Positions 1 through 64,000 of a DNA stretch of 64,000 bases are shown piece after piece (within the stretch, counting starts at the first letter, position 1; every line of letters begins with the position of its first letter). The stretch spans positions 49,187 through 113,186 of the forward strand of contig CAZCTY010000001.1 of assembly GCA_964501945.1 (NCBI GenBank). The letters run 5' to 3'. The position numbers and the translations under genes are program-made. The notes under the pieces were generated by a model that saw only the letters and a program-made list of their open reading frames with translations, had not been told where the DNA came from and made no database searches. This DNA comes from an uncultured Methanosarcinales archaeon (GTDB taxonomy: Archaea > Nanobdellota > Nanobdellia > Woesearchaeales > 21-14-0-10-32-9).

Positions 1-642
1 TTATCAAAAAAATACTTAAAAGACCCAGAAAGTGTGAAAGTGAGAAACCAAGTCGACCCAAAACTACTAACACAAGTATACTACGATGTTAGACGAGGAG
101 AAAAGTTATCATTACTAATACATTTAATCAAAAAAGAAACATCACAAAAAATAATGATTTTCTGCAACACAAGAGTGAACGCTGACTTAGTACAACAAAA
201 CCTGCAAAAAAACAATATAAAAGCATCAGCACTGCACGGAGGTTTTACACAAGCAAGCAGAACTAAAGTTATAGAAAAATTCAAAGAAGGAAAATCTAAA
301 GTGCTTGTATGCTCAGATGTCGCAGCTAGAGGAATACACGTAGATGATGTAACACACATATATAACTATGATATACCAAAAGATCCAAACGACTACGTGC
401 ACAGAATAGGAAGAACAGCAAGAGCAGGAAGCGAAGGCCTAGTAATAAATGTTTTATCAGATTTCGACCACCAAAACTTTTCAAGAATACTGCAAAATTA
501 CGATTTTGACATAACAAAAGCAGAAAAACCAAAAGATATGAAAAGAATAAAGTTCGATGCGCCAAGAAGAGATAACAGACAAAACAACAACAAACCACGA
601 GGCAATTTTAGAACAAAAAAAAGGTTTCCGAAAAGAAGATAA
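1..642 (+). CDS. DEAD-box RNA helicase, C-terminal (helicase_C) part; 5'-truncated at the window edge
   Basis: The frame is open from base 1, so the GTG at 34 is an internal codon. The translation carries DEAD-box motifs IV-VI (IMIFCNTR, ALHGGFTQASRTKVIEKFKEG, VLVCSDVAARGIHVDDV, YVHRIGRTARAG). An R/K-rich tail follows. Confidence 0.75.
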   Translation, partial: LSKKYLKDPESVKVRNQVDPKLLTQVYYDVRRGEKLSLLIHLIKKETSQKIMIFCNTRVNADLVQQNLQKNNIKASALHGGFTQASRTKVIEKFKEGKSKVLVCSDVAARGIHVDDVTHIYNYDIPKDPNDYVHRIGRTARAGSEGLVINVLSDFDHQNFSRILQNYDFDITKAEKPKDMKRIKFDAPRRDNRQNNNKPRGNFRTKKRFPKRR

Positions 643-677
643 AAAATAAAAAGAAATCACCACTTCTAAATTAAAAA

Positions 678-2174
678 ATGAGTGATGAAACAAGGAATCT
701 AAAAAACAAAATAGAAGAGCTTGAAAGAGAATTAAAACTAAAAAACATGGCGCTAGAGAACTCGCCAAGCCTTGTATTTGTTACAGATGAAGAAAATAAA
801 ATACTTGCAGCATACGGAACAAAAGAAGAACTTTTAGTACCGGAAGACGAAGTAATAAATAAAAAATTCTCACAATTTTTACCAAAACACGCAGCTACAG
901 ATGTTAGTAGAGCGATAGACAGAGCAAAGAGAACAAAAAAAGTCGCAAGAGCAGAATACGAACTAGATGTAAACGGAACATCAAAACACTACAGCATACG
1001 AGTAAATCAAGGAAGCGATGAAGAACACTACGTACACGTTGTAAATGATATAACAGCAAAAAAAATAGCACAAGAAGAATTAAAAAGAAGCGAACAACAA
1101 TTCAAAACATTATTTGAAACAACACCGGTCGGAATAATAGTCCACGATAAAGATACAGGAGATATAATATCAGCGAATCCAGCAGGGATGAAACTCTACG
1201 GATACGAATCAACAGAAGAATTTAAGAAAAAAGATATGTGGCTCGACGGAGAATATTCTTTTGAAGAAGCACTCAAAAAAATCCAAAAAACAACAAGAGA
1301 AGGACCGCAAAGATTTGAATGGAAAAACAGAAAAAAAACAGGCGAAATATTTTGGGAAGATGTATACTTGAATGTAGCAACCATCGATGGAGAGGAGAGA
1401 GTGCTAGCATCATCAATAGAAATTACAGAAAAAAAAGAATTAGAAAATGAACGAAAGAAAAATTATAAAGAACTAAAAGATGCAAACGAGACAAAAGAAA
1501 AAATGTTTTCAATAATAGGACACGACCTAAAAAGCCCATTTAATACAATATTAGGATTCACACAAATACTAAAAGAAGAATACGAAGATTTAACAGAGAA
1601 GGAGAGAAAAGAATTTATAAATATTGCATATGATTCATCAAAAAAAGCATACGGATTATTAGAACAATTACTAGAATGGTCTCTTGCAAGCCAAAGAGAG
1701 CAAAACTATAATCCACAACCACTAGACATAAGAACAATAATAAATGAAGTATACGAATTAAACGCGAGTTACATACAACAAAATGAAATAAGCTTCTCAA
1801 ATAAAATAAGACCAAACACATACATAGAAGCAGATAAAAACATGCTCTCAACAACATTTAGAAATTTGCTCTCAAACGCGATGAAATACACGCCAGAAAA
1901 CGGAAAAATAACAGTGGAAACACAAGAAAATGAAGATATGTACACAGTAAAAATAACAGACACAGGAACAGGAATGAGTGAGGAAATCAAAGATAGACTA
2001 CTACAAACAACAAAAACAAACCCAACAAAAGGACTTAGAGGAGAAATAGGAACAGGTCTTGGATTAGACCTTGCAAAAAGATTCATAAAAAAACACGAAG
2101 GAACCTTAAACCTTGACAGCGAAGAAGGAGCAGGAACAACATTTTATGTAACACTACCAAAAAAACAAAATTAA
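678..2174 (+). CDS. PAS-domain sensor histidine kinase
   Basis: N-terminal coiled coil, then two PAS-like segments (LFETTPVGIIVHDKDTGDIISANPA). The HisKA H-box is FSIIGHDLKSPFNTILGFTQIL. The HATPase_c N/G boxes are LLSNAMKYTPENGKI, ITDTGTGMS and GTGLGLDLAKRF. Confidence 0.85.
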   Translation: MSDETRNLKNKIEELERELKLKNMALENSPSLVFVTDEENKILAAYGTKEELLVPEDEVINKKFSQFLPKHAATDVSRAIDRAKRTKKVARAEYELDVNGTSKHYSIRVNQGSDEEHYVHVVNDITAKKIAQEELKRSEQQFKTLFETTPVGIIVHDKDTGDIISANPAGMKLYGYESTEEFKKKDMWLDGEYSFEEALKKIQKTTREGPQRFEWKNRKKTGEIFWEDVYLNVATIDGEERVLASSIEITEKKELENERKKNYKELKDANETKEKMFSIIGHDLKSPFNTILGFTQILKEEYEDLTEKERKEFINIAYDSSKKAYGLLEQLLEWSLASQREQNYNPQPLDIRTIINEVYELNASYIQQNEISFSNKIRPNTYIEADKNMLSTTFRNLLSNAMKYTPENGKITVETQENEDMYTVKITDTGTGMSEEIKDRLLQTTKTNPTKGLRGEIGTGLGLDLAKRFIKKHEGTLNLDSEEGAGTTFYVTLPKKQN

Positions 2175-2188
2175 AAAAATTAAAAAAA

Positions 2189-2785
2189 TTAATCGTCAGA
2201 AAAATCAGCAACAGAATACTTAAATTCGCCTTCTTTAACAATGCCTTTTTTCTCAGAGTAAAGCTTAGCTAACAAATAAAAAACCAAACCAAGACTTTTC
2301 TTACCTTTGTTATTACAAGGCACAACCAAATCTAAATTATTAGTCTGATTATTAGTATCACAAAGAGCAATAACAGGCAAACCAATCTTCAAAGCATCCT
2401 CAACAGCATTCTTATCAGGCCAAGAATCAGCAACTAAAATAACCTTAGCCTCGATGAAATTTTTCAAAGAAGGATTAGTTAAAACCCCAGGAGGATACCT
2501 GCCAGCAAAATGCTTAGAACCAGTAACCTCAGAGAAAAGCCTCACAGCCTTCCAACCAGTCTCCCTACGACAAACAACCAAGATTTCCTCAGGCTCATAA
2601 TTAGCAAGAAGATTAGCCGCGAGCCTAATACGCTCATCAATCCTTTGAACATTTAAAACACTAAGCCCATCCGGCCTCGTCTTATAAATAAAATTATCCA
2701 TGTATTTAGTCTTAAATTTAGTCCCAATATGAATACCAGACTTTAAGTACTCATCGTTTGGAATTAATAATGCTTCATCACTCAT
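2189..2785 (-). CDS. rps2: 30S ribosomal protein uS2 (archaeal/eukaryotic type)
   Basis: The translation from the internal Met MSDEALLIPNDEYLKSGIHIGTKFKTKYMDNFIYKTRPDGLSVLNVQRIDERIRLAA..LGLVFYLLA matches the archaeal S2 family. A GGAGGAG Shine-Dalgarno (complement of 2791..2797) lies 5 nt upstream of this ATG at 2785. The longer track ORF starting at 2863 is probably an over-extension. Confidence 0.85.
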   Translation of the reverse strand: MSDEALLIPNDEYLKSGIHIGTKFKTKYMDNFIYKTRPDGLSVLNVQRIDERIRLAANLLANYEPEEILVVCRRETGWKAVRLFSEVTGSKHFAGRYPPGVLTNPSLKNFIEAKVILVADSWPDKNAVEDALKIGLPVIALCDTNNQTNNLDLVVPCNNKGKKSLGLVFYLLAKLYSEKKGIVKEGEFKYSVADFSDD

Positions 2786-3041
2786 ATTTTCTCCTCCAAA
2801 ACTAACCTTTAAAAGAAATCCGCGAATATTTTTTACCTCACGCGGCATTCTCGAAACAAACAAGTCTCAAGGTCGGTTTTAATAAGAAGAAATACAAATT
2901 TATTTATAAATCTTTAGCCAAACACAAATTAACAAATACTCAGCAATAAAACAAAAAAACACGAAATAAAACACAATTCACAACTAATTTTTAGAAAAGT
3001 TTAAATATTTACAAGAAGGCATGATTTTTGGGTGGGTATAG

Positions 3042-4808
3042 TTGAATAAAAAACTCTTATTTTTAATAATAACAATATTTGCAATAACACTCTCATCATT
3101 TGCAATGGGAGCAGAACAAGTAATAGTGAACTCAGAAGATTGGCGAGATGTATATTCAGGACTTTTATATGCGAGCTTAGAAAATAAACAAGGACACTTT
3201 CTAACAAGCACACCTCACTCAAGAATAATTCTAGGAGGCATACCTACAGCATCAGAGAGCGTAGAAATTTTCAGCTCCAGAGCAAATCCATTCGTATCAA
3301 ATTACGAAGGCATACTCGTTAGCGAAGGATACCAAAACGTAGAAGAGACACGAATGCGAAACGCGAATCTAGAAATACTAGAATTATTGCCAAATATAAA
3401 CAAATTCATAATAGTAGATGATTCATACGGATACAACGCGGTATCAGTAGCACCTCTCGCGGCGCTAGGAGACTATTATGTGTTATTCTCAAACCAAAAC
3501 AATGTAAATCAAATAGTAAATGCGTTAGGAGATAGAGAAGTAGAAGAACTAATAATATATGGGCATGTTGAGAGAAGTTTGAGAGAGGACTTAGAAGAAT
3601 ACGACCCAGAAATCATTAATACTGGAGATAGATTCGATAATAATATAGAAATAGTGGAAAAATACCAAGAAATATACACAGAAATAAACGGCCACCCAAG
3701 AAGACAAGCAATACTTACAAACGGAGAATTTTTAGAAATAAGCATAATGAATGGAGCGGATCCAGTTTTATTTATAGGATTTGCAAACGTCCCAGATCAC
3801 GTTAGAGAATACATTGCAGGAAGCGACCTCGAGGTAGGAACACTGATAGGAAACGAACTAATAGGAACAGCCACATATATTAGAAGACAAACAGGACTTA
3901 GCGTGTTCGTAAAATTCGGACAAGGAGCAAGAGTCCCTGAAGGAGCAATAGCACAAGTAGAAGATTTAGACAGATTCGCAATACCAAGATATGACTTAAA
4001 CCTGGCAATCGCAGTAGCAGTTGTAAACACAGCATCAGATTCTCTAGAAGTCACGTACAGAAATTTCGCACCAGTAGCCACGTATTTTAGACCAATAAGC
4101 ATAAGAGTAGTGGATGATAATGTATCAACGACAGTAGAAATACCAAGCACGGAACCAGAATTTATAGATGGAAACGACTTTAAAACAATGATATACCCAC
4201 TAGTTGATGGAGATGGTGAGAGAATAGATTTAACAGGAGAAGACAAAAGATTAGATTTGAGCGTTATATACGGAGAGTCACCTAGAGCATTAGAACAAAC
4301 ACTCGAGACATCAGTTTCTCTAACAGAAGTTTCTATAATAGATGGTACAGACATAGAAATAGTGGATGTCGCATTTAATCTAAGAACAAATTCTTTTGAG
4401 ATAGAAGTGAGAAATATAGGAACAACAGATGCATACGCAACTGCAGAAATACATGATTTAATAGTTGATGGAGAAACACTTATTTTCGGAACAGACCAAA
4501 CAATAAGGCTAAGCCCTGGAAGATCAGGAACAATAACAGTAGAGACAACAATGGAAGAGGAAGATGTACAATTTAATGAGAGAATAAGAGTTAAAGTACT
4601 ATATGGAGAGCGAGAAAACTCACTTATTAAAGTTAGAGAAGGAGTCTTCGATTTCAAATACACATCAACAGACATAATTGTATACGTGCTAATAATACTA
4701 ATAATCTTAGTAGTGCTACTGTTTGTATTTAAGAAGAAATGCAAACACTGCAAAGCAAATAACCCTCCATTTAGAAAAAAATGTAGGCGATGCAAGCATA
4801 GATTATAA
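3042..4808 (+). CDS. Exported surface protein with C-terminal TM anchor and cytoplasmic CxxC-x11-CxxC zinc-ribbon-like tail
   Basis: TTG start immediately after an in-frame TAG. Sec-type signal peptide MNKKLLFLIITIFAITLSSFAMGA. A large hydrophilic ectodomain. The C-terminal TM is IIVYVLIILIILVVLLFVF, followed by KKKCKHCKANNPPFRKKCRRCKHRL. Confidence 0.55.
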   Translation: MNKKLLFLIITIFAITLSSFAMGAEQVIVNSEDWRDVYSGLLYASLENKQGHFLTSTPHSRIILGGIPTASESVEIFSSRANPFVSNYEGILVSEGYQNVEETRMRNANLEILELLPNINKFIIVDDSYGYNAVSVAPLAALGDYYVLFSNQNNVNQIVNALGDREVEELIIYGHVERSLREDLEEYDPEIINTGDRFDNNIEIVEKYQEIYTEINGHPRRQAILTNGEFLEISIMNGADPVLFIGFANVPDHVREYIAGSDLEVGTLIGNELIGTATYIRRQTGLSVFVKFGQGARVPEGAIAQVEDLDRFAIPRYDLNLAIAVAVVNTASDSLEVTYRNFAPVATYFRPISIRVVDDNVSTTVEIPSTEPEFIDGNDFKTMIYPLVDGDGERIDLTGEDKRLDLSVIYGESPRALEQTLETSVSLTEVSIIDGTDIEIVDVAFNLRTNSFEIEVRNIGTTDAYATAEIHDLIVDGETLIFGTDQTIRLSPGRSGTITVETTMEEEDVQFNERIRVKVLYGERENSLIKVREGVFDFKYTSTDIIVYVLIILIILVVLLFVFKKKCKHCKANNPPFRKKCRRCKHRL

Positions 4809-4912
4809 CTTTTTTTTATTTTTTTTTAAAATATTTCTAACACAAACATAAGTAAAAAAATAAGTAAATTTATAAGCAAACCTTTTTAAATAATTAAAAA
4901 CAAGTAACTACT

Positions 4913-5077
4913 GTGAACTTCAAAAGAAAGCTATATACAAGAGGAAATTCGTATGAGACAACAATTCCAAAACCACTACTATTTGAATTAAACCTAAACA
5001 AAAAACAAAACGTAATATTCAAATACGATTCTAAAAACAAAAAATGGTACATAGACTTTGAAGAATGCAAAAAATAA
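4913..5077 (+). CDS. Small (54 aa) AbrB/MazE-like swapped-hairpin DNA-binding protein (candidate; below the ORF-track size cutoff)
   Basis: A GTG-start ORF gives VNFKRKLYTRGNSYETTIPKPLLFELNLNKKQNVIFKYDSKNKKWYIDFEECKK. The pattern g-s-x-x-vtIPK..l..l..g..v-f matches AbrB/SpoVT-type domains. It ends 1 nt before the ATG at 5079. Confidence 0.35.
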   Translation: MNFKRKLYTRGNSYETTIPKPLLFELNLNKKQNVIFKYDSKNKKWYIDFEECKK

Positions 5078-5078
5078 A

Positions 5079-5759
5079 ATGGTAAAAACAAAAGTTATAA
5101 TAAGCGCAATAAGCATAATCATAGTATTACTAATAGGTATTATGTCTTTTTTTATACCCTCAAACATATCAGATATGATAACAGGAAAAACAACAGTCAC
5201 AAGAGCATTCATACACGAGTCATTACCAACAAATTGCACAGTAGAACTAAAACAAGGAATAAACATGGTATCATTTCCATGCGAGACAGGTGAGAGGGGG
5301 TTTAAAGAAGCATTATCTGATAAAAACGGAACACAACTAACCTTTAATAGCGTATTCTTTTTTAGAGCAGAAGATAGAGAAACACCATGGCGGAGCTACA
5401 ACCCAAAACTTCCAAACTGGACAACACAACACAAACCAAACTCAATAGATAGAACAAGAGGATATTTTATTTACATGGAAGAGTCAGGAACATATGAGGC
5501 AGAAGGATTACAATTTCCAATCTCAAACATACAACTAAGAGAAGGATGGAACTTAGTAGGATATCCATCAAACACAACACTTAACACAGAAGACGCCATA
5601 GACTCAATAAAAAATGTTTTCGCATCAATACACACATACAAAGAAGGAGAATGGATGCACTATAAAAACAACACAGAAGGGGATCTAACACACATAGAAC
5701 CAGGACGCGCCTACTGGATACGCGTAAAAGAAGATGCGGTATGGAGGATAAATTGGTAA
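5079..5759 (+). CDS. Hypothetical exported/membrane-anchored protein
   Basis: The ATG at 5079 (MVKTKVIISAISIIIVLLIGIMSFFIP) is preferred over the track's TTG at 5058. It has a short basic N-terminus plus a hydrophobic segment and an N-x-S/T-rich ectodomain with W/Y-rich motifs (GWNLVGYP, AYWIRV). Confidence 0.5.
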   Translation: MVKTKVIISAISIIIVLLIGIMSFFIPSNISDMITGKTTVTRAFIHESLPTNCTVELKQGINMVSFPCETGERGFKEALSDKNGTQLTFNSVFFFRAEDRETPWRSYNPKLPNWTTQHKPNSIDRTRGYFIYMEESGTYEAEGLQFPISNIQLREGWNLVGYPSNTTLNTEDAIDSIKNVFASIHTYKEGEWMHYKNNTEGDLTHIEPGRAYWIRVKEDAVWRINW

Positions 5760-7408
5760 AGAAAAACTATGCAAAGACAACAATCTTAATAGCGCTAGCT
5801 CTTCTACTATTCTTACCACTAATACACGCACAACCAAAAGTACCCATGGAAATATACGGCGAGGCAAGACTATTTAATGCGCCAGTACCACAAGGAACAA
5901 CGATTCACGCATTAAACATGGATGGGGAACATTGCGGCAGATTCACAGTAACACATAGAGGATTTTTTGGAACAATGTCTTGCATGAGCGAGAACACAAC
6001 ACAAGAGATGGGTGGTGCGAGTCCGAACGAGATAATAAGATTTAGAATAGGAAACTTCCCCGCATCAACCCTACTAAACGGAACAGCCGAATCGATAGGA
6101 AATTTAAACTGGGAGAGCGGAACATTTGAGGAAGTGATTTTAGTTTCACCGCCACTTGTTTGCGGAGATGGTTTTTGCGACACATTCGAAAACTGCCATA
6201 CATGCCCAGAAGATTGCGGAGAATGCCCAGAAGGTGAAGGAGATGGAACAGGTGTAGATGACATAACCTCAGATCCAACACTAGGATTGCCAGAAGAACC
6301 GCCACTAAGACCAGAGCCTGAAACACAATACCCAGAAGAGGAGTGCATAGAATCTTGGACTTGCTCAGACTGGGGTCCTTGCCAACCAGAAGGAATACAA
6401 ACAAGAACATGCATAGATGAAAATGACTGCGGAACAGAAGATGATAAACCAGAAACAGAGAGAGAATGCGAATACCAAGAACCAGAAAACATAACAATAA
6501 CAGAACCAGAACCCACTCCGCCAAGAGTAGAGACGCCTATAAGCATAGAAAAATGCGAAGCAAGACTCCCTTTTTGGAGCATGGAATCACTCACGTTTTT
6601 TATACTATTTACGATGCTTATACTAGGACCGCTAGCATACCTAACACATAAAAAGAGAAAAATAAAAAAAGAAAAACTCAAAAAAACAGACGAGTTAATA
6701 AAAATATACAAACTAGAAAACAAAATATACACAGCTATAATAATAATCTCGGTACTATCAATAATAGTTTACCTATACCATTACTTTTTCTACCTCTGCC
6801 CAGAGGTATACTACAACAACTTGTGGCTATTATTGGGCTTTATTTTACTCTCGCCCATAATCATAAACGTACTAATACACATACTCAAATACTCAGAGAG
6901 AAAAAAATTAACCATGGTCAAGCTATTAAAAGACACACACTACAACCACCTAAAATATTTACTAACTCTAATAAACAAAGACCTAACAAAATCAGAAGTA
7001 GAAATATCAAATAAAATCTACGCACTAAATAACAAAAACGAATTTTCAGATGTAATATCGAAAACAAAAGAACTAAAAAAAATATACGGCGACTTGTTGA
7101 AAATTTACTCTTTGTACTCAGAGGGAAAAGACTCATTTAAAGTAGAAAAAGATCTAATAGAACAAATAGAAATACTGGATAAAGACGAACAATTTAACAA
7201 AGTCGCAGAAGAATACCCAGAACTAAAAGGACTAAAAGATAACATTTTATTACTATATGAGGCTGAAACATCAAAACAAGAACTACTCAAAAAAATAAAA
7301 GAAACAGAAAAACAAATAGATCAGGAAGGACTAAAAGAAGAGATAAAAGAAAAACCAGACGAGAGAGAAAACACAAAAGATAGCAAAAACAAGGAAGATA
7401 CGGACTAA
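5741..7408 (+). CDS. Membrane protein with Cys-rich extracellular domain, three TM helices and cytoplasmic coiled coil
   Basis: The signal peptide ends in LIHAQP. Cys-rich stretches include CGDGFCDTFENCHTCPEDCGECPEG and ECIESWTCSDWGPCQPEGIQTRTCIDENDCG. There are three hydrophobic helices and a K/E-rich coiled-coil tail. It overlaps the upstream gene by 19 nt. Confidence 0.55.
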   Translation: MEDKLVKKNYAKTTILIALALLLFLPLIHAQPKVPMEIYGEARLFNAPVPQGTTIHALNMDGEHCGRFTVTHRGFFGTMSCMSENTTQEMGGASPNEIIRFRIGNFPASTLLNGTAESIGNLNWESGTFEEVILVSPPLVCGDGFCDTFENCHTCPEDCGECPEGEGDGTGVDDITSDPTLGLPEEPPLRPEPETQYPEEECIESWTCSDWGPCQPEGIQTRTCIDENDCGTEDDKPETERECEYQEPENITITEPEPTPPRVETPISIEKCEARLPFWSMESLTFFILFTMLILGPLAYLTHKKRKIKKEKLKKTDELIKIYKLENKIYTAIIIISVLSIIVYLYHYFFYLCPEVYYNNLWLLLGFILLSPIIINVLIHILKYSERKKLTMVKLLKDTHYNHLKYLLTLINKDLTKSEVEISNKIYALNNKNEFSDVISKTKELKKIYGDLLKIYSLYSEGKDSFKVEKDLIEQIEILDKDEQFNKVAEEYPELKGLKDNILLLYEAETSKQELLKKIKETEKQIDQEGLKEEIKEKPDERENTKDSKNKEDTD

Positions 7409-7462
7409 AAATTCAAATTTCTGAGGATTTAAACCGCCAAAAAACAAATATGAGTAATTAAA

Positions 7463-7484
7463 GTTATTTTGCTAGCAAAATAAC
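7463..7484. promoter_or_regulatory. Perfect 22-bp palindrome GTTATTTTGC-TA-GCAAAATAAC (terminator hairpin or operator)
   Basis: Read directly from the sequence. It lies 55 nt after the stop of 5741..7408 and 73 nt before the RHH start at 7557, and is followed by a T-rich run. Confidence 0.4.
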
Positions 7485-7556
7485 AAAGTATTTTATTAGC
7501 GAAATATTTATATATCTTTATAGTAATTTGGTAACTAGGAAGAAAAAATAGAGAAG

Positions 7557-7718
7557 ATGAAAAAGCAACTAAACATAAGACTTAGCGAAGAAATACGCAC
7601 CCAAGCTAAAATAACTGCTATTCTAAAAGGACTAACATTAAACGAGTACATAGAGAGAGCTATAAAAAAAGAACTCGAAAAAGATCAAAAAATAAACAAT
7701 TCAAAAAACAAAAAATGA
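7557..7718 (+). CDS. Small (53 aa) ribbon-helix-helix (CopG/Arc-like) DNA-binding protein
   Basis: MKKQLNIRLSEEIRTQAKITAILKGLTLNEYIERAIKKELEKD reads as a beta-strand followed by helix-turn-helix. Its TGA stop overlaps the ATG of the next gene (ATGA at 7715..7718). Confidence 0.5.
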   Translation: MKKQLNIRLSEEIRTQAKITAILKGLTLNEYIERAIKKELEKDQKINNSKNKK

Positions 7719-10444
7719 AAAAAAATAAACAAGACTGGATACTGAAAATAGGGATTTTCATAATTTTAACACTCATAACAATACAAACAACAAACGCACT
7801 AATAATAGAAACACCAGAATTAATAACAACACCAGAAGAGAAAATAGAATTTAAAATAAATATAAAAAACAACTCATCTAACGTAACAATAAAAACAGAA
7901 CCAGACATAGGAAAAATAACAAACCAAACACCTTTCACGTTCACATGGGACGTTAATTACGAGGATAAAACATACAAAGACATAATATTCATAGCAGAAG
8001 ATAACACAACAAAAACCAACTCAACAACAAGATTTGCAAAACCGCCAAAAATCACAGGACTTAATAACGACTCAATAGACAAAGAAACATACGAATTCAC
8101 ACTAAACACAGACATAGAAGCAACATGCAAATACGGATTAGAAAAAAAAGAACACAACGACCTAGAATACACAATGCAAACACAAGATAACAAAGCACAC
8201 AAAGGAACAACGCCAAAACTAAAACAAGACACACACACAATACACATAAACTGCAAAACAAACACAGGAGGAGAGAGTAAAGACTACTTCAAATTAGAAG
8301 TTAACCTGCCACCAACGGCGAGAATAAACCTCGAACCACCATCCCCACTAAGAGCAGGAATAATAGAAGTAGAAGTAATAACATCACAAGACCTAATAAC
8401 AGCGCCCGAACTTAGATATTTCTTCGACGACGATACATCTCCTAGAACAATAACCCTAACAGGCAGAGATAACAGGTGGACAGGACACATGATAATAGAG
8501 GAGACAACAAAAAGAAGAATAGGAACATTCACATTTAAAGGAAGAGACAAAACAAATATGGAGGGAGATGAAATAACCTCGGGAAAAACATTCATCGTAG
8601 ATAATAACAAACCAAAAACAATATCTAGCTTCACAGGAACAATGGAAGAAGATAGGATAAAATTAGAATGGAGATACTTAGATGAAGAGCTAGATGATAT
8701 AAAAGAATACAGAATATATAGACGAGAGAGAACTGGAGGCGTAGATTATACAGATTACTACCAAACAACACGAAACACATATTTTTACGATAGAGACGTA
8801 TCGCATAGCGAAGCATATTACTACAAAGTCACAGCGGTGAACCAAGCAGGAAGAGAGAGCGAACTCTCAAAAGAAATAGCACTAACATTCATCCCAGAAA
8901 CAAGAGAGGTGGAGGAGAGCGAAGAAGAACTAAAACCAATACTAAAAACACAACTAAATATAATAAAAAACCAAATAGATAACAAAATATTGAACTTAGA
9001 GACAACACAATCAAACCTTCAAAACAAGACAGACGAGAAAGCAGAAATAATACAAGATCTAAACTTACTACCAAAAATAATAACAGCCAAAAACAAATTA
9101 GAAAACATAAAAGAAGAACTAACAGACTTTGAGAAAAAATCACTGACAGAAACAGAATTTGAACAAATAACAAACCCACTAATTGAGGACGCAGAAAAAA
9201 TAGCTGAGGAAGCACTACAAGAAATAATAATAGAGGATGTAATAATATATGATGAAGAATTAAAAGAAGATATTGCTGAGAAGACCATAAAAAAATATCT
9301 TGAAACACAAAATATTAACCTAAGCCACAGAGATGCACAAAGATACATAGAGAACGCGATACAAGAACAAACACAATTCACAACAGAAGTAAAAATCATA
9401 AAAGCAAAAATAAAATATGCAAATAGAGAAGAGCCAATAACACATATAACAAAAAAAATAAAGAGTGATGAAAACCAACAAAACATAGTCTTACTAGATA
9501 ATATCAAATTAGATGAATTTGAAGAAATAAAATTCGTAGAATCTGTAACAAAAATAAAAGATGAAATAATAGCAAGACGATTAGATAATGCAGACGGAAA
9601 CAAAATAAGATATTACGCAACAGAGAACATAAGCGCAGATAACATACGTCAAACACAAACAATAATACTAAAAGAAGAAAAACTCGAGGAGACAAGAAAC
9701 CAAATAACAGCTATGGCAACAAAAGAGAGAGGAGATATAGAACACACACTCCTAATACCTCTAATTATAGCAATACTATCAGTACTAATACTATCAGTAT
9801 ACTACTTTAAAGACGATGAAACAACTATCATCGAGCTACTATCATTAAGAAACATAATACCAAAAAAAATATTTAAACAAAACCAACAACAAAGCAGAAA
9901 CCAAAAAATAGAACTAGAACAACCACCATCACTTGAAGAAACCAAAAACCTAGAACTAACTGAAAACGAAACAAAAACACTCACAAAATACACAACAAAA
10001 GAAGCTGATGCAAACAAGATACAAGAAACACAAAAAGAAGAACAAATAACAAAAACACAAGAACAACCAGAAGAACCAGAAGAACCAGAAGATGTATACA
10101 ACGTATTACACGATTTAAAAGACATGATGGAGGAGATATACTACGAAGATGACTTCGACGATTTTGAATATCTAAAAAAACTAAAACAAATAAGAAAAAA
10201 ATACAACAAAAAAGCGCCAGCAGGAAAAGAATTTATTTTAAAGACAGGAGAGAGAATAGACACAATAAATGAACTTAGACAGGCACTAAAAACAATGAGT
10301 AAAGAAACATTTAACCACCATGTAAACCAAGAAAAAAACGACTTCTACAAATGGATAAACGATGTATACAAATATAGGGGTCTTGCAAGAAGAATAAAAA
10401 GAGCAAAAACAAAAAAAGAAATAATAAAAAAACTAAAACCCTAA
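7715..10444 (+). CDS. Type I membrane surface protein: ectodomain with FN3-like module, TM helix, cytoplasmic E/K-rich region and C-terminal KNDF-W module
   Basis: The signal peptide ends in ITIQTTNALIIETP. An FN3-like segment is present (KEYRIYRRERTGGVDYTDYYQTTRNTYFYDRDVSHSEAYYYKVTAVNQAGRES). There is a coiled-coil region and a TM helix HTLLIPLIIAILSVLILSVYYF. The C-terminus reads ETFNHHVNQEKNDFYKWINDVYKYRGLARRIKRAKTKKEI. Confidence 0.7.
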   Translation: MKKNKQDWILKIGIFIILTLITIQTTNALIIETPELITTPEEKIEFKINIKNNSSNVTIKTEPDIGKITNQTPFTFTWDVNYEDKTYKDIIFIAEDNTTKTNSTTRFAKPPKITGLNNDSIDKETYEFTLNTDIEATCKYGLEKKEHNDLEYTMQTQDNKAHKGTTPKLKQDTHTIHINCKTNTGGESKDYFKLEVNLPPTARINLEPPSPLRAGIIEVEVITSQDLITAPELRYFFDDDTSPRTITLTGRDNRWTGHMIIEETTKRRIGTFTFKGRDKTNMEGDEITSGKTFIVDNNKPKTISSFTGTMEEDRIKLEWRYLDEELDDIKEYRIYRRERTGGVDYTDYYQTTRNTYFYDRDVSHSEAYYYKVTAVNQAGRESELSKEIALTFIPETREVEESEEELKPILKTQLNIIKNQIDNKILNLETTQSNLQNKTDEKAEIIQDLNLLPKIITAKNKLENIKEELTDFEKKSLTETEFEQITNPLIEDAEKIAEEALQEIIIEDVIIYDEELKEDIAEKTIKKYLETQNINLSHRDAQRYIENAIQEQTQFTTEVKIIKAKIKYANREEPITHITKKIKSDENQQNIVLLDNIKLDEFEEIKFVESVTKIKDEIIARRLDNADGNKIRYYATENISADNIRQTQTIILKEEKLEETRNQITAMATKERGDIEHTLLIPLIIAILSVLILSVYYFKDDETTIIELLSLRNIIPKKIFKQNQQQSRNQKIELEQPPSLEETKNLELTENETKTLTKYTTKEADANKIQETQKEEQITKTQEQPEEPEEPEDVYNVLHDLKDMMEEIYYEDDFDDFEYLKKLKQIRKKYNKKAPAGKEFILKTGERIDTINELRQALKTMSKETFNHHVNQEKNDFYKWINDVYKYRGLARRIKRAKTKKEIIKKLKP

Positions 10445-11340
10445 GCTGAAGGCGTAGCAGTAAATCTTAGAGTACCAGTACACTCTCCTTGAGGGTTAGG
10501 TGGAACATATAACTGCCAATAAACCTCCCAAATACTAGGAGCAGTCTCATCAGTTGCTTGAGGAATAGTAAAACCCATATCTTGATTAGATTCTGATAGA
10601 GGAGATTTATCTTCCCAATCAACAGAACTTGATGATGAAAACCTTTGATGCTCAACACCAATATCATCACCACGCTCACAAACCAAACCCAAACCATCAC
10701 CTTCTTCAACACCATAACCAAGAACACTAACATTAATATCCATGTTACCAATGTTAGCAATCAAAGCAGGAACATCCAAACTATAACTCATAACCGCCAC
10801 ATCACCATAATCAACAGTATCTGTAACGTTTAAAGCATACAACTCATTTATATCTGTGACATTTTCTAAAGAGCCGTTAAAACCCCAAGAGTCTTGAGCG
10901 CTTACATTACAAAACCACTCACCACTATTAGCATAATGAATAACATCAAAAGTACACGATGAATACGCTATGTATTCTCCATCATTATCATAAATCTCAC
11001 AACTACTATTAGTATAATGGACATTACCATCATCTTCCGCGCCGCTATGCGATGAGGAATGATAAAAAGTACCATTAACAGAAGTTATATCTTCCCAACC
11101 ATTCCAATCACGAATAGTAGCATTACAATAAACAGTCTTAAAATCACCCGCAACCAAAACAATGTCCTGATCAATATTAACTTCGAGCACCTCGGGGAGT
11201 GCGTTAGTAACATTTACACGAGTCACAGCTTCATCATATTCAAAATTTTGCTGCGCTGAAATAAAAGGCAAAAGAGCTAAAATAGATAAACATAGGACAA
11301 GACAAAACACCAATCCTTTGATTTTTAATCCATTCATCAT
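10441..11340 (-). CDS. Secreted protein, cassette family A (copy A1)
   Basis: The signal peptide ends in FISAQQ. It is a clear paralog of 52392..53267 (for example KTVYCNATIRDWNGWEDITSVNGTFY, HYTNSSCEIYDNDGEYIAYSSCTFDVIHYANSGEWFCNVSAQDSWGF, CTGTLRFTATPSA). Its C-terminal domain is also found in the 581-aa protein 22642..24387. Confidence 0.7.
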   Translation of the reverse strand: MMNGLKIKGLVFCLVLCLSILALLPFISAQQNFEYDEAVTRVNVTNALPEVLEVNIDQDIVLVAGDFKTVYCNATIRDWNGWEDITSVNGTFYHSSSHSGAEDDGNVHYTNSSCEIYDNDGEYIAYSSCTFDVIHYANSGEWFCNVSAQDSWGFNGSLENVTDINELYALNVTDTVDYGDVAVMSYSLDVPALIANIGNMDINVSVLGYGVEEGDGLGLVCERGDDIGVEHQRFSSSSSVDWEDKSPLSESNQDMGFTIPQATDETAPSIWEVYWQLYVPPNPQGECTGTLRFTATPSA

Positions 11341-11358
11341 AAAAACCTCATAAATACA

Positions 11359-12105
11359 TCAAGCACCTATTTCAGCATAAAAATAATACGTACTAGTACC
11401 AACAACCTGATCAGGCACAATACTCTGAAAATCAACTAAACTCCCAGTATTATAACTCTGCGTTCCTTTATTGATAGGAGTAGCATAAACCAAATCAGAA
11501 CCACTCGCAAGCAAAATCAAAGGAAAATCAGCATTGTTATGATCTTGAGGATTATTACTTACAAAAGTACTCGTACTCCTACAAGTATTCTCATCAATAT
11601 TAGTTAAACCTATAGATATCGTTGGATGAGTTTCCTCACTAAACGTTCTATTAACACTATCAGCAGAAGTAGAACTAAAACCTAAAGAGGAATCTTCATT
11701 TTCTATATCAATATCGGTAGGACAATCAATATCGGACCAATTAATAGAGTCACTACGACTAATAAAAACATTACCAGTCACATCCTCGTCCTCAAGCTCC
11801 CACCTAAAAATGGATTGACCTGACTCATCATCTAAAGTCAAAACACCTGTAAGGTTCCCCACGTATGCTTTCCACCTAGGGTTTTGCTGAACAACATCAA
11901 CTAAAATAGTATTAATGGTACCACCACTATCAGTTCTAGAGTCAGGAGAAACATCTGATCTACTCTCAGTCACACCGCTTTGAATTTCCAACCCTGTAGG
12001 CTGAGCCACGCTTATCTGAGCAGCTAATAAAAAAAACAAAAATACAGATAATAAGGAAAACAAAAATAACTTCAATTTTCCTTTACTTTTTTTGTTCGTT
12101 TCCAT
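11359..12105 (-). CDS. Secreted protein, cassette family B (copy B1); homologous to the C-terminal domain of the giant surface proteins
   Basis: The signal peptide ends in VAQP. Shared motifs are PRWKAYVGNLTG, IFRWELEDEDVTGNVFISRSDSINWSDIDCP and the C-terminal TYYFYAEI. It is a paralog of 53270..53980 and 55594..56349. Confidence 0.7.
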   Translation of the reverse strand: METNKKSKGKLKLFLFSLLSVFLFFLLAAQISVAQPTGLEIQSGVTESRSDVSPDSRTDSGGTINTILVDVVQQNPRWKAYVGNLTGVLTLDDESGQSIFRWELEDEDVTGNVFISRSDSINWSDIDCPTDIDIENEDSSLGFSSTSADSVNRTFSEETHPTISIGLTNIDENTCRSTSTFVSNNPQDHNNADFPLILLASGSDLVYATPINKGTQSYNTGSLVDFQSIVPDQVVGTSTYYFYAEIGA

Positions 12106-12154
12106 TTTTTTCTTCTCTATTTTTTATTTTTTATAAAAAAAACAAAAAAAGAAT

Positions 12155-12931
12155 TTAGTAAATCTCAACCCAAAAGTAATAAGGCGTTGTATCGCTATTT
12201 CCGAATTGGCCATTTTCAGCAACTAATAATTGAAAATCATAATCGCCACCATCATAACCATCTTTACCTTGCCTTGCACCTTCAGCCCTATCTTCTATTA
12301 TAGATGTAAAGATTAAAGCATCATTTTCATCAGTTAATAAAACAGCAGGAAAATCTCTTTCCGCCTCAGGATCTTCTTGCCTTTCACTATCAACAAAAGT
12401 ATAAGTAGTCCTACAACCATTAACAGTCGTAAAACCAACATAAAACTCAGGATGGCTAGTATAAGGATATGTTATGTTAATATTATCATAGTCTGTATCA
12501 AGCATCCCATAATAATCATACCACATACCTCTAAAAGTATCATCTTCTATATCTGCACAACCAACACTAGTCCAAGAAATAGTGTTATTTACAGACGCAT
12601 AAACTTGACCTTGAGGCTCAGCCGCAGACCAGTCATAAAACCTCATACCAGAAGAATCTTCTAATATGATTGTACCTGACACGTTCCCAAAGAAACCTTG
12701 CCAGCTCTTTGTCTGAGATACACCTGTGATGTTTAGCTCCGTTAAATTACCTGCTAGCGCAGGAACCATAGCTGCAGGGTACAGGCTCGTGTTAGAAGTT
12801 TCACTTCTTATAACAGTCGCGTTTTCAGCACCTAATGGCGCGTTAAACCCGTCGTTAGCAGAAACCAAACCTCCAAAAGCTATGATAAAAAGGCTTGCTA
12901 ACATTGCAATTTTAAACATTTTGACATTCAT
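12155..12931 (-). CDS. Secreted protein, cassette family C (copy C1); distant relative of family B
   Basis: The signal peptide ends in VSANDG. Shared motifs are SWQGFFGNVSG, FYDWSAAEPQGQVYASVNNTISWTSVGCADIEDD and the C-terminal TPYYFWVEIY. It is a paralog of 54009..54731. Confidence 0.7.
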   Translation of the reverse strand: MNVKMFKIAMLASLFIIAFGGLVSANDGFNAPLGAENATVIRSETSNTSLYPAAMVPALAGNLTELNITGVSQTKSWQGFFGNVSGTIILEDSSGMRFYDWSAAEPQGQVYASVNNTISWTSVGCADIEDDTFRGMWYDYYGMLDTDYDNINITYPYTSHPEFYVGFTTVNGCRTTYTFVDSERQEDPEAERDFPAVLLTDENDALIFTSIIEDRAEGARQGKDGYDGGDYDFQLLVAENGQFGNSDTTPYYFWVEIY

Positions 12932-13163
12932 TTTGATTTTTCACCTCTCGGTTTTTTTTATTGATCACGCACAAACCACGTAAACTCATATACAAATATG
13001 TATACTGATATATAAATCTTTCGAAAGGGGTTGGTTTTTCATCCTAAAAAATCAAAATTTTCAAGAAAGAAAGCCCAAAAACAAAAAATACATCAAAAGA
13101 AGAATATTTAACCAAAACAGAAGAAATAGACGAAGAACATATAAAGATATAAAAAAGAAACTA

Positions 13164-14087
13164 TCAATAATTTTCTAATAAATTAAGTAATTCCTCTCTA
13201 CTATAAACGCTTCTAATCTTGCGAGCGAGCTTCTCCTCACCAAAAACATGAAGCACCCACTCAGCAAAATCATTTTTACCCTCAAAGACATGCTTTTTAA
13301 AAACATCATCAGACATACCACGCAACTCATGAACCAAATCATTTAAACAAAGCAACAACTTACCATCAGCGAGAACAAAAGCCTTATCATGAGACACGTT
13401 TTTATTAAATAACTTAAAACGATCAGCCTTCCTAATTAACGCCTTAAGCTCCTCAGAAACCCTACCGATCTCATCTTCTTTTTCAACCAAAAGCTCCTTT
13501 GCAGCATTAAACTCTCTCGCCCTAATCAACCATTCCTCTTCAATTTCTTTTAATTTAAGCATTTTTTTATACAAAACATCTTCCAAATCCTGCTCGTGAA
13601 AAAAGAAATGCTCCCCTCTTGAACGAGCAGAATGATAACGCTTCATCATATCAACCAAATCAGATGAAATGTGCTTATCACTATCAGACTCACCGAGCTT
13701 TTTCTCTAAAACCTCAAAGAAAGACGGAAGCTTCTTAGACGAGACTTCCTCGCCAACATTATTATCTTGACTAGGCGAATTCTGGATAGGTGATTCTTGA
13801 TGGCTTTGCTTAATTGCATCGTTGTTTGAAGTATCACTATCTTTATTTTCAGAGGAATGCTCTTTAAAAAATTCAACACTAGATGAATTATCAAGCTTAT
13901 CAACAAAAATTTTTTTATCAGCAAGATCTTTTGGAAGCTGCCTCGGATGAGCTTCCTTAGACGCGACAGAACTTGATTCTTGATTAGCCAAACCATAAGT
14001 ATCAATTAAAGAATCAGGAAGAGACTTAGGAGCATCCAAACTAACATCTTTTTCAGAATCCTCACTTTTTTTATCCAACAAACCCAA
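13164..14087 (-). CDS. Cytoplasmic protein with disordered S/D/K-rich N-terminal half, coiled coil and C-terminal KNDF-W module
   Basis: No signal peptide or TM helix. The C-terminus reads LLLCLNDLVHELRGMSDDVFKKHVFEGKNDFAEWVLHVFGEEKLARKIRSVYSREELLNLLENY. Confidence 0.6.
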   Translation of the reverse strand: MGLLDKKSEDSEKDVSLDAPKSLPDSLIDTYGLANQESSSVASKEAHPRQLPKDLADKKIFVDKLDNSSSVEFFKEHSSENKDSDTSNNDAIKQSHQESPIQNSPSQDNNVGEEVSSKKLPSFFEVLEKKLGESDSDKHISSDLVDMMKRYHSARSRGEHFFFHEQDLEDVLYKKMLKLKEIEEEWLIRAREFNAAKELLVEKEDEIGRVSEELKALIRKADRFKLFNKNVSHDKAFVLADGKLLLCLNDLVHELRGMSDDVFKKHVFEGKNDFAEWVLHVFGEEKLARKIRSVYSREELLNLLENY

Positions 14088-14210
14088 AAAAACCCCTCTT
14101 TTTTACAATTAAAAATAATAACTAAATATATAAAGCTTTTTATTAAAAAAATAATAATAAAAATAACAAAAAGATTTAAAATAAAACAAAACTAAAACAC
14201 AAAATATACC

Positions 14211-15179
14211 ATGACATACCACAAACTACTAAAAAAAGTTCCAAAAGACAAAGAATTGAAACTAATAAGAGGAGTTACAGCACAAAACTACGAAGAATTA
14301 CTCACACAACTAATAAAAATAAAAGATGAAGATTTCAAAAAAATAATCAAAAAAGAAAACAAAATAATCAAATGGATAAAAGAAAACTACAATGACGAAA
14401 CACTAATTAACGAATTAAAAAATAAGAAAACCAAAAAAGAATACATGAAAAAAATATATGAGAGAATAGAGACAATAAAAAAAGAATCACAGGACCTCTC
14501 AACACTAATCAACCAAAGACAAAAACTAATAAAAAAGAAAACAAGCATCATGCCAATAATCTGGCTAAGTATATACATAATTTTAATCATACTACTAATA
14601 ACACAACACACATACTACACAAAACAAACAGACTACCTAAAAAACCGCGTAATAGACGAACAAGAAATAACAAAAAAATTCTACGAAGACAATATAAGAC
14701 TTAGAGAAAAAGAAACAGAACTGAGAGATGAAATACAAAAATTAAACGAAACAATAACCGAAATAGAGGAACAAAACACAGACCTAATGCAACAAATACG
14801 CGCACTAAACCTTGGAAGAACACAAGGACCAAAACCAAGGATTACAGAAGAAAACATAACAATAATAGATGAAGGCGTTATAATAAACGTTGATAATCCC
14901 TTATTTGCAATGTTTGAAGACACAAAATCAATGATACCAACAATAAACACCGATACAAAAGCAATACAAATAAAACCAAAAAATCCAGAAGACATACAAA
15001 AAGGAGATATAATAAGCTATGAGACGGAAGAGAAAATAATAATACACAGAGTTATAGAAGTAAATCAAGACGAAGAAGGATGGTACGCTACAACAAAAGG
15101 AGATAACACAAGACAACCAGACAGAGAAAAAGTAAGATTTGAACAAATAAGACGAATACTCATAGCACTAATATACTAA
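14211..15179 (+). CDS. Type I signal peptidase (S26B/Sec11-like) with an unusual N-terminal cytoplasmic extension, TM helix and coiled coil
   Basis: The C-terminal domain carries SPase boxes: the nucleophile box KSMIPTI, KGDIISY, the His box IIIHRVIEV (archaeal/ER Ser-His type) and GDN in TKGDNTRQPD. The TM helix is MPIIWLSIYIILIILLIT. The N-terminal approximately 90 aa resemble the KNDF-W module (EELLTQLIKIKDEDFKKIIKKENKIIKWIKENYNDETLINEL). Confidence 0.6.
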   Translation: MTYHKLLKKVPKDKELKLIRGVTAQNYEELLTQLIKIKDEDFKKIIKKENKIIKWIKENYNDETLINELKNKKTKKEYMKKIYERIETIKKESQDLSTLINQRQKLIKKKTSIMPIIWLSIYIILIILLITQHTYYTKQTDYLKNRVIDEQEITKKFYEDNIRLREKETELRDEIQKLNETITEIEEQNTDLMQQIRALNLGRTQGPKPRITEENITIIDEGVIINVDNPLFAMFEDTKSMIPTINTDTKAIQIKPKNPEDIQKGDIISYETEEKIIIHRVIEVNQDEEGWYATTKGDNTRQPDREKVRFEQIRRILIALIY

Positions 15180-15190
15180 AAAAAACATAA

Positions 15191-18100
15191 TTAAATTATC
15201 TCAATGTAAAAAGCCAACTTCTCATTACTACCAGAATAAGTCCTAAGCGTAGCAGGCACCCTGACTTCAAAGTCATAAATACCGAAACGACCCTCGCTAC
15301 TAGGATTAATCTCAGTAACAAAAACAACAGTTTCTTTGTCTGCAGAGTCAAAACGCTCATTACCAGAATCATCACTAGTATCCCAAAGGATGCCAGTAAC
15401 AAAATCATCATACTCAGTACTCGCAACAACAGGAACATTATTAACAGGGCCACTTGGAAGATTAAAAGTACGAGTCTCAACAGGCACCTCAGAACCCGCG
15501 CCCCACGTATTCCTAATAGAATCACTAAGACCCGCCGTGCCCATAACATCATCTAACGCAGAAAAATCACCACTCACAAGGCCGCCATCAACGTTCCGAG
15601 TGAGCGCTTGCAAATCACCATAAGAAAAGGACGCATCAACATCAGAAAAGAAAACCAAACCTCCTCTACTAGAGAGATTACGATACTCAATGAACATAGA
15701 CAAATCATCCTTACCAAGAACAATATCAGAACTAGAACTACCAAAATAATACTGATAAAGCTCAACATACAAAGAATTATTAGCAACATTGTTATCAACA
15801 GTAGTTTCATTAACAACGTCCTCAGGATCAACCACCACAAAAACATTATTAGAACCAAAAGACAAATCAAAATCAGCACCAACACTTACAACATCCAAAC
15901 TACCAAGCCCAGGAACTAAAGACGAGCTAATAAACTCCCCTCCCTCAACAGGATTACCAAGATAAAAAGAAACATTAAATGACTCCTCAGCATCACTAAG
16001 ACCCTCATTAGAAACATTAGCAAAAACACTAACCTCAACACCCTCAATTAACTCATCATAATCAAACCAAATATCATCATCACGAACAACCAAGTCAGGC
16101 GCAGAAATATTCAACAAGAAGTTCTCATCCGCAAAACCAACATTATCATAAGAATCAACACACTCAACGTTCCACTCATGAATACCAATATCAACAAGAA
16201 CACCCTCAAAAGTATTAGTTTCATTACTCACAACGTTAACATCAGTAACAACTTCCTCCAAGACACCACCATTACTACCCAAAAACAAAGTACAGTTATC
16301 CAAATTAAAATCATAAGGACGATAACTAAAATCAAACAAGCCCCTACCAGCCTCAAAACCATCCTCAGGATTAATAAGTGAAACATTAGGAGGAGTCACA
16401 TCAGGTGCAACCTCAAAAGTTGTAAAACTAGTCGCATCATCATAAGATTCAGCAGACGCTAAAACAACAGACGAATACAAACCTAAATCAACCCCTTGAG
16501 TATTCCACGAAAAAGAATCACAACCACAACTACCACTAGTCTCACCACTAAAAGAATCAACAAGAACTTCTTCACCAGAGACAAGAACCTCATCAACATC
16601 AGAATCTTTGATGTAAGTAACATTTAACTCAACCCAATACAAATACATAGTAATAGTAGCAGCCCCGCCACTCTTTACAACTTCTCCCTGAAGCCTAGTC
16701 CTATTAAGCTCAGACCAAGAAAGAGAAGAATAAGACTCAGTGATATCAAACCACTGCGAAGTCGTCTTACCAATAGTACCAGAAAAACGATTTAACTCAG
16801 TATAACTAGCACCATCATCAACACTATAATGAAAAATCCTATTACTGGCGCCTCCGCTCTCAGGCACCTCATACCTAAATCTGGCCTCAACTCTTTCAAT
16901 ATCCCCAAAAGTTTCATCAATAAAATCACGCCCATGAAGCAAAACATAACGATCACCACCACCGCTAGCCTCAATTACCGCGAAAGAATCATCATCCTTA
17001 CCAAGAATACTATCCAAATCAGAAAAAGAACCCCCTTCTTCATCATCAATATCACGATCATTAGCATTAAATAAAGCACTCTCAACCAAATCAAGCTCAA
17101 CAGAAGGACCGCCGGCGTTAGGATTATCATAATAAACATAATAAGAATCATAATTAACAATGTTAGCGTCAAGATTAACAGCGAAAGATACAAAACAAGA
17201 ATCAAGCGTTTCCCCATGAACAGTAAACAAAGACTCAACAGGATCTAAAGACTCATGATTAACAAACCTTAATTCATCACAACTCTCAACGCTACCCTCA
17301 AGACCGGTAATATTAACACTAGCCACGCCATCAACTAACTCAACACCAGAAGTTTCATTCATAACAATATTTCTTCTTCTACCCCAATCAGAATCCCACC
17401 AAGGAACACCAGTTTCACCACTAATAATGAACGCATCAAAAAAAGTATTAAGAGGACTTAAAAAAGCATCAGTACTATTAACCAAAATAGACGCAGGCGT
17501 GCCCACCTCCCATGAAGCCTCAGTCGAGACTTCAATGTTAATAGTATCATCATCAACACCAGTAAAAAAACGAGTCTCACTAACACCAGTATTATCAAAT
17601 ACATCAGTACACTCAACCCTCCAAGAATAATCATCCTCAACAACGCTTAGAGAAAAAAACTGAGAGGTGAACCTAGCAACATCCTCATCAACCTGATTTA
17701 ATTCACCATTAACATACAAAGAACAACTCTCAATAGGAGATGAATCATTAACATTATAATTTAAACTCCGCGTCCCAGTAGAAATTAAAGAATTATTACC
17801 AGGACTCTCAAGCAAAACAACAGGAGGAGACACATCTAAAACATTAACAGAATAAGTAATATTATCATAAAAATAATTATCAGTCTCATTGAAAACCAAA
17901 GAAACATTATAAGAACCAGGATCCTCAAATAATAAATCTTCCTCAACAAAACCATTACCAGAAGATATTAAATCATTATTCAAATACAATTCTAAATAAC
18001 CCTCATCAGGAATAGCAACGTCTCCTGCGATGCTTACAACTTCATTTTCATCAATAACCAAATCATCCTCAACACCATTTAAAGAAAGACTAAACACTGG

Positions 18101-21100
18101 CAAAGACTTATTAACAAAATAAGAAAAAGAAGACGTCTCATTAAAATTACCAGAAGAATCATTAGCAAACCAAGAATAACTATAAAGACCAGCATCCAAA
18201 TCCTCAACTGAAAAACTATAAACACCATTAACTAAAAATAATTCTTTTTCAACAAATTCACCAGAGAAATTATGCTGAAGTAAAACAGTATCAACCCCAA
18301 AATTATCCTCCCAAGAAATATTAAAATAATAAACCCTCTCAGCATAACTAACAGGAGACTGCGGGCTAACAACGATGTCGCTATATTCAGGAGCCTCAGT
18401 ATCAACACTCAAAGAAAAATTCTCAGAGGCAAAACTCACCCTAGAACTTTTATCAACACATAAAACATTCCAAGAAAAAGAACCACTAGGAACACTAACA
18501 CTAAAAACGTTTTGTGAACCACTAACAGGACTTGAATCACTCGCGGTTTCCTCAAAAGAACCACTAACATTACTATACAAAAAACACTCATCAAGATTTT
18601 CATCAAAAGGAGTGTACACAAAATTCACATCATCAAAATTTAAAAAAGCACCATCCTCAGGAATGTTCAAATCAACCACGGGGTCAGTCAAATCAACAGT
18701 GAAAAACTCAACACTCGAAAAACCAATATTATTCTCAGAACTATTATCAACGCAAGAAACACTCCAATTATACAAACCCTCAGAAAAATCACTAAGAGAA
18801 AAAGTATTAACCTCAAAATTATCAACACTAAAACTTTGAGCATCTAACTCATCATCAACAAACAAAGAACAACTCTCAATGCCAGTCGCATCCTCAACTA
18901 AGTATTCAAATAAAATACTAGATGAATTCAAAAATTCATCACTCTCAGGATTTAAAAGAGAAATAACAGGAGGATCAGTATCCAAAGATTCAACAGTTAA
19001 AAAACGAGAATCACTAACCTCAAAGTTACCAAGAGAATCAAAACAACGAACGTTCCACTCATAATAATTATTAGATAAAAAAGTAGACATATTAAAAGGA
19101 ACCTCATCAACAATATCGCTCTTAGTTTCTCTAACAGAACCATTAACTAATAATTCACAATAATCAATACCAGAAACATCACAACACGCACCCGCAGAGA
19201 AAGTTACAACGTTAGTATCATCAATCAAAGCACCATCATCAGGACTGAACAAAGAAATATCAGGGCCGGATTGATCAATAATAAAAGACCACGCATCAGA
19301 AATACCATCATTACCAGCCTCATCAAAACAATGAACCTCCCACTCAAAAGTATTTTCAAACAACTCACGCTCAAAAGAATTAACAACACCTTCAATAGGA
19401 GAAGAATCCACATCAACAACTTCTAAGACGCCAGACTCATTTGTATGCAACTCACAATGACTAAGCGTGTTTTCCTCACTTGGAATATATGAAAAAGAAA
19501 CCAAAGAATCACTAGTTAAAAAATTATCAACAGGAGCTTCCAAACTAACAACAGGAGCAGTCCTATCAGTTATGTACTTGAAAACACTACTAGACTCAAC
19601 AGAATTACCAAATACATCATACGCAATAACCTTCCAATAATAAATGCGGTTAGCATCCAACGCGAAATCTAAAGAATACTCACTTTGAGAAATACTACTA
19701 GATGAGTAAACAAAATCAGGACTGCTAAGAGAAGGATTATCAGCAATGATTAAAGTGTAATTATCAAAATCAGGAGTCACAGTCTCCTCCCAAGACATAG
19801 TCGGATTTAACTCACGAGACTCCGTAGCATTAAGAGGATTTAACAAATCAAATTCGGTGGGAGGCACAACTTCAACCTCGAACCACAAATCAACACTTTT
19901 CTCACTGCTCTGACCAAGAGTATCGTTCGCCCAAATATTAGTTATGTTGTAAATGCCCTCATCTAAAGTATCTGTGAAAACAAAAAAGAATTCATCACCA
20001 TCTCTTTCTAACTCATGCTCAACAACAGAAGAATCAGGATACATCGCGGTTATAGAAGCAATATCAACACCGAAACTATCAGTTATACTAACACTAAAAC
20101 GAACAGACCTGTTCTGTCTTATGATTGTTTCATTAAGTGCTTCATTTTCAATTAACGGAGGCTGAGCGTTAATAAAAACAGTCCTATTATCATCAGCGAA
20201 AGCAAATCTTTCATCCTCGTTCTCACACCTAACGTTCCACTCATAAACACCATCACTAGGACTAAGACTAAAACTAGTAAGCGTATCAGTATCTACATCA
20301 CTGAGAGTAGCAGAAATATCCCATGAACCAGTAATATTAGTATAAAGATCACAAGTTAAAGTAGAATAAGTCTCATCACTAGCACTAAATGAAAAGTCTA
20401 CTGGGGTGTTAGAAACAATCTCATTATCACCAGGCGCACTCAAAGAAACCTCTGGCGGAGGCGTACCAGTATCAACTTCCAAGTAAGCCGCATAAACAAC
20501 GGCATCAGTAGGCCTACCACCACTCGCTCTTTCAACATGTCCAAAATGAACACTCAAATCATCAAGAGAACCAGAAGGATCACTCCAAGTACAACTAGAC
20601 CAAGAAGTAGAACTACCTCCTGGAACGAGATTACTACAAACAGTAGTTCCGCCTTGCCTTAAAGAATAAGTAAACTCAGCAGTATTACCAGTATTAGAAT
20701 ATACCCACAAAGTAATCTCCTCAACACCTGTCTCAACAACACTAGAAAAACCAAACTCAGACTCTTCCTCATCACCCATCCCACTTGCTATGCTGGTAGC
20801 GGTACTAGGCGCACTGGGCTGACGAGTACCTTTGCTGATTTGCGTGTAAGAAGTACCAGAACCAGAACTCCACTCAGTAGTTATATCGCTTGTAGGATCA
20901 TAATACGTAATAGGATCAATAGCCAAGTACCAAGGACGAGCCTCTTCAAATAATTTAACCTCACTTTCTTTCTCATAATCAATGAAACTTTGAAAAGCCC
21001 AAAGATACGGAATAATAAAAGGAGAATTAAAACTATATGAGGCAGAAAAATCACCATTTAAATTACTCCAAGTCAAATAAATATTATCAGCATCACGCGT

Positions 21101-22600
21101 CTTAACCGCGGAACCATAATCCTCAACAGAGAAACTAGAAGGCAAAACCTCTGTAAAAGAATAATCACTAATATTAACCCTAGGAGATACATTAACACTT
21201 GATTTAAAAGGACCTTGATAAGGATCAATAGTCACAGGAGTATCCCTTATAATATCAAACTCGTACTCATCACGCACAACAAAAAAAGAAACCATAGAAT
21301 CATCAACATTCCGCCCAATAGCAGACACACCCAAATCATACCTGCCCTCAACACTAGTTGTATGATTCAAATAATAAATACCAGTACCTGCATCAACTAT
21401 ATCAGACGGACCATACTCAAAGAATTCACCACGAGGATCAGTGATATTAATAATGACATCCGCGCCAGGAGTTAAATAACCATCACGATCAAGAACAACC
21501 ACAACTAACTCAGCCACATCACCTGATTGATAAATAGATTTTTTAGAATTAATAGACGCAACACCAGTTTCAGCATAAGCATTATCATCAGATTTACTCA
21601 AAACAAGCTCATATTCCTCACCAGGCACCAAGTCTTTGACCTTACTCCAACTACCTTCACATTCTTGAGATTCAAAAACCCAAGAATCACACATCAACAA
21701 CTCAGAACCCTCAGCAACATTAACCAAAACAATCTCGTCAAATTCAAAATCAAAACCAAGAGATAAAATCTTACTATTTTTATCATTTAAACGAACATTT
21801 CGAATCTCCTCCAACCCAAAACGAGCATTAGGAGAATTATCAAAACCCCGCATCTTAATTTCTCTAACGCCCAGGCCACGAGGCTGAATATTAAAATCAG
21901 AAACATCACCAGAAGACAAAACACCAACGCCTCGACTCGCATCCTCAGACACATCAATTTTAACATCCCTAAAATTACCACGAGAATTAACAACACCAAA
22001 AGGAGCCATCGAAGATTCAACGTCCTCAACAAAGAAAACACCTTCAAAAGTCTCTCCTGAATCATCTTCAACTAAAACATAGTATTCACCAGGCTCAGAC
22101 GGGAAAAAACTAACAGGAAACGTAGGAGTCCCAGAGAAAGAAAACTCACGCTCACCAAATTTAATAACTAACTTATTAACATTTAAATCCTCAGATAAAT
22201 CAATCTCAACCTCCTCACCAATCCTATAATTCTCACGCCCAGTAAAAACAACATCGTCTGGGCTAGCATCAAAAGACTCCTCAGCAAAACCATCTTCTCC
22301 GATAACAGAAAAAGAAGCACTACCAACAATATCAGAACCATTAATAACATTAATAACATAATCCCCAGAGCTTTCAGGAAAAAAACTATGACTTCCAAGA
22401 ACGTCCCCAACCATTCTAAAAACACGATCATCATGAACAATTTCTAAACGAGTACCATTAAAAGAGACATAAAAATCAACTTGCACCCCCAAATCAAAAA
22501 CATCATCTTCTAAATCAACAAAGCCACTAACAAAAGGTACAAAAGAGAGAAAACTAATAATAAACAAAATACACAATCCCCAAAAAATCCTTCCCCTCAT
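15191..22600 (-). CDS. Giant (2469 aa) secreted cell-surface protein built of tandem approximately 95-aa beta-sandwich modules; conserved B/C-like C-terminal domain
   Basis: The signal peptide ends in FVPFVSG. There are at least 10 modules ending in a Y-x-W-x-V-x-C-x-D-x-x-G-N motif (YEWNVRCENEDE, FEWEVHCFDEAGN, YEWNVRCFDSLGN, YNWSVSCVDNS, FSWNVLCVDKS, YSWRVECTDVFDN, HEWNVECVDSYDN). N-x-S/T sequons are very frequent. The C-terminus TGILWDTSDD..FEVRVPATLRTYSGSNEKLAFYIEII aligns with the B-family proteins. Confidence 0.8.
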   Translation of the reverse strand: MRGRIFWGLCILFIISFLSFVPFVSGFVDLEDDVFDLGVQVDFYVSFNGTRLEIVHDDRVFRMVGDVLGSHSFFPESSGDYVINVINGSDIVGSASFSVIGEDGFAEESFDASPDDVVFTGRENYRIGEEVEIDLSEDLNVNKLVIKFGEREFSFSGTPTFPVSFFPSEPGEYYVLVEDDSGETFEGVFFVEDVESSMAPFGVVNSRGNFRDVKIDVSEDASRGVGVLSSGDVSDFNIQPRGLGVREIKMRGFDNSPNARFGLEEIRNVRLNDKNSKILSLGFDFEFDEIVLVNVAEGSELLMCDSWVFESQECEGSWSKVKDLVPGEEYELVLSKSDDNAYAETGVASINSKKSIYQSGDVAELVVVVLDRDGYLTPGADVIINITDPRGEFFEYGPSDIVDAGTGIYYLNHTTSVEGRYDLGVSAIGRNVDDSMVSFFVVRDEYEFDIIRDTPVTIDPYQGPFKSSVNVSPRVNISDYSFTEVLPSSFSVEDYGSAVKTRDADNIYLTWSNLNGDFSASYSFNSPFIIPYLWAFQSFIDYEKESEVKLFEEARPWYLAIDPITYYDPTSDITTEWSSGSGTSYTQISKGTRQPSAPSTATSIASGMGDEEESEFGFSSVVETGVEEITLWVYSNTGNTAEFTYSLRQGGTTVCSNLVPGGSSTSWSSCTWSDPSGSLDDLSVHFGHVERASGGRPTDAVVYAAYLEVDTGTPPPEVSLSAPGDNEIVSNTPVDFSFSASDETYSTLTCDLYTNITGSWDISATLSDVDTDTLTSFSLSPSDGVYEWNVRCENEDERFAFADDNRTVFINAQPPLIENEALNETIIRQNRSVRFSVSITDSFGVDIASITAMYPDSSVVEHELERDGDEFFFVFTDTLDEGIYNITNIWANDTLGQSSEKSVDLWFEVEVVPPTEFDLLNPLNATESRELNPTMSWEETVTPDFDNYTLIIADNPSLSSPDFVYSSSSISQSEYSLDFALDANRIYYWKVIAYDVFGNSVESSSVFKYITDRTAPVVSLEAPVDNFLTSDSLVSFSYIPSEENTLSHCELHTNESGVLEVVDVDSSPIEGVVNSFERELFENTFEWEVHCFDEAGNDGISDAWSFIIDQSGPDISLFSPDDGALIDDTNVVTFSAGACCDVSGIDYCELLVNGSVRETKSDIVDEVPFNMSTFLSNNYYEWNVRCFDSLGNFEVSDSRFLTVESLDTDPPVISLLNPESDEFLNSSSILFEYLVEDATGIESCSLFVDDELDAQSFSVDNFEVNTFSLSDFSEGLYNWSVSCVDNSSENNIGFSSVEFFTVDLTDPVVDLNIPEDGAFLNFDDVNFVYTPFDENLDECFLYSNVSGSFEETASDSSPVSGSQNVFSVSVPSGSFSWNVLCVDKSSRVSFASENFSLSVDTEAPEYSDIVVSPQSPVSYAERVYYFNISWEDNFGVDTVLLQHNFSGEFVEKELFLVNGVYSFSVEDLDAGLYSYSWFANDSSGNFNETSSFSYFVNKSLPVFSLSLNGVEDDLVIDENEVVSIAGDVAIPDEGYLELYLNNDLISSGNGFVEEDLLFEDPGSYNVSLVFNETDNYFYDNITYSVNVLDVSPPVVLLESPGNNSLISTGTRSLNYNVNDSSPIESCSLYVNGELNQVDEDVARFTSQFFSLSVVEDDYSWRVECTDVFDNTGVSETRFFTGVDDDTINIEVSTEASWEVGTPASILVNSTDAFLSPLNTFFDAFIISGETGVPWWDSDWGRRRNIVMNETSGVELVDGVASVNITGLEGSVESCDELRFVNHESLDPVESLFTVHGETLDSCFVSFAVNLDANIVNYDSYYVYYDNPNAGGPSVELDLVESALFNANDRDIDDEEGGSFSDLDSILGKDDDSFAVIEASGGGDRYVLLHGRDFIDETFGDIERVEARFRYEVPESGGASNRIFHYSVDDGASYTELNRFSGTIGKTTSQWFDITESYSSLSWSELNRTRLQGEVVKSGGAATITMYLYWVELNVTYIKDSDVDEVLVSGEEVLVDSFSGETSGSCGCDSFSWNTQGVDLGLYSSVVLASAESYDDATSFTTFEVAPDVTPPNVSLINPEDGFEAGRGLFDFSYRPYDFNLDNCTLFLGSNGGVLEEVVTDVNVVSNETNTFEGVLVDIGIHEWNVECVDSYDNVGFADENFLLNISAPDLVVRDDDIWFDYDELIEGVEVSVFANVSNEGLSDAEESFNVSFYLGNPVEGGEFISSSLVPGLGSLDVVSVGADFDLSFGSNNVFVVVDPEDVVNETTVDNNVANNSLYVELYQYYFGSSSSDIVLGKDDLSMFIEYRNLSSRGGLVFFSDVDASFSYGDLQALTRNVDGGLVSGDFSALDDVMGTAGLSDSIRNTWGAGSEVPVETRTFNLPSGPVNNVPVVASTEYDDFVTGILWDTSDDSGNERFDSADKETVVFVTEINPSSEGRFGIYDFEVRVPATLRTYSGSNEKLAFYIEII

Positions 22601-22641
22601 AATAACAATATAATCACTTAACCTTTTTAATTCTTATTTTT

Positions 22642-24387
22642 TTAACCATTAACCGAAAACACAATCATCCCCTCACAATCAGCTACCTCAGACGGAGGCG
22701 CCAGCAATTCCCAAAAAGTACTCTGACTAACCAACTCAGAGGAAGATTGCTTCTCCAAATCTTCAAATATAATACTAAAATCAGAGGACAAAACACTTTT
22801 AGATTCAAAAGGAACACCTTCCACAGTTGAAAAACGACTATTACCAACAGGAATATCAACATCATTATCACAAAACAAAGCAAACCCAGAACCCTCAAGA
22901 GGATCACTACCACCATAACCCCTAACAAAAACACTCACAGGCATATTACCCACATTAAAAACATCCAAAGAAACCTCCTCAGAAACATCACCAGCAGGAA
23001 TTTCGCCATAATCAAGATTAAAACTAGACAAATTAATAGCATAAAGCTCATCAACAAAACTCAAATTAAAACCAGAACCACTAAGACCTTGAGCATCAAA
23101 CGAGGTAACATTACAAACCCAAGAACCATTACTCGCATAATGCAACAAATCAAAAGAACAACTAAACTCACCAATATCCCCAAAAGTACTAACTAAATCA
23201 CACTCATCATAATAAACAATTTTATCATCAAGAGAAAAATCACCAATACCTTCTAAATGAAAAAAAGCCTCAACACTAGAAATATCACCCGCGCCATTGC
23301 CGTCTTCAACCAACACATCACATGTAACCTCTTTAGTAGAACCAGGATTGAGATTTACAACATCAGGAACACTAACACTTACAACTTGAGGAGGATGAAC
23401 CTCAACGAATAAATCAAAAATAGAAGATGAACCAGTCAAAAAAGGATTATCACACTCAACAAACCAAGTATAAAAACCATTACTAAGATTAACCACGAAC
23501 TCTTGCACAACACCAGAACTAACATCAAAAACAGTTTTATTTAAAGAATCATTAATAAACAAACGACACTCATCAATACTAGAATAATCCTCAACCAAAT
23601 AAGAGAAAACAATTTCATTATCAGCCATCTCAACACTCTCATTTTCAGGATCAATTAAAGTAACATTCGGAGGAGTGTCAGGAATAACCTCAACATCAAA
23701 TACTGTATCTTTATTATTACCCTCAAACACTACATCATCACTCTCACAAAAAACAGAAACCTCCAAATCAGATGAACCAAAACCAAAACTCTCCAACTCA
23801 AAGACAACATCCACGATTTCAGATTCAGGAATTAAAGTTACAAAAAGAGAATCACTCCCTTTAACATCCATAGAATCAGTATTACTAATAAAAAGCTCAA
23901 CATCACAATTCTCAGAATCACTAACAAGGGATGAGAGCTCAACAGAGACATTAAAATCAGAATAAGAACTAACCTCAAAATTATCAACAGGCTCAGATAT
24001 ATTAACAACGACTTCAGGAGGCCTAACAATATCTAAAGAAACATTAATTTCCTCAGAGGAACCACTCAAAACCCTAAACGTCTCACCATAAAAAGAATCA
24101 TTAAACGCACGAACAAGAACCTCATCACCAGAACTCGCAGTTATAGCAAGAGAATAAAAACCCTCAAAACCAGGAACACTCGGCGCAGAAACCTCAGTGA
24201 AAAAAACCTCGCCAGTATAAGTATTATTAACAATAACAGGCACACCATCAGGCGCCCCAACGCCATTATCTAAAAACACAAAACCATCAATATTAAAAGG
24301 AACAATTGGCTGAGTTGAAACAAAAACAGAGAAACAAATAATGAGACTAAACAAAACAACAAAACCCCTCAAAATTTTAAAAATCAT
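22642..24387 (-). CDS. Secreted 581-aa surface protein; its C-terminal domain is shared with cassette family A
   Basis: The signal peptide ends in FVSTQP. An internal W-x-V-x-C module is present (YTWFVECDNPF). The C-terminal part (FSCSFDLLHYASNGSWVCNVTSFDAQG...CEGMIVFSVNG) aligns with A1/A2 (SSCTFDVIHYANSGEWFCNVSAQDSWGF...CTGTLRFTATPSA). The start overlaps the upstream gene by 4 nt. Confidence 0.7.
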   Translation of the reverse strand: MIFKILRGFVVLFSLIICFSVFVSTQPIVPFNIDGFVFLDNGVGAPDGVPVIVNNTYTGEVFFTEVSAPSVPGFEGFYSLAITASSGDEVLVRAFNDSFYGETFRVLSGSSEEINVSLDIVRPPEVVVNISEPVDNFEVSSYSDFNVSVELSSLVSDSENCDVELFISNTDSMDVKGSDSLFVTLIPESEIVDVVFELESFGFGSSDLEVSVFCESDDVVFEGNNKDTVFDVEVIPDTPPNVTLIDPENESVEMADNEIVFSYLVEDYSSIDECRLFINDSLNKTVFDVSSGVVQEFVVNLSNGFYTWFVECDNPFLTGSSSIFDLFVEVHPPQVVSVSVPDVVNLNPGSTKEVTCDVLVEDGNGAGDISSVEAFFHLEGIGDFSLDDKIVYYDECDLVSTFGDIGEFSCSFDLLHYASNGSWVCNVTSFDAQGLSGSGFNLSFVDELYAINLSSFNLDYGEIPAGDVSEEVSLDVFNVGNMPVSVFVRGYGGSDPLEGSGFALFCDNDVDIPVGNSRFSTVEGVPFESKSVLSSDFSIIFEDLEKQSSSELVSQSTFWELLAPPSEVADCEGMIVFSVNG

Positions 24388-26171
24388 CTAACAACACCCA
24401 ACCATCTTTTTTTGAAAATAAAATGAATAAAAACAAAAACAACCAAAACAAACAAAAGAATAAAGTACGTAGATAAAAAAGTATCATTTTCTTTTTCAAT
24501 TAAGAATACAAACTCATTTACACCAGAACCCAAAATTAAAGTATCTTCCACAATTAAATCATCATAAAAAAGACGAAGACTCAACTCATCACCCAAAGAA
24601 CCAAAAACATCACCCGTATAAAAAAAAGAACCATCAAAAACTAACAAATCCAAAAAGAACTCATCACCTGTATTTTTATTAACAACTTCTAAAAATAAAG
24701 AATCAGAAACATTACTAATCTCAGCATCAGAAAAAGAAACTAACTTACCATTATCCAAAAACAAAACCTTGCCAAAAACAGAGAAACTGGGCTTAACTTC
24801 ATGAACCAACATAGGCTTTCTCACAGGAACAACATCTTCTCTATGAGTAATACCAAAAAAAGACAAACCATCAAAGATAGACTCAAAAAAGAACTCACCA
24901 CCATCTTCTTTTAAAAAAGATGTAGGCAACTCAACCCAATCACGATCCTCAAACCTAACTAGGACAATATCATCAACACCAAGACCTGTATCATTAAGCC
25001 ACGAACCACTAACAGAGAAAACCAAACTAACACTATCACTGAAAGATTCGTTTACATCAACACGAAAATACTCATAAGTCCTAGTACTCAAAGAACTAAT
25101 ACCCTCAGTCCTCGGAGAAAACTCACTAACACTTAAAGATAAAGACCTAAAAGTATCAAGCTCAACGCGCCTTAAAGCAAAACCTTTCTCGCTAAATGAT
25201 GCAGAAAAAGAATCCTTATCAGAGGTCGCTGCGGAAACATTACTAAAAAAAACCCTCTGACGCGAAGACCTCTCACGAGGCTCATCTACGGTTAAGAAAA
25301 ATATTTGCCGCACAACCTCACCGAGCAAATCCTCAACATCAATTATAATAATATACTCCCCACTATGATGACTTTCAGGCTCAAAAGTTAAAACATTACC
25401 ATCAAAAAACATACCCTCAGGACCTCTAAAAACAGAATAATTCAAAAAATCAACATCCTCATCCAAAACCTCAACTTCATACTCAAAAACATCACCTCGC
25501 ATAACAGATGTAACAGGCTCAGAGACAATACGAGGATCCTCTTTTTCAACAAAGACCTCAACAAAAAACTCCTGCAAAGAATAATCCACGCCATCAGAAG
25601 CATTAATCACAACGCTATGATTACCAAACTGATACCTCTCAGGAACCCAATAAACTACATTATCAGATAAAGACATACCACTAGGCGCATCAACCAAAGA
25701 ATATGAAATAACATCCTCATTCCAATCAAAAACCTCAACTTCATAAGAATATTCTTCACCAGCTAAAGCTTCAACTACAGGATCAGAAATAAAACTAGGC
25801 GCAACATTACCAATACTCATATTCAAATACAAATCAACATTACGATGCATACCACTGAGAGTAAAATTTGAACTATCAACAAAAAAAGAATTAGACACAC
25901 TAACATTTACATGACTACCCACGCTCCAATTTAAAACAACAGAGAAACGACCAGAACTACCACGACCAGTACGAGCAGTAATTACCTCGCCAGTGTCAAC
26001 ATTAGTAATATTAACAGGAACATTCTCAAATAATTCCCTGCCCTTTAAGTTGTACACAGAACCATCAACACCTAAAGGAACAGGATTTGCAAAAACAACT
26101 ACGAAAGATAAAATAAAAAATAAAAAAGACGCCATGAATGCAAATAAAATTTTATTATTCATGAATATCAC
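24384..26171 (-). CDS. 595-aa type I membrane surface protein
   Basis: The signal peptide ends in VVFANP. A carboxypeptidase-regulatory-like N-terminal beta domain is present (VPLGVDGSVYNLKGRELFENVPVNITNVDTGEVITARTGRGSSGRFSV). The C-terminal TM is TYFILLFVLVVFVFIHFIF, followed by KKRWLGVVR. Confidence 0.7.
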   Translation of the reverse strand: MIFMNNKILFAFMASFLFFILSFVVVFANPVPLGVDGSVYNLKGRELFENVPVNITNVDTGEVITARTGRGSSGRFSVVLNWSVGSHVNVSVSNSFFVDSSNFTLSGMHRNVDLYLNMSIGNVAPSFISDPVVEALAGEEYSYEVEVFDWNEDVISYSLVDAPSGMSLSDNVVYWVPERYQFGNHSVVINASDGVDYSLQEFFVEVFVEKEDPRIVSEPVTSVMRGDVFEYEVEVLDEDVDFLNYSVFRGPEGMFFDGNVLTFEPESHHSGEYIIIIDVEDLLGEVVRQIFFLTVDEPRERSSRQRVFFSNVSAATSDKDSFSASFSEKGFALRRVELDTFRSLSLSVSEFSPRTEGISSLSTRTYEYFRVDVNESFSDSVSLVFSVSGSWLNDTGLGVDDIVLVRFEDRDWVELPTSFLKEDGGEFFFESIFDGLSFFGITHREDVVPVRKPMLVHEVKPSFSVFGKVLFLDNGKLVSFSDAEISNVSDSLFLEVVNKNTGDEFFLDLLVFDGSFFYTGDVFGSLGDELSLRLFYDDLIVEDTLILGSGVNEFVFLIEKENDTFLSTYFILLFVLVVFVFIHFIFKKRWLGVVR

Positions 26172-29100
26172 CTAACGGATTATGCAACCAAACACTACTT
26201 TGCTTTGAGTTAAAATAATAAGAGTTTAAAGGCGTTAAATTAATCGCACGACTCCAACCATACGAAACATCATTAACAACGAAGTGAGACGAAGACACAA
26301 AACTGTTCTTATCAGGATCATAAAAATTAACATGAGATATAGAAAACTCAGGATCAGTATTAATTACAGGACCATCATAATTTCCAGTGAGCGGTAAAGA
26401 CTTTTCTTTCAAAGATAGCCAAGGAACCAAGTTTTGACCCTCATCTAAATTAATAGAAACATCACTATCAGGCACAACACCTCCAATCTTCAAGCTACAC
26501 GTATCATCTGCTTCAAAGAAGTAACCGTTCATAGGATCAAATTCAACAAAACTCTCACTTCCCTCACTTGGAACAAAAACACCATCAACCAAATCAACCC
26601 TCAAAAAAGAATTAGAAGAAGAATCAAACTCCCAAATCGCAACCAAACAATCAGAAAAAAACCTCAAACCATCATTATACCCATCAAATAATTCATACTC
26701 AGATAAATAAAAAGGAACACTAACCATATTAAAACCCTCTTTTAGAGTATGAGATGAAACACCAGCAAAACTACTATTAAAAGATTCAAAACCATTAGAT
26801 TCAGAAGTTATCTTAAAAAAAACATCACTTAAACCAGAAACATTATACTCAAAAAAAGACTCAGAGACAGAAAAATTAACCTCGTCAGAAAAATTATCAA
26901 AACTATTCGCTACATAAACATTATAAGAATCCGCCCCTTCAACTAAATCCCACGAGATAACAAAAGAATCATTCTCATACAAATCACTACTAACAACAGG
27001 CCTTGGCACAAAAACATCAAAAGAAAAATTCTCATCAGCAAAATCAAAATTACCAAAAGAATCATTACACCAAACATTCCAAACGTACTTTCCATAATCA
27101 AGCTCAACTTCAAAAGAATTCAATCCATTAGAAACATTACTACTAGAAACATTCAAAGACAAATTACTCTCATCACCTAAGTAAAGAGAACACGATTCTA
27201 AATTATGATCAAATACACTAAATGAAAAATTAACAACGCCCCTGTCTTGAAGAGAACCATTTAAAGGACTCAACAACTCAACACTTGGAGGAGTAACATC
27301 AGGAACTAAAGAGATAAAAGAAAAATTCTTCGCAGAATCAAAACCACTCCTACTAGCACTAACAACCAAAGAATAATCACCAACCCCTAAATCTTGCGTG
27401 CTCCAATTAAAACTAAGAAAACCAGAAGACGACGCATCACGAGAAAAAGTACCAACAAGCAACTCCTCACCTAAAAGAGCAGTATCAGTTACAACAACAT
27501 CCTTTTTATAAGAAACATTCAATTCAAACCAAAAAACATCAACAGTCGTATGACCTCCCCCACCATCTTTTTGCATAGTCCCTCTCAAAACAGTGCTGTT
27601 TAAAACATTCCACGAAAGAGATGAAAACTCCCCTGTGATATCATCCCAAGGGCTTGTTGTTTTACTAACAGCATTAACACCTGAAAAAGAATTAACAAAA
27701 CCAGAACCCTCAACATTATAACTAAGATACCAACCAACAAAATTATTAGCATTAGGAACAGCGTACCTATAACGAACAAAAACTTCTTCTGCAGATCCAA
27801 GAGGAATGAAATCAACAAACCCTGATCCGAGAACAGAAATAGTGCTAGGACCTCCACCCACAGCCTCTAACCTCGCAAAGGTATCATCATTTTTACCAAG
27901 AACATTTTGAGGATTTTGAACATTACCATCCTCATCAAAATCATGCGCATTAAACAAAACACTATCAAACAAATCCAAAGCATCAGATGGGGCACTCGCA
28001 TCAGAATTATTATAATACACAAAATAATCTGAGCTAAAAGAATTACTAGGAACACTAACTTCAAATAAAACCTCACACCAACCACTACCAGAATTATTAA
28101 CCAAAAACAAAACTTCCTCAGAATCAACACTTTCATGATTAACTACACGAACCTCATCACAAACAACTCCAGGAGAGCTAACATTAATACTTGCAATACC
28201 TTCAATAATGTCCTCGCCAAGAGTCTCATTTAAAACAATGTTTTGACGAGAAACCCAAGAAGAATTCCACCAAGGCACACTACTATTACCCGAAATAGCA
28301 AAAGAATCAACACTAGCAGACAGATAATCTCCAAGCAAATCAAAAACACTAACATTAAAATTAATAAGAGCTCCCTGCTCAAATTCATCACCAACAGACA
28401 AATTAACAAACAAATCACTCAAATCAAGAACTTCAAAAGACCAAGAATCACTAACACCAAGATTACCAAAAGAATCAACACACTCAACACGCCACACATA
28501 AAAACCCTCATCAATACTCAAATAAAATTCTTCAACAAAATCACGAGGAACACCACTAACATTATCAACTAAAGAACCATCAACAAAAAAAGCACAATGA
28601 TCAATAGGACTGGAATCACTCACAGAAAAACCAAAATATCTAGGTCCTGCGCTGATCTGAGTATTGTTTAAAGGATACTCTAAACTAACAACAGGAGGAG
28701 TTACATCAATAACATCAACAAAAAAACTAATACGCCGCCCCAAAAAATTATCAGTCTCATTAAAAACTAAAGAAACATTATAAGACCCAGGCTCAGCAAA
28801 AAAATAATCTAAACTAAAAGAACCATTTTCTAAAAGAACAACACTCCCGTCAATTAATAAAGAAAACTCTCCATCCAAAGGATCTAAAACTTCTCCTGAA
28901 ATATTTACAAAAGAACCCTCAACAACAGACAAATTATCACTAGTACTATTAAGATACAAATTAATATCAGGCAAACCCCTCAAAACATCATAATCAAAAA
29001 AATCAGTAACATTACTATTACCAGCAGAGTCATTTGCATGCCACCTAAAACTATAACTACTAGCATTTAATTTTGTTGCAAACCAATAAACATCACTTCC

Positions 29101-31866
29101 AAGAATTGTCTCATTAACAAACTCACCTGAAAAATTATGCTCAAATAAAACAGAATCAACACCAAAATTATCAAACCAAGAAATACTAAAATTATGAACT
29201 TTACCCTCACTAAAATTAGTAGGACTTAGAAAAGAAGTATTAATATCAAAATACTTAGGAGGTGTAGTGTCAACTAAAACAGAAAAAGTCTCAGCGAAAG
29301 AAGACCTACCACTAAGATCAAAACACCTAACACTCCAAGAAAACACACCATCATCTAAACTTCTAGAAATAATATTTTGAGAACCACTAACAGGATTTAA
29401 TAAGCTATCAACCACATCAAAAGAACCAGACTCATTAGTATAAAGAGAACAATAATCTAAATTATCATCAAGCGGAATAAAAACAAAATCAACAACATTA
29501 GAAGTATACCAAGAATCATTAACAGGAGATATTAAATCAACAACTGGATCAACCAAGTCAACAAAAAAAGTCCTAGTATCAGATACACCAACCTGATTAT
29601 CCAAAGAATCATCAACACACTCAACCCGCCAAGAATGAGAACCATCAAAACCACCAATACTAAAATTAAAAGAAGAAAAAGTATCAACATCCTCAACAGT
29701 TTCATTAAGCGAATCATCAACAAATAAAGAACAATTATCAATACCAACAGCGCTCTCAACAACTAACTCAAAGAAAATAGTAGAAGAATTCAAAAAAACA
29801 TTATCGTCAGGATTTAAAAGAGAAATAACAGGAGGATCAACTTCTAAAGCCTCAACTTCAAGAGAATAAACATCAGAAAAACCAACCCAATTAGAAGAGT
29901 CAACACAAGAAACCTGCCAAGAATAAATACCATCAGACAAAAACCTCTCAAAAGAATTAAAACCCTCAAAGACATCAAAAGAAGTACGCTCAACACTACC
30001 ATTAATTAAAAGAGAACAAGACTCAACATCAGAGTAAGAATCAAAAACACTATAATTAAAAAAAACAAGATTAGACTCATTAAACAAGTAACCATCCACA
30101 GGAGAAACCAAATCAATAACAGGAGGAGACAAATCAACAACCAAAGTCCTATTATCCGATGCAAAAGCACTATTACCTGCCAAATCAAAACACTCAACAT
30201 TCCACAAATTAAAACCCTCAACTAACTGACCAGATAAAAAATTAGAACCCTCACTAATTGTATCAGAAGAATTAATAACGCTCCAAGAATTAGAAGAATT
30301 AGTATACAAATAACAAACATCTAAAGTATTATCATCAAACACAGAGAATTCAAATTCAAAAAAAGAATAATTACTAATAAAAAAATCAGCAGTACTCAAA
30401 GAAACACTAGGAGGCGTGTTATCAGTAGTATACATAAAAACAGAACTATTAACAACATTACCAAAAACATTGTACGCTGACACGCCCCAAAAATAAGTCT
30501 CATCAAAACCAAGATTAGAAGATAAAAACAATCCAGTCTCAAAAACATCAAACGAAGACTCAACAAATAAAGGATCAGACAAATCACTATTCAAAGAAAC
30601 AAACAAAGTATAATTACCAAAAAAATCCTCGCTAGTAGGCTCCCACGAAAATAACGGAGATAAGTTTTTTGATTCAAAACCATCAACAGGACTAAGCAAA
30701 TCAAAATCATCAGGAACAACCTTTTCAACAACAAAACTCAAATCAGGATAAAAAACACCGCTCTTACCAAGATTATCCTCCGCATAAATACTAACAACTT
30801 CGTACGTACCACTACTCATCGTATCAGAAAAATCCAAAAAGAATTCATCACCATCACGATCAAGCAAGAAAACTTCCTCAACGCCAGAAGGATACTTAAT
30901 TGTAACATTAGCATAATCAACACCAAAATAATCAGTTATAGAAACATTAAACCTAATAGTCTCACTTTGATTAATAACAGTTTCATTTAACGTAGCACCC
31001 TCAAAGATAGGGGGCTCAGAATTCATAAAAAAAGAAAAATTATCCTCACCAAAAGATGACCTACCAAAATCATTCTCACAGAGAACATTCCAAGAATAAT
31101 AACCATCATTCTCAGAGATAGAAAAAGATGAAACAGTATCATTACCAACATCAACCAACTCATCAACAAAATCCCAAGAACCACTAAAATTACCAAACAA
31201 AGAACAAGAACTAATACTAGAATAAAAATCATCAATCACAACGAAATCAAGACTCGCAGGAGATGTTAAAATAACATCATCAACCTCTGGCGATAAAAGA
31301 GAAACAACAGGAGGAAGAGGACCAGTATCAACCTCTAAATAAGACGCATAAACCAAAGCATTCGTAGGCTGACCACCACTAGCTCTCTCAACCGTCCCTA
31401 AATAAAGACGCAAATCATCAAGAGAACCAGAAGGACTATCCCAAGTACAACTAAACCAACCAAGACCAGAACTACCAGGAACGAATTCACTACATACATT
31501 ATTTGAACCTTGCCTTAAATAAAAAGTAAACTCAGCAGTATTACCAGTACTTGCATAAACCCAAAGAGTGATATTTTCAACAAATTCTTCAACAACTTCA
31601 GGAAAACCAAACTCAGACGAAACACCATCTCCCATTCTAGAGTCAACAAAACTACTAGTACTAGGACTGTCAGGAAAACGAGCAGAATCAATGATTTCTT
31701 CATGACCCAAAGAACCAGTAGAGCCCCAACCATCTAAAATAGTACTACTAGGATCATAAGTTGCAATTAAACCACTAACAAAACTAGTCGTTGCAGACAA
31801 AAATAAAAGAGATACAACTAATAACAAAAAAATTTTCACACATCCCCCAATTTTTTTTTCAAACAT
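26155..31866 (-). CDS. Giant (1903 aa) secreted cell-surface protein, paralog of 15191..22600 with shuffled module order
   Basis: The signal peptide ends in FLSATTSFVSG. The N-terminal approximately 170-aa module (ITLWVYASTGNTAEFTFYLRQGSNNVCS..CTWDSPSGSLDDL..VERASGGQPTNALVYASYLEVDTG) is about 65% identical to an internal module of the 2469-aa protein. Many W-x-V-x-C-x-D modules and N-glycosylation sequons are present. Confidence 0.8.
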   Translation of the reverse strand: MFEKKIGGCVKIFLLLVVSLLFLSATTSFVSGLIATYDPSSTILDGWGSTGSLGHEEIIDSARFPDSPSTSSFVDSRMGDGVSSEFGFPEVVEEFVENITLWVYASTGNTAEFTFYLRQGSNNVCSEFVPGSSGLGWFSCTWDSPSGSLDDLRLYLGTVERASGGQPTNALVYASYLEVDTGPLPPVVSLLSPEVDDVILTSPASLDFVVIDDFYSSISSCSLFGNFSGSWDFVDELVDVGNDTVSSFSISENDGYYSWNVLCENDFGRSSFGEDNFSFFMNSEPPIFEGATLNETVINQSETIRFNVSITDYFGVDYANVTIKYPSGVEEVFLLDRDGDEFFLDFSDTMSSGTYEVVSIYAEDNLGKSGVFYPDLSFVVEKVVPDDFDLLSPVDGFESKNLSPLFSWEPTSEDFFGNYTLFVSLNSDLSDPLFVESSFDVFETGLFLSSNLGFDETYFWGVSAYNVFGNVVNSSVFMYTTDNTPPSVSLSTADFFISNYSFFEFEFSVFDDNTLDVCYLYTNSSNSWSVINSSDTISEGSNFLSGQLVEGFNLWNVECFDLAGNSAFASDNRTLVVDLSPPVIDLVSPVDGYLFNESNLVFFNYSVFDSYSDVESCSLLINGSVERTSFDVFEGFNSFERFLSDGIYSWQVSCVDSSNWVGFSDVYSLEVEALEVDPPVISLLNPDDNVFLNSSTIFFELVVESAVGIDNCSLFVDDSLNETVEDVDTFSSFNFSIGGFDGSHSWRVECVDDSLDNQVGVSDTRTFFVDLVDPVVDLISPVNDSWYTSNVVDFVFIPLDDNLDYCSLYTNESGSFDVVDSLLNPVSGSQNIISRSLDDGVFSWSVRCFDLSGRSSFAETFSVLVDTTPPKYFDINTSFLSPTNFSEGKVHNFSISWFDNFGVDSVLFEHNFSGEFVNETILGSDVYWFATKLNASSYSFRWHANDSAGNSNVTDFFDYDVLRGLPDINLYLNSTSDNLSVVEGSFVNISGEVLDPLDGEFSLLIDGSVVLLENGSFSLDYFFAEPGSYNVSLVFNETDNFLGRRISFFVDVIDVTPPVVSLEYPLNNTQISAGPRYFGFSVSDSSPIDHCAFFVDGSLVDNVSGVPRDFVEEFYLSIDEGFYVWRVECVDSFGNLGVSDSWSFEVLDLSDLFVNLSVGDEFEQGALINFNVSVFDLLGDYLSASVDSFAISGNSSVPWWNSSWVSRQNIVLNETLGEDIIEGIASINVSSPGVVCDEVRVVNHESVDSEEVLFLVNNSGSGWCEVLFEVSVPSNSFSSDYFVYYNNSDASAPSDALDLFDSVLFNAHDFDEDGNVQNPQNVLGKNDDTFARLEAVGGGPSTISVLGSGFVDFIPLGSAEEVFVRYRYAVPNANNFVGWYLSYNVEGSGFVNSFSGVNAVSKTTSPWDDITGEFSSLSWNVLNSTVLRGTMQKDGGGGHTTVDVFWFELNVSYKKDVVVTDTALLGEELLVGTFSRDASSSGFLSFNWSTQDLGVGDYSLVVSASRSGFDSAKNFSFISLVPDVTPPSVELLSPLNGSLQDRGVVNFSFSVFDHNLESCSLYLGDESNLSLNVSSSNVSNGLNSFEVELDYGKYVWNVWCNDSFGNFDFADENFSFDVFVPRPVVSSDLYENDSFVISWDLVEGADSYNVYVANSFDNFSDEVNFSVSESFFEYNVSGLSDVFFKITSESNGFESFNSSFAGVSSHTLKEGFNMVSVPFYLSEYELFDGYNDGLRFFSDCLVAIWEFDSSSNSFLRVDLVDGVFVPSEGSESFVEFDPMNGYFFEADDTCSLKIGGVVPDSDVSINLDEGQNLVPWLSLKEKSLPLTGNYDGPVINTDPEFSISHVNFYDPDKNSFVSSSHFVVNDVSYGWSRAINLTPLNSYYFNSKQSSVWLHNPLGDIHE

Positions 31867-31867
31867 A

Positions 31868-34800
31868 TTATTTTATCTCCGTATAAAAAATAACCCTCTC
31901 CAAATCAGGACCTTGATACTCACGAAGAGTGGCAGGAACCCTAATTTCAAAATCATTAATACCGCCCTGATAACCAACTTGATCTTTATTAACCTGAGTT
32001 ATGAAAACAACGTTCTCAGAACCCGAATACTGAGAAGACTCAGAATGATCCCACAAAATACCAGTCTTAAAATTATCAGACGTAGTACTATTTACAACAG
32101 GAACATCCTCAATGGTTTGACCAAAAATTTCAAAAGTCACACCACTTAAAATCTCGCCATTCCTAGTATAAGTATTATTAATAGAATCACCAAACTCATC
32201 AGCACCAAGCGCGTTATCAAGCAACACAAAATCCTCCATACGCACATTATCATTTACATCTTTTCCAAGCGCTTGAAGAGTAGTCCACGAAATCTGAGAA
32301 TCAAAATCCGTAACATAAATATTACTACCAGTAGAATTATCAACATTCCAATCAAACAACAAACCAAGAGATGCATCCGTTACGCGAAGAGAATCATCAG
32401 TAGTACCAAGAGCGTAATGCCAAAACTCTACGCTAATATTACGAGAAGCAATGTTGTTATCATAATCACTTTCAACAACTCTCTGATCAGGATTTACCAC
32501 TGCAAAGATTTCAGTGGAACCAATAGGAACATTAAACGATGTAGAAACATTAATAGCAGAGCCCTCACCTAAAGAATCAACATTAATAGTATCGCCTATT
32601 TGATTACCAACAACATCGACCTCATTAGCCCAAAACTCAACATCAAAATCCTCAGCTAAACCCTCCCCAATGTTCCTAATAGTAGCAGTCACATTAATTA
32701 ATTCTCCCTCACGCGGATTAGTCTCATTGAAATAAATCTCAGTGTTATTAACGCTCAAATCAGGAATAGGAACAAAGAACTCCCATGTATCGCTCACACC
32801 AGGATTCCCTGCGAAATCAAAACAAGTCACATTCCAAACATAAAGACCACCAATCAAACCAGTTAACTCAACAATTTCCTCAACGCCATTAGAAACAGAC
32901 AAATCCTCTCTAACAAGATCGTTGTTTAGAGTTACATCACACACTAAAGGATCAGCTATGTTATCAGTAGCAGTAAAACTAAGATTCACATCACTACTAA
33001 AAACCTCAGAATCATTAACAGGATAATTTAAATTAACAACTGGCGGAACAGTATCAATATTAATAATCAAGGTTTCACTAATATTAACATTACCAGCCAA
33101 ATCCTCTGCGATAACGAAGACTTCATAAGAACCATCAGTTAAACCAGAGAGCTCAGATGACGTTACAACGCCATTATTACCAGAACCACTATCTTCCAAA
33201 GAACCATTCACATAAACCTCGTAATCAATAACGTTCGCCAAATCATCTTCTAAAATAAATTCTAAAATGGGCGAATCATTAAACCAAGTATCATTCTCTG
33301 TAACAAAGGAAACACTAGGAGGAACCAAGTCAACATTTAAAGTCCTCGTATTAGAAACTCCAAGAACATTCAAAACAGTAGTATCAATACACTCAACTCT
33401 CCAACTATAAATGCCTTCCATGTTATTTACAAAGAAAGAATTCTGAGCGTCATTTAAAACAGAAGTATCAGTTTGGTTCAGTTCGTCATTAATAAACAAA
33501 GAACACTGCTCAACACCGGTATCATCAAATACGCGATAGACAAATTCCTGATTAGTTACATTAGTCCAAAGATTATCATCAGGACTAATCAACGTAATTT
33601 CAGGAGGAATAAAAACACTAAAATCACGAGTCTCACTCTCATCAACGTTTCCTGCGAGATCACGACAAGTCACACTCCACGTATGATTATCCTCGCTCAA
33701 ACCAAAAACAGATTCTTGATACGGCACACCGTTTAAAACCTGAATGTTCTCACTTTCAACCTCGCCGTTTATGTTAAGATCACAATACAAAACAGGACTC
33801 AACAAATCAGTAACAGTCCAATTAAAAACAATCGGACTCTCATCTAATAATTCATCTTGCAAAGGATTATGAAGTTCAACTTCAGGAGCTAATAAATCAA
33901 CATAAAAAGAAAAAGGCTCAGGCGCAAAAACATTATTATCAAGATCAGTACACGCAACAGTCCAATTATACTCACCCTCATCTAAATCATCAAGCTCAAA
34001 AGTGTTCAAATTCTTATTTAAAACAGAACTCGTAGATTCAATTACTTCATCATTAATTATTAATTCACATTGAGAAATACCAAAATCATCCTCAGGCAAA
34101 TAAGTCAAAGTTACACTATCAGTATTAAACCAAGAATAATTTTCAGGACTAACTAATGTAACATTAGGAGGCGCATCAACCTCAAAGAAAAACTCCTCTG
34201 ACTGATTATATAAGCCTGCGATGTCAGAACAAAAAACACTCCAAGAATAATTCCCATCAGGCAACAAATAACTAAAATTATGAACAGTATTATTTTCAAC
34301 AAGCAAACTGTCTGGTGTAAGCGAATAAGTATCAACAACAGGCTCATACTCAGTTAAAATAACATCACAATACATCTCAGGACTAACCTCGTCCCTAGCT
34401 AAAAAACTAAACGTGACATTATTAAAAATTTCAACTGTTTCATTTAACGGATTAAACATTAAAATTTCGTAAGGAGGCTCAGTATCAACATAATAAATCC
34501 AAGAATCATCAGCAGAACCAGTCATATCATTAGTATCTGTGCACTGAACGTTCCACCCATAAGCACCATCATCCATGTTCTCAACTAAAAAAGTACTAAC
34601 CTCTCCAAGAGGAGCATCACTAATAGTATCAACAACATCATTATTTAATATCAAAGAACAAACAGGGAATTCCCCACTACCCTCGCTTGGAATAAAACTA
34701 AACTCAGTATCCTGAGAATCACTACCAGTATTATTCGCAGGACTTACAAGAGTAACTTTCGGAGGCAATAAAACCTCGAAGTTAATAGTATCACTAACAT

Positions 34801-37800
34801 TAATGTTCCCAGCTTCATCACTACAAGCAACACTCCAATTATATGAACCAGTAAAAAAACCACCAATCTCTACAGCTACCTCAGAGTTGTTTTCAACAAT
34901 TAAAGATTCAACTAATTCATCATCCAAGAAAACATCACAAGACATATTACTTGAGAATTCATCAATAACATTAAACCTAAAATCATAAGATGACGTTTCA
35001 ACAACTTGCGCATCTAAAGGATCTAAAAGAGATAAACTAGGAGGCGTCCTATCAACGACGAAACTCCAAGTATCGCTCACATTAACATTAGAAAACATAC
35101 CTGAATCCTGACACAAAACACTCCAATCATACAACCCTTCATCTAAATCAGGAACCAAGAAACTAGAAAGCTCACCACTTGAAACATTAGATGAATTACT
35201 CATCTCAAATTCATCGTTTAAATACAACTCACAAAAATCAAAACCATCATTATCAAACGCAAAATAAGACAAATTAATAACTAAATCATTTAAATGAGAC
35301 CCAATAAGAGGAGAATCTAAATTAATAGTAGGGCTTTCATTAATAGTAAAATCACGAGTCTCACTAACATTAACATTACCACCAATATCAACACACATAA
35401 CATTCCAATCATGAAAACCATCAGGCAAACCACTAACAGTTTCTGAAACAGTAACACCGCTCGTAGTGTTAGAGCTAAAAAGAGGCTCATCATTAAAATT
35501 AACAGTACAAGTTAGAGGGTCCCAATTATCAAAACCAGTATAAGAAAACAAAACACTAGAATCTGGGAAATAAGCATCATTAACAGGGCTGTGAAGCTCA
35601 ATAGTCGGTGGAGTAAAATCACCAAAGAAAACCCACGTATCACTAATACCAGTATTATCATTTGAATCTAAACACTCAACGCGCCAAGAATAAGCCTCTT
35701 CCAAGGCATTAAAAGAAAAAGAATTAACTTCATTAGGAACAACCCCTGTATCAGTTTCCTCAAGAGTATCATTTATGAAAAGAGAACATTGCTGCAAACC
35801 AAAACCATCAAACGGAACATACTCTAAAGCGACTGGGCTTGTATTGACGCCGGTAAAATTTTCAGGACTCACCAATTCAACAACAGGAGGAACATCAACA
35901 ATACTAAGATTAAAAGTATCACTAACATTAACATTGCCTGCCAAGTCTTCACACTCAATTCTCCAAGTATAATTACCAATATCAAAACCCTCAACTGTAA
36001 CATTAGACACAGTATCATTAAATGAAGTAACACTCTCAGTTAGAACATCATCAACAAAAATATTACAAGTCATCTCAGAAGACCTAGCATCACGAACAAT
36101 CCACTCAAAATTAACCCAAGACTGAGTCAGAGTATCCTCAGGGATTTGAGGGCTGAAAATGTTTAACTCGTATGGAGGAGTTCTATCAACATCAAAAAAA
36201 GAAACATTAGACTCACCAACAAGGCCACCTATATCAACACATGTAACACTCCAATTATAACTATTCTCACTTAAGCCAGAGACACTAAAAGAGTTCTGAG
36301 AATTAGCACTAGGAGACGTATCAGTGTCCTCAAGAGAACCATCAACGTATAACTCACAATAATCAAGAGTTGAAAAAGTTTGAGGAGTATACAAAAAATC
36401 AATAGGCTCATCATTCACCCAAGAATTATTCTCAGGGAAATCAAGACTAATAACAGGAGGCTCAGTAGTCGCAACAATAACTTCCTCAAAATCACTAACA
36501 GCAGAAGAATACTTTGACTCGACCAAACAACGAACATCAACAACACCAGGAGTTCCACCCTCAAGTGAAATAGTTACAGGCACAGTAGAATTAAAAACAT
36601 CACCTGCAAACTCAGGATTACTTTGCTCAGAGCCAAGAACAACAACACCTGATGTACCAACATCGCTCCAAGAACCACCACTGCGAACCTGCGCGTAAAC
36701 ATCAACATCCAAACAAGAACCTTGCTCACACGCCACATCACAAACCAAATCAAAAGAACCACCCTGACCAACACTCAAAGACTCATTAGGCTGATTCAAA
36801 AAAGCACTAAGACTACCAATTTGAGTAAAACCAAGAACATCAACAAAACTTTCAGGATGATCAACTAAATGATTAAAACTCCTCGCTTGATTAGGATGAT
36901 CATTTTCAATACGAATAACATAAAACAGAGAATCCGTACTCTCAAGCCTAATATCGCTAGGAATAGAACAAGAACCAATATTCGCACTATTATCACTACT
37001 AGCACTAGTACTCTCCTCAGAACAAATCAAAGTATTATCGCCACTATCAGACCGCTTATATAATTGCCAAGAAGGCGTTAAACGATTATCGCCTGCAGAA
37101 AAATAAGTACTAAAATCAACACTAGAACCGCCACTAATCTCTGCACCATTAGAACTCATAAAAGGACTTGTGGCCTCAACTATGGTTACTGTTTGACCAG
37201 ATGAAACAGAACCCGAAATACTATCTTCATCACCATCAGTTTCTTGCGCTAAACCAATCTCACACGGAAAAGTAGAACAATCACCTGTAGCAGTCTCAAA
37301 CCACAAACCCTCATAAATAACAGGAGGCACATCAACAGTTAAAGACCTAGTATCACTAACCGCATCATTACCTGCAACATCATAACACATAATATTCCAA
37401 TTAAAAACATTATTACTAAAAACACTGCTAATAATAACTTCCTCATCACGAGGAACATCATACAAAGTGTTAACCACGCTATCATTTACTAAAAGAGAAC
37501 AATTACTAATGGGGGAATCATCACTAACCTCAAAAGCAAAAGAAACAACACTAGAATCAGTTTCAACAAAATTATCAATAGGACTTACAAGAGAAATACT
37601 AGGAGGAGTTCTATCAATATGAATCGTCCTATTATTAATCCCCCACGCAACATCGGAGTTCTCATCTTCACATAAAACGTTCCAAGAATAAGAACCCTCA
37701 TCACTAAACGAAGCACTCAAAGAATTAACAGAACCCTCAACGACATTACTAGTAGAATTTTTAGAACTCCAACCACCCTCACTAGTATAAAGAGAACAAC

Positions 37801-39274
37801 TCTCAATTAAAGTAGATTCACTATTTGGAACAAACTCAAATAATTGATCTGGGTCTGCACGAGTAATAAAATTATTATTAGGACTTTCCAATACAACAGC
37901 AAAATCGCCAGGCTCAGTATAATTAATAGTAGTCTCAACCTCATTTAAAATCAAACTAAAATAAATAAACCTGTTCTGATTACCAGGAGCATTATAAGTA
38001 ACATCTCCTTCAAGATGAATATAATAAGTACAATAATCAGGCCAATTATCACAATTATCCTCATTAAATGATTGACTGCCGGTTTCATCAATATCACTAT
38101 TAGTCCAAGTAAGAGTTGAAGGCGTAGTAACACTTGATGAACCAACAAGGATTTCATTACCATTACCAAGAACATCATCATTATCAAAATAACCACTCTG
38201 AGAACTACTAGTTATACTAACAGGACCCGCACTATCAAAATCAGCATCAACAACATAAGTTATTTCCTCTAAGAAAAAAGAAACAGCGTTTTGAGGAACC
38301 TGAATAGTATGCTCACAGACAACACTATCACTAAGAGTGCCACCAGAACCTGTAGTGTCAATTACAAAACCACAATCAAGATCATCATCGACCTCAACAA
38401 ATAAAGGATCCTCAGGAGTTAGAGTGAAAGTGTAAACCTCGCCAGGAGTAATATCACGTTTTTTTTGCAAATCACCAAAACACTCCTGAGTAGAAAAATT
38501 ATACTCTTTACAAATATACAAAGTAGTACCCTCAGCAACCACGGAAACAGTAGCCTCATCAAAATCAACAGTCGTAGGATCAATTGCATAACTTTTAACA
38601 CTATCTCTGCCACGAATACTTATAGGATGCGTGATATCTTCAATACCAAGCCGAGGAGGAGCAGTATCACGCAAGCCCCTAAACAAAATATTTTCAACCG
38701 CGTTAATAGGACGATCCAAGGACAAACCACGACCCCTAAAAGTGCCAACCTCTTCGAACCTAACAGGCCTTTTAACATTCGCATGATTTTCAACAATTAA
38801 ACCACCAGGATTATTAATAAAAGAATCTTTTGAACCATCAACTTTTAACTCAGATAAAAAATCATCAACGTCCTCACCCTCAACAAACTCATCATCAAAC
38901 TCACGCGTATCAACAACAACCTCACTAATAACAATATCAGCAGTTTTATCAAACAATTTTATAACATACCTATCAGGCTCAATCAAATTAAACTTAACAG
39001 GAAACTCAGGAACACCAATATAATTATATACTTGAGAACTAGTCTCAACACTCAAAGACAAATAATCAAAATCATCACCTAAAAGCTCAGGCTCAGTATC
39101 AATAAAAATAACATCCTCCCCAGACACAACTTTTTCTCGAGCAATAAGATCTATATCAGAAAACTCAAAATCAGCAAACCCAGATATAGGGACAAAAAAT
39201 AAAAAAAGAGTAAGAACTAGGACGAAACTACAAAGTACTCCTAACCACCCTTTCTTCAACATCTTAAAAAACAC
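31868..39274 (-). CDS. Giant (2468 aa) secreted cell-surface protein with about 15 tandem W-x-V-x-C-x-D-x-x-G-N modules and a B/C-like C-terminal domain
   Basis: The signal peptide ends in FFVPISGFA. Modules include YSWNVLCEDENSD, FNWNIMCYDVAGN, YNWSVTCVDIGG, YTWRIECEDLAGN, YSWRVECLDSNDN, HDWNVMCVDIGGN, YDWSVLCQDSG, YNWSVACSDEAGN, YGWNVQCTDTNDM, YSWSVFCSDIAG, YNWTVACTDLDNN, HTWSVTCRDLAGN, YSWRVECIDTTV, EVFVIAEDLAGN and YVWNVTCFDFAGN. The C-terminus TGILWDHSE..FEIRVPATLREYQGPDLERVIFYTEIK matches the other giant protein and family B. Confidence 0.8.
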   Translation of the reverse strand: MFFKMLKKGWLGVLCSFVLVLTLFLFFVPISGFADFEFSDIDLIAREKVVSGEDVIFIDTEPELLGDDFDYLSLSVETSSQVYNYIGVPEFPVKFNLIEPDRYVIKLFDKTADIVISEVVVDTREFDDEFVEGEDVDDFLSELKVDGSKDSFINNPGGLIVENHANVKRPVRFEEVGTFRGRGLSLDRPINAVENILFRGLRDTAPPRLGIEDITHPISIRGRDSVKSYAIDPTTVDFDEATVSVVAEGTTLYICKEYNFSTQECFGDLQKKRDITPGEVYTFTLTPEDPLFVEVDDDLDCGFVIDTTGSGGTLSDSVVCEHTIQVPQNAVSFFLEEITYVVDADFDSAGPVSITSSSQSGYFDNDDVLGNGNEILVGSSSVTTPSTLTWTNSDIDETGSQSFNEDNCDNWPDYCTYYIHLEGDVTYNAPGNQNRFIYFSLILNEVETTINYTEPGDFAVVLESPNNNFITRADPDQLFEFVPNSESTLIESCSLYTSEGGWSSKNSTSNVVEGSVNSLSASFSDEGSYSWNVLCEDENSDVAWGINNRTIHIDRTPPSISLVSPIDNFVETDSSVVSFAFEVSDDSPISNCSLLVNDSVVNTLYDVPRDEEVIISSVFSNNVFNWNIMCYDVAGNDAVSDTRSLTVDVPPVIYEGLWFETATGDCSTFPCEIGLAQETDGDEDSISGSVSSGQTVTIVEATSPFMSSNGAEISGGSSVDFSTYFSAGDNRLTPSWQLYKRSDSGDNTLICSEESTSASSDNSANIGSCSIPSDIRLESTDSLFYVIRIENDHPNQARSFNHLVDHPESFVDVLGFTQIGSLSAFLNQPNESLSVGQGGSFDLVCDVACEQGSCLDVDVYAQVRSGGSWSDVGTSGVVVLGSEQSNPEFAGDVFNSTVPVTISLEGGTPGVVDVRCLVESKYSSAVSDFEEVIVATTEPPVISLDFPENNSWVNDEPIDFLYTPQTFSTLDYCELYVDGSLEDTDTSPSANSQNSFSVSGLSENSYNWSVTCVDIGGLVGESNVSFFDVDRTPPYELNIFSPQIPEDTLTQSWVNFEWIVRDARSSEMTCNIFVDDVLTESVTSFNDTVSNVTVEGFDIGNYTWRIECEDLAGNVNVSDTFNLSIVDVPPVVELVSPENFTGVNTSPVALEYVPFDGFGLQQCSLFINDTLEETDTGVVPNEVNSFSFNALEEAYSWRVECLDSNDNTGISDTWVFFGDFTPPTIELHSPVNDAYFPDSSVLFSYTGFDNWDPLTCTVNFNDEPLFSSNTTSGVTVSETVSGLPDGFHDWNVMCVDIGGNVNVSETRDFTINESPTINLDSPLIGSHLNDLVINLSYFAFDNDGFDFCELYLNDEFEMSNSSNVSSGELSSFLVPDLDEGLYDWSVLCQDSGMFSNVNVSDTWSFVVDRTPPSLSLLDPLDAQVVETSSYDFRFNVIDEFSSNMSCDVFLDDELVESLIVENNSEVAVEIGGFFTGSYNWSVACSDEAGNINVSDTINFEVLLPPKVTLVSPANNTGSDSQDTEFSFIPSEGSGEFPVCSLILNNDVVDTISDAPLGEVSTFLVENMDDGAYGWNVQCTDTNDMTGSADDSWIYYVDTEPPYEILMFNPLNETVEIFNNVTFSFLARDEVSPEMYCDVILTEYEPVVDTYSLTPDSLLVENNTVHNFSYLLPDGNYSWSVFCSDIAGLYNQSEEFFFEVDAPPNVTLVSPENYSWFNTDSVTLTYLPEDDFGISQCELIINDEVIESTSSVLNKNLNTFELDDLDEGEYNWTVACTDLDNNVFAPEPFSFYVDLLAPEVELHNPLQDELLDESPIVFNWTVTDLLSPVLYCDLNINGEVESENIQVLNGVPYQESVFGLSEDNHTWSVTCRDLAGNVDESETRDFSVFIPPEITLISPDDNLWTNVTNQEFVYRVFDDTGVEQCSLFINDELNQTDTSVLNDAQNSFFVNNMEGIYSWRVECIDTTVLNVLGVSNTRTLNVDLVPPSVSFVTENDTWFNDSPILEFILEDDLANVIDYEVYVNGSLEDSGSGNNGVVTSSELSGLTDGSYEVFVIAEDLAGNVNISETLIINIDTVPPVVNLNYPVNDSEVFSSDVNLSFTATDNIADPLVCDVTLNNDLVREDLSVSNGVEEIVELTGLIGGLYVWNVTCFDFAGNPGVSDTWEFFVPIPDLSVNNTEIYFNETNPREGELINVTATIRNIGEGLAEDFDVEFWANEVDVVGNQIGDTINVDSLGEGSAINVSTSFNVPIGSTEIFAVVNPDQRVVESDYDNNIASRNISVEFWHYALGTTDDSLRVTDASLGLLFDWNVDNSTGSNIYVTDFDSQISWTTLQALGKDVNDNVRMEDFVLLDNALGADEFGDSINNTYTRNGEILSGVTFEIFGQTIEDVPVVNSTTSDNFKTGILWDHSESSQYSGSENVVFITQVNKDQVGYQGGINDFEIRVPATLREYQGPDLERVIFYTEIK

Positions 39275-40329
39275 TATTTCTTTTTAAACAATTTTTTAAA
39301 AAAACCTTTTTTCTCCTCCACAGTTTTCTCCTTATCAACACTTTTGTCTTGCTCATCAGGCTTTGATGCGGAACTATCTTCCTTTGATGCAGAAGTATCA
39401 TCTTTTGAAGATACAACACTTTCACCACCTACATCTTCAACTTTCAAATTTAACTGCCTAATCGCCGAATCTAATTTTGACTTAATCTCTTTTTTTAACA
39501 AAGACATATTTTTCTTAACATCCTCATTAGTTGATTTAGAACGCTTATCCATCAAATCAATAATCTTAGTGGTGTGCTTTTCAAAATCATTAAACTTATT
39601 GATAAATTTCAAAAGCTCTTTTTTATCAGTCTTATCTTCCAACTTAACTTTCATTTTATCAAAGTCGCCCTGAATTTTTTCAAAAGAACGCTTCAAATCC
39701 TTAACAGAATCATTGAACTTATCAAACTCAGTAAACTTCTTTTCAACCTCTACATAAATAGTTTCAACTTTGTTACTATGCCTATCAATCTCACCCTCAA
39801 TTTTTTTAATTTGAATAAGCTCATCTTTAATTTCTTCATTGAGCTTAGTAACTTGTTCAATACCCTTATAAAAATCCATTTTCTTACGCATCTCTTTAAC
39901 TTCTTTCATCATATCAGACATTAAAGATTCAGAACTCTCAACGCCAGCTTTAACGCTCTCAATTTTAGAATCTTGCTTTCTAACTTCAAGCATTAATTTA
40001 TCAGGCTTCACGCTTTCAACTAAGTCAATCGCCTTAGTTGCAGACGCCTCAATGTTACCAACACTTTTGTTAGTATCCATAATCATGCCGCGAATCTCAC
40101 CAATCTCCTCACTAATACGAGAAAAACGCTCATTAGTCGCCTGACGCTGTTCGTTTAAACCCTCAAGCTGAGCCTTAATTTTAGTAACCTCAACGCCCAA
40201 CTTCGAATCGCCAAGATCATCTTCCTTTTTATTATTAGCAGCCTCTTTTTCTTCAAGCTCTTGCTGCTGCGCCTCAATATTTTTTTTAATTAATTCCTCA
40301 TCACTAACTTTTTTCTTAAACAAACCCAT
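39274..40329 (-). CDS. 351-aa cytoplasmic coiled-coil protein with K-rich termini
   Basis: Heptad-rich and E/K-rich throughout (MGLFKKKVSDEELIKKNIEAQQQELEEKE ... KKGFFKKLFKKK). No TM helix. Its stop overlaps the downstream start by 1 nt. Confidence 0.6.
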   Translation of the reverse strand: MGLFKKKVSDEELIKKNIEAQQQELEEKEAANNKKEDDLGDSKLGVEVTKIKAQLEGLNEQRQATNERFSRISEEIGEIRGMIMDTNKSVGNIEASATKAIDLVESVKPDKLMLEVRKQDSKIESVKAGVESSESLMSDMMKEVKEMRKKMDFYKGIEQVTKLNEEIKDELIQIKKIEGEIDRHSNKVETIYVEVEKKFTEFDKFNDSVKDLKRSFEKIQGDFDKMKVKLEDKTDKKELLKFINKFNDFEKHTTKIIDLMDKRSKSTNEDVKKNMSLLKKEIKSKLDSAIRQLNLKVEDVGGESVVSSKDDTSASKEDSSASKPDEQDKSVDKEKTVEEKKGFFKKLFKKK

Positions 40330-40340
40330 ACTTCATCCTC

Positions 40341-41333
40341 TCAATTTTTTAATTTATTTTTTTTAATGACATCTCCATTAACATTAGCCTTTTCCAAAAC
40401 TTCTTTTTTTATGTCAAGCTCAACAAATTGCTCAGCACTAGCAATTTCCTCCTCAACCTCGTCTAACAAGTTTTTAACTTTGTCTCTTGCCTCAAAAGAA
40501 TTATCAACTTCTAAGAAATGAATCTTAGGCTTAATCAATTTAAGCTTCATAAAAGGAATAAGCATATCAATACCTCTCCTCCTTTTCGCAGATATCAAAG
40601 AATAAAGAGATTCATACCTCTCATTAATATCAGAAACATTAGCCTTTAAAACTTCCTCGTTTAAATAAGTATTTTGCTTCATTTTCTTTGTTTTTTCTAA
40701 AAGTTGCTCACTACGCTCAGATAATGAAGCAGGAGCTGAGGTCTCAAAATCTTTTTCAGTAGAGGAGTCTTTATTCAAACTATCATTTGTTGAAGAAGGC
40801 TGTTCTATTTTTTCAGAAACATTATTAGAAGCATCACTGTCATTAGAATTTTCGACATCTTCCTTTTTAGTTTTATTTACATCAACTTCTGTTTTATTCT
40901 CTGAATTATTTTCATCAAGAGAAGCCACATCATTTGATATATTTTCATCAGATTCTTTTTTATTTCTTTTAAACAGATTCTTTAGATAATTTTTTTCTTT
41001 TTTTCTTTTATTTTCATGAGGCTTACTAATATCAGTTTTATTTTTTTTTCTAAAACTAATCTTTTTTTTCTTTTTCTTTCCATTCAAATGCTCATTAAGA
41101 ATACTTAATAAATCCTCAGGAGAACTTTTTTTCGAAAAAGAGTTAGCCAAATCTTCTTTTCCAAAAAAGCCTCTAACCCAATTCGCATAATCATTATTAG
41201 TGTCAGTAACATGTCTTTGAAAATTATGAAGATTAATTCCCTTAACATTTTTTTCTAATTCTTCTTTCAATTCGCTTAAATCTCTGAGAACTTCACCATT
41301 ACTAAAATAAAAATATTTATCTGGACTAACCAT
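40341..41333 (-). CDS. 330-aa cytoplasmic protein: N-terminal KNDF-W-like module, K/N-rich linker, C-terminal coiled coil
   Basis: The N-terminus SNGEVLRDLSELKEELEKNVKGINLHNFQRHVTDTNNDYANWVRGFFGKEDLANSF aligns with the recurring module. Its start overlaps the upstream ATPase gene by 8 nt. Confidence 0.6.
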   Translation of the reverse strand: MVSPDKYFYFSNGEVLRDLSELKEELEKNVKGINLHNFQRHVTDTNNDYANWVRGFFGKEDLANSFSKKSSPEDLLSILNEHLNGKKKKKKISFRKKNKTDISKPHENKRKKEKNYLKNLFKRNKKESDENISNDVASLDENNSENKTEVDVNKTKKEDVENSNDSDASNNVSEKIEQPSSTNDSLNKDSSTEKDFETSAPASLSERSEQLLEKTKKMKQNTYLNEEVLKANVSDINERYESLYSLISAKRRRGIDMLIPFMKLKLIKPKIHFLEVDNSFEARDKVKNLLDEVEEEIASAEQFVELDIKKEVLEKANVNGDVIKKNKLKN

Positions 41334-44300
41334 TTCTAAGCACCTCTTTTATAGCTGCCCTATCTTTCGCATGACGAATTTTCTCAGCTAATTCTTTTTC
41401 ATCAAACACGTGCTCTACCCAATTTGCAAAGTCGTTTTTCTCAGAAGTTACGTGCTTATAAAAAATATCGTCAGAAATTTTATCTAATAAATTATAAAGA
41501 TCTTTTATACTATGCAATTTTAATCCAGTCTCAAGCAAGAATGTTTTATCATCAGGCGCAATTTTTTCAAAAGCAGAGGAAACCTTAGAAGAAGTTTCAT
41601 CATCGAATTGCTCTTCTTCATCCTCTTCTTGATTCTTTTTTTCAACAGATTCATCAGATGAAGCAGCAGATTCTTTTTTAATAACGTCTTCGCTATCACT
41701 GCTTTCTTTTTTTACAGGATCTTCTTTTTCATTGCTTTCATTTTTTTCGTTTTCTTGTTCTTTGTTTTCTGCTTCAGCGTTTCCTTGTGTTTCTTTTTCA
41801 GCGCTTTCTTGTTTGTTTTCGTCGGTTGCTTCTTGTTTGTTTTCTTGTGTTTCTTTTTCGGTGTTTTCTGGTTCGTTTTCGTCGGTTTCTTTTTCTTGTT
41901 TGTCGTCATTATCGTCTTTTTTGTTTTTTGTTTCAGCACTTTCTTGTGTTTCTTTTTCTTTTTCAGTGTTTTCTGGTTCGTTTTCGTCGGTTTCTTCTTT
42001 TTTGTCTTCAGACTCTTTTTTTTCTAAAGGAGGCAGTTTTTCACCCTTGCCACGCTTATCAAGCAAATCAAGAATTTCTTTTCTATCCTTAGTATTAGCT
42101 AAATGCTCGCCTAATTCAATGTCGCCGACAGCGTTTTTAAACCAATCAGCGAAATCATTCTTTTTATCATTAACATGAAATTCAAAATCAGAGTCTTTCA
42201 TGGCTTCAATTTCAGAATACAAACTACTAGGAGTTACAACTAACATGTCATTGTTAAGCTTTAAGATTTTATCAGGAGGAACATCTTTTTTAAATTTCTC
42301 AGAAGGACTCTCTTCTTTAGAATCTCCACCACTTTCTTCTTTTTTATTTTCTTTATCAAACTTATCACGCTCACTTTGCGCCTTTTTCAAATCTTTTTCC
42401 AACTCTTCTTTAGAAACCATTTTAGGCTTTAGAATCTTAGGTTCTTTACCAATCTTATCCCACAATTTCTTTAACCTAGGTTCAAGACCCTCAATGTAAA
42501 TTTTAACCATGTTAAAATTACCAGCCTTGACTTTATCAAGTGCTAATTTAAGCTCTAACTTTAAATCAAAAACATCCTGACCTTCCTCTTCTAATTGTTC
42601 CATTTCATAAGTCATCTGATCAATTTTTTTGTTATACTCATTATACTGAGAAATTTCATCATCACTCAAACGAGCAACAGAGTGCAAGATAGGCCTGAAA
42701 GTAGTAAAATAAGGCCGACCTCTATTGTAAGCAGAGTTTTGAACCATACCAGTACCAATACTTGCCTTAACTAAGCTTTGAAGAACATCCGCGCCATACT
42801 TAGTTTTAATACGATCAAGATCTCCCTCGTCCCTAGTTCTCATCTGAATTTCTGTGTTAATGTTAGCTTTAATTTGACCAACGAAATCCGCGAGTACCTG
42901 AGATATAAGCATAACACCAATACCCCACTTCCTAAACTCACGACAAGCACGCTCAATTTGCAAGAAACCCTCACCACTACCACCAAACTTAGGCAACAAC
43001 CTGTGAACCTCATCGTAAACCAAACAAAGCCTTAAAGGCTCAGACTCATCAAAATTAGCATGAAACACCTCTCGCACAGTGTTTGCTACGAAGATATCAA
43101 TATCTTTAGGATCAAGCTTGTGAACCGCAAATACCTGAATCTCACCCGGCTTCATATATTTACGAATATCAATTAACTCACGAGCATTATCAATTTGACG
43201 AATGTTACCAACAAAAGGACGCGCATCTTTAGGCTTCATACCAAAACTCGGATACAAACCCATCAAACCTTTATTTGTAAGCTTACGAAGCATACCAGTC
43301 CATTGAGCAGTAGGATCAAAAACAATAACAGCAACATCCTTCATTAACATTTCTTCAATAATAACTTGAGCGGAAAAACTCTTACCACCACCAGTACTAC
43401 CAGCTACGATTGTGTGAGTTTTAAAATTTTCAAGATTCATATAAGACTTCTTTTCAGTCTCAGCAATCTTACCAACAAAAGCACTACGAGGCCCAGGCTT
43501 AGGCAACTCAGAATATTCAACTTTTAAATGATACTTCTTTTTAGCCTCCATCCTTTTCTTAAAAACTATTATTCCAATAATAATACCAAAGAGCAACAAA
43601 CTTCCAAGAATAGCATGCCAAACCCGCACACCCCAAAACAAAGTATATTGGTGAAATGGCAAACTAACAGTGAAAACATGACTCGAACTAGAACTCAAAT
43701 CTAAATAATTCGCAGTTACACGAATAACATACTCACCAGGAGGTAAATTATTAGGCAACTCAACGTTTCTAAGCAAAGAAACAGTAGTCTTCAAGAAAAC
43801 ATTCGCAGACTGAGTCCAAATAGTTTCCTCACCAGAAATATCTTGAATGCTAAAGAGAACATTAACAGGATACTCCCTATCAGATAACATATTAGTAAGA
43901 TCAGTTCTAAACGTGAACCTAGAACCAGAATAAATAGTTCTATCAGACATACTAATACCAATAAGAAGAGCCTGAATAGGAATTTTATCTTTATCAAGAA
44001 TTTCAATCTCAACAGGAATATTCGCATCAATATCCCCAGTTATATTAATAGTACCATTATAAATACCAGGAGTTTGATTACCAAAGAAAGTTAAAGTAAC
44101 GCGACCATCACCCCTTGCACCAATAGAAATACTGTCCCTATCAATATTAGTAATATTTTTAAAATCACCAACTAAGTCAAAATTAACCTGCATGGTGCCA
44201 TCTCTAAAACTTTGAATAACAACAGTTTCTTGAGCAAACTCTCCCTCACGAATACGCTTAGTTATACGATTAAAAGGAATCCAAAATTCCTGCCCCTCAA

Positions 44301-45459
44301 TTTCAGCAGGACGCTCAATTTGAAAAGGAACCTCACCAGGACCAACATCTTCCCCAAAATCAGGGCCTATATCAGGATGCATATCAACAAAATCAACAGG
44401 AGGCGCATCTATCTCAAGCATTATATTATGCTCAGTTTCTTCATTTAATGTAACGTTTATATCACTCTCATAAGTAGAGTAACCTTCCAAAATAGCAATT
44501 ATCTTTGACGGGCCCGCCCTAGTAGTCAAGTTATAAAAACCTTGACCATCAGTTACAGTAGAATAACCTGCAACAGTTATCAAAACATCTTCCAAAGGAT
44601 TACCAGATAAATCAGTCACAGAACCATAAACAATACCTTGCTCCTCAGGCTCATCATCCCCTCCGACACAGACATTGAAAGGATCAATAAAAACATGATA
44701 CGTAGTGGTTGAATTGTCTATAATAGGTAACAAGAATTGATAATTATAAAAACGATTATTAAAACCTCTCGAAAGAGCCTCATTTAACTCAGCGACATAA
44801 ACATAATTATCGTTTTCATCTTTTAAAATACCAGTATTAAACATACCCTCAGGTGTATCGGTGCCAACATTAGTTTTAACAGCAGGAATATTACTAATCG
44901 TTCGCTCCCCAAGAGTTATACTCATAGTTTCAGTAAAAGTCTTAGTAGCAGAATCATAATAAGACGCATCAATACCGATGAGCGCATCAATTTCTTCAGG
45001 TGATGCAGGAGTTAGAGAGTTAATAGACACCTCGGCTTCAGGAACATAACTTGCAAATAACAAATTAACCTTATCAGGCTCAACACAATCAAAAAACATA
45101 TTCGCCTCATTAGTGCTACCTTGCTCAATATCAAACATCCACGGCTGTTCTTGACCCACACCGAAAGCAGCACCATACAAACCAGCCCAATTAAAAGCAG
45201 GCTTTTTATACAATAACTCCATTTGATAAATAGTCCCGCCAATACCTTCATGATACGCAACATAACCAGTATAAATAGTAGTAGACGCGAGCAAAATAAT
45301 ACTCAAAACAAATAAAGAAATTAATAATATGTCGCTAAAAGATTTACGCTTATTCTTTTTAGGAACTGAACGATTATTAATAGCATCATCAATACTAATA
45401 TCTTTTTCCTCAAACAATTTATTTACAAAATTCCTCAAATTCCACTTCTTCTTACTCAT
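41326..45459 (-). CDS. 1377-aa membrane-anchored FtsK/HerA/VirB4-superfamily (DUF87-like) P-loop ATPase with large extracellular domain and two C-terminal KNDF-W modules
   Basis: An N-terminal TM (ILLISLFVLSIILLASTTIY) is followed by an ectodomain of about 560 aa containing a carboxypeptidase-regulatory-like beta domain (GIVYGSVTDLSGNPLEDVLITVAGYSTVTDGQGFYNL). A second TM (WHAILGSLLLFGIIIGIIVF) is followed by the ATPase core: Walker A THTIVAGSTGGGKSF, IVFDPTAQW and Walker B CLVYDEVHRLLP. Then come a coiled coil, a KNDF-W module (KNDFADWFKNAVGD), an acidic low-complexity stretch of about 170 aa and a second module (KNDFANWVEHVFDEKELAEKI). Confidence 0.8.
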   Translation of the reverse strand: MSKKKWNLRNFVNKLFEEKDISIDDAINNRSVPKKNKRKSFSDILLISLFVLSIILLASTTIYTGYVAYHEGIGGTIYQMELLYKKPAFNWAGLYGAAFGVGQEQPWMFDIEQGSTNEANMFFDCVEPDKVNLLFASYVPEAEVSINSLTPASPEEIDALIGIDASYYDSATKTFTETMSITLGERTISNIPAVKTNVGTDTPEGMFNTGILKDENDNYVYVAELNEALSRGFNNRFYNYQFLLPIIDNSTTTYHVFIDPFNVCVGGDDEPEEQGIVYGSVTDLSGNPLEDVLITVAGYSTVTDGQGFYNLTTRAGPSKIIAILEGYSTYESDINVTLNEETEHNIMLEIDAPPVDFVDMHPDIGPDFGEDVGPGEVPFQIERPAEIEGQEFWIPFNRITKRIREGEFAQETVVIQSFRDGTMQVNFDLVGDFKNITNIDRDSISIGARGDGRVTLTFFGNQTPGIYNGTINITGDIDANIPVEIEILDKDKIPIQALLIGISMSDRTIYSGSRFTFRTDLTNMLSDREYPVNVLFSIQDISGEETIWTQSANVFLKTTVSLLRNVELPNNLPPGEYVIRVTANYLDLSSSSSHVFTVSLPFHQYTLFWGVRVWHAILGSLLLFGIIIGIIVFKKRMEAKKKYHLKVEYSELPKPGPRSAFVGKIAETEKKSYMNLENFKTHTIVAGSTGGGKSFSAQVIIEEMLMKDVAVIVFDPTAQWTGMLRKLTNKGLMGLYPSFGMKPKDARPFVGNIRQIDNARELIDIRKYMKPGEIQVFAVHKLDPKDIDIFVANTVREVFHANFDESEPLRLCLVYDEVHRLLPKFGGSGEGFLQIERACREFRKWGIGVMLISQVLADFVGQIKANINTEIQMRTRDEGDLDRIKTKYGADVLQSLVKASIGTGMVQNSAYNRGRPYFTTFRPILHSVARLSDDEISQYNEYNKKIDQMTYEMEQLEEEGQDVFDLKLELKLALDKVKAGNFNMVKIYIEGLEPRLKKLWDKIGKEPKILKPKMVSKEELEKDLKKAQSERDKFDKENKKEESGGDSKEESPSEKFKKDVPPDKILKLNNDMLVVTPSSLYSEIEAMKDSDFEFHVNDKKNDFADWFKNAVGDIELGEHLANTKDRKEILDLLDKRGKGEKLPPLEKKESEDKKEETDENEPENTEKEKETQESAETKNKKDDNDDKQEKETDENEPENTEKETQENKQEATDENKQESAEKETQGNAEAENKEQENEKNESNEKEDPVKKESSDSEDVIKKESAASSDESVEKKNQEEDEEEQFDDETSSKVSSAFEKIAPDDKTFLLETGLKLHSIKDLYNLLDKISDDIFYKHVTSEKNDFANWVEHVFDEKELAEKIRHAKDRAAIKEVLRNG
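41740..42000. repeat. Intragenic imperfect tandem duplication (unit roughly 100 bp) in the acidic low-complexity region of the ATPase gene
   Basis: ggtgttttctggttcgttttcgtcggtttct at about 41861 recurs as agtgttttctggttcgttttcgtcggtttct at about 41961. The protein reads KETDENEPENTEKE...KETDENEPENTEKE. Confidence 0.5.
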
Positions 45460-48443
45460 TTTAATTTCTTCAACTCATCACCAAGCAATAAAACTTGATC
45501 CTTGAAACTTTTTTGAATATCAACATCAGCCTTATTGAAAACATCAGATAAAAGATTGTAAGTTTTAATAGCATCATCTACACTGCCTTCTTTTTGAGAG
45601 GCATGCACGCGATTAATTAAATATTCAATGTACTTTTCATTTAATAAATTCACAAGTAAAGAAATATCGTCATATACCTGATTTTTAATTTTTCCAGGAG
45701 CATTTTCATACAACATTTTAATTTCTTTGTATATAAGATTCGCACGCTCTAAATTCTGAATTTCCAAATAATCTTTAGCATCATTTATGAGAACCTTCAA
45801 CTCTTTCATCTTACGATCACTTCTAAAATTATTAACAAAACCAAACAACTTATCTTTAACATTAAAGGCATAAAACAAATAAGCCAAAACCAATATTATC
45901 AACAATAAAAACAAACCAGTGGTATGATCAACATCTCCAGCTCTTGAAGTTACCATGCCTGTAAAACTAGGAATATTGCTTCTAGAACTACTAGAAGAGA
46001 ATGCGTCCCCACCCAAAAGCAAAGTATGGGCTTTTTTAACATCATCTAAAGAAGAATGACCAACAGAGTAATAAGTTATAAAATCTGGCTTTTCTAAAAC
46101 CAATAATTCATTTCTTATAAGAGAGTCATGACTTTGCAACACAGTCAAATCAGAACGTAAATTCTCAGGCACACTTTCCAATAAAAATTGATCCCTTTTA
46201 GTCTCGCCAGTATACTCAACAGTTTTATGAACTAAAGTAATATCTTTAGTAGACCCATCCAAATAAGTAATAGTTAAATGAGCAGTGAAAGTACGAGTTC
46301 TAAAAAGATTTTGAAGCCTTTCAACTTCCCTCATGTTAACGCCGCCTTGAAGATTCCTATTTTCAAAATAAGCACTAGCAATCTCTTCCAATTCATCAGA
46401 GTCAGGATACGCAATGAACTCCTCAGATTTTTCAAGCTCAATTAATAAAGGCGTTTCTTTTTCTAATTCACGAATCAAATCTTTATATTCCTCAATTCTC
46501 TCCTCTTTTTGAACATCACTTAAATCTCGTCTCAAAGCCAAACTATTAATATCTCTTAAAATACGCTCATAATCCCTTAAACTAACTCTGAGCGTTTCCT
46601 CAACATTTAAAGCATCAGCAGCCCTTCTCGCCTCAAGCTCTAAATCATTAAAATTATCATTAGCGTTCTCAATTTTTCTCCTCAACTCACCAGCATCAAT
46701 TATATCAGATATATCATCCGCGGTAGTTGCTGAAAAACTTTCTTGAGACGCTGAAACACTCAAATCACGTACCTCAGAATCCTCATCACCACAACTAATC
46801 TGCCAACTATACTCCCCGTCATCAAGCTTTTCAACAAAAGATAGAGAGCCTTCCTTAACATCTTCTTTTTTAGCAAGATCTGCAAACCAAGAACTACCTT
46901 TTTCAGCAATTAAAAGACTACAAGTTTTTTCTTCTTCTAAAGATAAAATAGCTTCAAAACTCACTTCCTCGCGGGAGATAGATGCGCCAGCCTCAGGTGA
47001 CTGCAAAAATATAGGTGAGGTGCTATCGCTCGTGCTACTTGGGGAGGACTCAATTTTATCTAACCTAATTGTCACAGATAAATCTTCATCTAATTCAATG
47101 TCTTGATTTCTACTTGAATGACCCTCACCGCCAACTCTTAAACGATAATCATCTTCACGAAGCCTGAAAGTTACACGGCCATTACTATCAGTAAAATCAG
47201 ATTTTCTCAAATCAACAATTTGAACATCAGCATCTTCCATTACATTATTTTCATGATCTCTAACTTCAACAACCAAATCATAATACCTATCAACATCAAT
47301 TTCAAAATCTTTAACTTTCCTATTACCGCGAGAATCAACAACGATTAAAGAAACTTCGTGGGATCCAGCACTGGAGAAAGACAAATCAACCTCATCATCA
47401 GATTCAGTTTCGCCATCAAACTCCCAAGTATATTCATAAGGAGAAATACCTCCTGAAGCACTAGCTTTCAAAGTTATTTCTTCATCAACTTCCAAATCTT
47501 TTTTTCCACTCAAAGAAATATCAATAGTGTTCGTTACTTTGTATGAAACATTATGAGTAACACCAGATTCTTTTAAAATAAAATCAAGCCTATAATCTCC
47601 TGCGACGAATGCTTTTTCAAAATCAATTTTTTGCCACAACTTACCATCTTTATTGATGTTCAAATTATCAATTGTGAACTCTTCAGATTTTTCTAAGGTT
47701 TCAAAGTTAGGATTTTTCTCAGAACGCAACCAAACCTTTAATTCAAATTCTAAACCTTCCTCGCCATGAACTAAAAGATAACCTTCCTCGCCAAGAGAGA
47801 AATTTTTATCACTCAACTCAACATAAAAAGGCTCAACCACATCAACCTTTCTAATAACTTGCATAGGAGTATAATTTTCATTTTCATTGAACCTAGCGGT
47901 GATTTCATAAGTTTTGAAATCTTCAAATTTTTCACTTGACGATAATTTTGAAGCATTAGCTTTGCTCAAAACAACCTCGCCATCAATTAATAATTCTAAT
48001 TCGCCTTTAACATCAGAATCTATAGATATGTTTACAGTTTCATTTCTAAAAACAGTCAAATCTTCTGTTTTACCATTTAAAGATAAATTAAGTTTCGGCG
48101 TGGCTTTTTCAATTTCATAATTACCGGAAATATTAGTTGTGTTAGTTTCATTTCCTTTTTCCCACAAGTAATTATATTCTCCAGCGCTTAAATCATCTAT
48201 ATTTACCAAATAAGAATTTCTTTCTTTGTCATAATCAACTTTTTCCCTTGATAAAATTACTAATTTATCTTTAGATAGCTTAAACCAAACAGTATCGTTT
48301 AACTCTTCTAAATCAAGCATAAAATCATAAGATTTATCAGGCTCATAAACAGGAGATTCAGGATGGACATTACTAATAGCTGAAATAGTTGGAACTAATA
48401 GCAATATCATTAAAGTTGCCAGATAAAATATTTTGTTTTTCAT
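45456..48443 (-). CDS. 995-aa type I membrane protein with PKD-like and carboxypeptidase-regulatory-like extracellular domains, a TM helix and a cytoplasmic tail of about 130 aa
   Basis: The signal peptide ends in LLLVPTISAIS. A PKD-like segment is GGISPYEYTWEFDGETESDDEVDLSFSSAGSHEVSLIVVDSRGN. A CarboxypepD_reg-like segment is YDLVVEVRDHENNVMEDADVQIVDLRKSDFTDSNGRVTF. The TM is TGLFLLLIILVLAYLFYAF. Four-nucleotide overlaps occur at both ends. Confidence 0.75.
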   Translation of the reverse strand: MKNKIFYLATLMILLLVPTISAISNVHPESPVYEPDKSYDFMLDLEELNDTVWFKLSKDKLVILSREKVDYDKERNSYLVNIDDLSAGEYNYLWEKGNETNTTNISGNYEIEKATPKLNLSLNGKTEDLTVFRNETVNISIDSDVKGELELLIDGEVVLSKANASKLSSSEKFEDFKTYEITARFNENENYTPMQVIRKVDVVEPFYVELSDKNFSLGEEGYLLVHGEEGLEFELKVWLRSEKNPNFETLEKSEEFTIDNLNINKDGKLWQKIDFEKAFVAGDYRLDFILKESGVTHNVSYKVTNTIDISLSGKKDLEVDEEITLKASASGGISPYEYTWEFDGETESDDEVDLSFSSAGSHEVSLIVVDSRGNRKVKDFEIDVDRYYDLVVEVRDHENNVMEDADVQIVDLRKSDFTDSNGRVTFRLREDDYRLRVGGEGHSSRNQDIELDEDLSVTIRLDKIESSPSSTSDSTSPIFLQSPEAGASISREEVSFEAILSLEEEKTCSLLIAEKGSSWFADLAKKEDVKEGSLSFVEKLDDGEYSWQISCGDEDSEVRDLSVSASQESFSATTADDISDIIDAGELRRKIENANDNFNDLELEARRAADALNVEETLRVSLRDYERILRDINSLALRRDLSDVQKEERIEEYKDLIRELEKETPLLIELEKSEEFIAYPDSDELEEIASAYFENRNLQGGVNMREVERLQNLFRTRTFTAHLTITYLDGSTKDITLVHKTVEYTGETKRDQFLLESVPENLRSDLTVLQSHDSLIRNELLVLEKPDFITYYSVGHSSLDDVKKAHTLLLGGDAFSSSSSRSNIPSFTGMVTSRAGDVDHTTGLFLLLIILVLAYLFYAFNVKDKLFGFVNNFRSDRKMKELKVLINDAKDYLEIQNLERANLIYKEIKMLYENAPGKIKNQVYDDISLLVNLLNEKYIEYLINRVHASQKEGSVDDAIKTYNLLSDVFNKADVDIQKSFKDQVLLLGDELKKLK

Positions 48444-48709
48444 TTTTTAAGCTCCATTATTATGTTTTGAAGTTCTTCAAGCAATTTTTCTTTGTCTTTA
48501 GTTTCTTTTGTGTTTGAAATTTTCTGTTCTAATTGCTCTCTCATTTTTTGCACTTCGTATTTGTAGGGGGATTGATGCTGCTCACATTTTTTTCTTATGA
48601 TTGTTCTTATTTGCTCAGATAAATCTAAGTAATGATTTTCTTGGGCGAGCTCTTTTAATTCTTGAACTAACGTATTCGGGAGACGTATGCTCACAACTGT
48701 ATCTTTCAT
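48440..48709 (-). CDS. Ribbon-helix-helix transcriptional regulator (89 aa) with coiled-coil tail
   Basis: MKDTVVSIRLPNTLVQELKELAQENHYLDLSEQIRTIIRK is an RHH fold pattern. There are ATGA overlaps with the upstream RHH ORF and with the downstream 995-aa gene. Confidence 0.55.
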   Translation of the reverse strand: MKDTVVSIRLPNTLVQELKELAQENHYLDLSEQIRTIIRKKCEQHQSPYKYEVQKMREQLEQKISNTKETKDKEKLLEELQNIIMELKK

Positions 48710-48870
48710 ATCTCGCCCCCTCTTCGTTTAAGTTTTTGTTCTTGAACGTATTCGCGTAAGAATTCTCTGATTGCCTCAGATCTAGAACTGAATGTTTTTT
48801 CTTCAAGCAGAGGCTCGAGCCTTTTGAGAAGTTCTTTTGGCACCCTCACGTTTATTACTTCGGTTTTCAT
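48706..48870 (-). CDS. Ribbon-helix-helix transcriptional regulator (54 aa; below the ORF-track cutoff), first gene of the long minus-strand gene string
   Basis: Translated by hand from the minus strand: MKTEVINVRVPKELLKRLEPLLEEKTFSSRSEAIREFLREYVQEQKLKRRGGEI. This is a classic CopG-like RHH. Its TGA overlaps the ATG of the next RHH gene. Confidence 0.5.
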   Translation of the reverse strand: MKTEVINVRVPKELLKRLEPLLEEKTFSSRSEAIREFLREYVQEQKLKRRGGEI

Positions 48871-49132
48871 TATTGTCCTCAAAAAAACACTGCGTTAAAA
48901 CAAATTGTGTGTTTTTTGTAGTTTTTTATATGATTTTTGTATGACAAATGTAAGACATTTTATACCATTTTTGTATATTTGTATTACAAATGTGTGCTTT
49001 TTATACTTTTTTTGTGTGATGATAGTATATAAATGTTTTGGTTTTTAGAGAATAAAACAAAATTTACAATATGGAAAATAATTAAAAATTATTTATAAAA
49101 AAGAATTTAAACAAAACAAATATTATGATTGT
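48871..49132. promoter_or_regulatory. Divergent promoter/operator region with a repeated TTTTTGTAT / ACAAAT(T)GTGTG motif array
   Basis: acaaattgtgtgttttttgta (about 48899), atttttgtatgacaaatgt (about 48933) and atttttgtatatttgtattacaaatgtgtgc (about 48967). The TTTGTA/TACAAA half-sites are mutually inverted. TATA-like tttataaaa lies about 35 nt before the 49133 ATG. Confidence 0.4.
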
Positions 49133-49843
49133 ATGTTTGAGCCAAAAACTGTTTTTAAAAAAAACTTTCTTATATTAATTTTTATAATTCTATTAATGGT
49201 CCAAGTTCAAGCAAACGAATTATACGCAGATATAGAAATAAGACTAAATCAGAGAGGGGATGCAATAATTACAGGTGTGACAAATCACCCAACGCTTATA
49301 GGAACCTATAAAGACATGACTTCAAAACAAGAACAATACTGGCTTTTTAACTTAACAAAAGAAAATTTCACTAGCGCACTTTTTCGCATAGATTTCCCTG
49401 AAGATGTTATCATAACATATATAAGAAGCACAGCACGAATAAATATTGGAGCTGATGACGCGCCTTTTATTAAAGGAACATTAAGAAATAAACCACTAGA
49501 AATAATAGTACAATACTATTTTGACGAACCTTCTGAAGTGAGAACAAACTATTTACAAATAATAATCAGCACTATACTTATATTATTAGGAATATATATA
49601 ATGTTTTTTCATAAAAAGAAAAAAGAGAGTATAAAAGAAGAAAAGGGTCTAAGCGAGAGACAAAAAAAAATTATAGAACTTCTGGGAAAAAAAGACGGCG
49701 TAACACAAAAATACATAGAAGAAAAATTAAACTTGCCAAAATCATCAATTTCAAGAAACATATCAACACTTGAGAGAAAAGGCATAATAAAAAAAATAAC
49801 AAAAGGATTTAGCAACACAATATATTTGAATAAAAACAAATAA
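49133..49843 (+). CDS. Membrane-tethered winged-HTH transcriptional regulator (extracytoplasmic domain, TM helix, cytoplasmic wHTH)
   Basis: N-terminal signal/TM (FLILIFIILLMVQVQA). An ectodomain of about 130 aa. The TM is ISTILILLGIYIMFF. The cytoplasmic tail LSERQKKIIELLGKKDGVTQKYIEEKLNLPKSSISRNISTLERKGIIKK is a MarR/ArsR-type wHTH. Confidence 0.6.
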   Translation: MFEPKTVFKKNFLILIFIILLMVQVQANELYADIEIRLNQRGDAIITGVTNHPTLIGTYKDMTSKQEQYWLFNLTKENFTSALFRIDFPEDVIITYIRSTARINIGADDAPFIKGTLRNKPLEIIVQYYFDEPSEVRTNYLQIIISTILILLGIYIMFFHKKKKESIKEEKGLSERQKKIIELLGKKDGVTQKYIEEKLNLPKSSISRNISTLERKGIIKKITKGFSNTIYLNKNK

Positions 49844-49850
49844 ACGAGGA

Positions 49851-49921
49851 GTTCCACCTACTTACTAGTTGTTCCGCTAAGTTCCGGGCAAAAACTATAT
49901 GCTGTTCCACCTTACTAATAT
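49851..49921. promoter_or_regulatory. Array of four GTTCC direct repeats (two extended copies GTTCCACCT(AC)TTACTA)
   Basis: gttccacctacttactag at 49851, gttccgctaa at 49871, gttccgggca at 49881 and gttccaccttactaatat at 49904. They lie between the wHTH gene and the 49957 ATG. Confidence 0.35.
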
Positions 49922-49956
49922 TGTCAAACCCCAAAAAGGGATGCGAGGTGAAAAAA

Positions 49957-50838
49957 ATGAGAAATATAACAAAAACATTTCTTGTGGCTTTTACTTTGTT
50001 ATTAGCTTTGCCATTAACCATGGCACAAGCAGATATAACAAATGAAGTCGGACAAGAAACTAATGCACGCGAGGTAATGCCTTTTGAAACAATTCATGGC
50101 GCAGAAATGAGATTGCTACAATTAGAGAGAGCAATACACAGAAATATATTAAACGGCGAAACAATAATTGAAAGCCTTGATGCAGAATTAGAAAATGAAA
50201 CAATTATAGAATTAGAAGCAATTCTTCAAAGCATGATTGACTTAAAAGAAGAAGTATCTGCATACGAAGTAGGCACAGAAGACGATGTTGAAAATTTTGT
50301 GAGCTTTAGACAAGAAGCATCAGCCCTAACAAAAGAATTTAGAGACACAGTGAGAGAAACCGTTGATGAGGAAAGAGCACAAGAAATTAGAACCGCTGCA
50401 AATGAGCGAGCAAGAGATGCCATAGCGGAGTACCAAGAAAACATAAATGAGCGCGCTAGGGCACACAACGAAGAAATAACACAGAGAAGAATAGAAGTTC
50501 AAGGAATTATTAGCGAAGACTTACTTGAGAAAATAAGAACTGGAGAAATAGAACCTCAACAAATAAGAGAAGAAGTACTGAATCTAGTTAGAGAAAACCT
50601 AGGAGAACAAGCTAGTGACGCAATAGAAAACATGCGCGAGGATGCACTCAGGCAAGAGATAACTGCTAGAGAAAACATAAATAGAATAAGAGAAGAAGTC
50701 CTAGAAAATAATACGGCGCGAGCAAAAGAGAGAATCCAAGAAGTAAGAGATAGACTGCCTGATGATTTAGAACAAAACATTAGCGAGAGAATAAAAGATT
50801 TAAATGAGAGAATACAAAATAGAGGAGGGATAAGATGA
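49957..50838 (+). CDS. Secreted coiled-coil protein (E/R-rich)
   Basis: The ATG at 49957 follows GAGGTGA. The signal peptide MRNITKTFLVAFTLLLALPLTMAQA is followed by a long E/R/I-rich helical region. The track's TTG at 49921 would add 12 aa before the signal peptide. Confidence 0.6.
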   Translation: MRNITKTFLVAFTLLLALPLTMAQADITNEVGQETNAREVMPFETIHGAEMRLLQLERAIHRNILNGETIIESLDAELENETIIELEAILQSMIDLKEEVSAYEVGTEDDVENFVSFRQEASALTKEFRDTVRETVDEERAQEIRTAANERARDAIAEYQENINERARAHNEEITQRRIEVQGIISEDLLEKIRTGEIEPQQIREEVLNLVRENLGEQASDAIENMREDALRQEITARENINRIREEVLENNTARAKERIQEVRDRLPDDLEQNISERIKDLNERIQNRGGIR

Positions 50839-51026
50839 AATACTTAATAGCAATATTGCTGATTTCAGTTTTGGCAATTACAGCCTGCGCGCCTGAAGAT
50901 GTAGACATACCACCTGAAGACCCTATAATAGATGATGAAGATGATGCAGATGATGAAGCACAAGAAGACATCTTATCAGACTTAGTAGACGAAGATGAAG
51001 ATATAGAAATCGGCGAGATGATATAG
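50835..51026 (+). CDS. Small acidic lipoprotein-like protein (63 aa)
   Basis: MKYLIAILLISVLAITAC is a lipobox-like signal. It is followed by a D/E-rich tail. There is an ATGA overlap with the upstream gene. Confidence 0.45.
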   Translation: MKYLIAILLISVLAITACAPEDVDIPPEDPIIDDEDDADDEAQEDILSDLVDEDEDIEIGEMI

Positions 51027-51029
51027 ACT

Positions 51030-52250
51030 TCAAAACTTTTTTCTTTTTTTCTTTTTTTCTTTTCTCAAAATCAAAAAAACCAACAAGAAAAATATAACAA
51101 CTAAAACAGAAAAGAACCAAACAATGAAATCAACACTCCCAGCTACACTACCTTCTTCATCAAAGTTAACATTAATAATAGTACCCCTCTCATAAGAAAC
51201 CCTGTTATTAAAATGAACCCTACCAGAAACCCTGTACTGACCAGAATCATCAGGCGAGAAAAACGAATCCAACTCAACCTCCGAGTCAGGAGGAACATTA
51301 ATAACATCAGATTCTACGATCTCAATAACCCTATCATCTTTTGTTACAGTTCCTTTAAACTGAGCACTCACAGTTCTAGAACCTTCGTTTTTAAAAGTAG
51401 CAATAATCGGAACAATTTCACCAACAGAAGCCCACGTTTTAGCACTAACTTTTTCTAAAACCCCTGTATCACTAATACCACCACGCTCTAAAACACTAAA
51501 TGTAATCATAGACCTAGAACCACAAACGGGCTCAGAAACCTCGGCCCAATACTGACCAGGATCTAAATCAAGATTAAAAGAACCCTCAATTAAAGAAGTC
51601 CTAGTAGGAATTATATCTTCGTTATGGCTATAAGTATATTCTTTGACTACCTCATCTTGCATTTGAGAAAACACTTTAACATCAAAAGCAGGAGAATACC
51701 TAACATTACCAGTATTTCTAACCCTCGCAGAGATAACATTTTCCTCATCAATTTCAACATCACTAATATCTAAACCACCAGCAGTACAAGAAACAATTTG
51801 AGTATCAGTAATATTGATGAGAACATCAACCTCAAATGCAACAACGACATTAGAACCCATAGCAGAACTAACATTACCAAGTGCGCCAGTACTAATAAAA
51901 ACAGTGCCCTCATAAGAATCAACACGAGCATCACTAGGAGGCTCAACCATCACCGAAATAACACCAGGATCACCTTCACTCACAAAAAAACTACCCTCGG
52001 ATGGCTCAAAACTAATCCAATCAGCAATCTCACCACGCGCCTCAAAGAAAACAAAGACATCATCAGGACGACCAATACTAACAATAATTTCTTCTTCAGC
52101 AAAACCCCCTCTTAAAACATTATCAAACGTAACAGATGCACGATTAACACCAAGAATAGCAGCATCAACAAAAGATGCACTAAATAAAATAAAAACTAGA
52201 ACAATAAATACAAAAACCAAATTAGCAAACACTTTTTTATTCATCATCAC
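51030..52250 (-). CDS. Surface protein with C-terminal TM anchor and poly-K tail
   Basis: The signal peptide ends in FSASFVDAA. The beta-rich ectodomain is followed by a C-terminal TM (VDFIVWFFSVLVVIFFLLVFLIL) and then RKEKKKKRKKF. Confidence 0.6.
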   Translation of the reverse strand: MMMNKKVFANLVFVFIVLVFILFSASFVDAAILGVNRASVTFDNVLRGGFAEEEIIVSIGRPDDVFVFFEARGEIADWISFEPSEGSFFVSEGDPGVISVMVEPPSDARVDSYEGTVFISTGALGNVSSAMGSNVVVAFEVDVLINITDTQIVSCTAGGLDISDVEIDEENVISARVRNTGNVRYSPAFDVKVFSQMQDEVVKEYTYSHNEDIIPTRTSLIEGSFNLDLDPGQYWAEVSEPVCGSRSMITFSVLERGGISDTGVLEKVSAKTWASVGEIVPIIATFKNEGSRTVSAQFKGTVTKDDRVIEIVESDVINVPPDSEVELDSFFSPDDSGQYRVSGRVHFNNRVSYERGTIINVNFDEEGSVAGSVDFIVWFFSVLVVIFFLLVFLILRKEKKKKRKKF

Positions 52251-52391
52251 ACAAAAACAAACAAGCTTTTTTTAAATCTTCCTGAAATTACAAGCCAAGA
52301 GAAAAATCTAACAAAATATCTTGACTAATATTCTCAACGTCTTTTACATAATCTTTCATAATATCAAACCTCCCACAAAAAAATATAATAT

Positions 52392-53267
52392 TTAAGGAAC
52401 TGTAGCAGTAAACCTCAAAGTACCAACACACTCCCCGAAAGGATTAGGCGGCACGAATAACCTCCAATAAAGTGACGATTCAACAGGTGAGGTAGCATCA
52501 GTAGGCTGCAAAAGAGTAATACCAACATCCTGATAATCAGAACTCAACGCAGTTTTTTCCTCCCACAAATTGTCAGTGTCTAAAGAAAAACGCTGATTTT
52601 CAACAGTTATGTTAGAACCCTCATCACAAACCAAACCTAAACCATCACCTTCCTCAACGCCATAACCTAAGACACTAACATTAATATCAACATTACCAAA
52701 ATTAGTAATGGACGATAAAACATCAGGACTGTAATCTAAAACAGATAAGTCTCCATAATCAATAGTATCAGTAACATTGAGAGCATATAATTCATTTATA
52801 GTCGTCTCATTTTCCAAAGAGTCAACAAAACCAAAAGAATCCTCAGCACTCACATTACAAACCCAATCACCATTATTAGCATAATGCAAAACCTCAAATG
52901 TACATGAAGAATAAGCTATGTACTCCCCATCATTATCATAAATCTCACAACTACTATTAGTATAATGAAGATTACCATCATCAACGTCACCACTAAAACT
53001 GTCAGGCTCATAAAAGAAAGTTCCATTAACAGCAATTACATCTTCCCAACCATTCCAATCACGAATAGATGCATTACAATAAACAGTCTTCACGCCTCCA
53101 GCATTAAGAGTTATGTCCTCATCAACAATAACTTCTAAAATCTCAGGCACCGCATTAGTAATGTTTGCCCTCGTGATAACATCAACGTCTTCATAATTAT
53201 AAGCGCTAACGCTACTTATAAGAAGCACTAAGCTAAACACTGCAAACGTTAATATATTAAATTTCAT
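52392..53267 (-). CDS. Secreted protein, cassette family A (copy A2)
   Basis: Paralog of 10441..11340 (KTVYCNASIRDWNGWEDVIAVNGTFF, HYTNSSCEIYDNDGEYIAYSSCTFEVLHYANNGDWVCNVSAEDSFGF, CVGTLRFTATVP). Confidence 0.7.
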   Translation of the reverse strand: MKFNILTFAVFSLVLLISSVSAYNYEDVDVITRANITNAVPEILEVIVDEDITLNAGGVKTVYCNASIRDWNGWEDVIAVNGTFFYEPDSFSGDVDDGNLHYTNSSCEIYDNDGEYIAYSSCTFEVLHYANNGDWVCNVSAEDSFGFVDSLENETTINELYALNVTDTIDYGDLSVLDYSPDVLSSITNFGNVDINVSVLGYGVEEGDGLGLVCDEGSNITVENQRFSLDTDNLWEEKTALSSDYQDVGITLLQPTDATSPVESSLYWRLFVPPNPFGECVGTLRFTATVP

Positions 53268-53269
53268 AA

Positions 53270-53980
53270 TTATCCGCCCAACTCCACATAAAAGTAATAA
53301 GTCGTTGTATCTTCAGGATTGTTAGCCATAATTAACTGAAAATCAAATAAAGACCCGCCATCATAACCAACAGTTGAAGGATTAATAGGCGTTACATAAA
53401 TCAAGTCAGTAGGATCTTCTAATAATACAATAGGAAAATCCGAACCACTCTGATCTTGCCTAGCACTATCAACGAAGGTACTAGTCGCAGGACAATTATC
53501 CTGATCAGCCAAACCAACAGTTATAGTAGGGTGAACAGTTTCATTGAAAGTATTGGAAATACTATCAGCAGAAGCACTACTTATCGAGAGAAAAGACTCT
53601 TCTGAGGAAATAGTCGCACCAGCTGCACAATCAATATCTCCCCAATCAATGCTATCACTCCTACTCGAATAAATCTCACCGCTAATACTTGCTTGATCAA
53701 GAGCCCAATTAAAGATAGTATTGCCATCACCATCATCAAGAGTTAAACTACCTGTGATGTTCCCTACGTAGGCTTTCCACCTAGGGTTTTGCTGAAGAGC
53801 ATCAACAACTAAAGTAGTAATAGTACCTCCATCGTCAGTCCTACTATCAGGCGGACTTTCTTCAACCAAGTCAGTAACAATGTGGGTGACATCTGTTCCA
53901 GTCGGCTGAGCTAAGACGAAGGAGGAAACAATTAATACGAACCCTACAAACAAAGCCAAAAAACTCAAATTCTTAATCAT
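53270..53980 (-). CDS. Secreted protein, cassette family B (copy B2)
   Basis: The signal peptide ends in VLAQPTG. Motifs PRWKAYVGNITGSLTLDDGDGNTIFNWAL, IDWGDIDCAA and the C-terminal TTYYFYVELGG. Confidence 0.7.
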   Translation of the reverse strand: MIKNLSFLALFVGFVLIVSSFVLAQPTGTDVTHIVTDLVEESPPDSRTDDGGTITTLVVDALQQNPRWKAYVGNITGSLTLDDGDGNTIFNWALDQASISGEIYSSRSDSIDWGDIDCAAGATISSEESFLSISSASADSISNTFNETVHPTITVGLADQDNCPATSTFVDSARQDQSGSDFPIVLLEDPTDLIYVTPINPSTVGYDGGSLFDFQLIMANNPEDTTTYYFYVELGG

Positions 53981-54008
53981 TTTAATTCATTCCCTCCTAT
54001 GTATTGTC

Positions 54009-54731
54009 TTATTGCAACTCCAAGTAAAAGTAGTACGGAGTAGGATTTTCATCAGTACCGTCTTCACCAACAAGTAATTGGAAATGCCAAGGAAGACCAT
54101 CGAAACCAGCAGGACTAGTATCTTCTATTATGGTTGTGTAAACCATATCATCTCCTGCCTTTAACAAAACCTGCCAAAAAGCATTACCTTGCTCACCACT
54201 CGCATTATATGCTTGAGTCGTAGGACAACCAGTAATCGCTTGACCACCAACTTCAAAAGCAGGGTGATCTGTATTAGTAAAAGTATTATTAACACTATCA
54301 GGATCATCAGGCGATTGACCCAAAGCAGCCGCCTCATCAGATATATCAGTTACATCAGGACACAAAATAGTATCCCAACTCACAGCATCGTTCCTACTAG
54401 CATAAACCTGACCTGTAGGTACAGAAACATTCCAGTCATAAAAATTATTACCACTAGAATCTGCAAGGACAATTTCCCCTGTTATGTTACCATAGAAACC
54501 TTGCCAATGCCTAGTTACAGACAAACCATGCAAGGACAATTCAGTCACATTACCTGCCTGCGCATCAACTTCTTGCGGCGCGATTTCTTCTTCAAACCTC
54601 GAACTCTCTATTACGTCTGCTGTCTCAGCACCCAAAGGCTGCGCTGCTACAAAACTTACCATTAGTAGCAAAGAGAGAGCAAACACTCCCAAAAAATATG
54701 TTCTCCCCTTCATTTTCTTTTTTTCCTCCAA
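54009..54731 (-). CDS. Secreted protein, cassette family C (copy C2)
   Basis: The signal peptide ends in FVAAQP. Motifs HWQGFYGNITGEIVLADSSGNNFYDWNVSVPTGQVYASRNDAVSWDTILCPD and the C-terminal TPYYFYLELQ. Confidence 0.7.
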   Translation of the reverse strand: MEEKKKMKGRTYFLGVFALSLLLMVSFVAAQPLGAETADVIESSRFEEEIAPQEVDAQAGNVTELSLHGLSVTRHWQGFYGNITGEIVLADSSGNNFYDWNVSVPTGQVYASRNDAVSWDTILCPDVTDISDEAAALGQSPDDPDSVNNTFTNTDHPAFEVGGQAITGCPTTQAYNASGEQGNAFWQVLLKAGDDMVYTTIIEDTSPAGFDGLPWHFQLLVGEDGTDENPTPYYFYLELQ

Positions 54732-54749
54732 ATCTTTTTTAACTTTATT

Positions 54750-55322
54750 TTAAGTTATCATCCTCTTACTAATTTTATGAGGATCGTAAATAGGATAGTA
54801 GCTTTCTTGAGATGCCTCAACATCACCAACAGTGATTTCTTCAACACCCAAACCATCAACTAATTTTTTTGAAACATTATCCTTGAAAATTATTTTAACA
54901 CTTGATTTAGGAGATTCTTCAACAAAAATCCCAGCTATTTGATCGATGCTTTCTTTTAACGCGAAGTACGTTTTTTCTATTTCCTCGTGCTTGTTACTGT
55001 ATGGATAGAGCCAAATTTTAATCAAAGCTTTTTTGTGCTCGTCAATACTGATCATTTTTTTCTCAACGAAACCATCAGCTGTTACAATTAAGTAAGCATT
55101 ATCTTTCGCGATGCTATAAACAACTCTTGGCTGGCCCTTGTCACGATTACTTATTCTCTCACTTTTTACGATGTTTGCAAGCTCGAGGAATCTTAATGAT
55201 TGGCTGATGTTTGACATTGAAGTATTTGCAAGCTTTGCCAATTCTAAAGGTGATTTTTTTTCTCGAGCTAACGCTTTCAAAATGTTCCATTTTGCGCTTG
55301 TAAAAAGTGTCTCTTGATCCAT
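54750..55322 (-). CDS. Winged-HTH transcriptional regulator (ArsR/MarR-like N-terminal domain plus C-terminal domain), first gene of the C2-B2-A2 cassette
   Basis: The start is taken at the internal ATG MDQETLF (the track ORF extends to 55385). The wHTH segment is AKWNILKALAREKKSPLELAKLANTSMSNISQSLRFLELANIVKSERISNRDKGQPRVVYSI. Confidence 0.6.
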   Translation of the reverse strand: MDQETLFTSAKWNILKALAREKKSPLELAKLANTSMSNISQSLRFLELANIVKSERISNRDKGQPRVVYSIAKDNAYLIVTADGFVEKKMISIDEHKKALIKIWLYPYSNKHEEIEKTYFALKESIDQIAGIFVEESPKSSVKIIFKDNVSKKLVDGLGVEEITVGDVEASQESYYPIYDPHKISKRMIT

Positions 55323-55515
55323 TTTTGCTCTTTTTTCTCTCCTAAACAAACACAAAAATGCGTCTTTTAAGCCACGTATATACAAAATCGTTGCTTGTGG
55401 CTTTTAGTATACATTTTTGTATTCTGATTTAATCAATGTGATAGCTCATATTTAAATGTTTCGTTTTTTACAATAAAATTTAATTTGTAGAAGTTGAAAA
55501 TAAACAAAAATAAAG

Positions 55516-55549
55516 TTATTACACTAATTAAGTTATTTATGAATTAGTT
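55516..55549. repeat. Left copy of a perfect 34-bp inverted repeat (ttattacactaattaagttatttatgaattagtt)
   Basis: It is the exact reverse complement of 57045..57078. The pair was found by direct comparison of the two intergenic regions. Confidence 0.75.
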
Positions 55550-55593
55550 ATTTTTAAAGCCTGAAAACTAAAAATTTTTGATAATTGCAGAAA

Positions 55594-56349
55594 TCAATAA
55601 ATTTCTGCAAAGAAATAATAAGTTGTAGGATCGGCAGCAGTCGGATCTTCAGGAACAATTAATTGAAAATCATAAAACTGAGAATCATAACCAACTTGAG
55701 CTTGCTCTATTAACGATGCAAAAACCAAATTACTAGATCCATCTTCAAGCAAAATTTCCTGGAAACTAGACTCGACAGACGGCTCTTGCCTAGCATCATC
55801 AACGTAAGTTGCAATAGCTCTACAAGAACTTTCAACTATTTGAGTGGTTCCAACAAAGAAACTCCTATGAATTGTTTCGTTAAACGTTCTATTTATACTA
55901 TCAGCACTCTCATCATCAATATTCAAATTGAGTTGCTCACTTAATATGCTCTGCTCACTCGCACAATCTATGCTTGCCCAATCAATATCTTCATGACGTG
56001 TAACATAAACTTGACCTGAAACAGTGACTAAATCCCAATCATAAATAGATTGGCTGCTCGCATCTTGCAGAGCAAGTCTACCGGAGACGTTACCAACATA
56101 CGCTTTCCAACGAGGAGTTTGAAAAGTACCATTTAAAACAAGCGTAGTAAATGTTCCGCCAGCAGTAGTTAACTCGGCAGCAGGCTCAGGAGTAATAGTT
56201 TCAGTTTCGTTTAGTGATATATCTACACCGGCAGGCTGAGCACTAACACTGCTTGAAATATTTAAAGCCCCAAAAGAGCTTGTTATGAGTAAAACTAAGA
56301 GGAATACAATAACTAATTTCTCCATCCGCAAATTAGTCGCTTTACTCAT
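55594..56349 (-). CDS. Secreted protein, cassette family B (solo copy B3) inside the IR-bounded segment
   Basis: The signal peptide ends in SVSAQPAG. Motifs PRWKAYVGNVSGRLALQDASSQSIYDWDL, IDWASIDCAS and the C-terminal TTYYFFAEIY. Confidence 0.7.
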   Translation of the reverse strand: MSKATNLRMEKLVIVFLLVLLITSSFGALNISSSVSAQPAGVDISLNETETITPEPAAELTTAGGTFTTLVLNGTFQTPRWKAYVGNVSGRLALQDASSQSIYDWDLVTVSGQVYVTRHEDIDWASIDCASEQSILSEQLNLNIDDESADSINRTFNETIHRSFFVGTTQIVESSCRAIATYVDDARQEPSVESSFQEILLEDGSSNLVFASLIEQAQVGYDSQFYDFQLIVPEDPTAADPTTYYFFAEIY

Positions 56350-56845
56350 TTTTTACACCTTTTTTATCGAGCTTTTTTTTGGCCCTGCTCAAAACAGTCC
56401 AAACAGTTTTCTCATTTTTTCCTAAAATTAAAGCAATTTTTTTAACACTAAATCCAAGATTTTTCAAATACAGAGAAACAGACTCTAAAACAGACAATTC
56501 TCTATTTTTTAGAACATCACTACTTATGCTGACGGTTGGGCAAGAATTGTTTTCCTTGAAGAAAATTTGCTTGGATTTGGCTTTGTTGTAAGTTACCCAA
56601 ACAGTTCTTTGATCTCGGTTAATTAAAGAACCTATCTTAGAGTATTGCATAGAATGTTGCTCTTTTAGATATTTTACAATCGCCTCTAAACCGCTAAGTC
56701 CTTGTCTGAAAATCTCGCAAGGAATACTTATTTTGATGCCTTCATCAATGTTTTGAAGGTTTTGATTGAAATTATTTTGCGAGATGGAGAGCTCCATTTT
56801 GCTTTCATAAGAATTTTTATCAATAGAGCTCTCTGTAAAAAACAT
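56342..56845 (-). CDS. Small regulator with two tandem sigma70-region-4/LuxR-like HTH modules
   Basis: The two internal repeats are LSGLEAIVKYLKEQHSMQYSKIGSLINRDQRTVWVTYNKAKSK and LSVLESVSLYLKNLGFSVKKIALILGKNEKTVWTVLSRAKKKL. It overlaps B3 by 8 nt. Confidence 0.55.
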   Translation of the reverse strand: MFFTESSIDKNSYESKMELSISQNNFNQNLQNIDEGIKISIPCEIFRQGLSGLEAIVKYLKEQHSMQYSKIGSLINRDQRTVWVTYNKAKSKQIFFKENNSCPTVSISSDVLKNRELSVLESVSLYLKNLGFSVKKIALILGKNEKTVWTVLSRAKKKLDKKGVKNE

Positions 56846-56948
56846 AAATACTTATTATGTGGGGTTTATTTATAAATGTTTTGATGATGTTTTTAATAAA
56901 TGCTTATTATGTAAGATTAATTTTTTTATTAATACTTATTATGTAGGG
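56846..56948. repeat. Three direct repeats AA(T)RCTTATTATGTRRG in the promoter of the double-HTH regulator
   Basis: aaatacttattatgtgggg (56846), aaatgcttattatgtaag (56898) and taatacttattatgtaggg (56930). Spacings are 52 and 32 bp. TATA-like tttataaat lies at about 56871. Confidence 0.5.
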
Positions 56949-57044
56949 TTGTTTTTTAGGGGTTTTTTAGTTTTTGGGGTTGTTGTTTTGGCGTTGTGTT
57001 TTTTTGCGATTGTTTATAATTTTGCTTTTTTAGGGCTTTAAATA

Positions 57045-57078
57045 AACTAATTCATAAATAACTTAATTAGTGTAATAA
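57045..57078. repeat. Right copy of the perfect 34-bp inverted repeat (aactaattcataaataacttaattagtgtaataa)
   Basis: Exact reverse complement of 55516..55549. Confidence 0.75.
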
Positions 57079-57262
57079 ATTAAATTTATTGTTTAATGAA
57101 GTATTGTGGTTTATGAAGTGTTGTGTTTTTTAAAATATTGTTTTTTTATAATTATTGTGGGATATGTAATTGTGAATTAGCGGTATTGTGGACGAGAAAA
57201 ACTAAAAAAAACAATTTATGCGTAGAAAAAACTAAAAAATAAGAATGAAAAACAACGAAAAA

Positions 57263-58336
57263 TCAATTTTTATGATTATCAAAAGGCTCTAAGAAATTAC
57301 TAAGTTGTTGATTTACCATGATAAAAGTCGTACGCTTACTAAACTCACGCAGATTCCTCGCACCGATATAAGTTCCCGTACTACGAAGAGAACCAAGAAC
57401 TTCCTGAACGAAATTATTAACGTCGCCTTTGTAAGGCACCTCTGTAGTTCTACCTTCGCTCGCGCGATGCTCATCAACTTTTCCGTAGAATTTGTTCATA
57501 GCGGTTTTTGAGCTCATCCCGAAGTGTTCTTTGAATTTTTGACCATTCTTTTCAATCAAGTCTCCTCCGCTCTGCTCATAACCTGCAAACATAGAACCAA
57601 CCATGACAAAGTCAGCTCCACCACCAAAAGCCTTTGCAATACACGAAGGGCTGGTAATTCCTCCATCACTCATAATTCTCCCAGCGCCTTCTCCTTTGCT
57701 TATGCCGTGAGCAGCGTCTCCGCATTCTATTACTGCGCTTAGCTGAGGATAGCCAACACCTGTTTGTTTTCGCGTTAGACAAGCACTACCACTCCCAATA
57801 CCAATTTTTACTATGTCTGCCCCTTCTAATAATAATTGTTCTGTTATCTCATTTGTTACAACGTTACCAGCAATTATTATATGCTCAGGGCATAAGCTTC
57901 TGAGTTTTTTTACTGCGCCTGAAAATCTTTCTAAGTATCCGTTAGGAACATCTAAACAAAGAAAGCTAAAGTTATCTAACAATTTTTTTTCTTTCATAAA
58001 ATGTAATTTTTCAAAGTCCTCATCTCTAATACCTAAGGTGTATGCTACATAATCAGGATTGTTAAATTCTTGAAAGAATTTTTCAAATTCTTCAACGGAG
58101 TAAAATTTATGAAAAGCAGTAATCATTTTGTGTTTGCTTAACGCATGCGCCATGCCAAACGTTCCTGAAGTTGCCATGTTCGCCGTGATTATAGGAATAC
58201 CGGTCCAAGTCTTAGGCGAGTGTAAGAATTTAAATGTACGCTCTAAAACAACATCTTTTCTAGATGTTAGGGTGCTTCGCTTCGGCCTTATTAATACGTT
58301 CGAAAAATCTAACTTGGGTTCATGATCTATTCTCAT
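57263..58336 (-). CDS. guaC: GMP reductase
   Basis: The protein aligns along its whole length with GuaC (LDFSNVLIRPKRSTL, GIPIITANMATSGTFGMA, CLDVPNGY, IIAGNVVT, GADIVKIGIGSGSACLTRKQTGVGYPQLSAVIECGDAAHG, SDGGITSPSCIAKAFGGGADFVMVGSMFAG). It is 357 aa and has no CBS insert. Confidence 0.88.
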   Translation of the reverse strand: MRIDHEPKLDFSNVLIRPKRSTLTSRKDVVLERTFKFLHSPKTWTGIPIITANMATSGTFGMAHALSKHKMITAFHKFYSVEEFEKFFQEFNNPDYVAYTLGIRDEDFEKLHFMKEKKLLDNFSFLCLDVPNGYLERFSGAVKKLRSLCPEHIIIAGNVVTNEITEQLLLEGADIVKIGIGSGSACLTRKQTGVGYPQLSAVIECGDAAHGISKGEGAGRIMSDGGITSPSCIAKAFGGGADFVMVGSMFAGYEQSGGDLIEKNGQKFKEHFGMSSKTAMNKFYGKVDEHRASEGRTTEVPYKGDVNNFVQEVLGSLRSTGTYIGARNLREFSKRTTFIMVNQQLSNFLEPFDNHKN

Positions 58337-58471
58337 AAAAATATAAGAATTTTAAGAAGTATATTAAAGTTTCTCAAAAACAAGAAAATTTGTCACCATT
58401 AATAAATAGAAAATTTTATATAGGTGATAGGTTTTAACAAAAATAATAGCTAAAATCAGGGAAAAATTACT

Positions 58472-58969
58472 ATGCAAAATGAAGATTCTATACAAGACCA
58501 ACAATTATTCCACTTAATTAAAAATATAGCAAATAGAACTGAAAACGGGGTAGAAACAAACCTAATAGTGGGATATAGCTTGTTTAAAGCACTATCAAGA
58601 TATGAACCAGAATCACAAAATATATCACCAGAACAAGCAAAATTCGATGAAATAAAACAAGTTTACAGAGAACTAAAACAAAATCTACAATACTGCATAA
58701 AACACGGAGGACAAAAAACATTTTTGAACCTTATTCCAACAGAAGGAGTCATGCGAGAGTATGCAACAGAACAAATGAAACCGAGAAGCAAATTACTAGA
58801 ACAAATAGTTAGAACAAACTCTTTTCAACGAGCAGAGAAAAACTTCGGAGACTACGTAGAGACAAAAGCAGACAAATTACAAGAAATAGTTTTAGATAGA
58901 GGAGAGTTTAAAGGAAATAAGAATACACTCACAAACGATTATGAGGCAGTTTTAAAATCATTTTTATAA
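58472..58969 (+). CDS. Hypothetical protein (165 aa)
   Basis: Open reading frame with typical composition. No recognisable motif. Confidence 0.4.
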   Translation: MQNEDSIQDQQLFHLIKNIANRTENGVETNLIVGYSLFKALSRYEPESQNISPEQAKFDEIKQVYRELKQNLQYCIKHGGQKTFLNLIPTEGVMREYATEQMKPRSKLLEQIVRTNSFQRAEKNFGDYVETKADKLQEIVLDRGEFKGNKNTLTNDYEAVLKSFL

Positions 58970-58996
58970 AAAAACAGTTTTTTTGAGGGGGAAGTA

Positions 58997-60613
58997 ATGA
59001 CTAATGCAAACCAATACCACAATATATATGTGCCTTTAGCAGACGTAATAGATTTATCAGGACCAGGAGTCTTAAAAGAGTTCGAACCTAAAGCAGAAGA
59101 TGAAAAAAACTTAATTGTTTTACATGAAGGGATGAAAAAAGAGCTTACAAGATTAAAAAATAGAGGCTCAGTCGCCGCAAGAGATTTTCTAAGAGAAATG
59201 CAACAATCAACAGATAAAATAAGTTGGAATGAATCAAAACCAGATGACTATGTAATACATAATATTTCAAGCAAATTAGATGTTGCCTTTTTGAAAGGAG
59301 AGATAAGAAATGAAGCCGAATTTAAAGGACTTGAAGATAGAATAAAAAAAACATGGTCAGCAACAGATTTAGATGAAAAAAATCCATATACAAAACCAAT
59401 ATTTATCACAACGAAAGATGAAGATGTAATAGATTTAAAACACCAAAAAATAATATCACAAAAACCAGACTTTTTAATAGTGGATTCAGATGTAGTAAAA
59501 AAAGGAGTTGTAACAGCGACGTCTTCAAAATTCATACAAAGAATCTTCTCTGACCCGAATAATACTATGAGCTTAGATGAGGCAATAGACTTAATAAGAC
59601 CGCAAGGAGATGTATTATACCCGAATCAATTCATAAGAATAAGGGGGGGAGGCGAGGAACAATACGCAAAAGTAGCATGCGATTTAATAAAATCACCATC
59701 AGGAAAAATAATAGGATATGAAAATGCACGAGTCGAACTTTTTGGAAAAAAAGAATACGGAAAAGAAATTAAAATAGGAGAGCGTAGAAGAACGCCAGAC
59801 ATTTTAGGAATCACGCCACAAGACATGGAACAATACATAGCATTCCAACACATGTTCTACAACCAAGACGTAGAAGTAGTATTTTTAACAGGATACGCAG
59901 GCTCAGGAAAAACATTACTATCATATGCGGCAGCAATAGACCACGTACTACAATACGATAAAGAAGTAGCTAAATTAAGAGGTAGTGGACTAGACAAATA
60001 TGGAAAAGAGAGAAGAAGCTTTTTTGATAAAGCACTACTAATAAAACCAGACGACTTCGTCGGAGGCAGAAACCCAGGATGGCTACCAGGAGATTTGTTT
60101 AAAAAATTAAAAGATCACTTCAAACCATTTCTACACGCACATGAAGAGACAGTTTTAGATGAGACTATGAGATTTGATGATTTATTTGCACACCCAAAAA
60201 GAGGCAACGATTATTTTGAAAAACCAAGAGAGGAGGGTGTGAGTAGAGCAAAAATAAATGGCGAGGCATATTTACCTTCAAAAAATGAAGCATTAGTACC
60301 AATACACATAGGACATATAAGAGGAGCATCAATGAAACACTTAATAGTAGTTGATGAACCATCAAATCTAACACCCTACGAGATGAAAACACTCATGGAG
60401 AGAGCAGCACCAGGCTCTAGAATATTCATATCAGGAGACCCAAAACAAGTAGATAACCCGAGATGCACAACGGATATAAATGGATTAACACACGCAGTAA
60501 AACACTACCTGCCATCACCAATCTCAGCAGTACTACACCTAACAAGAAATTACAGATCAGCAGCCGCAGAACACGCTAGAACGTGGAACGTGTACCAAGA
60601 CTCACACCAATAA
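58997..60613 (+). CDS. PhoH-like ATPase with N-terminal PIN-like domain (YlaK-type)
   Basis: The N-terminus NIYVPLADVIDLSGPGVLKEFEP...NLIVLHEGMKKELTRLK is a PIN-like pattern. Walker A is VVFLTGYAGSGKTLLS. PhoH-family motifs are HLIVVDEPSNLTPYEMKTLMERAAPGSRIFISGDPKQVD and NGLTHAV. Confidence 0.75.
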   Translation: MTNANQYHNIYVPLADVIDLSGPGVLKEFEPKAEDEKNLIVLHEGMKKELTRLKNRGSVAARDFLREMQQSTDKISWNESKPDDYVIHNISSKLDVAFLKGEIRNEAEFKGLEDRIKKTWSATDLDEKNPYTKPIFITTKDEDVIDLKHQKIISQKPDFLIVDSDVVKKGVVTATSSKFIQRIFSDPNNTMSLDEAIDLIRPQGDVLYPNQFIRIRGGGEEQYAKVACDLIKSPSGKIIGYENARVELFGKKEYGKEIKIGERRRTPDILGITPQDMEQYIAFQHMFYNQDVEVVFLTGYAGSGKTLLSYAAAIDHVLQYDKEVAKLRGSGLDKYGKERRSFFDKALLIKPDDFVGGRNPGWLPGDLFKKLKDHFKPFLHAHEETVLDETMRFDDLFAHPKRGNDYFEKPREEGVSRAKINGEAYLPSKNEALVPIHIGHIRGASMKHLIVVDEPSNLTPYEMKTLMERAAPGSRIFISGDPKQVDNPRCTTDINGLTHAVKHYLPSPISAVLHLTRNYRSAAAEHARTWNVYQDSHQ

Positions 60614-61222
60614 AAGAAATAAATAAGCCAAACCAAAATATAAGGCTTCAAGAAAAATAGATAAGAAACTAGACATAATAAAAATAGCAAAAAGCATAGG
60701 ATATACTTCTCGCCAAGTCAAACTATAAATAGATGTTAATAACAAATACAAAAAGATAGATGTAATAATAGCATCAACTAAGAAAATAGGCGTACCTGCA
60801 AAAACAAGAAAAGCACTCAAAAAAAAGCCCACAATTAAACTTTCTTTAAATGAGGAAACATCTTGCTTGATACGAGCCCTATAACCTCTAAGAAACCAAT
60901 GAAGAACGGACGCAATAAAAAAACTATAAAATAAGAATAAAACAAGGCTAGGAACAATAGAAACAAAACTCCCAGTATCAAATAAAAACCAATAAATAAC
61001 AAGAAAAATAAAAATACCGGTAGTGTACAAATAAAAGTATTTAGCAAAAAAAGACAAAACAAGATCAAAACCCTTAGACGAAAAACTCTTAGTTTCCTCT
61101 AAAGTCTCATCAATTAAAGATTCCTCAACACCAAGCTCTAAGAATTTACGCTTAATAAAATCATCATCAATTCTTTTTTTCCTCAAATCAATAATACTTC
61201 TGCGAAGCTCACCTTTTTTCAT
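60602..61222 (-). CDS. Polytopic membrane protein, unknown function
   Basis: Charged N-terminal 45 aa followed by 5-6 hydrophobic helices. Convergent 12-nt overlap with the PhoH-like gene. Confidence 0.5.
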   Translation of the reverse strand: MKKGELRRSIIDLRKKRIDDDFIKRKFLELGVEESLIDETLEETKSFSSKGFDLVLSFFAKYFYLYTTGIFIFLVIYWFLFDTGSFVSIVPSLVLFLFYSFFIASVLHWFLRGYRARIKQDVSSFKESLIVGFFLSAFLVFAGTPIFLVDAIITSIFLYLLLTSIYSLTWREVYPMLFAIFIMSSFLSIFLEALYFGLAYLFLLLV

Positions 61223-61338
61223 AAAATAAAAATAAAAAGCCAGGCTTTAAATATTTTTATACTAAAGATAAAAATAAAAAAAGCTAAGAAAATCAAAAAA
61301 TTATATAAACAAAGAACAAAATATAAAAAAATAAGAAG

Positions 61339-62103
61339 ATGAAAATGAAAATAATAACGATAATAACACTATTACTTCTAGTAGCTCTAACAAGCTGCAC
61401 AACACAAGAACAAGTAACAATACCAGAAGAGAAACAAGTAAGACTCGATATAAACCTCGGATTTACACCGAATATAAACCCAGAGTTTAACGCATCAATG
61501 ACAACACCATCACCAAGCCTTTACGCATACAAAGAAAACGAAACCGAGAATATAATAGCGCACGACACAAGATTATACAAATTCAGCCATTACAAAATAG
61601 AACCAGAAAACGAAGAAAAATACGAAGTAACAAAGAATAATTACACATTAAACCTAACCCAAAATTACACGGTGACAGCATTTTTCGGATGCCAAATAAC
61701 ACAAGCATGCAATAAAGTGAGCATATGCGAAAATAATAAGTGCAAATCAATAATCGAACAAGAACCACAACCAAAAGCAACAATAACTAAACCAAACTCA
61801 ACAATACGAATAGATGAAACGCTCGCAACAAGAATAGATAATATACTAAAACAACTAAAATTTGAAAACATAGAGCACCAAACATTTGAAGAAATGACAA
61901 TAAATCAAACACACAACCAAACAACAATAGCAATATTCGAACAAGAAATAGCAATAATTAGAGGTAAAGACACAGACCTCGCCCAAGGCGTATTTGAAAG
62001 ATTAATAAAAGATACACTAATAGGTCAAGGAATAGATGAGGCACAAATAAAAAATATAAGAAGCAACCAATTAAGACGAGATTTATATGAAATATTTATA
62101 TAA
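61339..62103 (+). CDS. Putative secreted lipoprotein
   Basis: MKMKIITIITLLLLVALTSC is a lipobox-like signal. The mature part is N-x-S/T-rich with two Cys pairs. Confidence 0.5.
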   Translation: MKMKIITIITLLLLVALTSCTTQEQVTIPEEKQVRLDINLGFTPNINPEFNASMTTPSPSLYAYKENETENIIAHDTRLYKFSHYKIEPENEEKYEVTKNNYTLNLTQNYTVTAFFGCQITQACNKVSICENNKCKSIIEQEPQPKATITKPNSTIRIDETLATRIDNILKQLKFENIEHQTFEEMTINQTHNQTTIAIFEQEIAIIRGKDTDLAQGVFERLIKDTLIGQGIDEAQIKNIRSNQLRRDLYEIFI

Positions 62104-62108
62104 AAAAA

Positions 62109-64000
62109 CTAATCATACTTCTTCTCAACAACATCATTAATCTTCTTAGCCTTCTTCTCACCAACTAAGTCAACCTTTCTCAAATCAGAAACATCGGCAT
62201 TAATAACGCTTTTAACAGAACCAAAACGCTTCAACAAATAAGGCGCAATCCTAGCACCAACACCAGGAAGACTAGAAACAATGAACTCTTGACGCTCCCT
62301 ATCAGATAACGGCTTTGAGGAATGATACTGAAAATCCTTAGACTCAGGATTTTGCTCCTTTTCCGCAATAAATAACAAATAAGAGGCAGTATCTTTAGGA
62401 TTTTTAGTAAAAATAATAGGAATCTTAAAAACAGACGTTAGAGTATAAACCATGCCACGAATAGCATTAGAATGAACACGACGCTGAGCATAAATGTCCT
62501 CAGAACCCTCAACGATAAATAAAGGCCTACTATACTGCTTCAAATCTTTCGCTTGAGAGAGCAAACGACCATCAACAATACTATCAACAAAATCCTTAAC
62601 AGTTTTAAACTCAACAACACAATCCTCACTTAGATGAAAATCACCCACCTGCAAACTCTCAAGCTCTAAACTAACACCCAAATTAAGCAAAGCCTTCATA
62701 ACAGCAGAACCCTTCTCACGATAATCAACCAATAAAGTCACGTTTTTACTATCAAAATCAACAAGAGACTTTTGAGGCGCACGATCCATAGACGAAACCT
62801 TACGCTTAATATTATCAAGAACACGATACATCCTCTTCTCCTTATGATGCGCAACCCACCTAGTATTCTCATCACGAGTATCCCTAGTTAAAAGAACAAC
62901 AACCCTACCAGCCTTATGACGCCCAGTCCTACCACGACGCTGAACAGTCCTAATAGCACTAGGAACAGGCTCATAGAAAATAACAAGATTAACCTCAGGA
63001 ATATCCAAACCTTCCTCACCAACACTGGTCGCAACCAAACAACTAAAACCATTATCACGAAACTTATCAATCATAGCCTTCTGATTCTTCTGAGAGAGCC
63101 CAGTATTATTCTTCTTAGCCTGACCAGTAAACAACTCACTTTTAACAAAACAAGAATCAAGCAACTCCTTAATTTTAACACCACTCTCCCTAAACTGAGT
63201 AAAAACAATAATTCTAGACGAAGGATTCTTTTCAAGCTCACCTAAAACCAAAGACTTAACAGAATCAATTTTAGGATGAGAATAATCCCTATCTTTAATC
63301 GCTTTTGCCGCGATTAAAGCAGAACGAAAATTAACATCACGAACCAAGTTCTTAACAGCACGAGTATTAGAAGATAAAGCTTGCTTTTCCAAACCCTCAA
63401 GATATGCAACCAACGGATGAATGCCCTGCGTTTCAACAAGATCTTGCGCGTGCTGAACCTTTAACGCCTCACTTAACAAACTAATAGTCTTTAAAACCTC
63501 AAAATTCTTCTCACCAACCGCGACCTTACCATGAAGCTCAGAGACCAATTTTAAAAGAGCAGTCTTAGAATAAGCAGACTTATCACTAATATAACCAAGA
63601 ACAGCAGCATCTTTTAATTTAGAATCAAAACATTTGTCGAGAAACATTTTAACACGCTTAAGCTCATCAGGCAAATCAACTTTTACATACTCAACATCCA
63701 AATCCTGAACATAAAGAGAAACATCAGGAGAATCAACAGAACGATACTCAACCTCCTCAATACCAAGATTACGACAAACATCAAGAATGGTCTCCTCATC
63801 ACTACCAGGACTCGCAGTTAAACCAAGAACACGAGGATTATTAGCAACCTCCAAATACTTTTTAGCAATAAAAACATAAGAATAATCCCCAACCGCGCGA
63901 TGAGCCTCATCAAAAACAATGAGGGACACGTCTTTTAAAGAGATACGATTACTAATAACATCATTCTCAAAACCCTGAGGAGTACTCACAAACAAATTAT
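62109..64000 (-). CDS. hef: Hef (helicase plus ERCC4/XPF-type nuclease) DNA repair protein; N-terminus lies beyond the window
   Basis: Helicase motifs LIVFDEAHRAVGDY, LGLTASPG and VATSVGEEGLDIPEVNLVIFYEPVPSAIRTVQRRGRTGR. The ERCC4 nuclease segment is LLVDYREKGS...LQVGDF...FKTVKDFVDSI. The HhH2 segment is SSLPGVGARIAPYLLKRFGSVKSV. The frame stays open to base 64000. Confidence 0.85.
   Translation of the reverse strand, partial: NLFVSTPQGFENDVISNRISLKDVSLIVFDEAHRAVGDYSYVFIAKKYLEVANNPRVLGLTASPGSDEETILDVCRNLGIEEVEYRSVDSPDVSLYVQDLDVEYVKVDLPDELKRVKMFLDKCFDSKLKDAAVLGYISDKSAYSKTALLKLVSELHGKVAVGEKNFEVLKTISLLSEALKVQHAQDLVETQGIHPLVAYLEGLEKQALSSNTRAVKNLVRDVNFRSALIAAKAIKDRDYSHPKIDSVKSLVLGELEKNPSSRIIVFTQFRESGVKIKELLDSCFVKSELFTGQAKKNNTGLSQKNQKAMIDKFRDNGFSCLVATSVGEEGLDIPEVNLVIFYEPVPSAIRTVQRRGRTGRHKAGRVVVLLTRDTRDENTRWVAHHKEKRMYRVLDNIKRKVSSMDRAPQKSLVDFDSKNVTLLVDYREKGSAVMKALLNLGVSLELESLQVGDFHLSEDCVVEFKTVKDFVDSIVDGRLLSQAKDLKQYSRPLFIVEGSEDIYAQRRVHSNAIRGMVYTLTSVFKIPIIFTKNPKDTASYLLFIAEKEQNPESKDFQYHSSKPLSDRERQEFIVSSLPGVGARIAPYLLKRFGSVKSVINADVSDLRKVDLVGEKKAKKINDVVEKKYD

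What the first reader, a model, noticed from the sequence alone, without database searches (positions are those of the whole stretch)
15191..39274. Giant surface proteins: tandem modules with W-x-V-x-C-x-D-x-x-G-N signature, dense N-glycosylation sequons, and module shuffling between paralogs
Around 15 repeats of about 95 aa per protein end in the same Cys-Asp-x-x-Gly-Asn signature. The N-terminal 170-aa module of the 1903-aa protein is found internally in the 2469-aa protein at about 65% identity. Identical 20+ nt DNA stretches occur (for example atcatcaagagaaccagaagga at about 20570 and 31420). This suggests ongoing recombination between the genes and diversification of the exposed surface.
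Basis: seen in the sequence. Interest (0 to 1): 0.6.

Follow-up and report, generated by a model that had tools for sequence, protein, structure and literature searches.

The report
Giant Ig-repeat surface proteins, Woesearchaeota operon
Three very large secreted proteins of a tiny DPANN (Woesearchaeota-type) archaeon are built from 10-15 old immunoglobulin-like modules and sit in a conserved nine-gene operon; they are real and probably form sugar-coated surface fibres, but they are ancient stable paralogs and not genes that are currently recombining.

Summary
The ORFs, the about 91-aa module, the sequon enrichment and the identical DNA stretches are real, but some details are overstated. There are 15, 10 and 10 modules, not about 15 per protein. 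The full signature occurs in only 2-4 modules per protein. The shared N-terminal module is 56% identical, not 65%. The modules are Ig-like (Pfam Big_7, Big_13, Big_3_3) and carry a covarying Cys pair.

The "N-terminal module found internally" is the start of a colinear alignment of 1,600-1,800 aa, so the 1903-aa and 2469-aa proteins are ancient paralogs. Every long exact DNA match lies in register within that alignment. After Dayhoff recoding, orthologs from other genomes group by gene and not by genome. The raw within-genome similarity is an artefact of an extreme strand bias in base composition.

E orthologs keep 20 modules at fixed positions; this window lost five in one in-frame deletion. 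Rare rearrangements at module boundaries do occur in relatives.

The genes belong to a nine-gene operon conserved in Woesearchaeota. It also encodes a membrane HerA/FtsK-type ATPase. This is a new member of a known kind: giant Ig-repeat surface proteins of DPANN archaea.

The parts
15191..22600 (-). Gene A, 2469 aa. Order of parts: signal, about 540-aa head, X beta-sandwich, 8 Ig modules, spacer, Ig9, about 390-aa central region, Ig10, CARDB, about 195-aa conserved C-terminal tail.
   Evidence: ORF; Pfam Big_7, Big_3_3, Big_13, CARDB; module HMM; full-length orthologs at 37-51% identity.
20912..22522 (-). A head region, aa 27-563. It holds a filamin/MG2-like Ig stretch and a conserved Cys pair. 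E and distant relatives share it.
   Evidence: A 104-338 against E 32-289. Weak Filamin and MG2 hits below cut-off. The same region is visible in P0006-P0016.
20459..20911 (-). A X module, aa 564-714. This is the 'internal' copy of D's N-terminal module.
   Evidence: 56% identity to D 34-199. No Pfam or PDB sequence match. The AF2 model is all-beta; pLDDT is 75-94 in the core and below 50 for the first 26 modelled residues.
18113..20458 (-). A Ig-like modules 1-8, aa 715-1496.
   Evidence: Module HMM, i-E-values 1e-13 to 5e-28. In the AF2 model Ig1 has pLDDT above 90.
15779..16099 (-). A CARDB domain, aa 2168-2274.
   Evidence: Pfam CARDB 34.8 bits against a cut-off of 22.7. The AF2 model matches the PF1109 CARDB structure 3idu with TM 0.79-0.85.
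15194..15778 (-). A conserved C-terminal tail domain, aa 2275-2469 (GILWD ... DFEIRVPAxLRxY ... FYxE).
   Evidence: Profile search finds 809 cluster representatives. In all 150 listed the domain lies at the extreme C-terminus. All named examples are Ca. Woesearchaeota. No Pfam or PDB match.
22642..24387 (-). Gene B, 581 aa. It has a signal, an N-terminal region like that of C, one Ig module (aa 239-328) and a C-terminal about 250 aa related to the small 299/291-aa secreted proteins.
24384..26171 (-). Gene C, 595 aa. It has a signal, a He_PIG Ig domain, a PGF-pre-PGF domain (aa 340-442) and a C-terminal TM helix with a basic tail (aa about 563-595). It is the only membrane-anchored product among the five.
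   Evidence: Pfam He_PIG 31.4 bits; NCBIfam TIGR04213 50.8 bits against a cut-off of 28; hydropathy scan.
26155..31866 (-). Gene D, 1903 aa. Order of parts: signal, X module, 8 Ig modules, spacer, Ig9, central region, Ig10, an FN3-like stretch and a D-type C-terminal domain. It is a head-less paralog of A.
   Evidence: Colinear with A 564-2345; orthologs in L001 and L012.
31315..31773 (-). D X module, aa 32-184. This is the 'N-terminal 170-aa module' of the finding.
31868..39274 (-). Gene E, 2468 aa. Order of parts: signal, head, 2 Ig modules, 290-aa Cys-rich insert, 13 tandem Ig modules, CARDB, conserved tail.
32771..36460 (-). E tandem array of Ig modules 3-15, aa 939-2168. Pairwise identity between modules is 18-42%.
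33605..33616 (-). Junction of an in-frame deletion in E, between modules 12 and 13. Orthologous modules 13-17 are missing here.
   Evidence: Eight orthologs carry 20 modules and the window's E carries 15. Modules 1-12 map to ortholog modules 1-12, and 13-15 map to 18-20.
20555..20579 (-). Exact 25-nt match to 31411-31435.
   Evidence: in register with the A/D alignment.
31411..31435 (-). Partner in gene D of the 25-nt exact match.
18945..18977 (-). Longest exact inter-gene match, 33 nt, shared with D at 29807-29839. It encodes DPPVISLLNPE at a module boundary.
41326..45459 (-). Gene H, 1377 aa, in the same operon. Order of parts: TM, about 550-aa ectodomain (CarboxypepD_reg), TM, cytoplasmic HerA/FtsK-type P-loop ATPase, acidic linker, two DUF5752-like domains.
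   Evidence: Pfam DUF87, CarboxypepD_reg, DUF5752; PADLOC HerA and mad8; PDB HerA hits; hydropathy scan.
45456..48443 (-). Gene I, 995 aa, first gene of the operon. It has a signal, PKD, CarboxypepD_reg, one Ig module, a TM helix and a cytoplasmic tail.
39274..41333 (-). Genes G (330 aa, N-terminal DUF5752-like domain) and F (351 aa, coiled-coil). Both are lysine- and glutamate-rich cytoplasmic proteins encoded between H and E.

Best explanation
Region 15191-39274 is the distal part of a conserved nine-gene operon, I-H-G-F-E-D-C-B-A, spanning 15191-48443 on the minus strand. The organism is a Woesearchaeota-type DPANN archaeon.

A, D and E are giant secreted proteins. Each has an N-terminal signal segment followed by long runs of about 91-aa Ig-like beta-sandwich modules of the Big_7/Big_13/Big_3_3 type. 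Most modules probably carry one internal disulfide. The modules are interspersed with uncharacterised beta-rich domains.

A and E begin with a shared head region. They end with a CARDB domain plus a 190-aa tail domain that is typical of Woesearchaeota giant proteins. D is a head-less ancient paralog of A with a different C-terminus.

Inferred mechanism:
- The proteins are exported and N-glycosylated at their enriched sequons.
- They form long, acidic, rod-like fibres on the cell surface.
- The Ig modules act as spacers and the terminal domains mediate binding and attachment.
- The fibres are held through the conserved tail and/or through the small membrane-anchored product C.
- Their likely role is attachment to a partner or host cell, or to a substrate.

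The repeats and the A/D duplication are old and stably inherited. The unusual S/V/F/D-rich, K-poor composition and the apparent extra similarity of the paralogs follow from the operon lying on the G+T-rich strand of a genome with extreme strand asymmetry.
For: Shown:
- ORFs, signal-like N-termini, no internal TM segments, pI about 4.
- Ig-like and CARDB domains score above the Pfam cut-offs.
- The module HMM finds 15, 10 and 10 copies.
- The two module cysteines co-occur: by reading the alignment, 30 modules have both, 7 have neither and none has only one.
- AF2 models are all-beta. Mean pLDDT is 82 and 80. CARDB matches 3idu.
- Sequon excess, z = 4-8.5.
- A and D are colinear.
- The recoded tree separates an A clade and a D clade.
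- E modules are positionally orthologous to those of eight orthologs.
- Gene order is conserved. L012 has all nine genes (with one extra small gene on the opposite strand between E and D), L001 has E-D-C-B-A and L009 has I-H-G-F-E.
- Homologs with a taxon name are nearly all Woesearchaeota, Pacearchaeota, 'Nanoarchaeota' or Aenigmarchaeota.
- The tail domain occurs in 809 cluster representatives; in all 150 listed it lies at the extreme C-terminus.
- Third-codon-position strand bias, and its reversal in L001.
- The A=D, Ao=Do alignment columns are dominated by S/T, V/I, D/N and F/Y.

From the literature: DPANN surface proteins with many Ig-like folds and N-glycosylation sites (bioRxiv 10.1101/2023.10.27.564410), and giant Ig-repeat proteins of nanohaloarchaea proposed to bind hosts (PMC10266531).
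Against: - No experimental evidence exists for export, glycosylation, disulfides, surface location or any binding partner.
- No oligosaccharyltransferase gene lies in the window.
- The head, X, central and tail domains have no characterised homolog, so adhesion is inferred from architecture alone.
- A, D and E have no obvious membrane or cell-wall anchor.
- A structural S-layer role, or a role inside a larger ATPase-driven apparatus, is not excluded.
- A residual excess of within-genome site patterns survives recoding (58 against 19 cross patterns). Some old, short gene conversion therefore cannot be ruled out.
Confidence: 0.8

Rival explanations
1. First reader's reading. The three genes are an actively recombining set of surface-protein paralogs. 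Modules are shuffled or converted between genes to diversify the exposed surface.
For: - Exact in-frame inter-gene matches of up to 33 nt; longer than all but one of 30 codon-shuffled controls, and more numerous (11 against 0-5).
- Raw within-genome A/D identity (44.7%) exceeds cross-genome identity (40.2% and 36.0%).
- SNPs between two 99.7% identical strains are clustered and denser in surface-protein genes.
- Rearrangements at module boundaries exist in the family: the five-module deletion in E and the D-B fusion in L005.
Against: - All long matches lie in register in one colinear alignment.
- DNA identity is about 67% with no long identical tract.
- The within-genome excess consists of S/T, V/I, D/N and F/Y columns caused by strand bias, and it vanishes on recoding.
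- Modules are 18-42% identical to one another and are positionally orthologous across eight genomes.
- The largest strain SNP cluster, the only one searched, has no paralog donor, and the strains differ by no indels.
- No DGR-like repeat pair is present.
Confidence: 0.07
2. The giant proteins are the main structural cell-envelope (S-layer) glycoproteins of the organism, not adhesins.
For: - Archaeal S-layer proteins are acidic, N-glycosylated and rich in Ig-like folds (bioRxiv 10.1101/2023.10.27.564410).
- C carries a PGF-pre-PGF domain, which is typical of archaeal surface glycoproteins, plus a C-terminal anchor.
Against: - There are three proteins of 1900-2500 aa, and the family reaches 7158 aa.
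- They are encoded in an operon with an ATPase and coiled-coil proteins.
- Long linear arrays of 10-20 modules suit fibres better than lattices. This last point is an inference.
- No expression data are available.
Confidence: 0.15
3. The five genes are extracellular parts of one envelope-spanning machine driven by the membrane HerA/FtsK-type ATPase H. This would be a split analogue of the nanohaloarchaeal SPEARE giant proteins. It would both attach to a host and move material across the contact.
For: - H has an ectodomain, a TM helix and a cytoplasmic ATPase, and it is always encoded next to the giant genes.
- An H homolog in L011 is a 2194-aa fusion of a beta-propeller, a TM helix and a HerA ATPase.
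- A DUF5752-like domain recurs six times in five proteins around the giant genes.
- SPEARE proteins combine tandem Ig domains, a TM helix and a VirB4/TraG-like ATPase (PMC10266531).
Against: - Co-location is the only link.
- No channel-forming or other T4SS components were found.
- ATPase family membership scores are far below the NCBIfam cut-offs.
- Homology to SPEARE was not tested.
Confidence: 0.25

Closest known systems
Giant SPEARE-type surface proteins of Nanohaloarchaeota (Hamm et al. 2019, PMC6642349; La Cono et al. 2023, PMC10266531)
   Same: - The organisms are DPANN archaea.
- The proteins have a Sec-type signal, a pI of about 4 and long tandem arrays of about 100-aa Ig-like domains.
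- They are associated with an ATPase of the FtsK/HerA/VirB4 superfamily whose topology is ectodomain, TM helix, cytoplasmic ATPase.
- A role in host contact has been proposed.
   Different: - Here the Ig arrays (A, D, E) have no TM helix or ATPase, and the ATPase is a separate 1377-aa protein (H).
- Sizes are 1.9-2.5 thousand aa, against 5.9-9.4 thousand.
- No WD40 propellers are present.
- A and E carry a specific head and a CARDB-plus-tail cassette.
- Sequence homology to SPEARE was not tested.
Putative S-layer and surface proteins of Nanobdella aerobiophila, Nanoarchaeum equitans NEQ300 and Micrarchaeum harzensis (bioRxiv 10.1101/2023.10.27.564410)
   Same: They are secreted DPANN proteins with several Ig-like folds and many N-glycosylation sequons. 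Some have a C-terminal TM helix, as C595 does.
   Different: Those proteins are about 1000 aa with 4-8 Ig folds. Here there are 10-15 modules (20 in orthologs), three paralogous giants and a dedicated operon. No sequence relationship was established.
Bacterial giant Ig-repeat adhesins (RTX/T1SS adhesins such as SiiE, LapA and MpIBP; Gram-positive adhesins such as the Mobiluncus 51-Ig-domain protein, PMC10619420)
   Same: They are rod-like stalks of tandem bacterial-Ig (Big) modules that project terminal binding domains. Individual modules are stabilised by intradomain cross-links.
   Different: The host here is an archaeon. There are no RTX repeats, T1SS genes, LPXTG motif or sortase. The inferred stabilisation is a disulfide. 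Sequons for N-glycosylation are enriched.
Pfam Big_7 (PF17957), Big_13 (PF19077), Big_3_3 (PF13750) and CARDB (PF07705) domain families
   Same: The modules and the penultimate domain score above the curated cut-offs. In my own recollection, not checked here, the D-x-x-G-N end of the module is the usual C-terminal motif of these Big families.
   Different: The W-x-V-x-C core and the paired upstream Cys are lineage-specific additions.

Membership tests
Bacterial Ig-like domain families Big_7, Big_13 and Big_3_3 (Pfam) | Sequence score above the Pfam gathering cut-off. | tested here: met
   Big_13 scores 96.5 bits in E (cut-off 27), and 29.0 in A and 28.0 in D. Big_7 scores 46.2, 48.2 and 50.8 bits in A, D and E (cut-off 24.1). 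Big_3_3 scores 33.3, 32.0 and 42.6 bits (cut-off 27).
Bacterial Ig-like domain families Big_7, Big_13 and Big_3_3 (Pfam) | Ig-like beta-sandwich fold. | tested here: met
   In the AF2 model the first module of A is all-beta with pLDDT 91-95. Foldseek hits are to Ig, FN3 and PKD domains, for example 4xed with TM 0.69.
CARDB (PF07705) | HMM score above cut-off and CARDB fold. | tested here: met
   34.8 bits in A and 45.7 bits in E, cut-off 22.7. The AF2 model matches the PF1109 CARDB structures 3idu and 2kl6 with TM 0.79-0.85 and E = 5e-7.
Archaeal PGF-CTERM / archaeosortase-sorted surface glycoproteins | PGF-pre-PGF domain. | tested here: met
   C595 residues 340-442 score 50.8 bits against TIGR04213 (cut-off 28). 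A, B and D were scanned and lack it. E was not scanned against NCBIfam.
Archaeal PGF-CTERM / archaeosortase-sorted surface glycoproteins | C-terminal Pro-Gly-Phe motif, TM helix and basic tail. | tested here: not met
   C595 ends ...DTFLSTYFILLFVLVVFVFIHFIFKKRWLGVVR. It has a TM helix and a basic tail but no PGF motif. A, D and E have no C-terminal TM helix.
SPEARE-type giant proteins of Nanohaloarchaeota | Signal peptide plus a long tandem Ig-like ectodomain. | tested here: met
SPEARE-type giant proteins of Nanohaloarchaeota | TM helix and a VirB4/TraG-like ATPase in the same polypeptide. | tested here: not met
   A, D and E have no TM helix beyond the signal and no ATPase domain. A HerA/FtsK-type ATPase is a separate gene product, H, in the operon.
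SPEARE-type giant proteins of Nanohaloarchaeota | Sequence homology to SPEARE proteins. | not tested
RTX/T1SS giant adhesins | C-terminal RTX nonapeptide repeats and adjacent T1SS genes (ABC transporter, MFP, OMP). | tested here: not met
   The five proteins give no RTX or HemolysinCabind hit, and neither the operon nor the flanking genes give an ABC, MFP or OMP hit.
Gene-conversion or cassette-based surface variation systems | Long near-identical tracts shared between expressed and donor copies. | tested here: not met
   The longest exact match is 33 nt. The best blocks are 67-68% identical over about 1 kb.
Gene-conversion or cassette-based surface variation systems | Paralogs within a genome group together (concerted evolution). 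| tested here: not met
   The raw amino-acid tree does group them, but Dayhoff-6 recoding gives an A clade at 148/200, a D clade at 183/200 and within-genome pairs at 0/200. The cause is composition.
Diversity-generating retroelement targets | Template/variable repeat pair and a reverse transcriptase nearby. | tested here: not met
   No repeat pair above 85% identity and 60 nt or longer exists in the window. No RT domain was found in 35 of the 36 main window ORFs; the 165-aa ORF at 58472-58969 was not scanned.
N-linked glycoproteins | Enrichment of N-x-S/T sequons in exported proteins. | tested here: met
   z = 4.0-8.5 against composition shuffles.
N-linked glycoproteins | Sequons actually occupied by glycans. 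| not testable with these tools
   This needs glycoproteomics. No AglB gene lies in the window.

The most novel reading that the evidence does not exclude
The nine-gene operon (15191-48443), together with the flanking proteins that carry a DUF5752-like domain, may encode one envelope-spanning attachment and transfer apparatus of Woesearchaeota. In this reading it is a split version of the nanohaloarchaeal SPEARE architecture.

The membrane HerA/FtsK-type ATPase H (ectodomain, TM helix, ATPase) and the cytoplasmic coiled-coil proteins F and G would be coupled, through a recurring about 80-aa DUF5752-like domain, to giant Ig-repeat fibres A, D and E. The fibres would be docked by a previously undescribed 190-aa C-terminal tail domain. 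That domain defines about 800 protein clusters, with members up to 7158 aa.

Such a machine would be a candidate for the long-sought device by which these uncultivated symbionts hold on to their hosts and exchange material with them.
Probability: 0.2. Interest if true: 0.7.

Novelty: new member of a known kind. Interest (0 to 1): 0.35.

Why it matters
Woesearchaeota are abundant, uncultivated archaea with small genomes, and they are thought to depend on other cells. How they attach is unknown. This locus gives a concrete and conserved candidate: a gene order recurring in at least four other assemblies, and a diagnostic C-terminal tail domain found in about 800 protein clusters.

There is also a methodological lesson. 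In a genome with extreme strand asymmetry, paralogs on the same strand converge in amino-acid composition and codon choice. That convergence mimics concerted evolution and produces identical DNA stretches. Claims of recombination in such genomes need composition-robust tests.

Tried and rejected
- Gene conversion between A and D. Raw identities and the raw NJ tree suggested it. I rejected it after the site-pattern analysis and Dayhoff recoding.
- A paralog donor for the clustered strain SNPs in A. No match longer than 12 nt was found.
- DNA tandem repeats. TRF found only trivial micro-repeats.
- A DGR or cassette mechanism. No repeat pairs and no RT were found.
- A halophile 'salt-in' explanation for the acidity. 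Cytoplasmic proteins have pI 6-10.
- A defence-system or viral origin for the operon. PADLOC and PHROGs gave only generic HerA or terminase-type P-loop hits. The flanking genes are chromosomal: ribosomal protein S2, IMPDH and Hef.
- Function from fold for the X module and the tail. Foldseek against PDB gave only generic beta-sandwich or CARDB matches, and sequence profiles gave no PDB hits.
- A second X-like domain in the central region. Only marginal hits, E = 0.005-0.05.
Full report
**Layout.** Region 15191-39274 is filled by five co-directional minus-strand ORFs. They are A (15191-22600, 2469 aa), B (22642-24387, 581 aa), C (24384-26171, 595 aa), D (26155-31866, 1903 aa) and E (31868-39274, 2468 aa). 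Four more genes lie directly upstream on the same strand: F (351 aa), G (330 aa), H (1377 aa) and I (995 aa). Gaps between the nine genes are 41 nt or less, or the genes overlap, so 15191-48443 looks like one operon.

A-E and I start with a hydrophobic signal-like segment. A, B, D and E have no other TM segment. C has a C-terminal TM helix with a basic tail. The exported products are very acidic (pI about 4) and contain only 2.6-6.9% K+R. Cytoplasmic proteins in the window have ordinary pI values, so this is not a salt-in halophile. Flanking genes include ribosomal protein S2, IMP dehydrogenase, PhoH and an archaeal Hef-type helicase-nuclease, which indicates an archaeal chromosome.

**Checking the observation.** I built an HMM from E's obvious repeats and iterated it on the operon proteins. 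It finds an about 91-aa module 15 times in E, 10 times in A, 10 times in D and once each in B and I. The consensus is PPvvsL.SP...F.....D....C.L..N......G.Y.W.V.C.D..GN..vSD.

- The strict signature W.V.C.D..GN occurs only 2, 3 and 4 times in A, D and E.
- The core W-x-[VILMF]-x-C-x-[DN] occurs 7, 7 and 14 times, against a shuffle expectation below 0.04.
- The two cysteines of the module are present together in 30 modules, absent together in 7 and never present singly (my count from the alignment). This is what an intradomain disulfide predicts.
- Pfam places the modules in Big_7, Big_13 and Big_3_3, all above cut-off. It also finds a CARDB domain near the C-terminus of A and E.
- N-x-S/T sequons are 1.7-3 times more frequent than in composition shuffles (z = 4.0-8.5). 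The cytoplasmic products show no clear excess: z is about 0 for H and 0.9 for F, and a weak 2.3 for G.
- The quoted 22-mer is exactly at 20558 and 31414.
- D's N-terminal module matches A 564-729 at 56% identity, not about 65%.

**Paralogy, not shuffling.** BLASTP shows one colinear alignment, A 564-2345 against D 34-1838, 43% identity over 1831 columns. D is therefore A without the about 540-aa head and with a different C-terminus. The 'internal copy' is simply where that alignment starts.

At the DNA level the best A/D blocks are 67-68% identical over about 1 kb. The longest exact matches are 33, 26, 25 and 20 nt. All sit at offsets of 1587-1596 nt, in register, on conserved peptides such as DPPVISLLNP, TGNTAEFT and PSGSLDDL. 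They exceed all but one of 30 codon-shuffled controls. They are nevertheless expected for homologous conserved peptides in genes where about 67-70% of third codon positions are T. TRF finds no repeat of module period. A whole-window self-comparison finds no near-identical tracts and no DGR-like repeat pair.

**Orthologs and the test for concerted evolution.** A has full-length relatives at 37-51% identity. Where these carry a name, it is Candidatus Woesearchaeota. Gene order in their contigs is as follows.

| Locus | Genes seen in order |
|---|---|
| L001 | E(3044 aa)-D(1901)-C(625)-B(585)-A(2479) |
| L012 (320-kb contig) | all nine genes, I-H-G-F-E-D-C-B-A, with one small opposite-strand gene between E and D |
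| L009 | I-H-G-F-E |
| L013 | a variant of the arrangement |

Raw identities over the shared core looked like concerted evolution. The values were A-D 44.7% and Ao-Do 47.2% within genomes, against A-Do 40.2% and Ao-D 36.0% across genomes, and D-Do 40.8%. However, the 73 columns where A=D and Ao=Do are dominated by S/T (17), V/I (11), D/N (7), F/Y (6) and L/I (4). These are exactly the compositional difference between the two genomes' proteins.

After Dayhoff-6 recoding the orthology pattern wins, 124 columns to 58, and A-D (62.3%) is no longer above A-Do (63.8%). In a nine-sequence NJ analysis, raw data pair A_win with D_win in 160 of 200 bootstraps. Recoded data give an A clade (148/200) and a D clade (183/200), with 0/200 for either within-genome pair. 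The duplication therefore predates these genomes, and the extra similarity is a compositional artefact.

**Cause of the artefact.** Third codon positions of plus-strand genes in the window are 55-66% A and 10-20% T. Those of minus-strand genes are mostly 44-70% T and 9-32% A (the IMPDH gene is the exception, at 36% T and 32% A), and A-E have 63-70% T. At synonymous sites the plus strand is thus about 65% A, 12% T, 16% C and 8% G, whichever way the genes run.

L001 shows the same kind of asymmetry, but there the operon lies on the A+C-rich strand. The same proteins are S/V/D/F-rich and K-poor here and T/I/N/Y/K-rich there.

**Stability of the arrays.** Eight E orthologs at 34-51% identity all carry 20 modules at conserved positions. 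The window's E and its near-identical database copy carry 15. Module-by-module matching against the closest ortholog (P0138) maps E modules 1-12 to ortholog modules 1-12 and modules 13-15 to 18-20, at 46-69% identity. The best non-orthologous match is 44% or lower. Against the more distant P0141 the same mapping holds for 13 of the 15 modules, and the other two are near-ties. Within E, modules are 18-42% identical. So there was one in-frame deletion of five modules in this lineage, in an array that is otherwise ancient and fixed.

A strain that is 99.72% identical over 17 kb (L007) differs by 48 substitutions and no indels. SNP density is higher in the secreted-protein genes. The largest SNP cluster (16203-16268) has no donor elsewhere in the window.

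**Rare rearrangements in relatives.** In L005 the E ortholog is followed by a 627-aa chimera. It consists of D's signal, X module and first Ig module, fused at a module boundary to B from its Ig module onward, and it is followed by the A ortholog. This amounts to a deletion of about 7 kb between Ig modules of two genes. P0005 and a 2505-aa protein in L013 combine the A-type head with the D-type C-terminus. Module-mediated recombination is thus real in the family, but rare.

**Other domains.** The X module, the about 390-aa central region, the head and the 190-aa tail have no Pfam match and no sequence match in the PDB. AF2 models were built from small alignments of relatives.

- The X-plus-Ig1 model shows two beta-sandwiches (mean pLDDT 82).
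- The CARDB-plus-tail model (mean pLDDT 80) confirms CARDB against 3idu and gives a mixed beta/alpha tail with no convincing PDB counterpart.

A profile of the tail finds 809 cluster representatives among 1.84 billion proteins, 646 of them at E of 1e-30 or lower. In all 150 listed the domain lies at the extreme C-terminus, and protein lengths run from about 180 aa (many short hits are fragments from short contigs) to 7158 aa. All the named ones I looked up are Ca. Woesearchaeota. An earlier word-based search also named Pacearchaeota and 'Nanoarchaeota'.

C carries a PGF-pre-PGF domain. B's C-terminal 250 aa are related to small secreted proteins encoded nearby.

**Operon context.** H has a TM helix, an about 550-aa ectodomain, a second TM helix and a cytoplasmic HerA/FtsK-type P-loop ATPase. 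It reaches no curated family cut-off. An about 80-aa DUF5752-like domain occurs six times in five proteins around the giant genes.

The literature describes nanohaloarchaeal SPEARE giants as a signal peptide, about 75 Ig-like domains, a TM helix and a VirB4/TraG-like ATPase, and it proposes roles in host binding and secretion (PMC10266531). It also describes Ig-rich, heavily sequon-bearing surface proteins in cultivated Nanobdella (bioRxiv 10.1101/2023.10.27.564410). This locus looks like a split analogue of that architecture. An H homolog in L011 is itself a 2194-aa fusion of a beta-propeller, a TM helix and an ATPase. Homology to SPEARE could not be tested here.

**Verdict.** 'Giant glycosylated surface proteins with tandem modules' is supported. 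'Module shuffling and ongoing recombination' is not supported for this window. The most likely function is long N-glycosylated Ig-module fibres on the cell surface used for attachment. That function is inferred, not shown. The proteins are new members of a known kind. The conserved operon, the tail domain and the strand-bias effect are the parts most worth following up.

Noticed in passing
whole window 1-64000; L001 for comparison: Extreme strand asymmetry at synonymous sites. Third codon positions are 55-66% A in plus-strand genes and mostly 44-70% T in minus-strand genes (the IMPDH gene is the exception at 36% T). The plus strand is therefore about 65% A, 12% T, 16% C and 8% G regardless of gene orientation. 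In the related contig L001 the same locus lies on the opposite (A+C-rich) strand, and the orthologous proteins swap S/T, V/I, D/N and F/Y and gain K. This is a natural inversion experiment showing mutation pressure reshaping protein composition.
   Followed up: partly
window 7715-10444, 13164-14087, 14211-15179, 40341-41333, 41326-45459: An about 80-aa DUF5752-like domain recurs six times in five proteins that flank the giant genes. It occurs in H (twice), at the N-terminus of G, at the C-terminus of the 307-aa protein, at the N-terminus of the 322-aa protein, and in the cytoplasmic tail of the 909-aa membrane protein. This suggests a shared cytoplasmic docking module.
   Followed up: partly
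window 10441-12931 and 52392-54731 (plus 55594-56349): A three-gene cassette of small, very acidic secreted proteins (299, 248 and 258 aa) is duplicated about 40 kb away (291, 236 and 240 aa, at 64, 50 and 40% identity). A fourth related gene is also present. None has a Pfam match. The C-terminal 250 aa of B581 are 34-35% identical to the 299- and 291-aa proteins.
   Followed up: partly
L005:2-2214: In a related genome the E ortholog is followed by a 627-aa chimeric gene. It joins D's signal, X module and first Ig module, at a module boundary, to B from its Ig module onward. This implies a deletion of about 7 kb between Ig modules of two different genes.
   Followed up: yes
window 15194-15778 and 31871-32443: The 190-aa C-terminal tail domain of A and E defines a family of about 809 protein clusters. 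In all 150 listed it is at the extreme C-terminus, in proteins of up to 7158 aa. The named examples I looked up are all Woesearchaeota. It has no Pfam or PDB match.
   Followed up: yes
window 55501-55593 and 57001-57095: An inverted repeat (81% identity over 96 nt) brackets a 1.4-kb segment. The segment holds a small secreted-protein gene and a 167-aa protein with a sigma-70 region-4-like HTH. It could be an invertible or mobile segment.
   Followed up: no
window 41736-42009: A tandem duplication (76% identity, about 110 nt) lies inside the acidic low-complexity linker of the ATPase protein H (KKEETDENEPENTEKE...).
   Followed up: no
window 16203-16268 compared with L007: Two strains that are 99.72% identical differ by 11 substitutions within 66 nt of gene A (Ig module 10). 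Smaller SNP clusters lie at 17110-17117, 19082-19097, 24746-24789 and 25213-25230. The two cytoplasmic genes in the same 17 kb have none.
   Followed up: partly

What the first reader, a model, noticed from the sequence alone, without database searches (positions are those of the whole stretch)
41326..45459. P-loop ATPase of the HerA/VirB4 (DUF87) type with an unusual architecture: TM, 560-aa extracellular domain, TM, ATPase, then acidic tail with two KNDF-W modules
Walker A AGSTGGGKS, the IVFDP segment and Walker B LVYDEVHRL fit the FtsK/HerA/VirB4 clade. These ATPases are normally peripheral or carry only short membrane anchors. Here the core is fused to a large ectodomain with a CarboxypepD_reg-like beta domain and to a long disordered acidic tail. 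That suggests energy coupling across the membrane to the surface proteins encoded downstream.
Basis: partly seen in the sequence, partly recalled or inferred. Interest (0 to 1): 0.8.

Follow-up and report, generated by a model that had tools for sequence, protein, structure and literature searches.

The report
Membrane-anchored SPEARE-type ATPase in Woesearchaeota
This gene encodes a membrane-anchored motor ATPase with an outward-facing domain, a short relative of the giant "SPEARE" surface proteins of tiny symbiotic (DPANN) archaea; it sits in a conserved operon with huge adhesin genes, but what it does is still unproven.

Summary
A 1377-aa ORF lies on the minus strand at 41326-45459. It has two TM helices bracketing a 546-aa beta-sandwich ectodomain, then a HerA/VirB4-clade P-loop core, a helical bundle, and an acidic tail with two ~80-aa KNDF-W (DUF5752-type) modules. 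It is not a frameshift artefact, because more than 60 species-level genomes keep the same layout.

The architecture is not unprecedented. Residues 532-996 align at 41% identity (E 2e-115) with the C-terminus of the Nanohaloarchaeum antarcticus SPEARE protein. A profile search finds 452 representatives (E<=1e-30). The 150 best-scoring ones range from about 450 to 6253 aa, always with the ATPase about 50 aa after a TM helix.

This is the short, "split" Woesearchaeota form. It is the fourth gene of a tight 11-gene operon: two RHH proteins, a PKD membrane protein, the ATPase, a module protein, a coiled-coil protein and five secreted Ig-repeat proteins, three of them giant.

I read it as the ring-ATPase base of a DPANN cell-contact apparatus. 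Neither the cargo nor the kind of work it performs has been shown.

Verdict: new variant of a known kind, moderate interest.

The parts
41326..45459 (-). SPEARE-family membrane-anchored HerA/VirB4-clade ATPase, 1377 aa (the finding)
45334..45459 (-). N-terminal cytoplasmic K/R-rich segment, residues 1-42
   Evidence: 12 K+R in 42 residues
45262..45333 (-). TM1 / signal-anchor, residues 43-66
   Evidence: Kyte-Doolittle peak of 2.65. AF2 predicts a long helix. The conserved Y.GYV.YHEG motif follows directly.
43624..45261 (-). Ectodomain, residues 67-612. Four beta domains: D1 ~90-260, D2 CarboxypepD_reg 274-348, disordered linker 354-383, D3 Ig-like 399-488, D4 Ig-like 498-599.
   Evidence: AF2 model with pLDDT 81. 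Pfam. Foldseek finds only generic Ig/FnIII/MG tandems. D4 aligns with the membrane-proximal domain of SPEARE.
43555..43623 (-). TM2, residues 613-635
   Evidence: A TM ends 49-61 aa before Walker A in the family representatives where a preceding hydrophobic segment was detected (5th-95th percentile).
42670..43542 (-). ATPase core, residues 640-930
43378..43404 (-). Walker A, AGSTGGGKS (686-694)
   Evidence: The glycines and the lysine of GxxGxGK are invariant in 80 sequences.
42997..43023 (-). Walker B, LVYDEVHRL (813-821)
42922..42942 (-). REFRKWG motif (840-846), the equivalent of HerA EGRKYG (arginine finger)
   Evidence: Alignment to HerA chains 9c1m and 8xau. R-E-x-R-K-W-G is invariant.
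42460..42669 (-). C-terminal three-helix bundle, residues 931-1000. It is conserved across the family and forms the C-terminal end of N. antarcticus SPEARE.
42049..42294 (-). KNDF-W module copy 1, residues ~1056-1137
   Evidence: Sandbox HMM, i-E 6.7e-30. Weak DUF5752 hit.
41575..42039 (-). Acidic low-complexity linker, residues 1141-1295
   Evidence: 60 D+E in 155 residues. No homologues found by BLAST.
41332..41568 (-). KNDF-W module copy 2, residues ~1298-1376
   Evidence: Sandbox HMM, i-E 3.8e-27. Pfam DUF5752, 35.7 bits.
48706..48882 (-). Operon gene 1: 58-aa ribbon-helix-helix protein (TTG start)
   Evidence: Homologue present in 39 of 84 related loci.
48440..48709 (-). Operon gene 2: 89-aa protein with an RHH-like N-terminus
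   Evidence: Homologue present in 62 of 84 loci.
45456..48443 (-). Operon gene 3: 995-aa single-pass membrane protein with a signal peptide, PKD + CarboxypepD_reg ectodomain, a TM at 835-864 and a helical cytoplasmic tail. Its stop overlaps the ATPase start by 4 nt.
   Evidence: A homologue lies directly upstream in 71 of 84 loci.
40341..41333 (-). Operon gene 5: 330-aa soluble protein with an N-terminal KNDF-W module (residues 1-83), a disordered middle and a helical C-terminus
   Evidence: Module-bearing small ORFs lie downstream of the ATPase in many loci.
39274..40329 (-). Operon gene 6: 351-aa coiled-coil protein with basic amphipathic ends (MGLFKKK... and ...GFFKKLFKKK). It is the most constant partner of the ATPase.
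   Evidence: Present in 54 of 84 loci at 39-75% identity. Also follows a 6253-aa fused family member, at 33% identity, E 5e-42.
31868..39274 (-). Operon gene 7: 2468-aa secreted Ig-repeat protein (Big_13, Big_7, CARDB), with a Sec-type signal peptide and no C-terminal TM
26155..31866 (-). Operon gene 8: 1903-aa secreted Ig-repeat protein
24384..26171 (-). Operon gene 9: 595-aa protein with a signal peptide, a He_PIG Ig domain and a C-terminal TM
22642..24387 (-). Operon gene 10: 581-aa secreted protein
15191..22600 (-). Operon gene 11: 2469-aa secreted Ig-repeat protein, a paralogue of gene 7

Best explanation
The ORF encodes a short-ectodomain member of the SPEARE family of DPANN archaea. It is a HerA/VirB4-clade ring ATPase held directly under the cytoplasmic membrane by a TM helix about 50 residues upstream of its Walker A motif. 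Its N-terminal part is displayed outside the cell as four beta-sandwich domains.

Shown: the identity, the topology, intact catalytic motifs, membership of a family of more than 450 representatives in which ectodomain length varies from about 0 to about 5,500 aa, and a conserved 11-gene operon.

Inferred: the protein assembles into a ring, a hexamer by homology with HerA, VirB4 and FtsK. Together with the translationally coupled upstream single-pass PKD protein and the downstream coiled-coil protein, it forms the membrane base of a cell-surface contact apparatus. The distal part of that apparatus is made of the Sec-exported Ig-repeat giants, which in other lineages are fused to the ATPase itself. 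ATP hydrolysis in the ring moves a polymer at the contact site. I favour nucleic acid as the cargo, because most of the nearest structural neighbours handle DNA. An effector protein is the alternative. The two KNDF-W modules on the flexible acidic tail act as docking sites that gather the other module-bearing cytoplasmic and membrane proteins encoded nearby.
For: Identity and family:
- 41% identity over 478 aa with the N. antarcticus SPEARE C-terminus (sequence from Hamm 2019 SI).
- Pfam DUF87 is above threshold.
- Walker A, Walker B and the Arg-finger motif are invariant or nearly so in 80 sequences.

Family breadth:
- At least 585 matched stretches in species-representative genomes encode a relative.
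- 452 representatives score E<=1e-30. The best 150 are 452-6253 aa long, always with the ATPase at the C-terminal end of the protein.

Operon:
- Genes overlap by 1-17 nt or are 1-41 nt apart.
- Homologues of the PKD protein, the RHH proteins, the coiled-coil protein and the giants flank the ATPase in 71, 62, 54 and about 26 of 84 loci.

Fusion evidence:
- A 6253-aa fused member keeps the coiled-coil partner but has no separate giants.
- The unfused giants here share long Ig-repeat similarity with fused ectodomains, for example 23% over 1228 aa, E 2e-20.

Tail modules:
- There are 6 copies in 5 proteins of this window.
- In the related loci, 54-66 ORFs other than the ATPase carry the module. 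Many are small proteins just downstream of the ATPase.
- Tail modules occur only in short and medium family members (22 of 140) and in none of the 34 members longer than 3000 aa.
Against: No experiment bears on the function of any family member; both published proposals are inferences. No polytopic channel protein, pilin or other T4SS component was found in the window, so the route through the membrane is unexplained. Ring assembly, the pore and the cargo were not tested here. Short family members (366-631 aa) sit alone among housekeeping genes, so the core job of the ATPase need not involve adhesins. The similarity between the giants and fused ectodomains may reflect only shared Ig repeats.
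Confidence: 0.55

Rival explanations
1. The ATPase is the dedicated export or assembly motor for the giant surface proteins encoded downstream. This is the first reader's reading: the ATPase energises their passage or mounting on the surface, as EssC/EccC or T1SS ATPases do for their substrates.
Against: All five downstream surface proteins have ordinary N-terminal Sec-type signal peptides. In fused SPEARE-type forms the ectodomain lies N-terminal to the TM, and Reva et al. 2023 describe an apparent Sec signal peptide on the 9,409-aa nanohaloarchaeal giant. Short family members have no adhesin neighbours.
Confidence: 0.15
2. The ATPase does mechanical or organisational work only. The ring ATPase and the coiled-coil protein form a cytoplasmic scaffold that clusters, tensions or remodels surface adhesins, or signals from inside to outside, without translocating any polymer.
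For: No channel component is present in the operon. The coiled-coil partner with amphipathic basic ends is constant. The same docking-type module sits on the cytoplasmic tails of several other membrane proteins.
Against: Characterised members of the FtsK-HerA clade are, to my knowledge, polymer translocases or secretion energisers. All close structural neighbours are of that kind.
Confidence: 0.15
3. It is an anti-phage or restriction-type HerA. This covers the original SPEARE reading, in which the intracellular domain is a type III restriction enzyme that degrades incoming DNA.
Against: No nuclease, Sir2, DUF4297 or other effector domain is found in the protein or its neighbours. The NCBIfam anti-phage HerA model scores 19.5 against a cut-off of 800. 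The family is very widespread in Woesearchaeota, and the long forms keep a fixed surface-protein context, which is unlike patchy defence islands. Reva et al. 2023 also found no endonuclease domain.
Confidence: 0.04
4. It is an annotation artefact: a frameshift or assembly error joined an extracellular-protein gene to an ATPase gene.
For: One related MAG (L053) carries the gene as two adjacent ORFs of 587 and 729 aa.
Against: Over 60 independent genomes encode one continuous ORF with the same order of domains. The exact protein occurs on two independent assemblies. TM2 lies at a fixed 49-61 aa from Walker A in the family representatives where it was detected (5th-95th percentile).
Confidence: 0.01

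Closest known systems
SPEARE proteins of Nanohaloarchaeota (Hamm et al. 2019, PMC6642349; re-annotated by Reva et al. 2023, PMC10266531)
   Same: The membrane-proximal Ig-like domain, the TM helix, the ATPase core and the terminal helical bundle are homologous (41% identity over 478 aa). The topology is the same, with the ectodomain outside and the ATPase inside. An ortholog of this ORF is already in the SPEARE tree of Hamm 2019.
   Different: The ectodomain is 546 aa here against about 3,000-9,000 aa, with different distal domains (D1 plus CarboxypepD_reg). No laminin-G domain was detected. The giant Ig-repeat proteins are separate genes in the same operon. There is an extra ~380-aa C-terminal tail with two DUF5752-type modules, which N. 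antarcticus SPEARE lacks and which is absent from all 34 family members over 3000 aa. The PKD, RHH and coiled-coil operon has not been described.
HerA (archaeal HerA-NurA DNA end-resection translocase, PDB 4d2i)
   Different: There is no HAS-barrel N-terminal domain; a TM helix takes its place. There are no NurA, Mre11 or Rad50 neighbours. NCBIfam HerA models score 16-19.5 against a cut-off of 800. Sequence identity is 18%.
VirB4 and type IV coupling proteins (VirD4/TrwB/TraD) of type IV secretion and conjugation
   Different: The outside loop is a 546-aa multidomain ectodomain instead of a few tens of residues. There is no CagE_TrbE_VirB N-domain. The TraD models score 18-25 bits against cut-offs of 366-648. 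No VirB6-, VirB2- or relaxase-like genes are in the window.
Ced DNA-import system ATPase of Crenarchaeota (NCBIfam NF053655 'DNA-translocating ATPase CedD')
   Same: It is the best NCBIfam hit, and it is a membrane-associated HerA/VirB4-like ATPase of an archaeal cell-contact DNA-transfer system.
   Different: The score is only 28 bits against a cut-off of 600, confined to the P-loop region. No CedA-like polytopic protein or pilins are nearby.
FtsK/SpoIIIE and T7SS EssC/EccC
   Different: Pfam FtsK_SpoIIIE is below threshold (17 bits against 24). There is a single ATPase domain, no gamma or FHA domains, and the membrane and ectodomain parts are different.

Membership tests
Pfam DUF87 / FtsK-HerA superfamily of P-loop ATPases | Profile score above the curated gathering threshold | tested here: met
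   DUF87 scores 41.9 bits against 23.2, E 1.6e-10.
Pfam DUF87 / FtsK-HerA superfamily of P-loop ATPases | Walker A, Walker B, arginine-finger motif and the HerA-type fold | tested here: met
SPEARE proteins (DPANN) | Homologous conserved intracellular region, which is the region used to define the family tree in Hamm 2019 | tested here: met
   41% identity over 478 aa, E 2e-115, against the N. antarcticus SPEARE C-terminus. The ortholog AYK26_03765 is listed in their Table S3; the link rests on locus-tag order.
SPEARE proteins (DPANN) | A TM helix just upstream of the intracellular region, with an extracytoplasmic portion carrying adhesion-type domains | tested here: met
   TM2 at 613-635 and a four-domain beta-sandwich ectodomain.
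SPEARE proteins (DPANN) | Very large size (thousands of aa), a laminin-G domain and many adhesion domains in the same polypeptide | tested here: not met
   The protein is 1377 aa in total. Pfam finds only CarboxypepD_reg in the ectodomain. The giant Ig-repeat proteins are separate genes.
HerA proper (HerA-NurA helicase) | N-terminal HAS-barrel domain and a score above the equivalog model | tested here: not met
   TM2 ends about 50 aa before Walker A, and the model shows only two short strands there. NF040937 scores 16 bits and NF042943 19.5 bits, against a cut-off of 800.
HerA proper (HerA-NurA helicase) | Genomic association with NurA, Mre11 and Rad50 | tested here: not met
   The neighbours are RHH, PKD, coiled-coil and Ig-repeat proteins.
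VirB4 / type IV secretion system | VirB4 N-terminal domain (CagE_TrbE_VirB) and co-encoded T4SS parts (VirB6-like channel, pilin, coupling protein) | tested here: not met
Type IV coupling proteins (VirD4/TraD/TrwB) | Two N-terminal TM helices followed by a cytoplasmic NBD | tested here: met
   Topology from hydropathy and charge distribution.
Type IV coupling proteins (VirD4/TraD/TrwB) | Sequence membership (TraD/TrwB models) and an all-alpha domain | tested here: not met
   TIGR03743 scores 25 bits against 366, and TIGR03754 18.5 against 648. The all-alpha domain was not examined residue by residue.
FtsK/SpoIIIE | Pfam FtsK_SpoIIIE above threshold | tested here: not met
Anti-phage HerA systems (HerA-Sir2, HerA-DUF4297, MADS) | A partner effector gene and a model score typical of members | tested here: not met
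   Only generic hits: mad8 54.8 bits and HerA models up to 44 bits, with no partner hits for the neighbours.
Pfam DUF5752 (tail module) | Profile score above the gathering threshold | tested here: met
   35.7 bits against 23 for residues 1305-1363. The 208-position Pfam model is matched by the ~80-aa module at two separate places, positions ~50-80 and ~125-188, so the model looks like a tandem of the module.
Ring (hexameric) translocase with a central pore | Oligomeric ring, pore-lining loops, substrate-stimulated ATPase activity | not testable with these tools
   Only a monomer model could be made. No multimer prediction or biochemistry was available.

The most novel reading that the evidence does not exclude
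The ATPase, its constant coiled-coil partner, the PKD membrane protein and the KNDF-W module proteins form a previously undescribed, DPANN-specific trans-envelope machine. It would be a new class of archaeal contact-dependent translocon, unrelated in its other parts to T4SS, T7SS or Ced. It would move nucleic acid or proteins between the symbiont and its host through or along the giant adhesins. The fused SPEARE giants and the split Woesearchaeota operon would be two versions of the same device.
Probability: 0.3. Interest if true: 0.85.

Novelty: new variant of a known kind. Interest (0 to 1): 0.5.

Why it matters
How DPANN archaea attach to their hosts and extract material from them is an open question, and almost none of them can be cultivated. 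This locus shows that the SPEARE ATPase module is not peculiar to nanohaloarchaea. It is the hallmark of a large family, with 452 representatives at 50% identity scoring E<=1e-30, and at least 585 matched stretches in species-representative genomes.

In Woesearchaeota the module sits in a compact, conserved operon with defined partners. The split form supplies separate, tractable pieces for biochemistry and structure work: a 360-aa ATPase core that models at pLDDT 94.6, a 351-aa coiled-coil partner, and an 80-aa docking module. The 6,000-9,000-aa fused proteins do not offer that.

The finding also corrects the impression that the architecture is unprecedented. It helps explain why the domain was first taken for a restriction enzyme: the DEVH Walker B resembles a DExH-box motif, and ResIII/DEAD are among the precomputed Pfam hits listed for many homologues.

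Tried and rejected
1. ESCRT-III/PspA-like identity for the 351-aa coiled-coil protein, suggested by its MGLFKKK N-terminus. A profile search of the PDB and Pfam scans of 25 homologues gave only generic coiled-coil noise. Rejected as unsupported.

2. Domain exchange between the ATPase ectodomain and the longer PKD proteins that accompany the ~780-aa ATPase forms. Ectodomain domains D1-D4 are essentially confined to ATPase genes. The only other matches are the upstream half of the split gene in L053, one 191-aa ORF in L076 (D3, E 2e-8) and one marginal match to a PKD protein.

3. Defence-system reading. PADLOC gave only generic HerA and mad8 similarity, with no partners.

4. Phage origin. PHROGs gave only a weak terminase or packaging-ATPase P-loop hit.

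5. NCBIfam gave no family assignment, only P-loop-level hits far below the cut-offs.

6. Specific fold for the ectodomain. Foldseek against the PDB returned only tandem Ig/FnIII/macroglobulin matches with TM-scores of 0.13-0.16 relative to the query.

7. Literature searches for DUF5752, for DUF87 with DPANN or Woesearchaeota, and for HerA with DPANN found nothing describing the Woesearchaeota operon.

8. Taxon names for the giant fused representatives were not available.

9. No tRNA genes are in the window.
Full report
**Observation.**
The window carries a 1377-codon ORF on the minus strand at 41326-45459.
- Motifs: Walker A AGSTGGGKS at 686-694, IVFDP at 712-716, Walker B LVYDEVHRL at 813-821.
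- Two strongly hydrophobic helices lie at 43-66 and 613-635. They are flanked on the cytoplasmic side by K/R-rich stretches, so residues 67-612 (546 aa, not 560) face outward and the ATPase faces inward.
- Pfam puts DUF87 (HerA central domain), CarboxypepD_reg and DUF5752 above their curated thresholds, and FtsK_SpoIIIE below its threshold.
- The tail has 60 acidic residues in 155. KNDFADW and KNDFANW lie at 1100 and 1341.

**Not an artefact.**
Thirty-nine full-length homologues of 1077-1459 aa share 41-100% identity. They are labelled Woesearchaeota, Nanoarchaeota or Pacearchaeota where a name exists. In most of the best 80 loci, a single ORF has TM1, an ectodomain of about 550 aa, TM2 and the ATPase. 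One MAG (L053) carries the gene split into two ORFs, which shows what a real frameshift looks like. The identical protein is on two independent assemblies.

**ATPase core.**
- Residues 640-1000 have 377 homologues in the 5.8-billion-protein search.
- An AlphaFold model built on 80 of them has a mean pLDDT of 94.6.
- A sequence search of the PDB also puts HerA chains first. It aligns REFRKWG with HerA's EGRKYG and LISQV with the QRP sensor region.
- The Walker A glycines and lysine, the His after Walker B, and R-E-x-R-K-W-G are invariant across 80 sequences. The Walker B D-E pair is at least 90% conserved.
- It is not HerA proper. There is no HAS barrel, no NurA neighbour, and the equivalog models score 16-19.5 bits against 800.
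- It is not a canonical VirB4, T4CP, FtsK or CedD either.

**Ectodomain.**
The model (pLDDT 81) shows four beta domains separated by a 30-residue disordered linker: a conserved N-terminal domain with a nearly invariant Cys pair (C125/C264), the CarboxypepD_reg domain, and two Ig-like domains. Foldseek finds only generic tandem Ig/FnIII/macroglobulin matches. I assign it no specific activity.

**What family it belongs to.**
- The literature search led to the SPEARE proteins of Nanohaloarchaeota.
- Hamm et al. 2019 describe proteins of up to 8,553 aa. Most of each protein is outside the cell, a TM lies near the C-terminus, and the intracellular region is conserved. They called that region a type III restriction enzyme and noted similar sequences in Woesearchaeota, Aenigmarchaeota, Micrarchaeota and Altiarchaeales.
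- Reva et al. 2023 re-annotated the region as a VirB4/TraG-like ATPase followed by a coiled coil, and proposed a T4SS-like role.
- The supplement of Hamm et al. prints the N. antarcticus sequence. Its last 476 residues align with residues 532-996 of this ORF at 41% identity, E 2e-115. The alignment covers the membrane-proximal Ig domain, the TM, the ATPase and the terminal helices.
- Their Table S3 lists AYK26_03765 of 'Euryarchaeota archaeon SM23-78'. The coiled-coil homologue in my locus L033, from the same MAG, is AYK26_03775. By gene order, the 1323-aa ATPase of L033 (53% identical to this ORF over 1069 aa) is therefore the protein in their tree. This last step is an inference from locus-tag spacing.

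**Family-wide view.**
- A profile search of 1.84 billion representatives gives 452 proteins at E<=1e-30. The 150 best-scoring ones range from 452 to 6253 aa, always with the ATPase at the C-terminal end of the protein.
- Among 140 new representatives, 34 exceed 3000 aa, 32 are 1500-3000 aa, 40 are 1000-1500 aa and 31 are 700-1000 aa. A TM ends 49-61 aa before Walker A in the representatives where one was detected (5th-95th percentile).
- Shorter members (366-631 aa) have one or two TM helices, with or without an Ig domain of about 130 aa. They stand alone among housekeeping genes.

**Operon.**
The gene is fourth in an 11-gene, 33.7-kb minus-strand block (48882 to 15191). The genes overlap by 1-17 nt or lie 1-41 nt apart. 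In order they are:
- two small RHH proteins;
- a 995-aa single-pass PKD/CarboxypepD_reg membrane protein;
- the ATPase;
- a 330-aa protein with an N-terminal KNDF-W module;
- a 351-aa coiled-coil protein with basic amphipathic ends;
- five secreted proteins of 2468, 1903, 595, 581 and 2469 aa, with Ig-like domains (Big_13, Big_7, CARDB, He_PIG) in four of them and none detected in the 581-aa protein, and with Sec-type signal peptides.

In 84 related loci, a PKD-protein homologue lies directly upstream in 71, the 89-aa protein occurs in 62, the coiled-coil protein in 54, and giants follow wherever the contig continues. A 6253-aa fused member keeps the coiled-coil partner (33% identity, E 5e-42) but has no separate giants or PKD protein. 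The unfused giants here share long repeat-level similarity with fused ectodomains. I read this as a split-versus-fused pair, which supports a functional link between the ATPase and the adhesins. It does not show what that link is.

**Tail module.**
The KNDF-W element is a domain of about 80 aa. The 208-position Pfam DUF5752 model is matched by it at two separate places, so the model looks like a tandem of the module. An HMM built from 176 copies finds six copies in five proteins of this window:
- two in the ATPase tail;
- one at the N-terminus of the 330-aa protein;
- one at the C-terminus of a 307-aa protein (13164-14087);
- one at the cytoplasmic C-terminus of a 909-aa single-pass membrane protein (7715-10444);
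- one at the N-terminus of a 322-aa membrane protein (14211-15179).

In related loci, 54-66 ORFs other than the ATPase carry it. Many of these are small proteins just downstream of the ATPase. Among family representatives the tail module occurs only in short and medium forms (22 of 140) and never in those over 3000 aa. No structure or function is known for it. My inference is that it is a cytoplasmic docking domain.

**Mechanism.**
*Shown:* an intact HerA/VirB4-type catalytic core tethered about 50 residues below the membrane, an outward multidomain stalk, conserved partners, and a fusion relationship with giant adhesins.

*Inferred:* ring assembly, and ATP-driven movement of a polymer at a host-contact site. 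I favour nucleic acid as cargo, because the closest structural neighbours (HerA, DptH, TrwB, FtsK, TcpA, the STIV2 packaging ATPase) handle DNA, and because DPANN are generally thought to depend on scavenged nucleotides (my own knowledge). Protein effectors remain possible, as Reva et al. propose.

*Weak points:* no channel-forming protein is found, there is no test of oligomerisation, and short family members stand alone.

The rival readings are:
- Export motor for the giants. This is weakened by their Sec signal peptides.
- A purely mechanical scaffold.
- Defence or restriction. There is no nuclease or effector, and the context is fixed.
- Artefact. Excluded.

**Novelty and score.**
The kind is known, but its function has not been tested by experiment. 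The Woesearchaeota subfamily has been noticed but not analysed. New here are the split architecture, the defined operon, the constant coiled-coil partner and the DUF5752-type docking module. I rate it a new variant of a known kind, with interest 0.5.

Noticed in passing
window 7715-10444 (+), module at 10205-10438: A 909-aa single-pass membrane protein (signal peptide, ectodomain, one TM) ends in a cytoplasmic KNDF-W module (KNDFYKW). It matches the module HMM at E 1.5e-27. The module is therefore not confined to the ATPase operon.
   Followed up: partly
window 13164-14087 (-), module at 13170-13409: A 307-aa soluble, largely disordered protein carries a C-terminal KNDF-W module (E 3.5e-27). 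It lies just beyond the last giant gene.
   Followed up: partly
window 14211-15179 (+), module at 14232-14468: A 322-aa protein has a degenerate N-terminal module (E 3.9e-15) and one TM. Its C-terminus contains 'TKGDNTRQPD', which recalls S26/Sec11-type signal peptidases. Pfam gave no hit, so the peptidase idea is untested.
   Followed up: no
window 48706-48882 (-): A 58-aa CopG-type RHH ORF with a TTG start is missed at the usual ORF length cut-offs. It overlaps the next gene by 4 nt and is conserved at the head of the operon in 39 of 84 related loci.
   Followed up: yes
window 49133-49843 (+): A divergently transcribed 236-aa protein has an N-terminal hydrophobic segment, a second TM and a C-terminal winged-helix domain (DUF7343/MarR). 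It may be a membrane-bound regulator facing the operon promoter region, which has the lowest GC in the window (0.29).
   Followed up: no
window 31868-39274 (-) and 15191-22600 (-): Two giants of almost identical length (2468 and 2469 aa) share a CARDB domain at the same position and the same C-terminal ending (...FE(I/V)RVPATLR.Y.G......F/I-Y..I). Neither has a membrane anchor, so how they stay on the cell is unexplained.
   Followed up: no
window 10-40 kb versus 40-48 kb: AT skew on the + strand is strongly positive (0.2-0.5) across most of the giant-adhesin genes, but near zero or negative across the ATPase and PKD genes, although all are on the same strand. This probably reflects amino-acid composition.
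   Followed up: no
L053 6165-10139: In one MAG the ATPase gene is split into a 587-aa ectodomain ORF and a 729-aa ATPase ORF. It is probably a frameshift or assembly error and is the only such case in the 80-locus genome scan.
   Followed up: partly
L060, L064, L075; L061 with L066: Some Woesearchaeota genomes carry two family members, a ~780-840-aa form and a 1290-1620-aa form. They are sometimes in the same locus, so the paralogues probably have distinct roles.
   Followed up: no
L008, L010, L012, L027-L029 and other loci; P0065, P0086, P0127: Many contigs with this typical Woesearchaeota operon are titled 'uncultured Methanosarcinales archaeon', 'Candidatus Saccharibacteria bacterium', Nitrospirae, Leptospiraceae or Patescibacteria. 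These are most likely mis-binned or mislabelled records rather than real occurrences.
   Followed up: no
L004 11250-12752; P0036, P0038, P0095: TPR repeats recur with the family. They appear as a 500-aa TPR protein right after a 402-aa short form, and fused into the C-terminal tail of some 1300-aa forms in place of the KNDF-W modules.
   Followed up: no

What the first reader, a model, noticed from the sequence alone, without database searches (positions are those of the whole stretch)
40341..45459. Recurrent cytoplasmic module of about 70 aa (core h-x-x-H-V-x-x-x-K-N-D-F-A/Y-x-W) present in at least six proteins of the window
One module recurs in six proteins; its consensus is F-L-x-x-G-x-x-I-x-S-I-x-E-L-x-x-x-L-x-x-M-x-D-x-x-F-x-x-H-V-x-x-E-K-N-D-F-A-x-W-V-x-x-V-F-G-x-x-x-L-A-x-x-I. 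It appears at the C-terminus of the 909-aa membrane protein (about 10220..10441) and of the 307-aa protein (about 13167..13390). It appears at the N-terminus of the 330-aa protein (about 41090..41333). It appears twice in the ATPase (about 42049..42273 and 41329..41541). A degenerate copy opens the signal peptidase (14211..14480). It is always on the cytoplasmic side, so it may be a common docking or assembly domain that ties these membrane and coiled-coil proteins into one complex.
Basis: seen in the sequence. Interest (0 to 1): 0.75.

Follow-up and report, generated by a model that had tools for sequence, protein, structure and literature searches.

The report
Recurrent OrfY/DUF5752-type cytoplasmic module
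A small helical domain of unknown function, the single-repeat form of the already catalogued DUF5752/OrfY family, is attached to the cytoplasmic parts of five proteins of a conserved cell-surface gene cluster in a Woesearchaeota (DPANN) archaeon, where it probably tethers them to a membrane HerA-like ATPase.

Summary
A module of about 78 aa occurs six times in five proteins, not six. Leave-one-out HMM scores are 42-80 bits; shuffled copies reach at most 11.7.

The family is large: 5,276 clusters at 50% identity. Stand-alone forms lay inside glycogen/alpha-glucan operons in 8 of 8 cases examined.

In Woesearchaeota the module is a fixed appendage of a highly conserved two-TM HerA/FtsK-like membrane ATPase. 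It is present in 117 of the 120 best homologues and in the ATPase reading frame of 77 of 80 genomic loci. It also sits on the next gene's N-terminus, on a dedicated signal peptidase, on a coiled-coil protein and on a large membrane protein's tail. All copies are predicted to be cytoplasmic.

Each position is an old paralogue. In some orthologues TPR repeats take the place of the second ATPase copy.

A docking or pairing role is the best-supported reading, but it is inferred and not shown. Moderate interest.

The parts
42040..42276 (-). Module copy 1 of the ATPase (aa ~1062-1140). It follows the post-ATPase helical region directly.
   Evidence: HMM E=6.5e-33. pLDDT 90-96 in the model of the cytoplasmic part. 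Orthologous 'A1' copies are 49% identical across loci.
41329..41562 (-). Module copy 2 of the ATPase (aa 1300-1377, the C-terminus). An acidic disordered linker of roughly 140-160 aa separates it from copy 1.
41079..41333 (-). Module at the N-terminus of the 330-aa protein (aa 1-85).
   Evidence: HMM E=2.1e-32. Pfam DUF5752 E=0.014, below threshold. An N-terminal module in the gene just downstream of the ATPase recurs in many of the 80 loci.
13167..13400 (-). Module at the C-terminus of the 307-aa soluble coiled-coil protein (aa 230-307).
   Evidence: HMM E=2.9e-36. Similar proteins with a C-terminal module lie near the ATPase in L042, L045, L046, L053 and L055.
10208..10441 (+). Module at the C-terminus of the 909-aa membrane protein (aa 832-909), after its last TM (aa 678-696).
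   Evidence: HMM E=5.1e-35. TM map.
14235..14471 (+). Degenerate module at the N-terminus of the archaeal-type signal peptidase I (aa ~9-87), before its TM (aa 113-131).
   Evidence: Found at E=1.1e-10 by an HMM that excludes it. Leave-one-out score 41.8 bits against a shuffle maximum of 9.3. Peptidase identity: TIGR02228, 56.7 bits against a cutoff of 51.85. Orthologues in L072 and L080 carry a well-conserved module.
41326..45459 (-). 1377-aa membrane ATPase. Order of parts: N-in TM, an extracellular region of about 550 aa (CarboxypepD_reg), TM, HerA/FtsK-like P-loop ATPase, helical region, module, linker, module.
   Evidence: Pfam DUF87, CarboxypepD_reg and DUF5752. Foldseek to HerA 4d2i, E=1.6e-10. 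The ATPase domain is 64-91% identical in 80 Woesearchaeota/Nanoarchaeota loci.
40341..41333 (-). 330-aa protein: module, then a low-complexity stretch, then a conserved C-terminal helical region. It overlaps the ATPase stop by 8 nt.
   Evidence: tblastn hits in 47 of 80 loci.
39274..40329 (-). 351-aa coiled-coil protein with no module. It is the most conserved neighbour of the ATPase.
   Evidence: 58-75% identity over aa 1-295 among the six best-matching loci listed, with hits in 60 of 80 loci. Only coiled-coil-type family hits.
13164..14087 (-). 307-aa soluble protein that carries a C-terminal module.
7715..10444 (+). 909-aa type-I-like membrane protein that carries a C-terminal module.
14211..15179 (+). 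322-aa signal peptidase I (archaeal / SipW-like) with an N-terminal module.

Best explanation
The module is a single repeat of the DUF5752/OrfY fold: a beta-hairpin plus five helices, with the near-invariant core H-V-N-x-x-K-N-D-F-A-x-W.

The canonical DUF5752 domain, including T. tenax OrfY, holds two such repeats in one chain. Immediately tandem pairs are also very common in the wider family.

In Woesearchaeota, single repeats have been grafted onto the cytoplasmic ends of the components of one conserved cell-envelope system. These components are the two-TM HerA/FtsK-like ATPase (1-3 copies after the motor), the protein encoded immediately downstream, a dedicated signal peptidase, a coiled-coil protein and a large membrane protein.

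The most likely mechanism is that the repeats act as cytoplasmic docking units. They would either pair with one another, rebuilding the two-repeat unit between chains, or bind one shared partner. Either way the peptidase, the coiled-coil proteins and the membrane protein would be held at the hexameric ATPase hub. That hub sits under the giant Ig-domain surface proteins and small secreted proteins encoded in the same 43-kb cluster.

Shown: the recurrence, the homology and fold, the cytoplasmic side (by topology prediction), the conservation of the fusions, and position-specific purifying selection.

Inferred: that the module binds protein, and that it pairs with itself.
For: **Recurrence and significance:**

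**Family and fold**
- Pfam DUF5752 at 35.7 bits against a cutoff of 23 in the ATPase.
- PDB profile hit to both repeats of 4cso_A.
- AF2 pLDDT 95.9.

**Two-repeat unit**
- Tandem modules of P0067 (aa 272-417) align collinearly with positions 16-189 of the 208-position DUF5752 profile.
- 52 immediately adjacent module pairs occur among about 213 family proteins.

**Conserved linkage to the ATPase**
- The module lies in the ATPase reading frame in 77 of 80 loci. In L064 the ATPase frame has no hit. In L054 and L079 the ATPase C-terminal region is cut, by a frame break and by the contig end respectively.
- 117 of the 120 best ATPase homologues carry it.
- The gene downstream of the ATPase often starts with a module.
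- Module-signal-peptidase fusions recur in L072 and L080.

**Not interchangeable**
- A1 copies are 49% identical across loci, but only 29.5% identical to A2 in the same locus. Nearest neighbours mostly share the same position class.

**Domain substitution**
- In TPR-bearing orthologues the TPR repeats, a bona fide protein-binding domain, occupy the C-terminal slot of module 2, and module 1 is kept.

**Promiscuous fusions**
- The module is also fused to KaiC-like ATPases, to a shorter HerA-like ATPase subfamily, to Ig-domain membrane proteins and to coiled-coil proteins.

**Topology:**
Against: - No interaction was computed or measured.
- The number of modules per ATPase neighbourhood varies from 1 to 5 with no fixed total. 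No stoichiometric pairing rule emerges.
- First and second repeats of tandem proteins are only weakly distinguishable, with 73% held-out accuracy. No complementary 'types' could be assigned to the window's copies.
- Stand-alone relatives sit in glycogen operons in 8 of 8 cases. This points to a carbohydrate-linked role that the docking model does not predict.
- The near-invariant polar H/K/N/D motif could be a ligand site rather than a protein interface.
Confidence: 0.45

Rival explanations
1. Ligand-sensing regulatory domain. The module would bind a metabolite or polymer of alpha-glucan/trehalose metabolism, such as a sugar phosphate, a nucleotide sugar or a maltooligosaccharide. On the Woesearchaeal proteins it would couple activity of the surface machine to carbon or energy status.
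For: - 8 of 8 stand-alone homologues examined lie inside GT5 glycogen-synthase / GH57 / GH15 / Glycogen_syn / GDE_C / GlgC-like clusters, often with overlapping or near-abutting reading frames.
- OrfY belongs to the treT locus of T. tenax. This rests on my recollection of Kouril et al. 2008, which is only cited in PMC3634074.
- The best-conserved residues are polar or aromatic: H, K, N, D, F and an invariant W. That is typical of a binding site.
- The module is fused to two kinds of ATPase, HerA-like and KaiC-like.
Against: - The module also sits on non-enzymatic coiled-coil proteins and on the tail of a surface protein, where allosteric sensing has no obvious output.
- The signal-peptidase copy in this window has lost the H-V...N-D-F motif and is still retained.
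- One cluster holds six copies as position-specific paralogues. That fits scaffolding better than sensing.
- No glucan genes adjoin the cluster in the window.
- K-N-D-F sits at the N-cap of helix 4 in the model, so part of the conservation may be structural.
Confidence: 0.25
2. Nucleic-acid-binding domain. The PDB depositors call OrfY a 'transcription factor'. On this reading the module would hold DNA for a HerA/FtsK-type DNA translocase, making the cluster a DNA uptake or transfer apparatus.
For: - Depositor's name for 4CSO.
- Many stand-alone homologues carry Lys-rich N-terminal tails, for example P0008, P0021 and P0061. The mean net charge of whole stand-alone proteins is +5.5.
- The motor is HerA/FtsK-like. 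Its best NCBIfam hits are CedD and TraD, though well below their cutoffs.
Against: - The module cores on the ATPases are acidic, with mean net charge -4 to -5 and a range down to -13. Stand-alone cores average 0.
- No HTH or wHTH family hit.
- The module also sits on a signal peptidase and on a surface-protein tail.
Confidence: 0.08
3. Chance similarity, or a compositional artefact of K/E-rich helical sequence.
For: The host proteins are rich in K/E coiled-coil and low-complexity sequence.
Against: - Leave-one-out scores are 42-80 bits against a shuffle maximum of 11.7 or less.
- External homologues reach E=1e-20 and 5,276 clusters.
- The fold prediction is confident and matches a crystal structure.
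Confidence: 0.01

Closest known systems
OrfY of Thermoproteus tenax (PDB 4CSO) / Pfam DUF5752 (PF19027)
   Same: - Same N-D-F-x-x-W core.
- Pfam match above threshold in the ATPase.
- Function uncharacterised in both.
   Different: - OrfY/DUF5752 is a stand-alone protein of about 210 aa with two repeats, linked to trehalose/glucan genes.
- Here single repeats are appended to membrane and coiled-coil proteins of a surface-apparatus cluster.
- Four of the five host proteins fall below the Pfam threshold or give no hit.
Stand-alone single-module proteins of DPANN archaea and CPR bacteria (80-145 aa; P0001-P0064)
   Same: 30-57% identical to the window's copies over the whole module.
   Different: - They are free small proteins encoded in GT5-GH57-(module)-GH15/Glycogen_syn operons.
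- They are not fused to envelope machinery.
C-terminal TPR repeats in a subset of orthologous Woesearchaeal ATPases
   Same: They occupy the same C-terminal slot as module 2, on the same ATPase. By analogy this is a protein-docking appendage.
   Different: Unrelated fold and sequence.
Accessory cytoplasmic adaptor domains on membrane FtsK/HerA-type secretion ATPases, e.g. the FHA domains of EssC/EccC in type VII secretion (from general knowledge; analogy only)
   Same: A small cytoplasmic domain appended to a membrane-anchored FtsK/HerA-superfamily motor, and to other components of the same system.
   Different: Different fold, no phosphothreonine logic, different domain of life. No homology was tested or claimed.
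ViaA N-terminal domain (PDB 7UGC)
   Different: Weak helical-bundle similarity at 13% identity. A lead only.

Membership tests
Pfam DUF5752 (PF19027) / OrfY | Sequence match to the Pfam profile above its gathering score (23 bits). | tested here: inconclusive
   - ATPase: 35.7 bits, met.
- 330-aa protein: 15.2 bits, below the cutoff.
- 307-aa protein: 16.0 bits, below the cutoff.
- 909-aa protein and signal peptidase: no hit.
- All six copies are joined to the family by a custom HMM, with external hits down to E=8e-20.
Pfam DUF5752 (PF19027) / OrfY | Fold of the solved OrfY repeat (4CSO). | tested here: met
   [not shown]
Pfam DUF5752 (PF19027) / OrfY | Two tandem repeats forming one domain of about 210 aa. 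| tested here: not met
   - All window copies are single.
- The two ATPase copies are about 160 aa apart, with roughly 140 of those residues disordered (segments 510-651 of the model at pLDDT <50).
- The profile is a two-repeat model.
Pfam DUF5752 (PF19027) / OrfY | Neighbourhood of alpha-glucan/trehalose metabolism genes. | tested here: not met
   No glycosyl-transferase or hydrolase genes flank any of the five host genes in the window. The feature holds for 8 of 8 stand-alone homologues.
HerA/FtsK-superfamily P-loop ATPase (host protein of two copies) | Walker A P-loop and HerA-like motor fold. | tested here: met
   - GSTGGGKS in the ATPase translation.
- Pfam DUF87 at 41.9 bits against a cutoff of 23.2.
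- Foldseek to HerA 4d2i, E=1.6e-10, then FtsK and TcpA.
- PDB sequence hits to HerA.
Winged-helix / HTH transcription factor (the PDB name for OrfY) | HTH family match or a basic DNA-binding surface. | tested here: not met
   [not shown]
Archaeal signal peptidase I (host of the degenerate copy) | Match to TIGR02228 above its cutoff. | tested here: met
   56.7 bits against 51.85, aa 238-313.

The most novel reading that the evidence does not exclude
The single-repeat OrfY/DUF5752 module would be a lineage-wide cytoplasmic 'address tag' of DPANN archaea. It would assemble a previously undescribed envelope machine around a membrane HerA-like motor. The machine would comprise giant Ig-domain adhesins, small secreted subunits, a dedicated signal peptidase and coiled-coil proteins, and could be the host-attachment apparatus of Woesearchaeota. 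The same tag, as a free protein in glycogen operons, would link that machine to carbon-storage status.
Probability: 0.15. Interest if true: 0.75.

Novelty: new variant of a known kind. Interest (0 to 1): 0.45.

Why it matters
DUF5752/OrfY has had a crystal structure since 2014 but has no known function. None of the 8 million papers searched mentions it.

This work gives two concrete handles on it:
- A near-obligatory genomic link of the free protein to glycogen genes.
- A fixed fusion to one of the most conserved membrane ATPases of Woesearchaeota, and to its neighbours.

If the module is a docking unit, it identifies which proteins of an uncultured, host-dependent archaeal lineage form one envelope complex. 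It also offers a simple test set for AF-Multimer or pull-downs. If it is a sensor instead, it would connect carbon storage with surface-structure assembly.

Either way the finding is an annotation-level advance on a known family, not a new class of element.

Tried and rejected
1. **Chance or low complexity.** Rejected by shuffles.
2. **More copies in the window.** None below E=0.25 in six frames.
3. **A constant total of three modules per ATPase neighbourhood (fusion/fission compensation).** Not borne out. Totals range from 1 to 5.
4. **Typing the copies as 'first-repeat-like' or 'second-repeat-like' to predict heterotypic pairs.** Discrimination is weak at 73% held-out accuracy, and the window copies score equally on both profiles.
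6. **AlphaFold-database fold search.** The library was unavailable.
7. **Literature.** No hits for DUF5752, PF19027, OrfY + T. tenax, or DPANN + DUF87. The search for 4CSO returned only an unrelated 1923 paper. The broader search on Woesearchaeota, HerA and signal peptidase returned nothing on this module or cluster. The alpha-glucan review does not mention OrfY.
8. **Defence-system reading.** PADLOC gives only generic HerA hits.
9. **Viral relatives.** None.
10. **Identity of the small secreted proteins and the 351-aa protein by PDB sequence search.** Nothing found.
Full report
**1. Observation.**

- A 1377-aa protein at 41326..45459 (-).
- A 330-aa protein at 40341..41333 (-), overlapping the former by 8 nt.
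- A 909-aa protein at 7715..10444 (+).
- A 307-aa protein at 13164..14087 (-).
- A 322-aa protein at 14211..15179 (+).

No other six-frame segment of the window scores below E=0.25. The degenerate copy at the N-terminus of the 322-aa protein is found at E=1.1e-10 by a model that does not contain it.

In a leave-one-out test each copy scores 41.8-79.5 bits. About 1000 shuffles of the same residues never exceed 11.7 bits. The recurrence is therefore real and far above what K/E-rich composition gives.

Two corrections apply. There are six copies in five proteins, not six proteins. The span given for the finding covers only three copies.

**2. What the module is.**

Pfam assigns the ATPase copies to DUF5752 (PF19027; 35.7 bits against a cutoff of 23). 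It gives sub-threshold DUF5752 hits for the 330-aa and 307-aa proteins.

A profile of the six copies hits one solved structure, 4CSO. This is 'OrfY protein, transcription factor' of Thermoproteus tenax, and the hit falls on two separate stretches of its 216 residues.

With a 70-sequence alignment, AlphaFold2 models the C-terminal ATPase copy at pLDDT 95.9. The fold is a short beta-hairpin followed by five helices. K-N-D-F sits at the start of helix 4.

The Pfam profile is itself a two-repeat model. Tandem modules of P0067 align collinearly with profile positions 16-189. The window's module is thus the single-repeat form of a catalogued, structurally solved family whose function is unknown.

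Full-text searches for DUF5752, PF19027 and OrfY found no paper, and the search for 4CSO returned only an unrelated 1923 paper.

**3. Size and architectures of the family.**

An exhaustive profile search finds 5,276 clusters at 50% identity with E<=0.001.

Among 213 retrieved members:
- 126 are free proteins of 160 aa or fewer.
- 17 are bare tandem pairs.
- The rest are fusions. Some are soluble coiled-coil proteins with one or two modules at either end. Some are membrane proteins with Ig-like ectodomains. Some are KaiC-like ATPases preceded by two or three modules. Some are HerA-like membrane ATPases.

Named sources are DPANN archaea (Woese-, Pace-, Nanoarchaeota) and some Patescibacteria. 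No relative was found in viral contigs.

**4. Context in this window and its conservation.**

The window has 34.5% GC and carries an archaeal Hef helicase-nuclease. The ATPase's closest relatives are Woesearchaeota MAGs.

The region from about 5 to 48 kb encodes:
- Three giant Ig/CARDB surface proteins of 2469, 1903 and 2468 aa.
- Further membrane proteins.
- Three secreted proteins of 250-300 aa.
- An archaeal-type signal peptidase I (TIGR02228, above its cutoff).
- Coiled-coil proteins.
- The ATPase.

The ATPase is N-in, then a TM, then an ectodomain of about 550 aa, then a TM. After that come a HerA/FtsK-like motor, a helical region, module 1, an acidic disordered linker (model segments 510-651 at pLDDT <50) and module 2.

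Its motor is 64-91% identical in 80 genomic loci. The module lies in the ATPase reading frame in 77 of those loci, in 1-3 copies. In L064 the ATPase frame has no hit. In L054 and L079 the ATPase C-terminal region is cut, by a frame break and by the contig end respectively. 117 of the 120 best protein homologues carry the module.

The block 995-aa protein / ATPase / 330-aa protein / 351-aa protein / giant protein is syntenic in 44-66 of the 80 loci. The gene after the ATPase usually begins with a module.

Signal peptidases with an N-terminal module recur in L072 and L080. Those of L025 and L030 lack it.

A shorter HerA-like subfamily also ends in a module. In L075 and L082 it lies close to three consecutive module-bearing genes of roughly 105-200 aa.

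**5. Side of the membrane.**

Hydropathy and the positive-inside rule place every copy in the cytoplasm:
- The ATPase copies lie after TM2, which is followed by 7 K/R.
- The 909-aa copy lies after the last TM of a protein with an N-terminal signal/anchor.
- The peptidase copy lies before the single TM of an enzyme whose catalytic domain must face outward.
- Two hosts have no TM at all.

This is prediction, not experiment.

**6. Evolutionary behaviour.**

The copies are old, position-specific paralogues. First ATPase copies are 49% identical between loci. They are only 29.5% identical to the second copy in the same locus. Nearest neighbours from other genomes mostly share the same position class. 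So each position is kept by selection, and the copies are not interchangeable.

In one group of orthologues TPR repeats occupy the C-terminal slot of module 2, and module 1 is retained.

The number of modules per neighbourhood varies from 1 to 5 without a fixed sum. First and second repeats of tandem proteins are barely distinguishable. No pairing code could be read from sequence.

**7. An unexpected second context.**

All eight stand-alone homologues whose contigs were examined lie inside alpha-glucan gene clusters. The typical order is GT5 glycogen synthase, GH57, the module protein, then GH15, Glycogen_syn or GDE_C. In one case the neighbour is a GlgC-like nucleotidyltransferase. Reading frames often overlap or nearly abut. 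The pattern holds in both bacterial and archaeal contigs.

This agrees with OrfY lying next to treT in T. tenax. That point rests on my memory of Kouril et al. 2008, which I could only see cited.

No such genes flank the module-bearing genes of the window.

**8. Mechanism.**

The best-supported reading is a cytoplasmic docking unit. Five lines of evidence fit it better than the alternatives:
- The canonical family unit is a pair of repeats.
- Single repeats are scattered over the components of one conserved system.
- The copies are position-specific.
- One slot can be taken by TPR repeats.
- The domain is promiscuously fused to two kinds of oligomeric ATPase and to coiled-coil proteins.

On this reading the modules recruit the peptidase, the coiled-coil proteins and a membrane protein to the HerA-like hub. 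They would do so by repeat-repeat pairing or through a common partner. None of this was tested. I put it at about 0.45.

The main rival, at about 0.25, is a ligand-sensing domain tied to glucan metabolism. The operon data and the polar/aromatic invariant motif favour it.

DNA binding, suggested by the PDB name and by the translocase-like motor, is disfavoured. The ATPase-borne modules are acidic, and there is no DNA-binding fold match.

**9. Comparison and novelty.**

The module works like other small adaptor domains on secretion or translocation ATPases. It is a member of the DUF5752/OrfY superfamily by fold and, for the ATPase, by the Pfam threshold. It differs from the family definition in being a single repeat, fused, and outside glucan loci.

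The DUF87 + DUF5752 co-occurrence is already visible in precomputed annotations. The domain itself is therefore not a discovery.

What is new:
- Its systematic deployment across a conserved Woesearchaeal envelope cluster.
- The glycogen-operon link of the free form.

I rate it a new variant of a known kind, with interest 0.45.

Noticed in passing
L083 6001-6291; L085 6001-6330; L087 6001-6312; L088 6001-6279; L089 6001-6336; L090 1219-1638; L091 5001-5402; L092 5001-5339: All eight stand-alone single-module homologues examined lie inside alpha-glucan/glycogen gene clusters. The typical order is GT5 synthase, GH57, the module protein, then GH15, Glycogen_syn or GDE_C. One lies next to a GlgC-like gene. 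Both CPR-bacterial and DPANN-archaeal contigs show this. I found no literature on the link.
   Followed up: partly
window 5058..48443: A cluster of about 43 kb encodes three giant Ig/CARDB surface proteins (2469, 1903 and 2468 aa), several type-I membrane proteins, three small secreted proteins, a signal peptidase, coiled-coil proteins and the HerA-like membrane ATPase. The core block, 995-aa / ATPase / 330-aa / 351-aa / giant protein, is syntenic in 44-66 of 80 Woesearchaeota loci. It looks like an undescribed envelope or attachment apparatus.
   Followed up: partly
window 39274..40329 (-): The 351-aa coiled-coil protein has no module. It is 58-75% identical over aa 1-295 among the six best-matching loci listed and has hits in 60 of 80 loci, far more conserved than its neighbours. 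It has no family or PDB match beyond generic coiled-coil hits.
   Followed up: partly
window 10441..12931 (-) and 22642..24387 (-): Three adjacent genes encode secreted proteins of 299, 248 and 258 aa and sit next to the module-bearing 307-aa protein and the signal peptidase. The same block lies near the ATPase in L042, L045, L046, L053 and L055. The C-terminal half of the 581-aa protein (aa ~346-579) hits the same locus coordinates as the 299-aa protein, so it is a paralogue. The arrangement resembles SipW-type peptidase plus fibre-subunit loci, but no family or PDB hit was obtained.
   Followed up: partly
P0267-P0287 (orthologous ATPases), e.g. P0268 aa 1207-1236, P0282 aa 1221-1280: A subgroup of the orthologous ATPases carries TPR repeats at the extreme C-terminus, where module 2 sits in the window's protein. 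Module 1 is retained.
   Followed up: yes
P0073, P0080, P0120, P0136 (family representatives): Two or three modules precede a KaiC-like ATPase domain (PF06745) in soluble proteins of 640-800 aa. The Pfam scan covered P0073, P0080 and P0120. For P0136 only the three modules and a Walker A motif were seen. This is a second, unrelated ATPase class fused to the same module.
   Followed up: partly
L075 3028-4475 (-) and L082 11607-13009 (+): Three consecutive module-bearing reading frames of 107-198 aa (E about 1e-29 to 1e-31) lie a few kb from a shorter (~780 aa) HerA-like ATPase. That ATPase lacks the large ectodomain but also ends in a module.
   Followed up: no
window 41722..41995 (-), ATPase aa ~1155-1245: The linker between the two ATPase modules is an acidic low-complexity stretch built from imperfect DNA tandem repeats with periods of 15-60 nt. 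An example at peptide level is ETDENEPENTEKE, which occurs twice. The stretch is predicted disordered (pLDDT ~35) and varies in length between orthologues.
   Followed up: partly
window 45456..45459, 41326..41333, 39274: Successive genes on the minus strand overlap by 4, 8 and 1 nt (995-aa/ATPase, ATPase/330-aa, 351-aa/2468-aa). This suggests one translationally coupled operon.
   Followed up: no
window 14211..15179 (+), aa 9-87: The signal-peptidase copy in this genome has lost the H-V and N-D-F core residues and keeps the Trp. The orthologous peptidases in L072 and L080 keep a strong module (E about 1e-23). Those in L025 and L030 have no module.
   Followed up: yes
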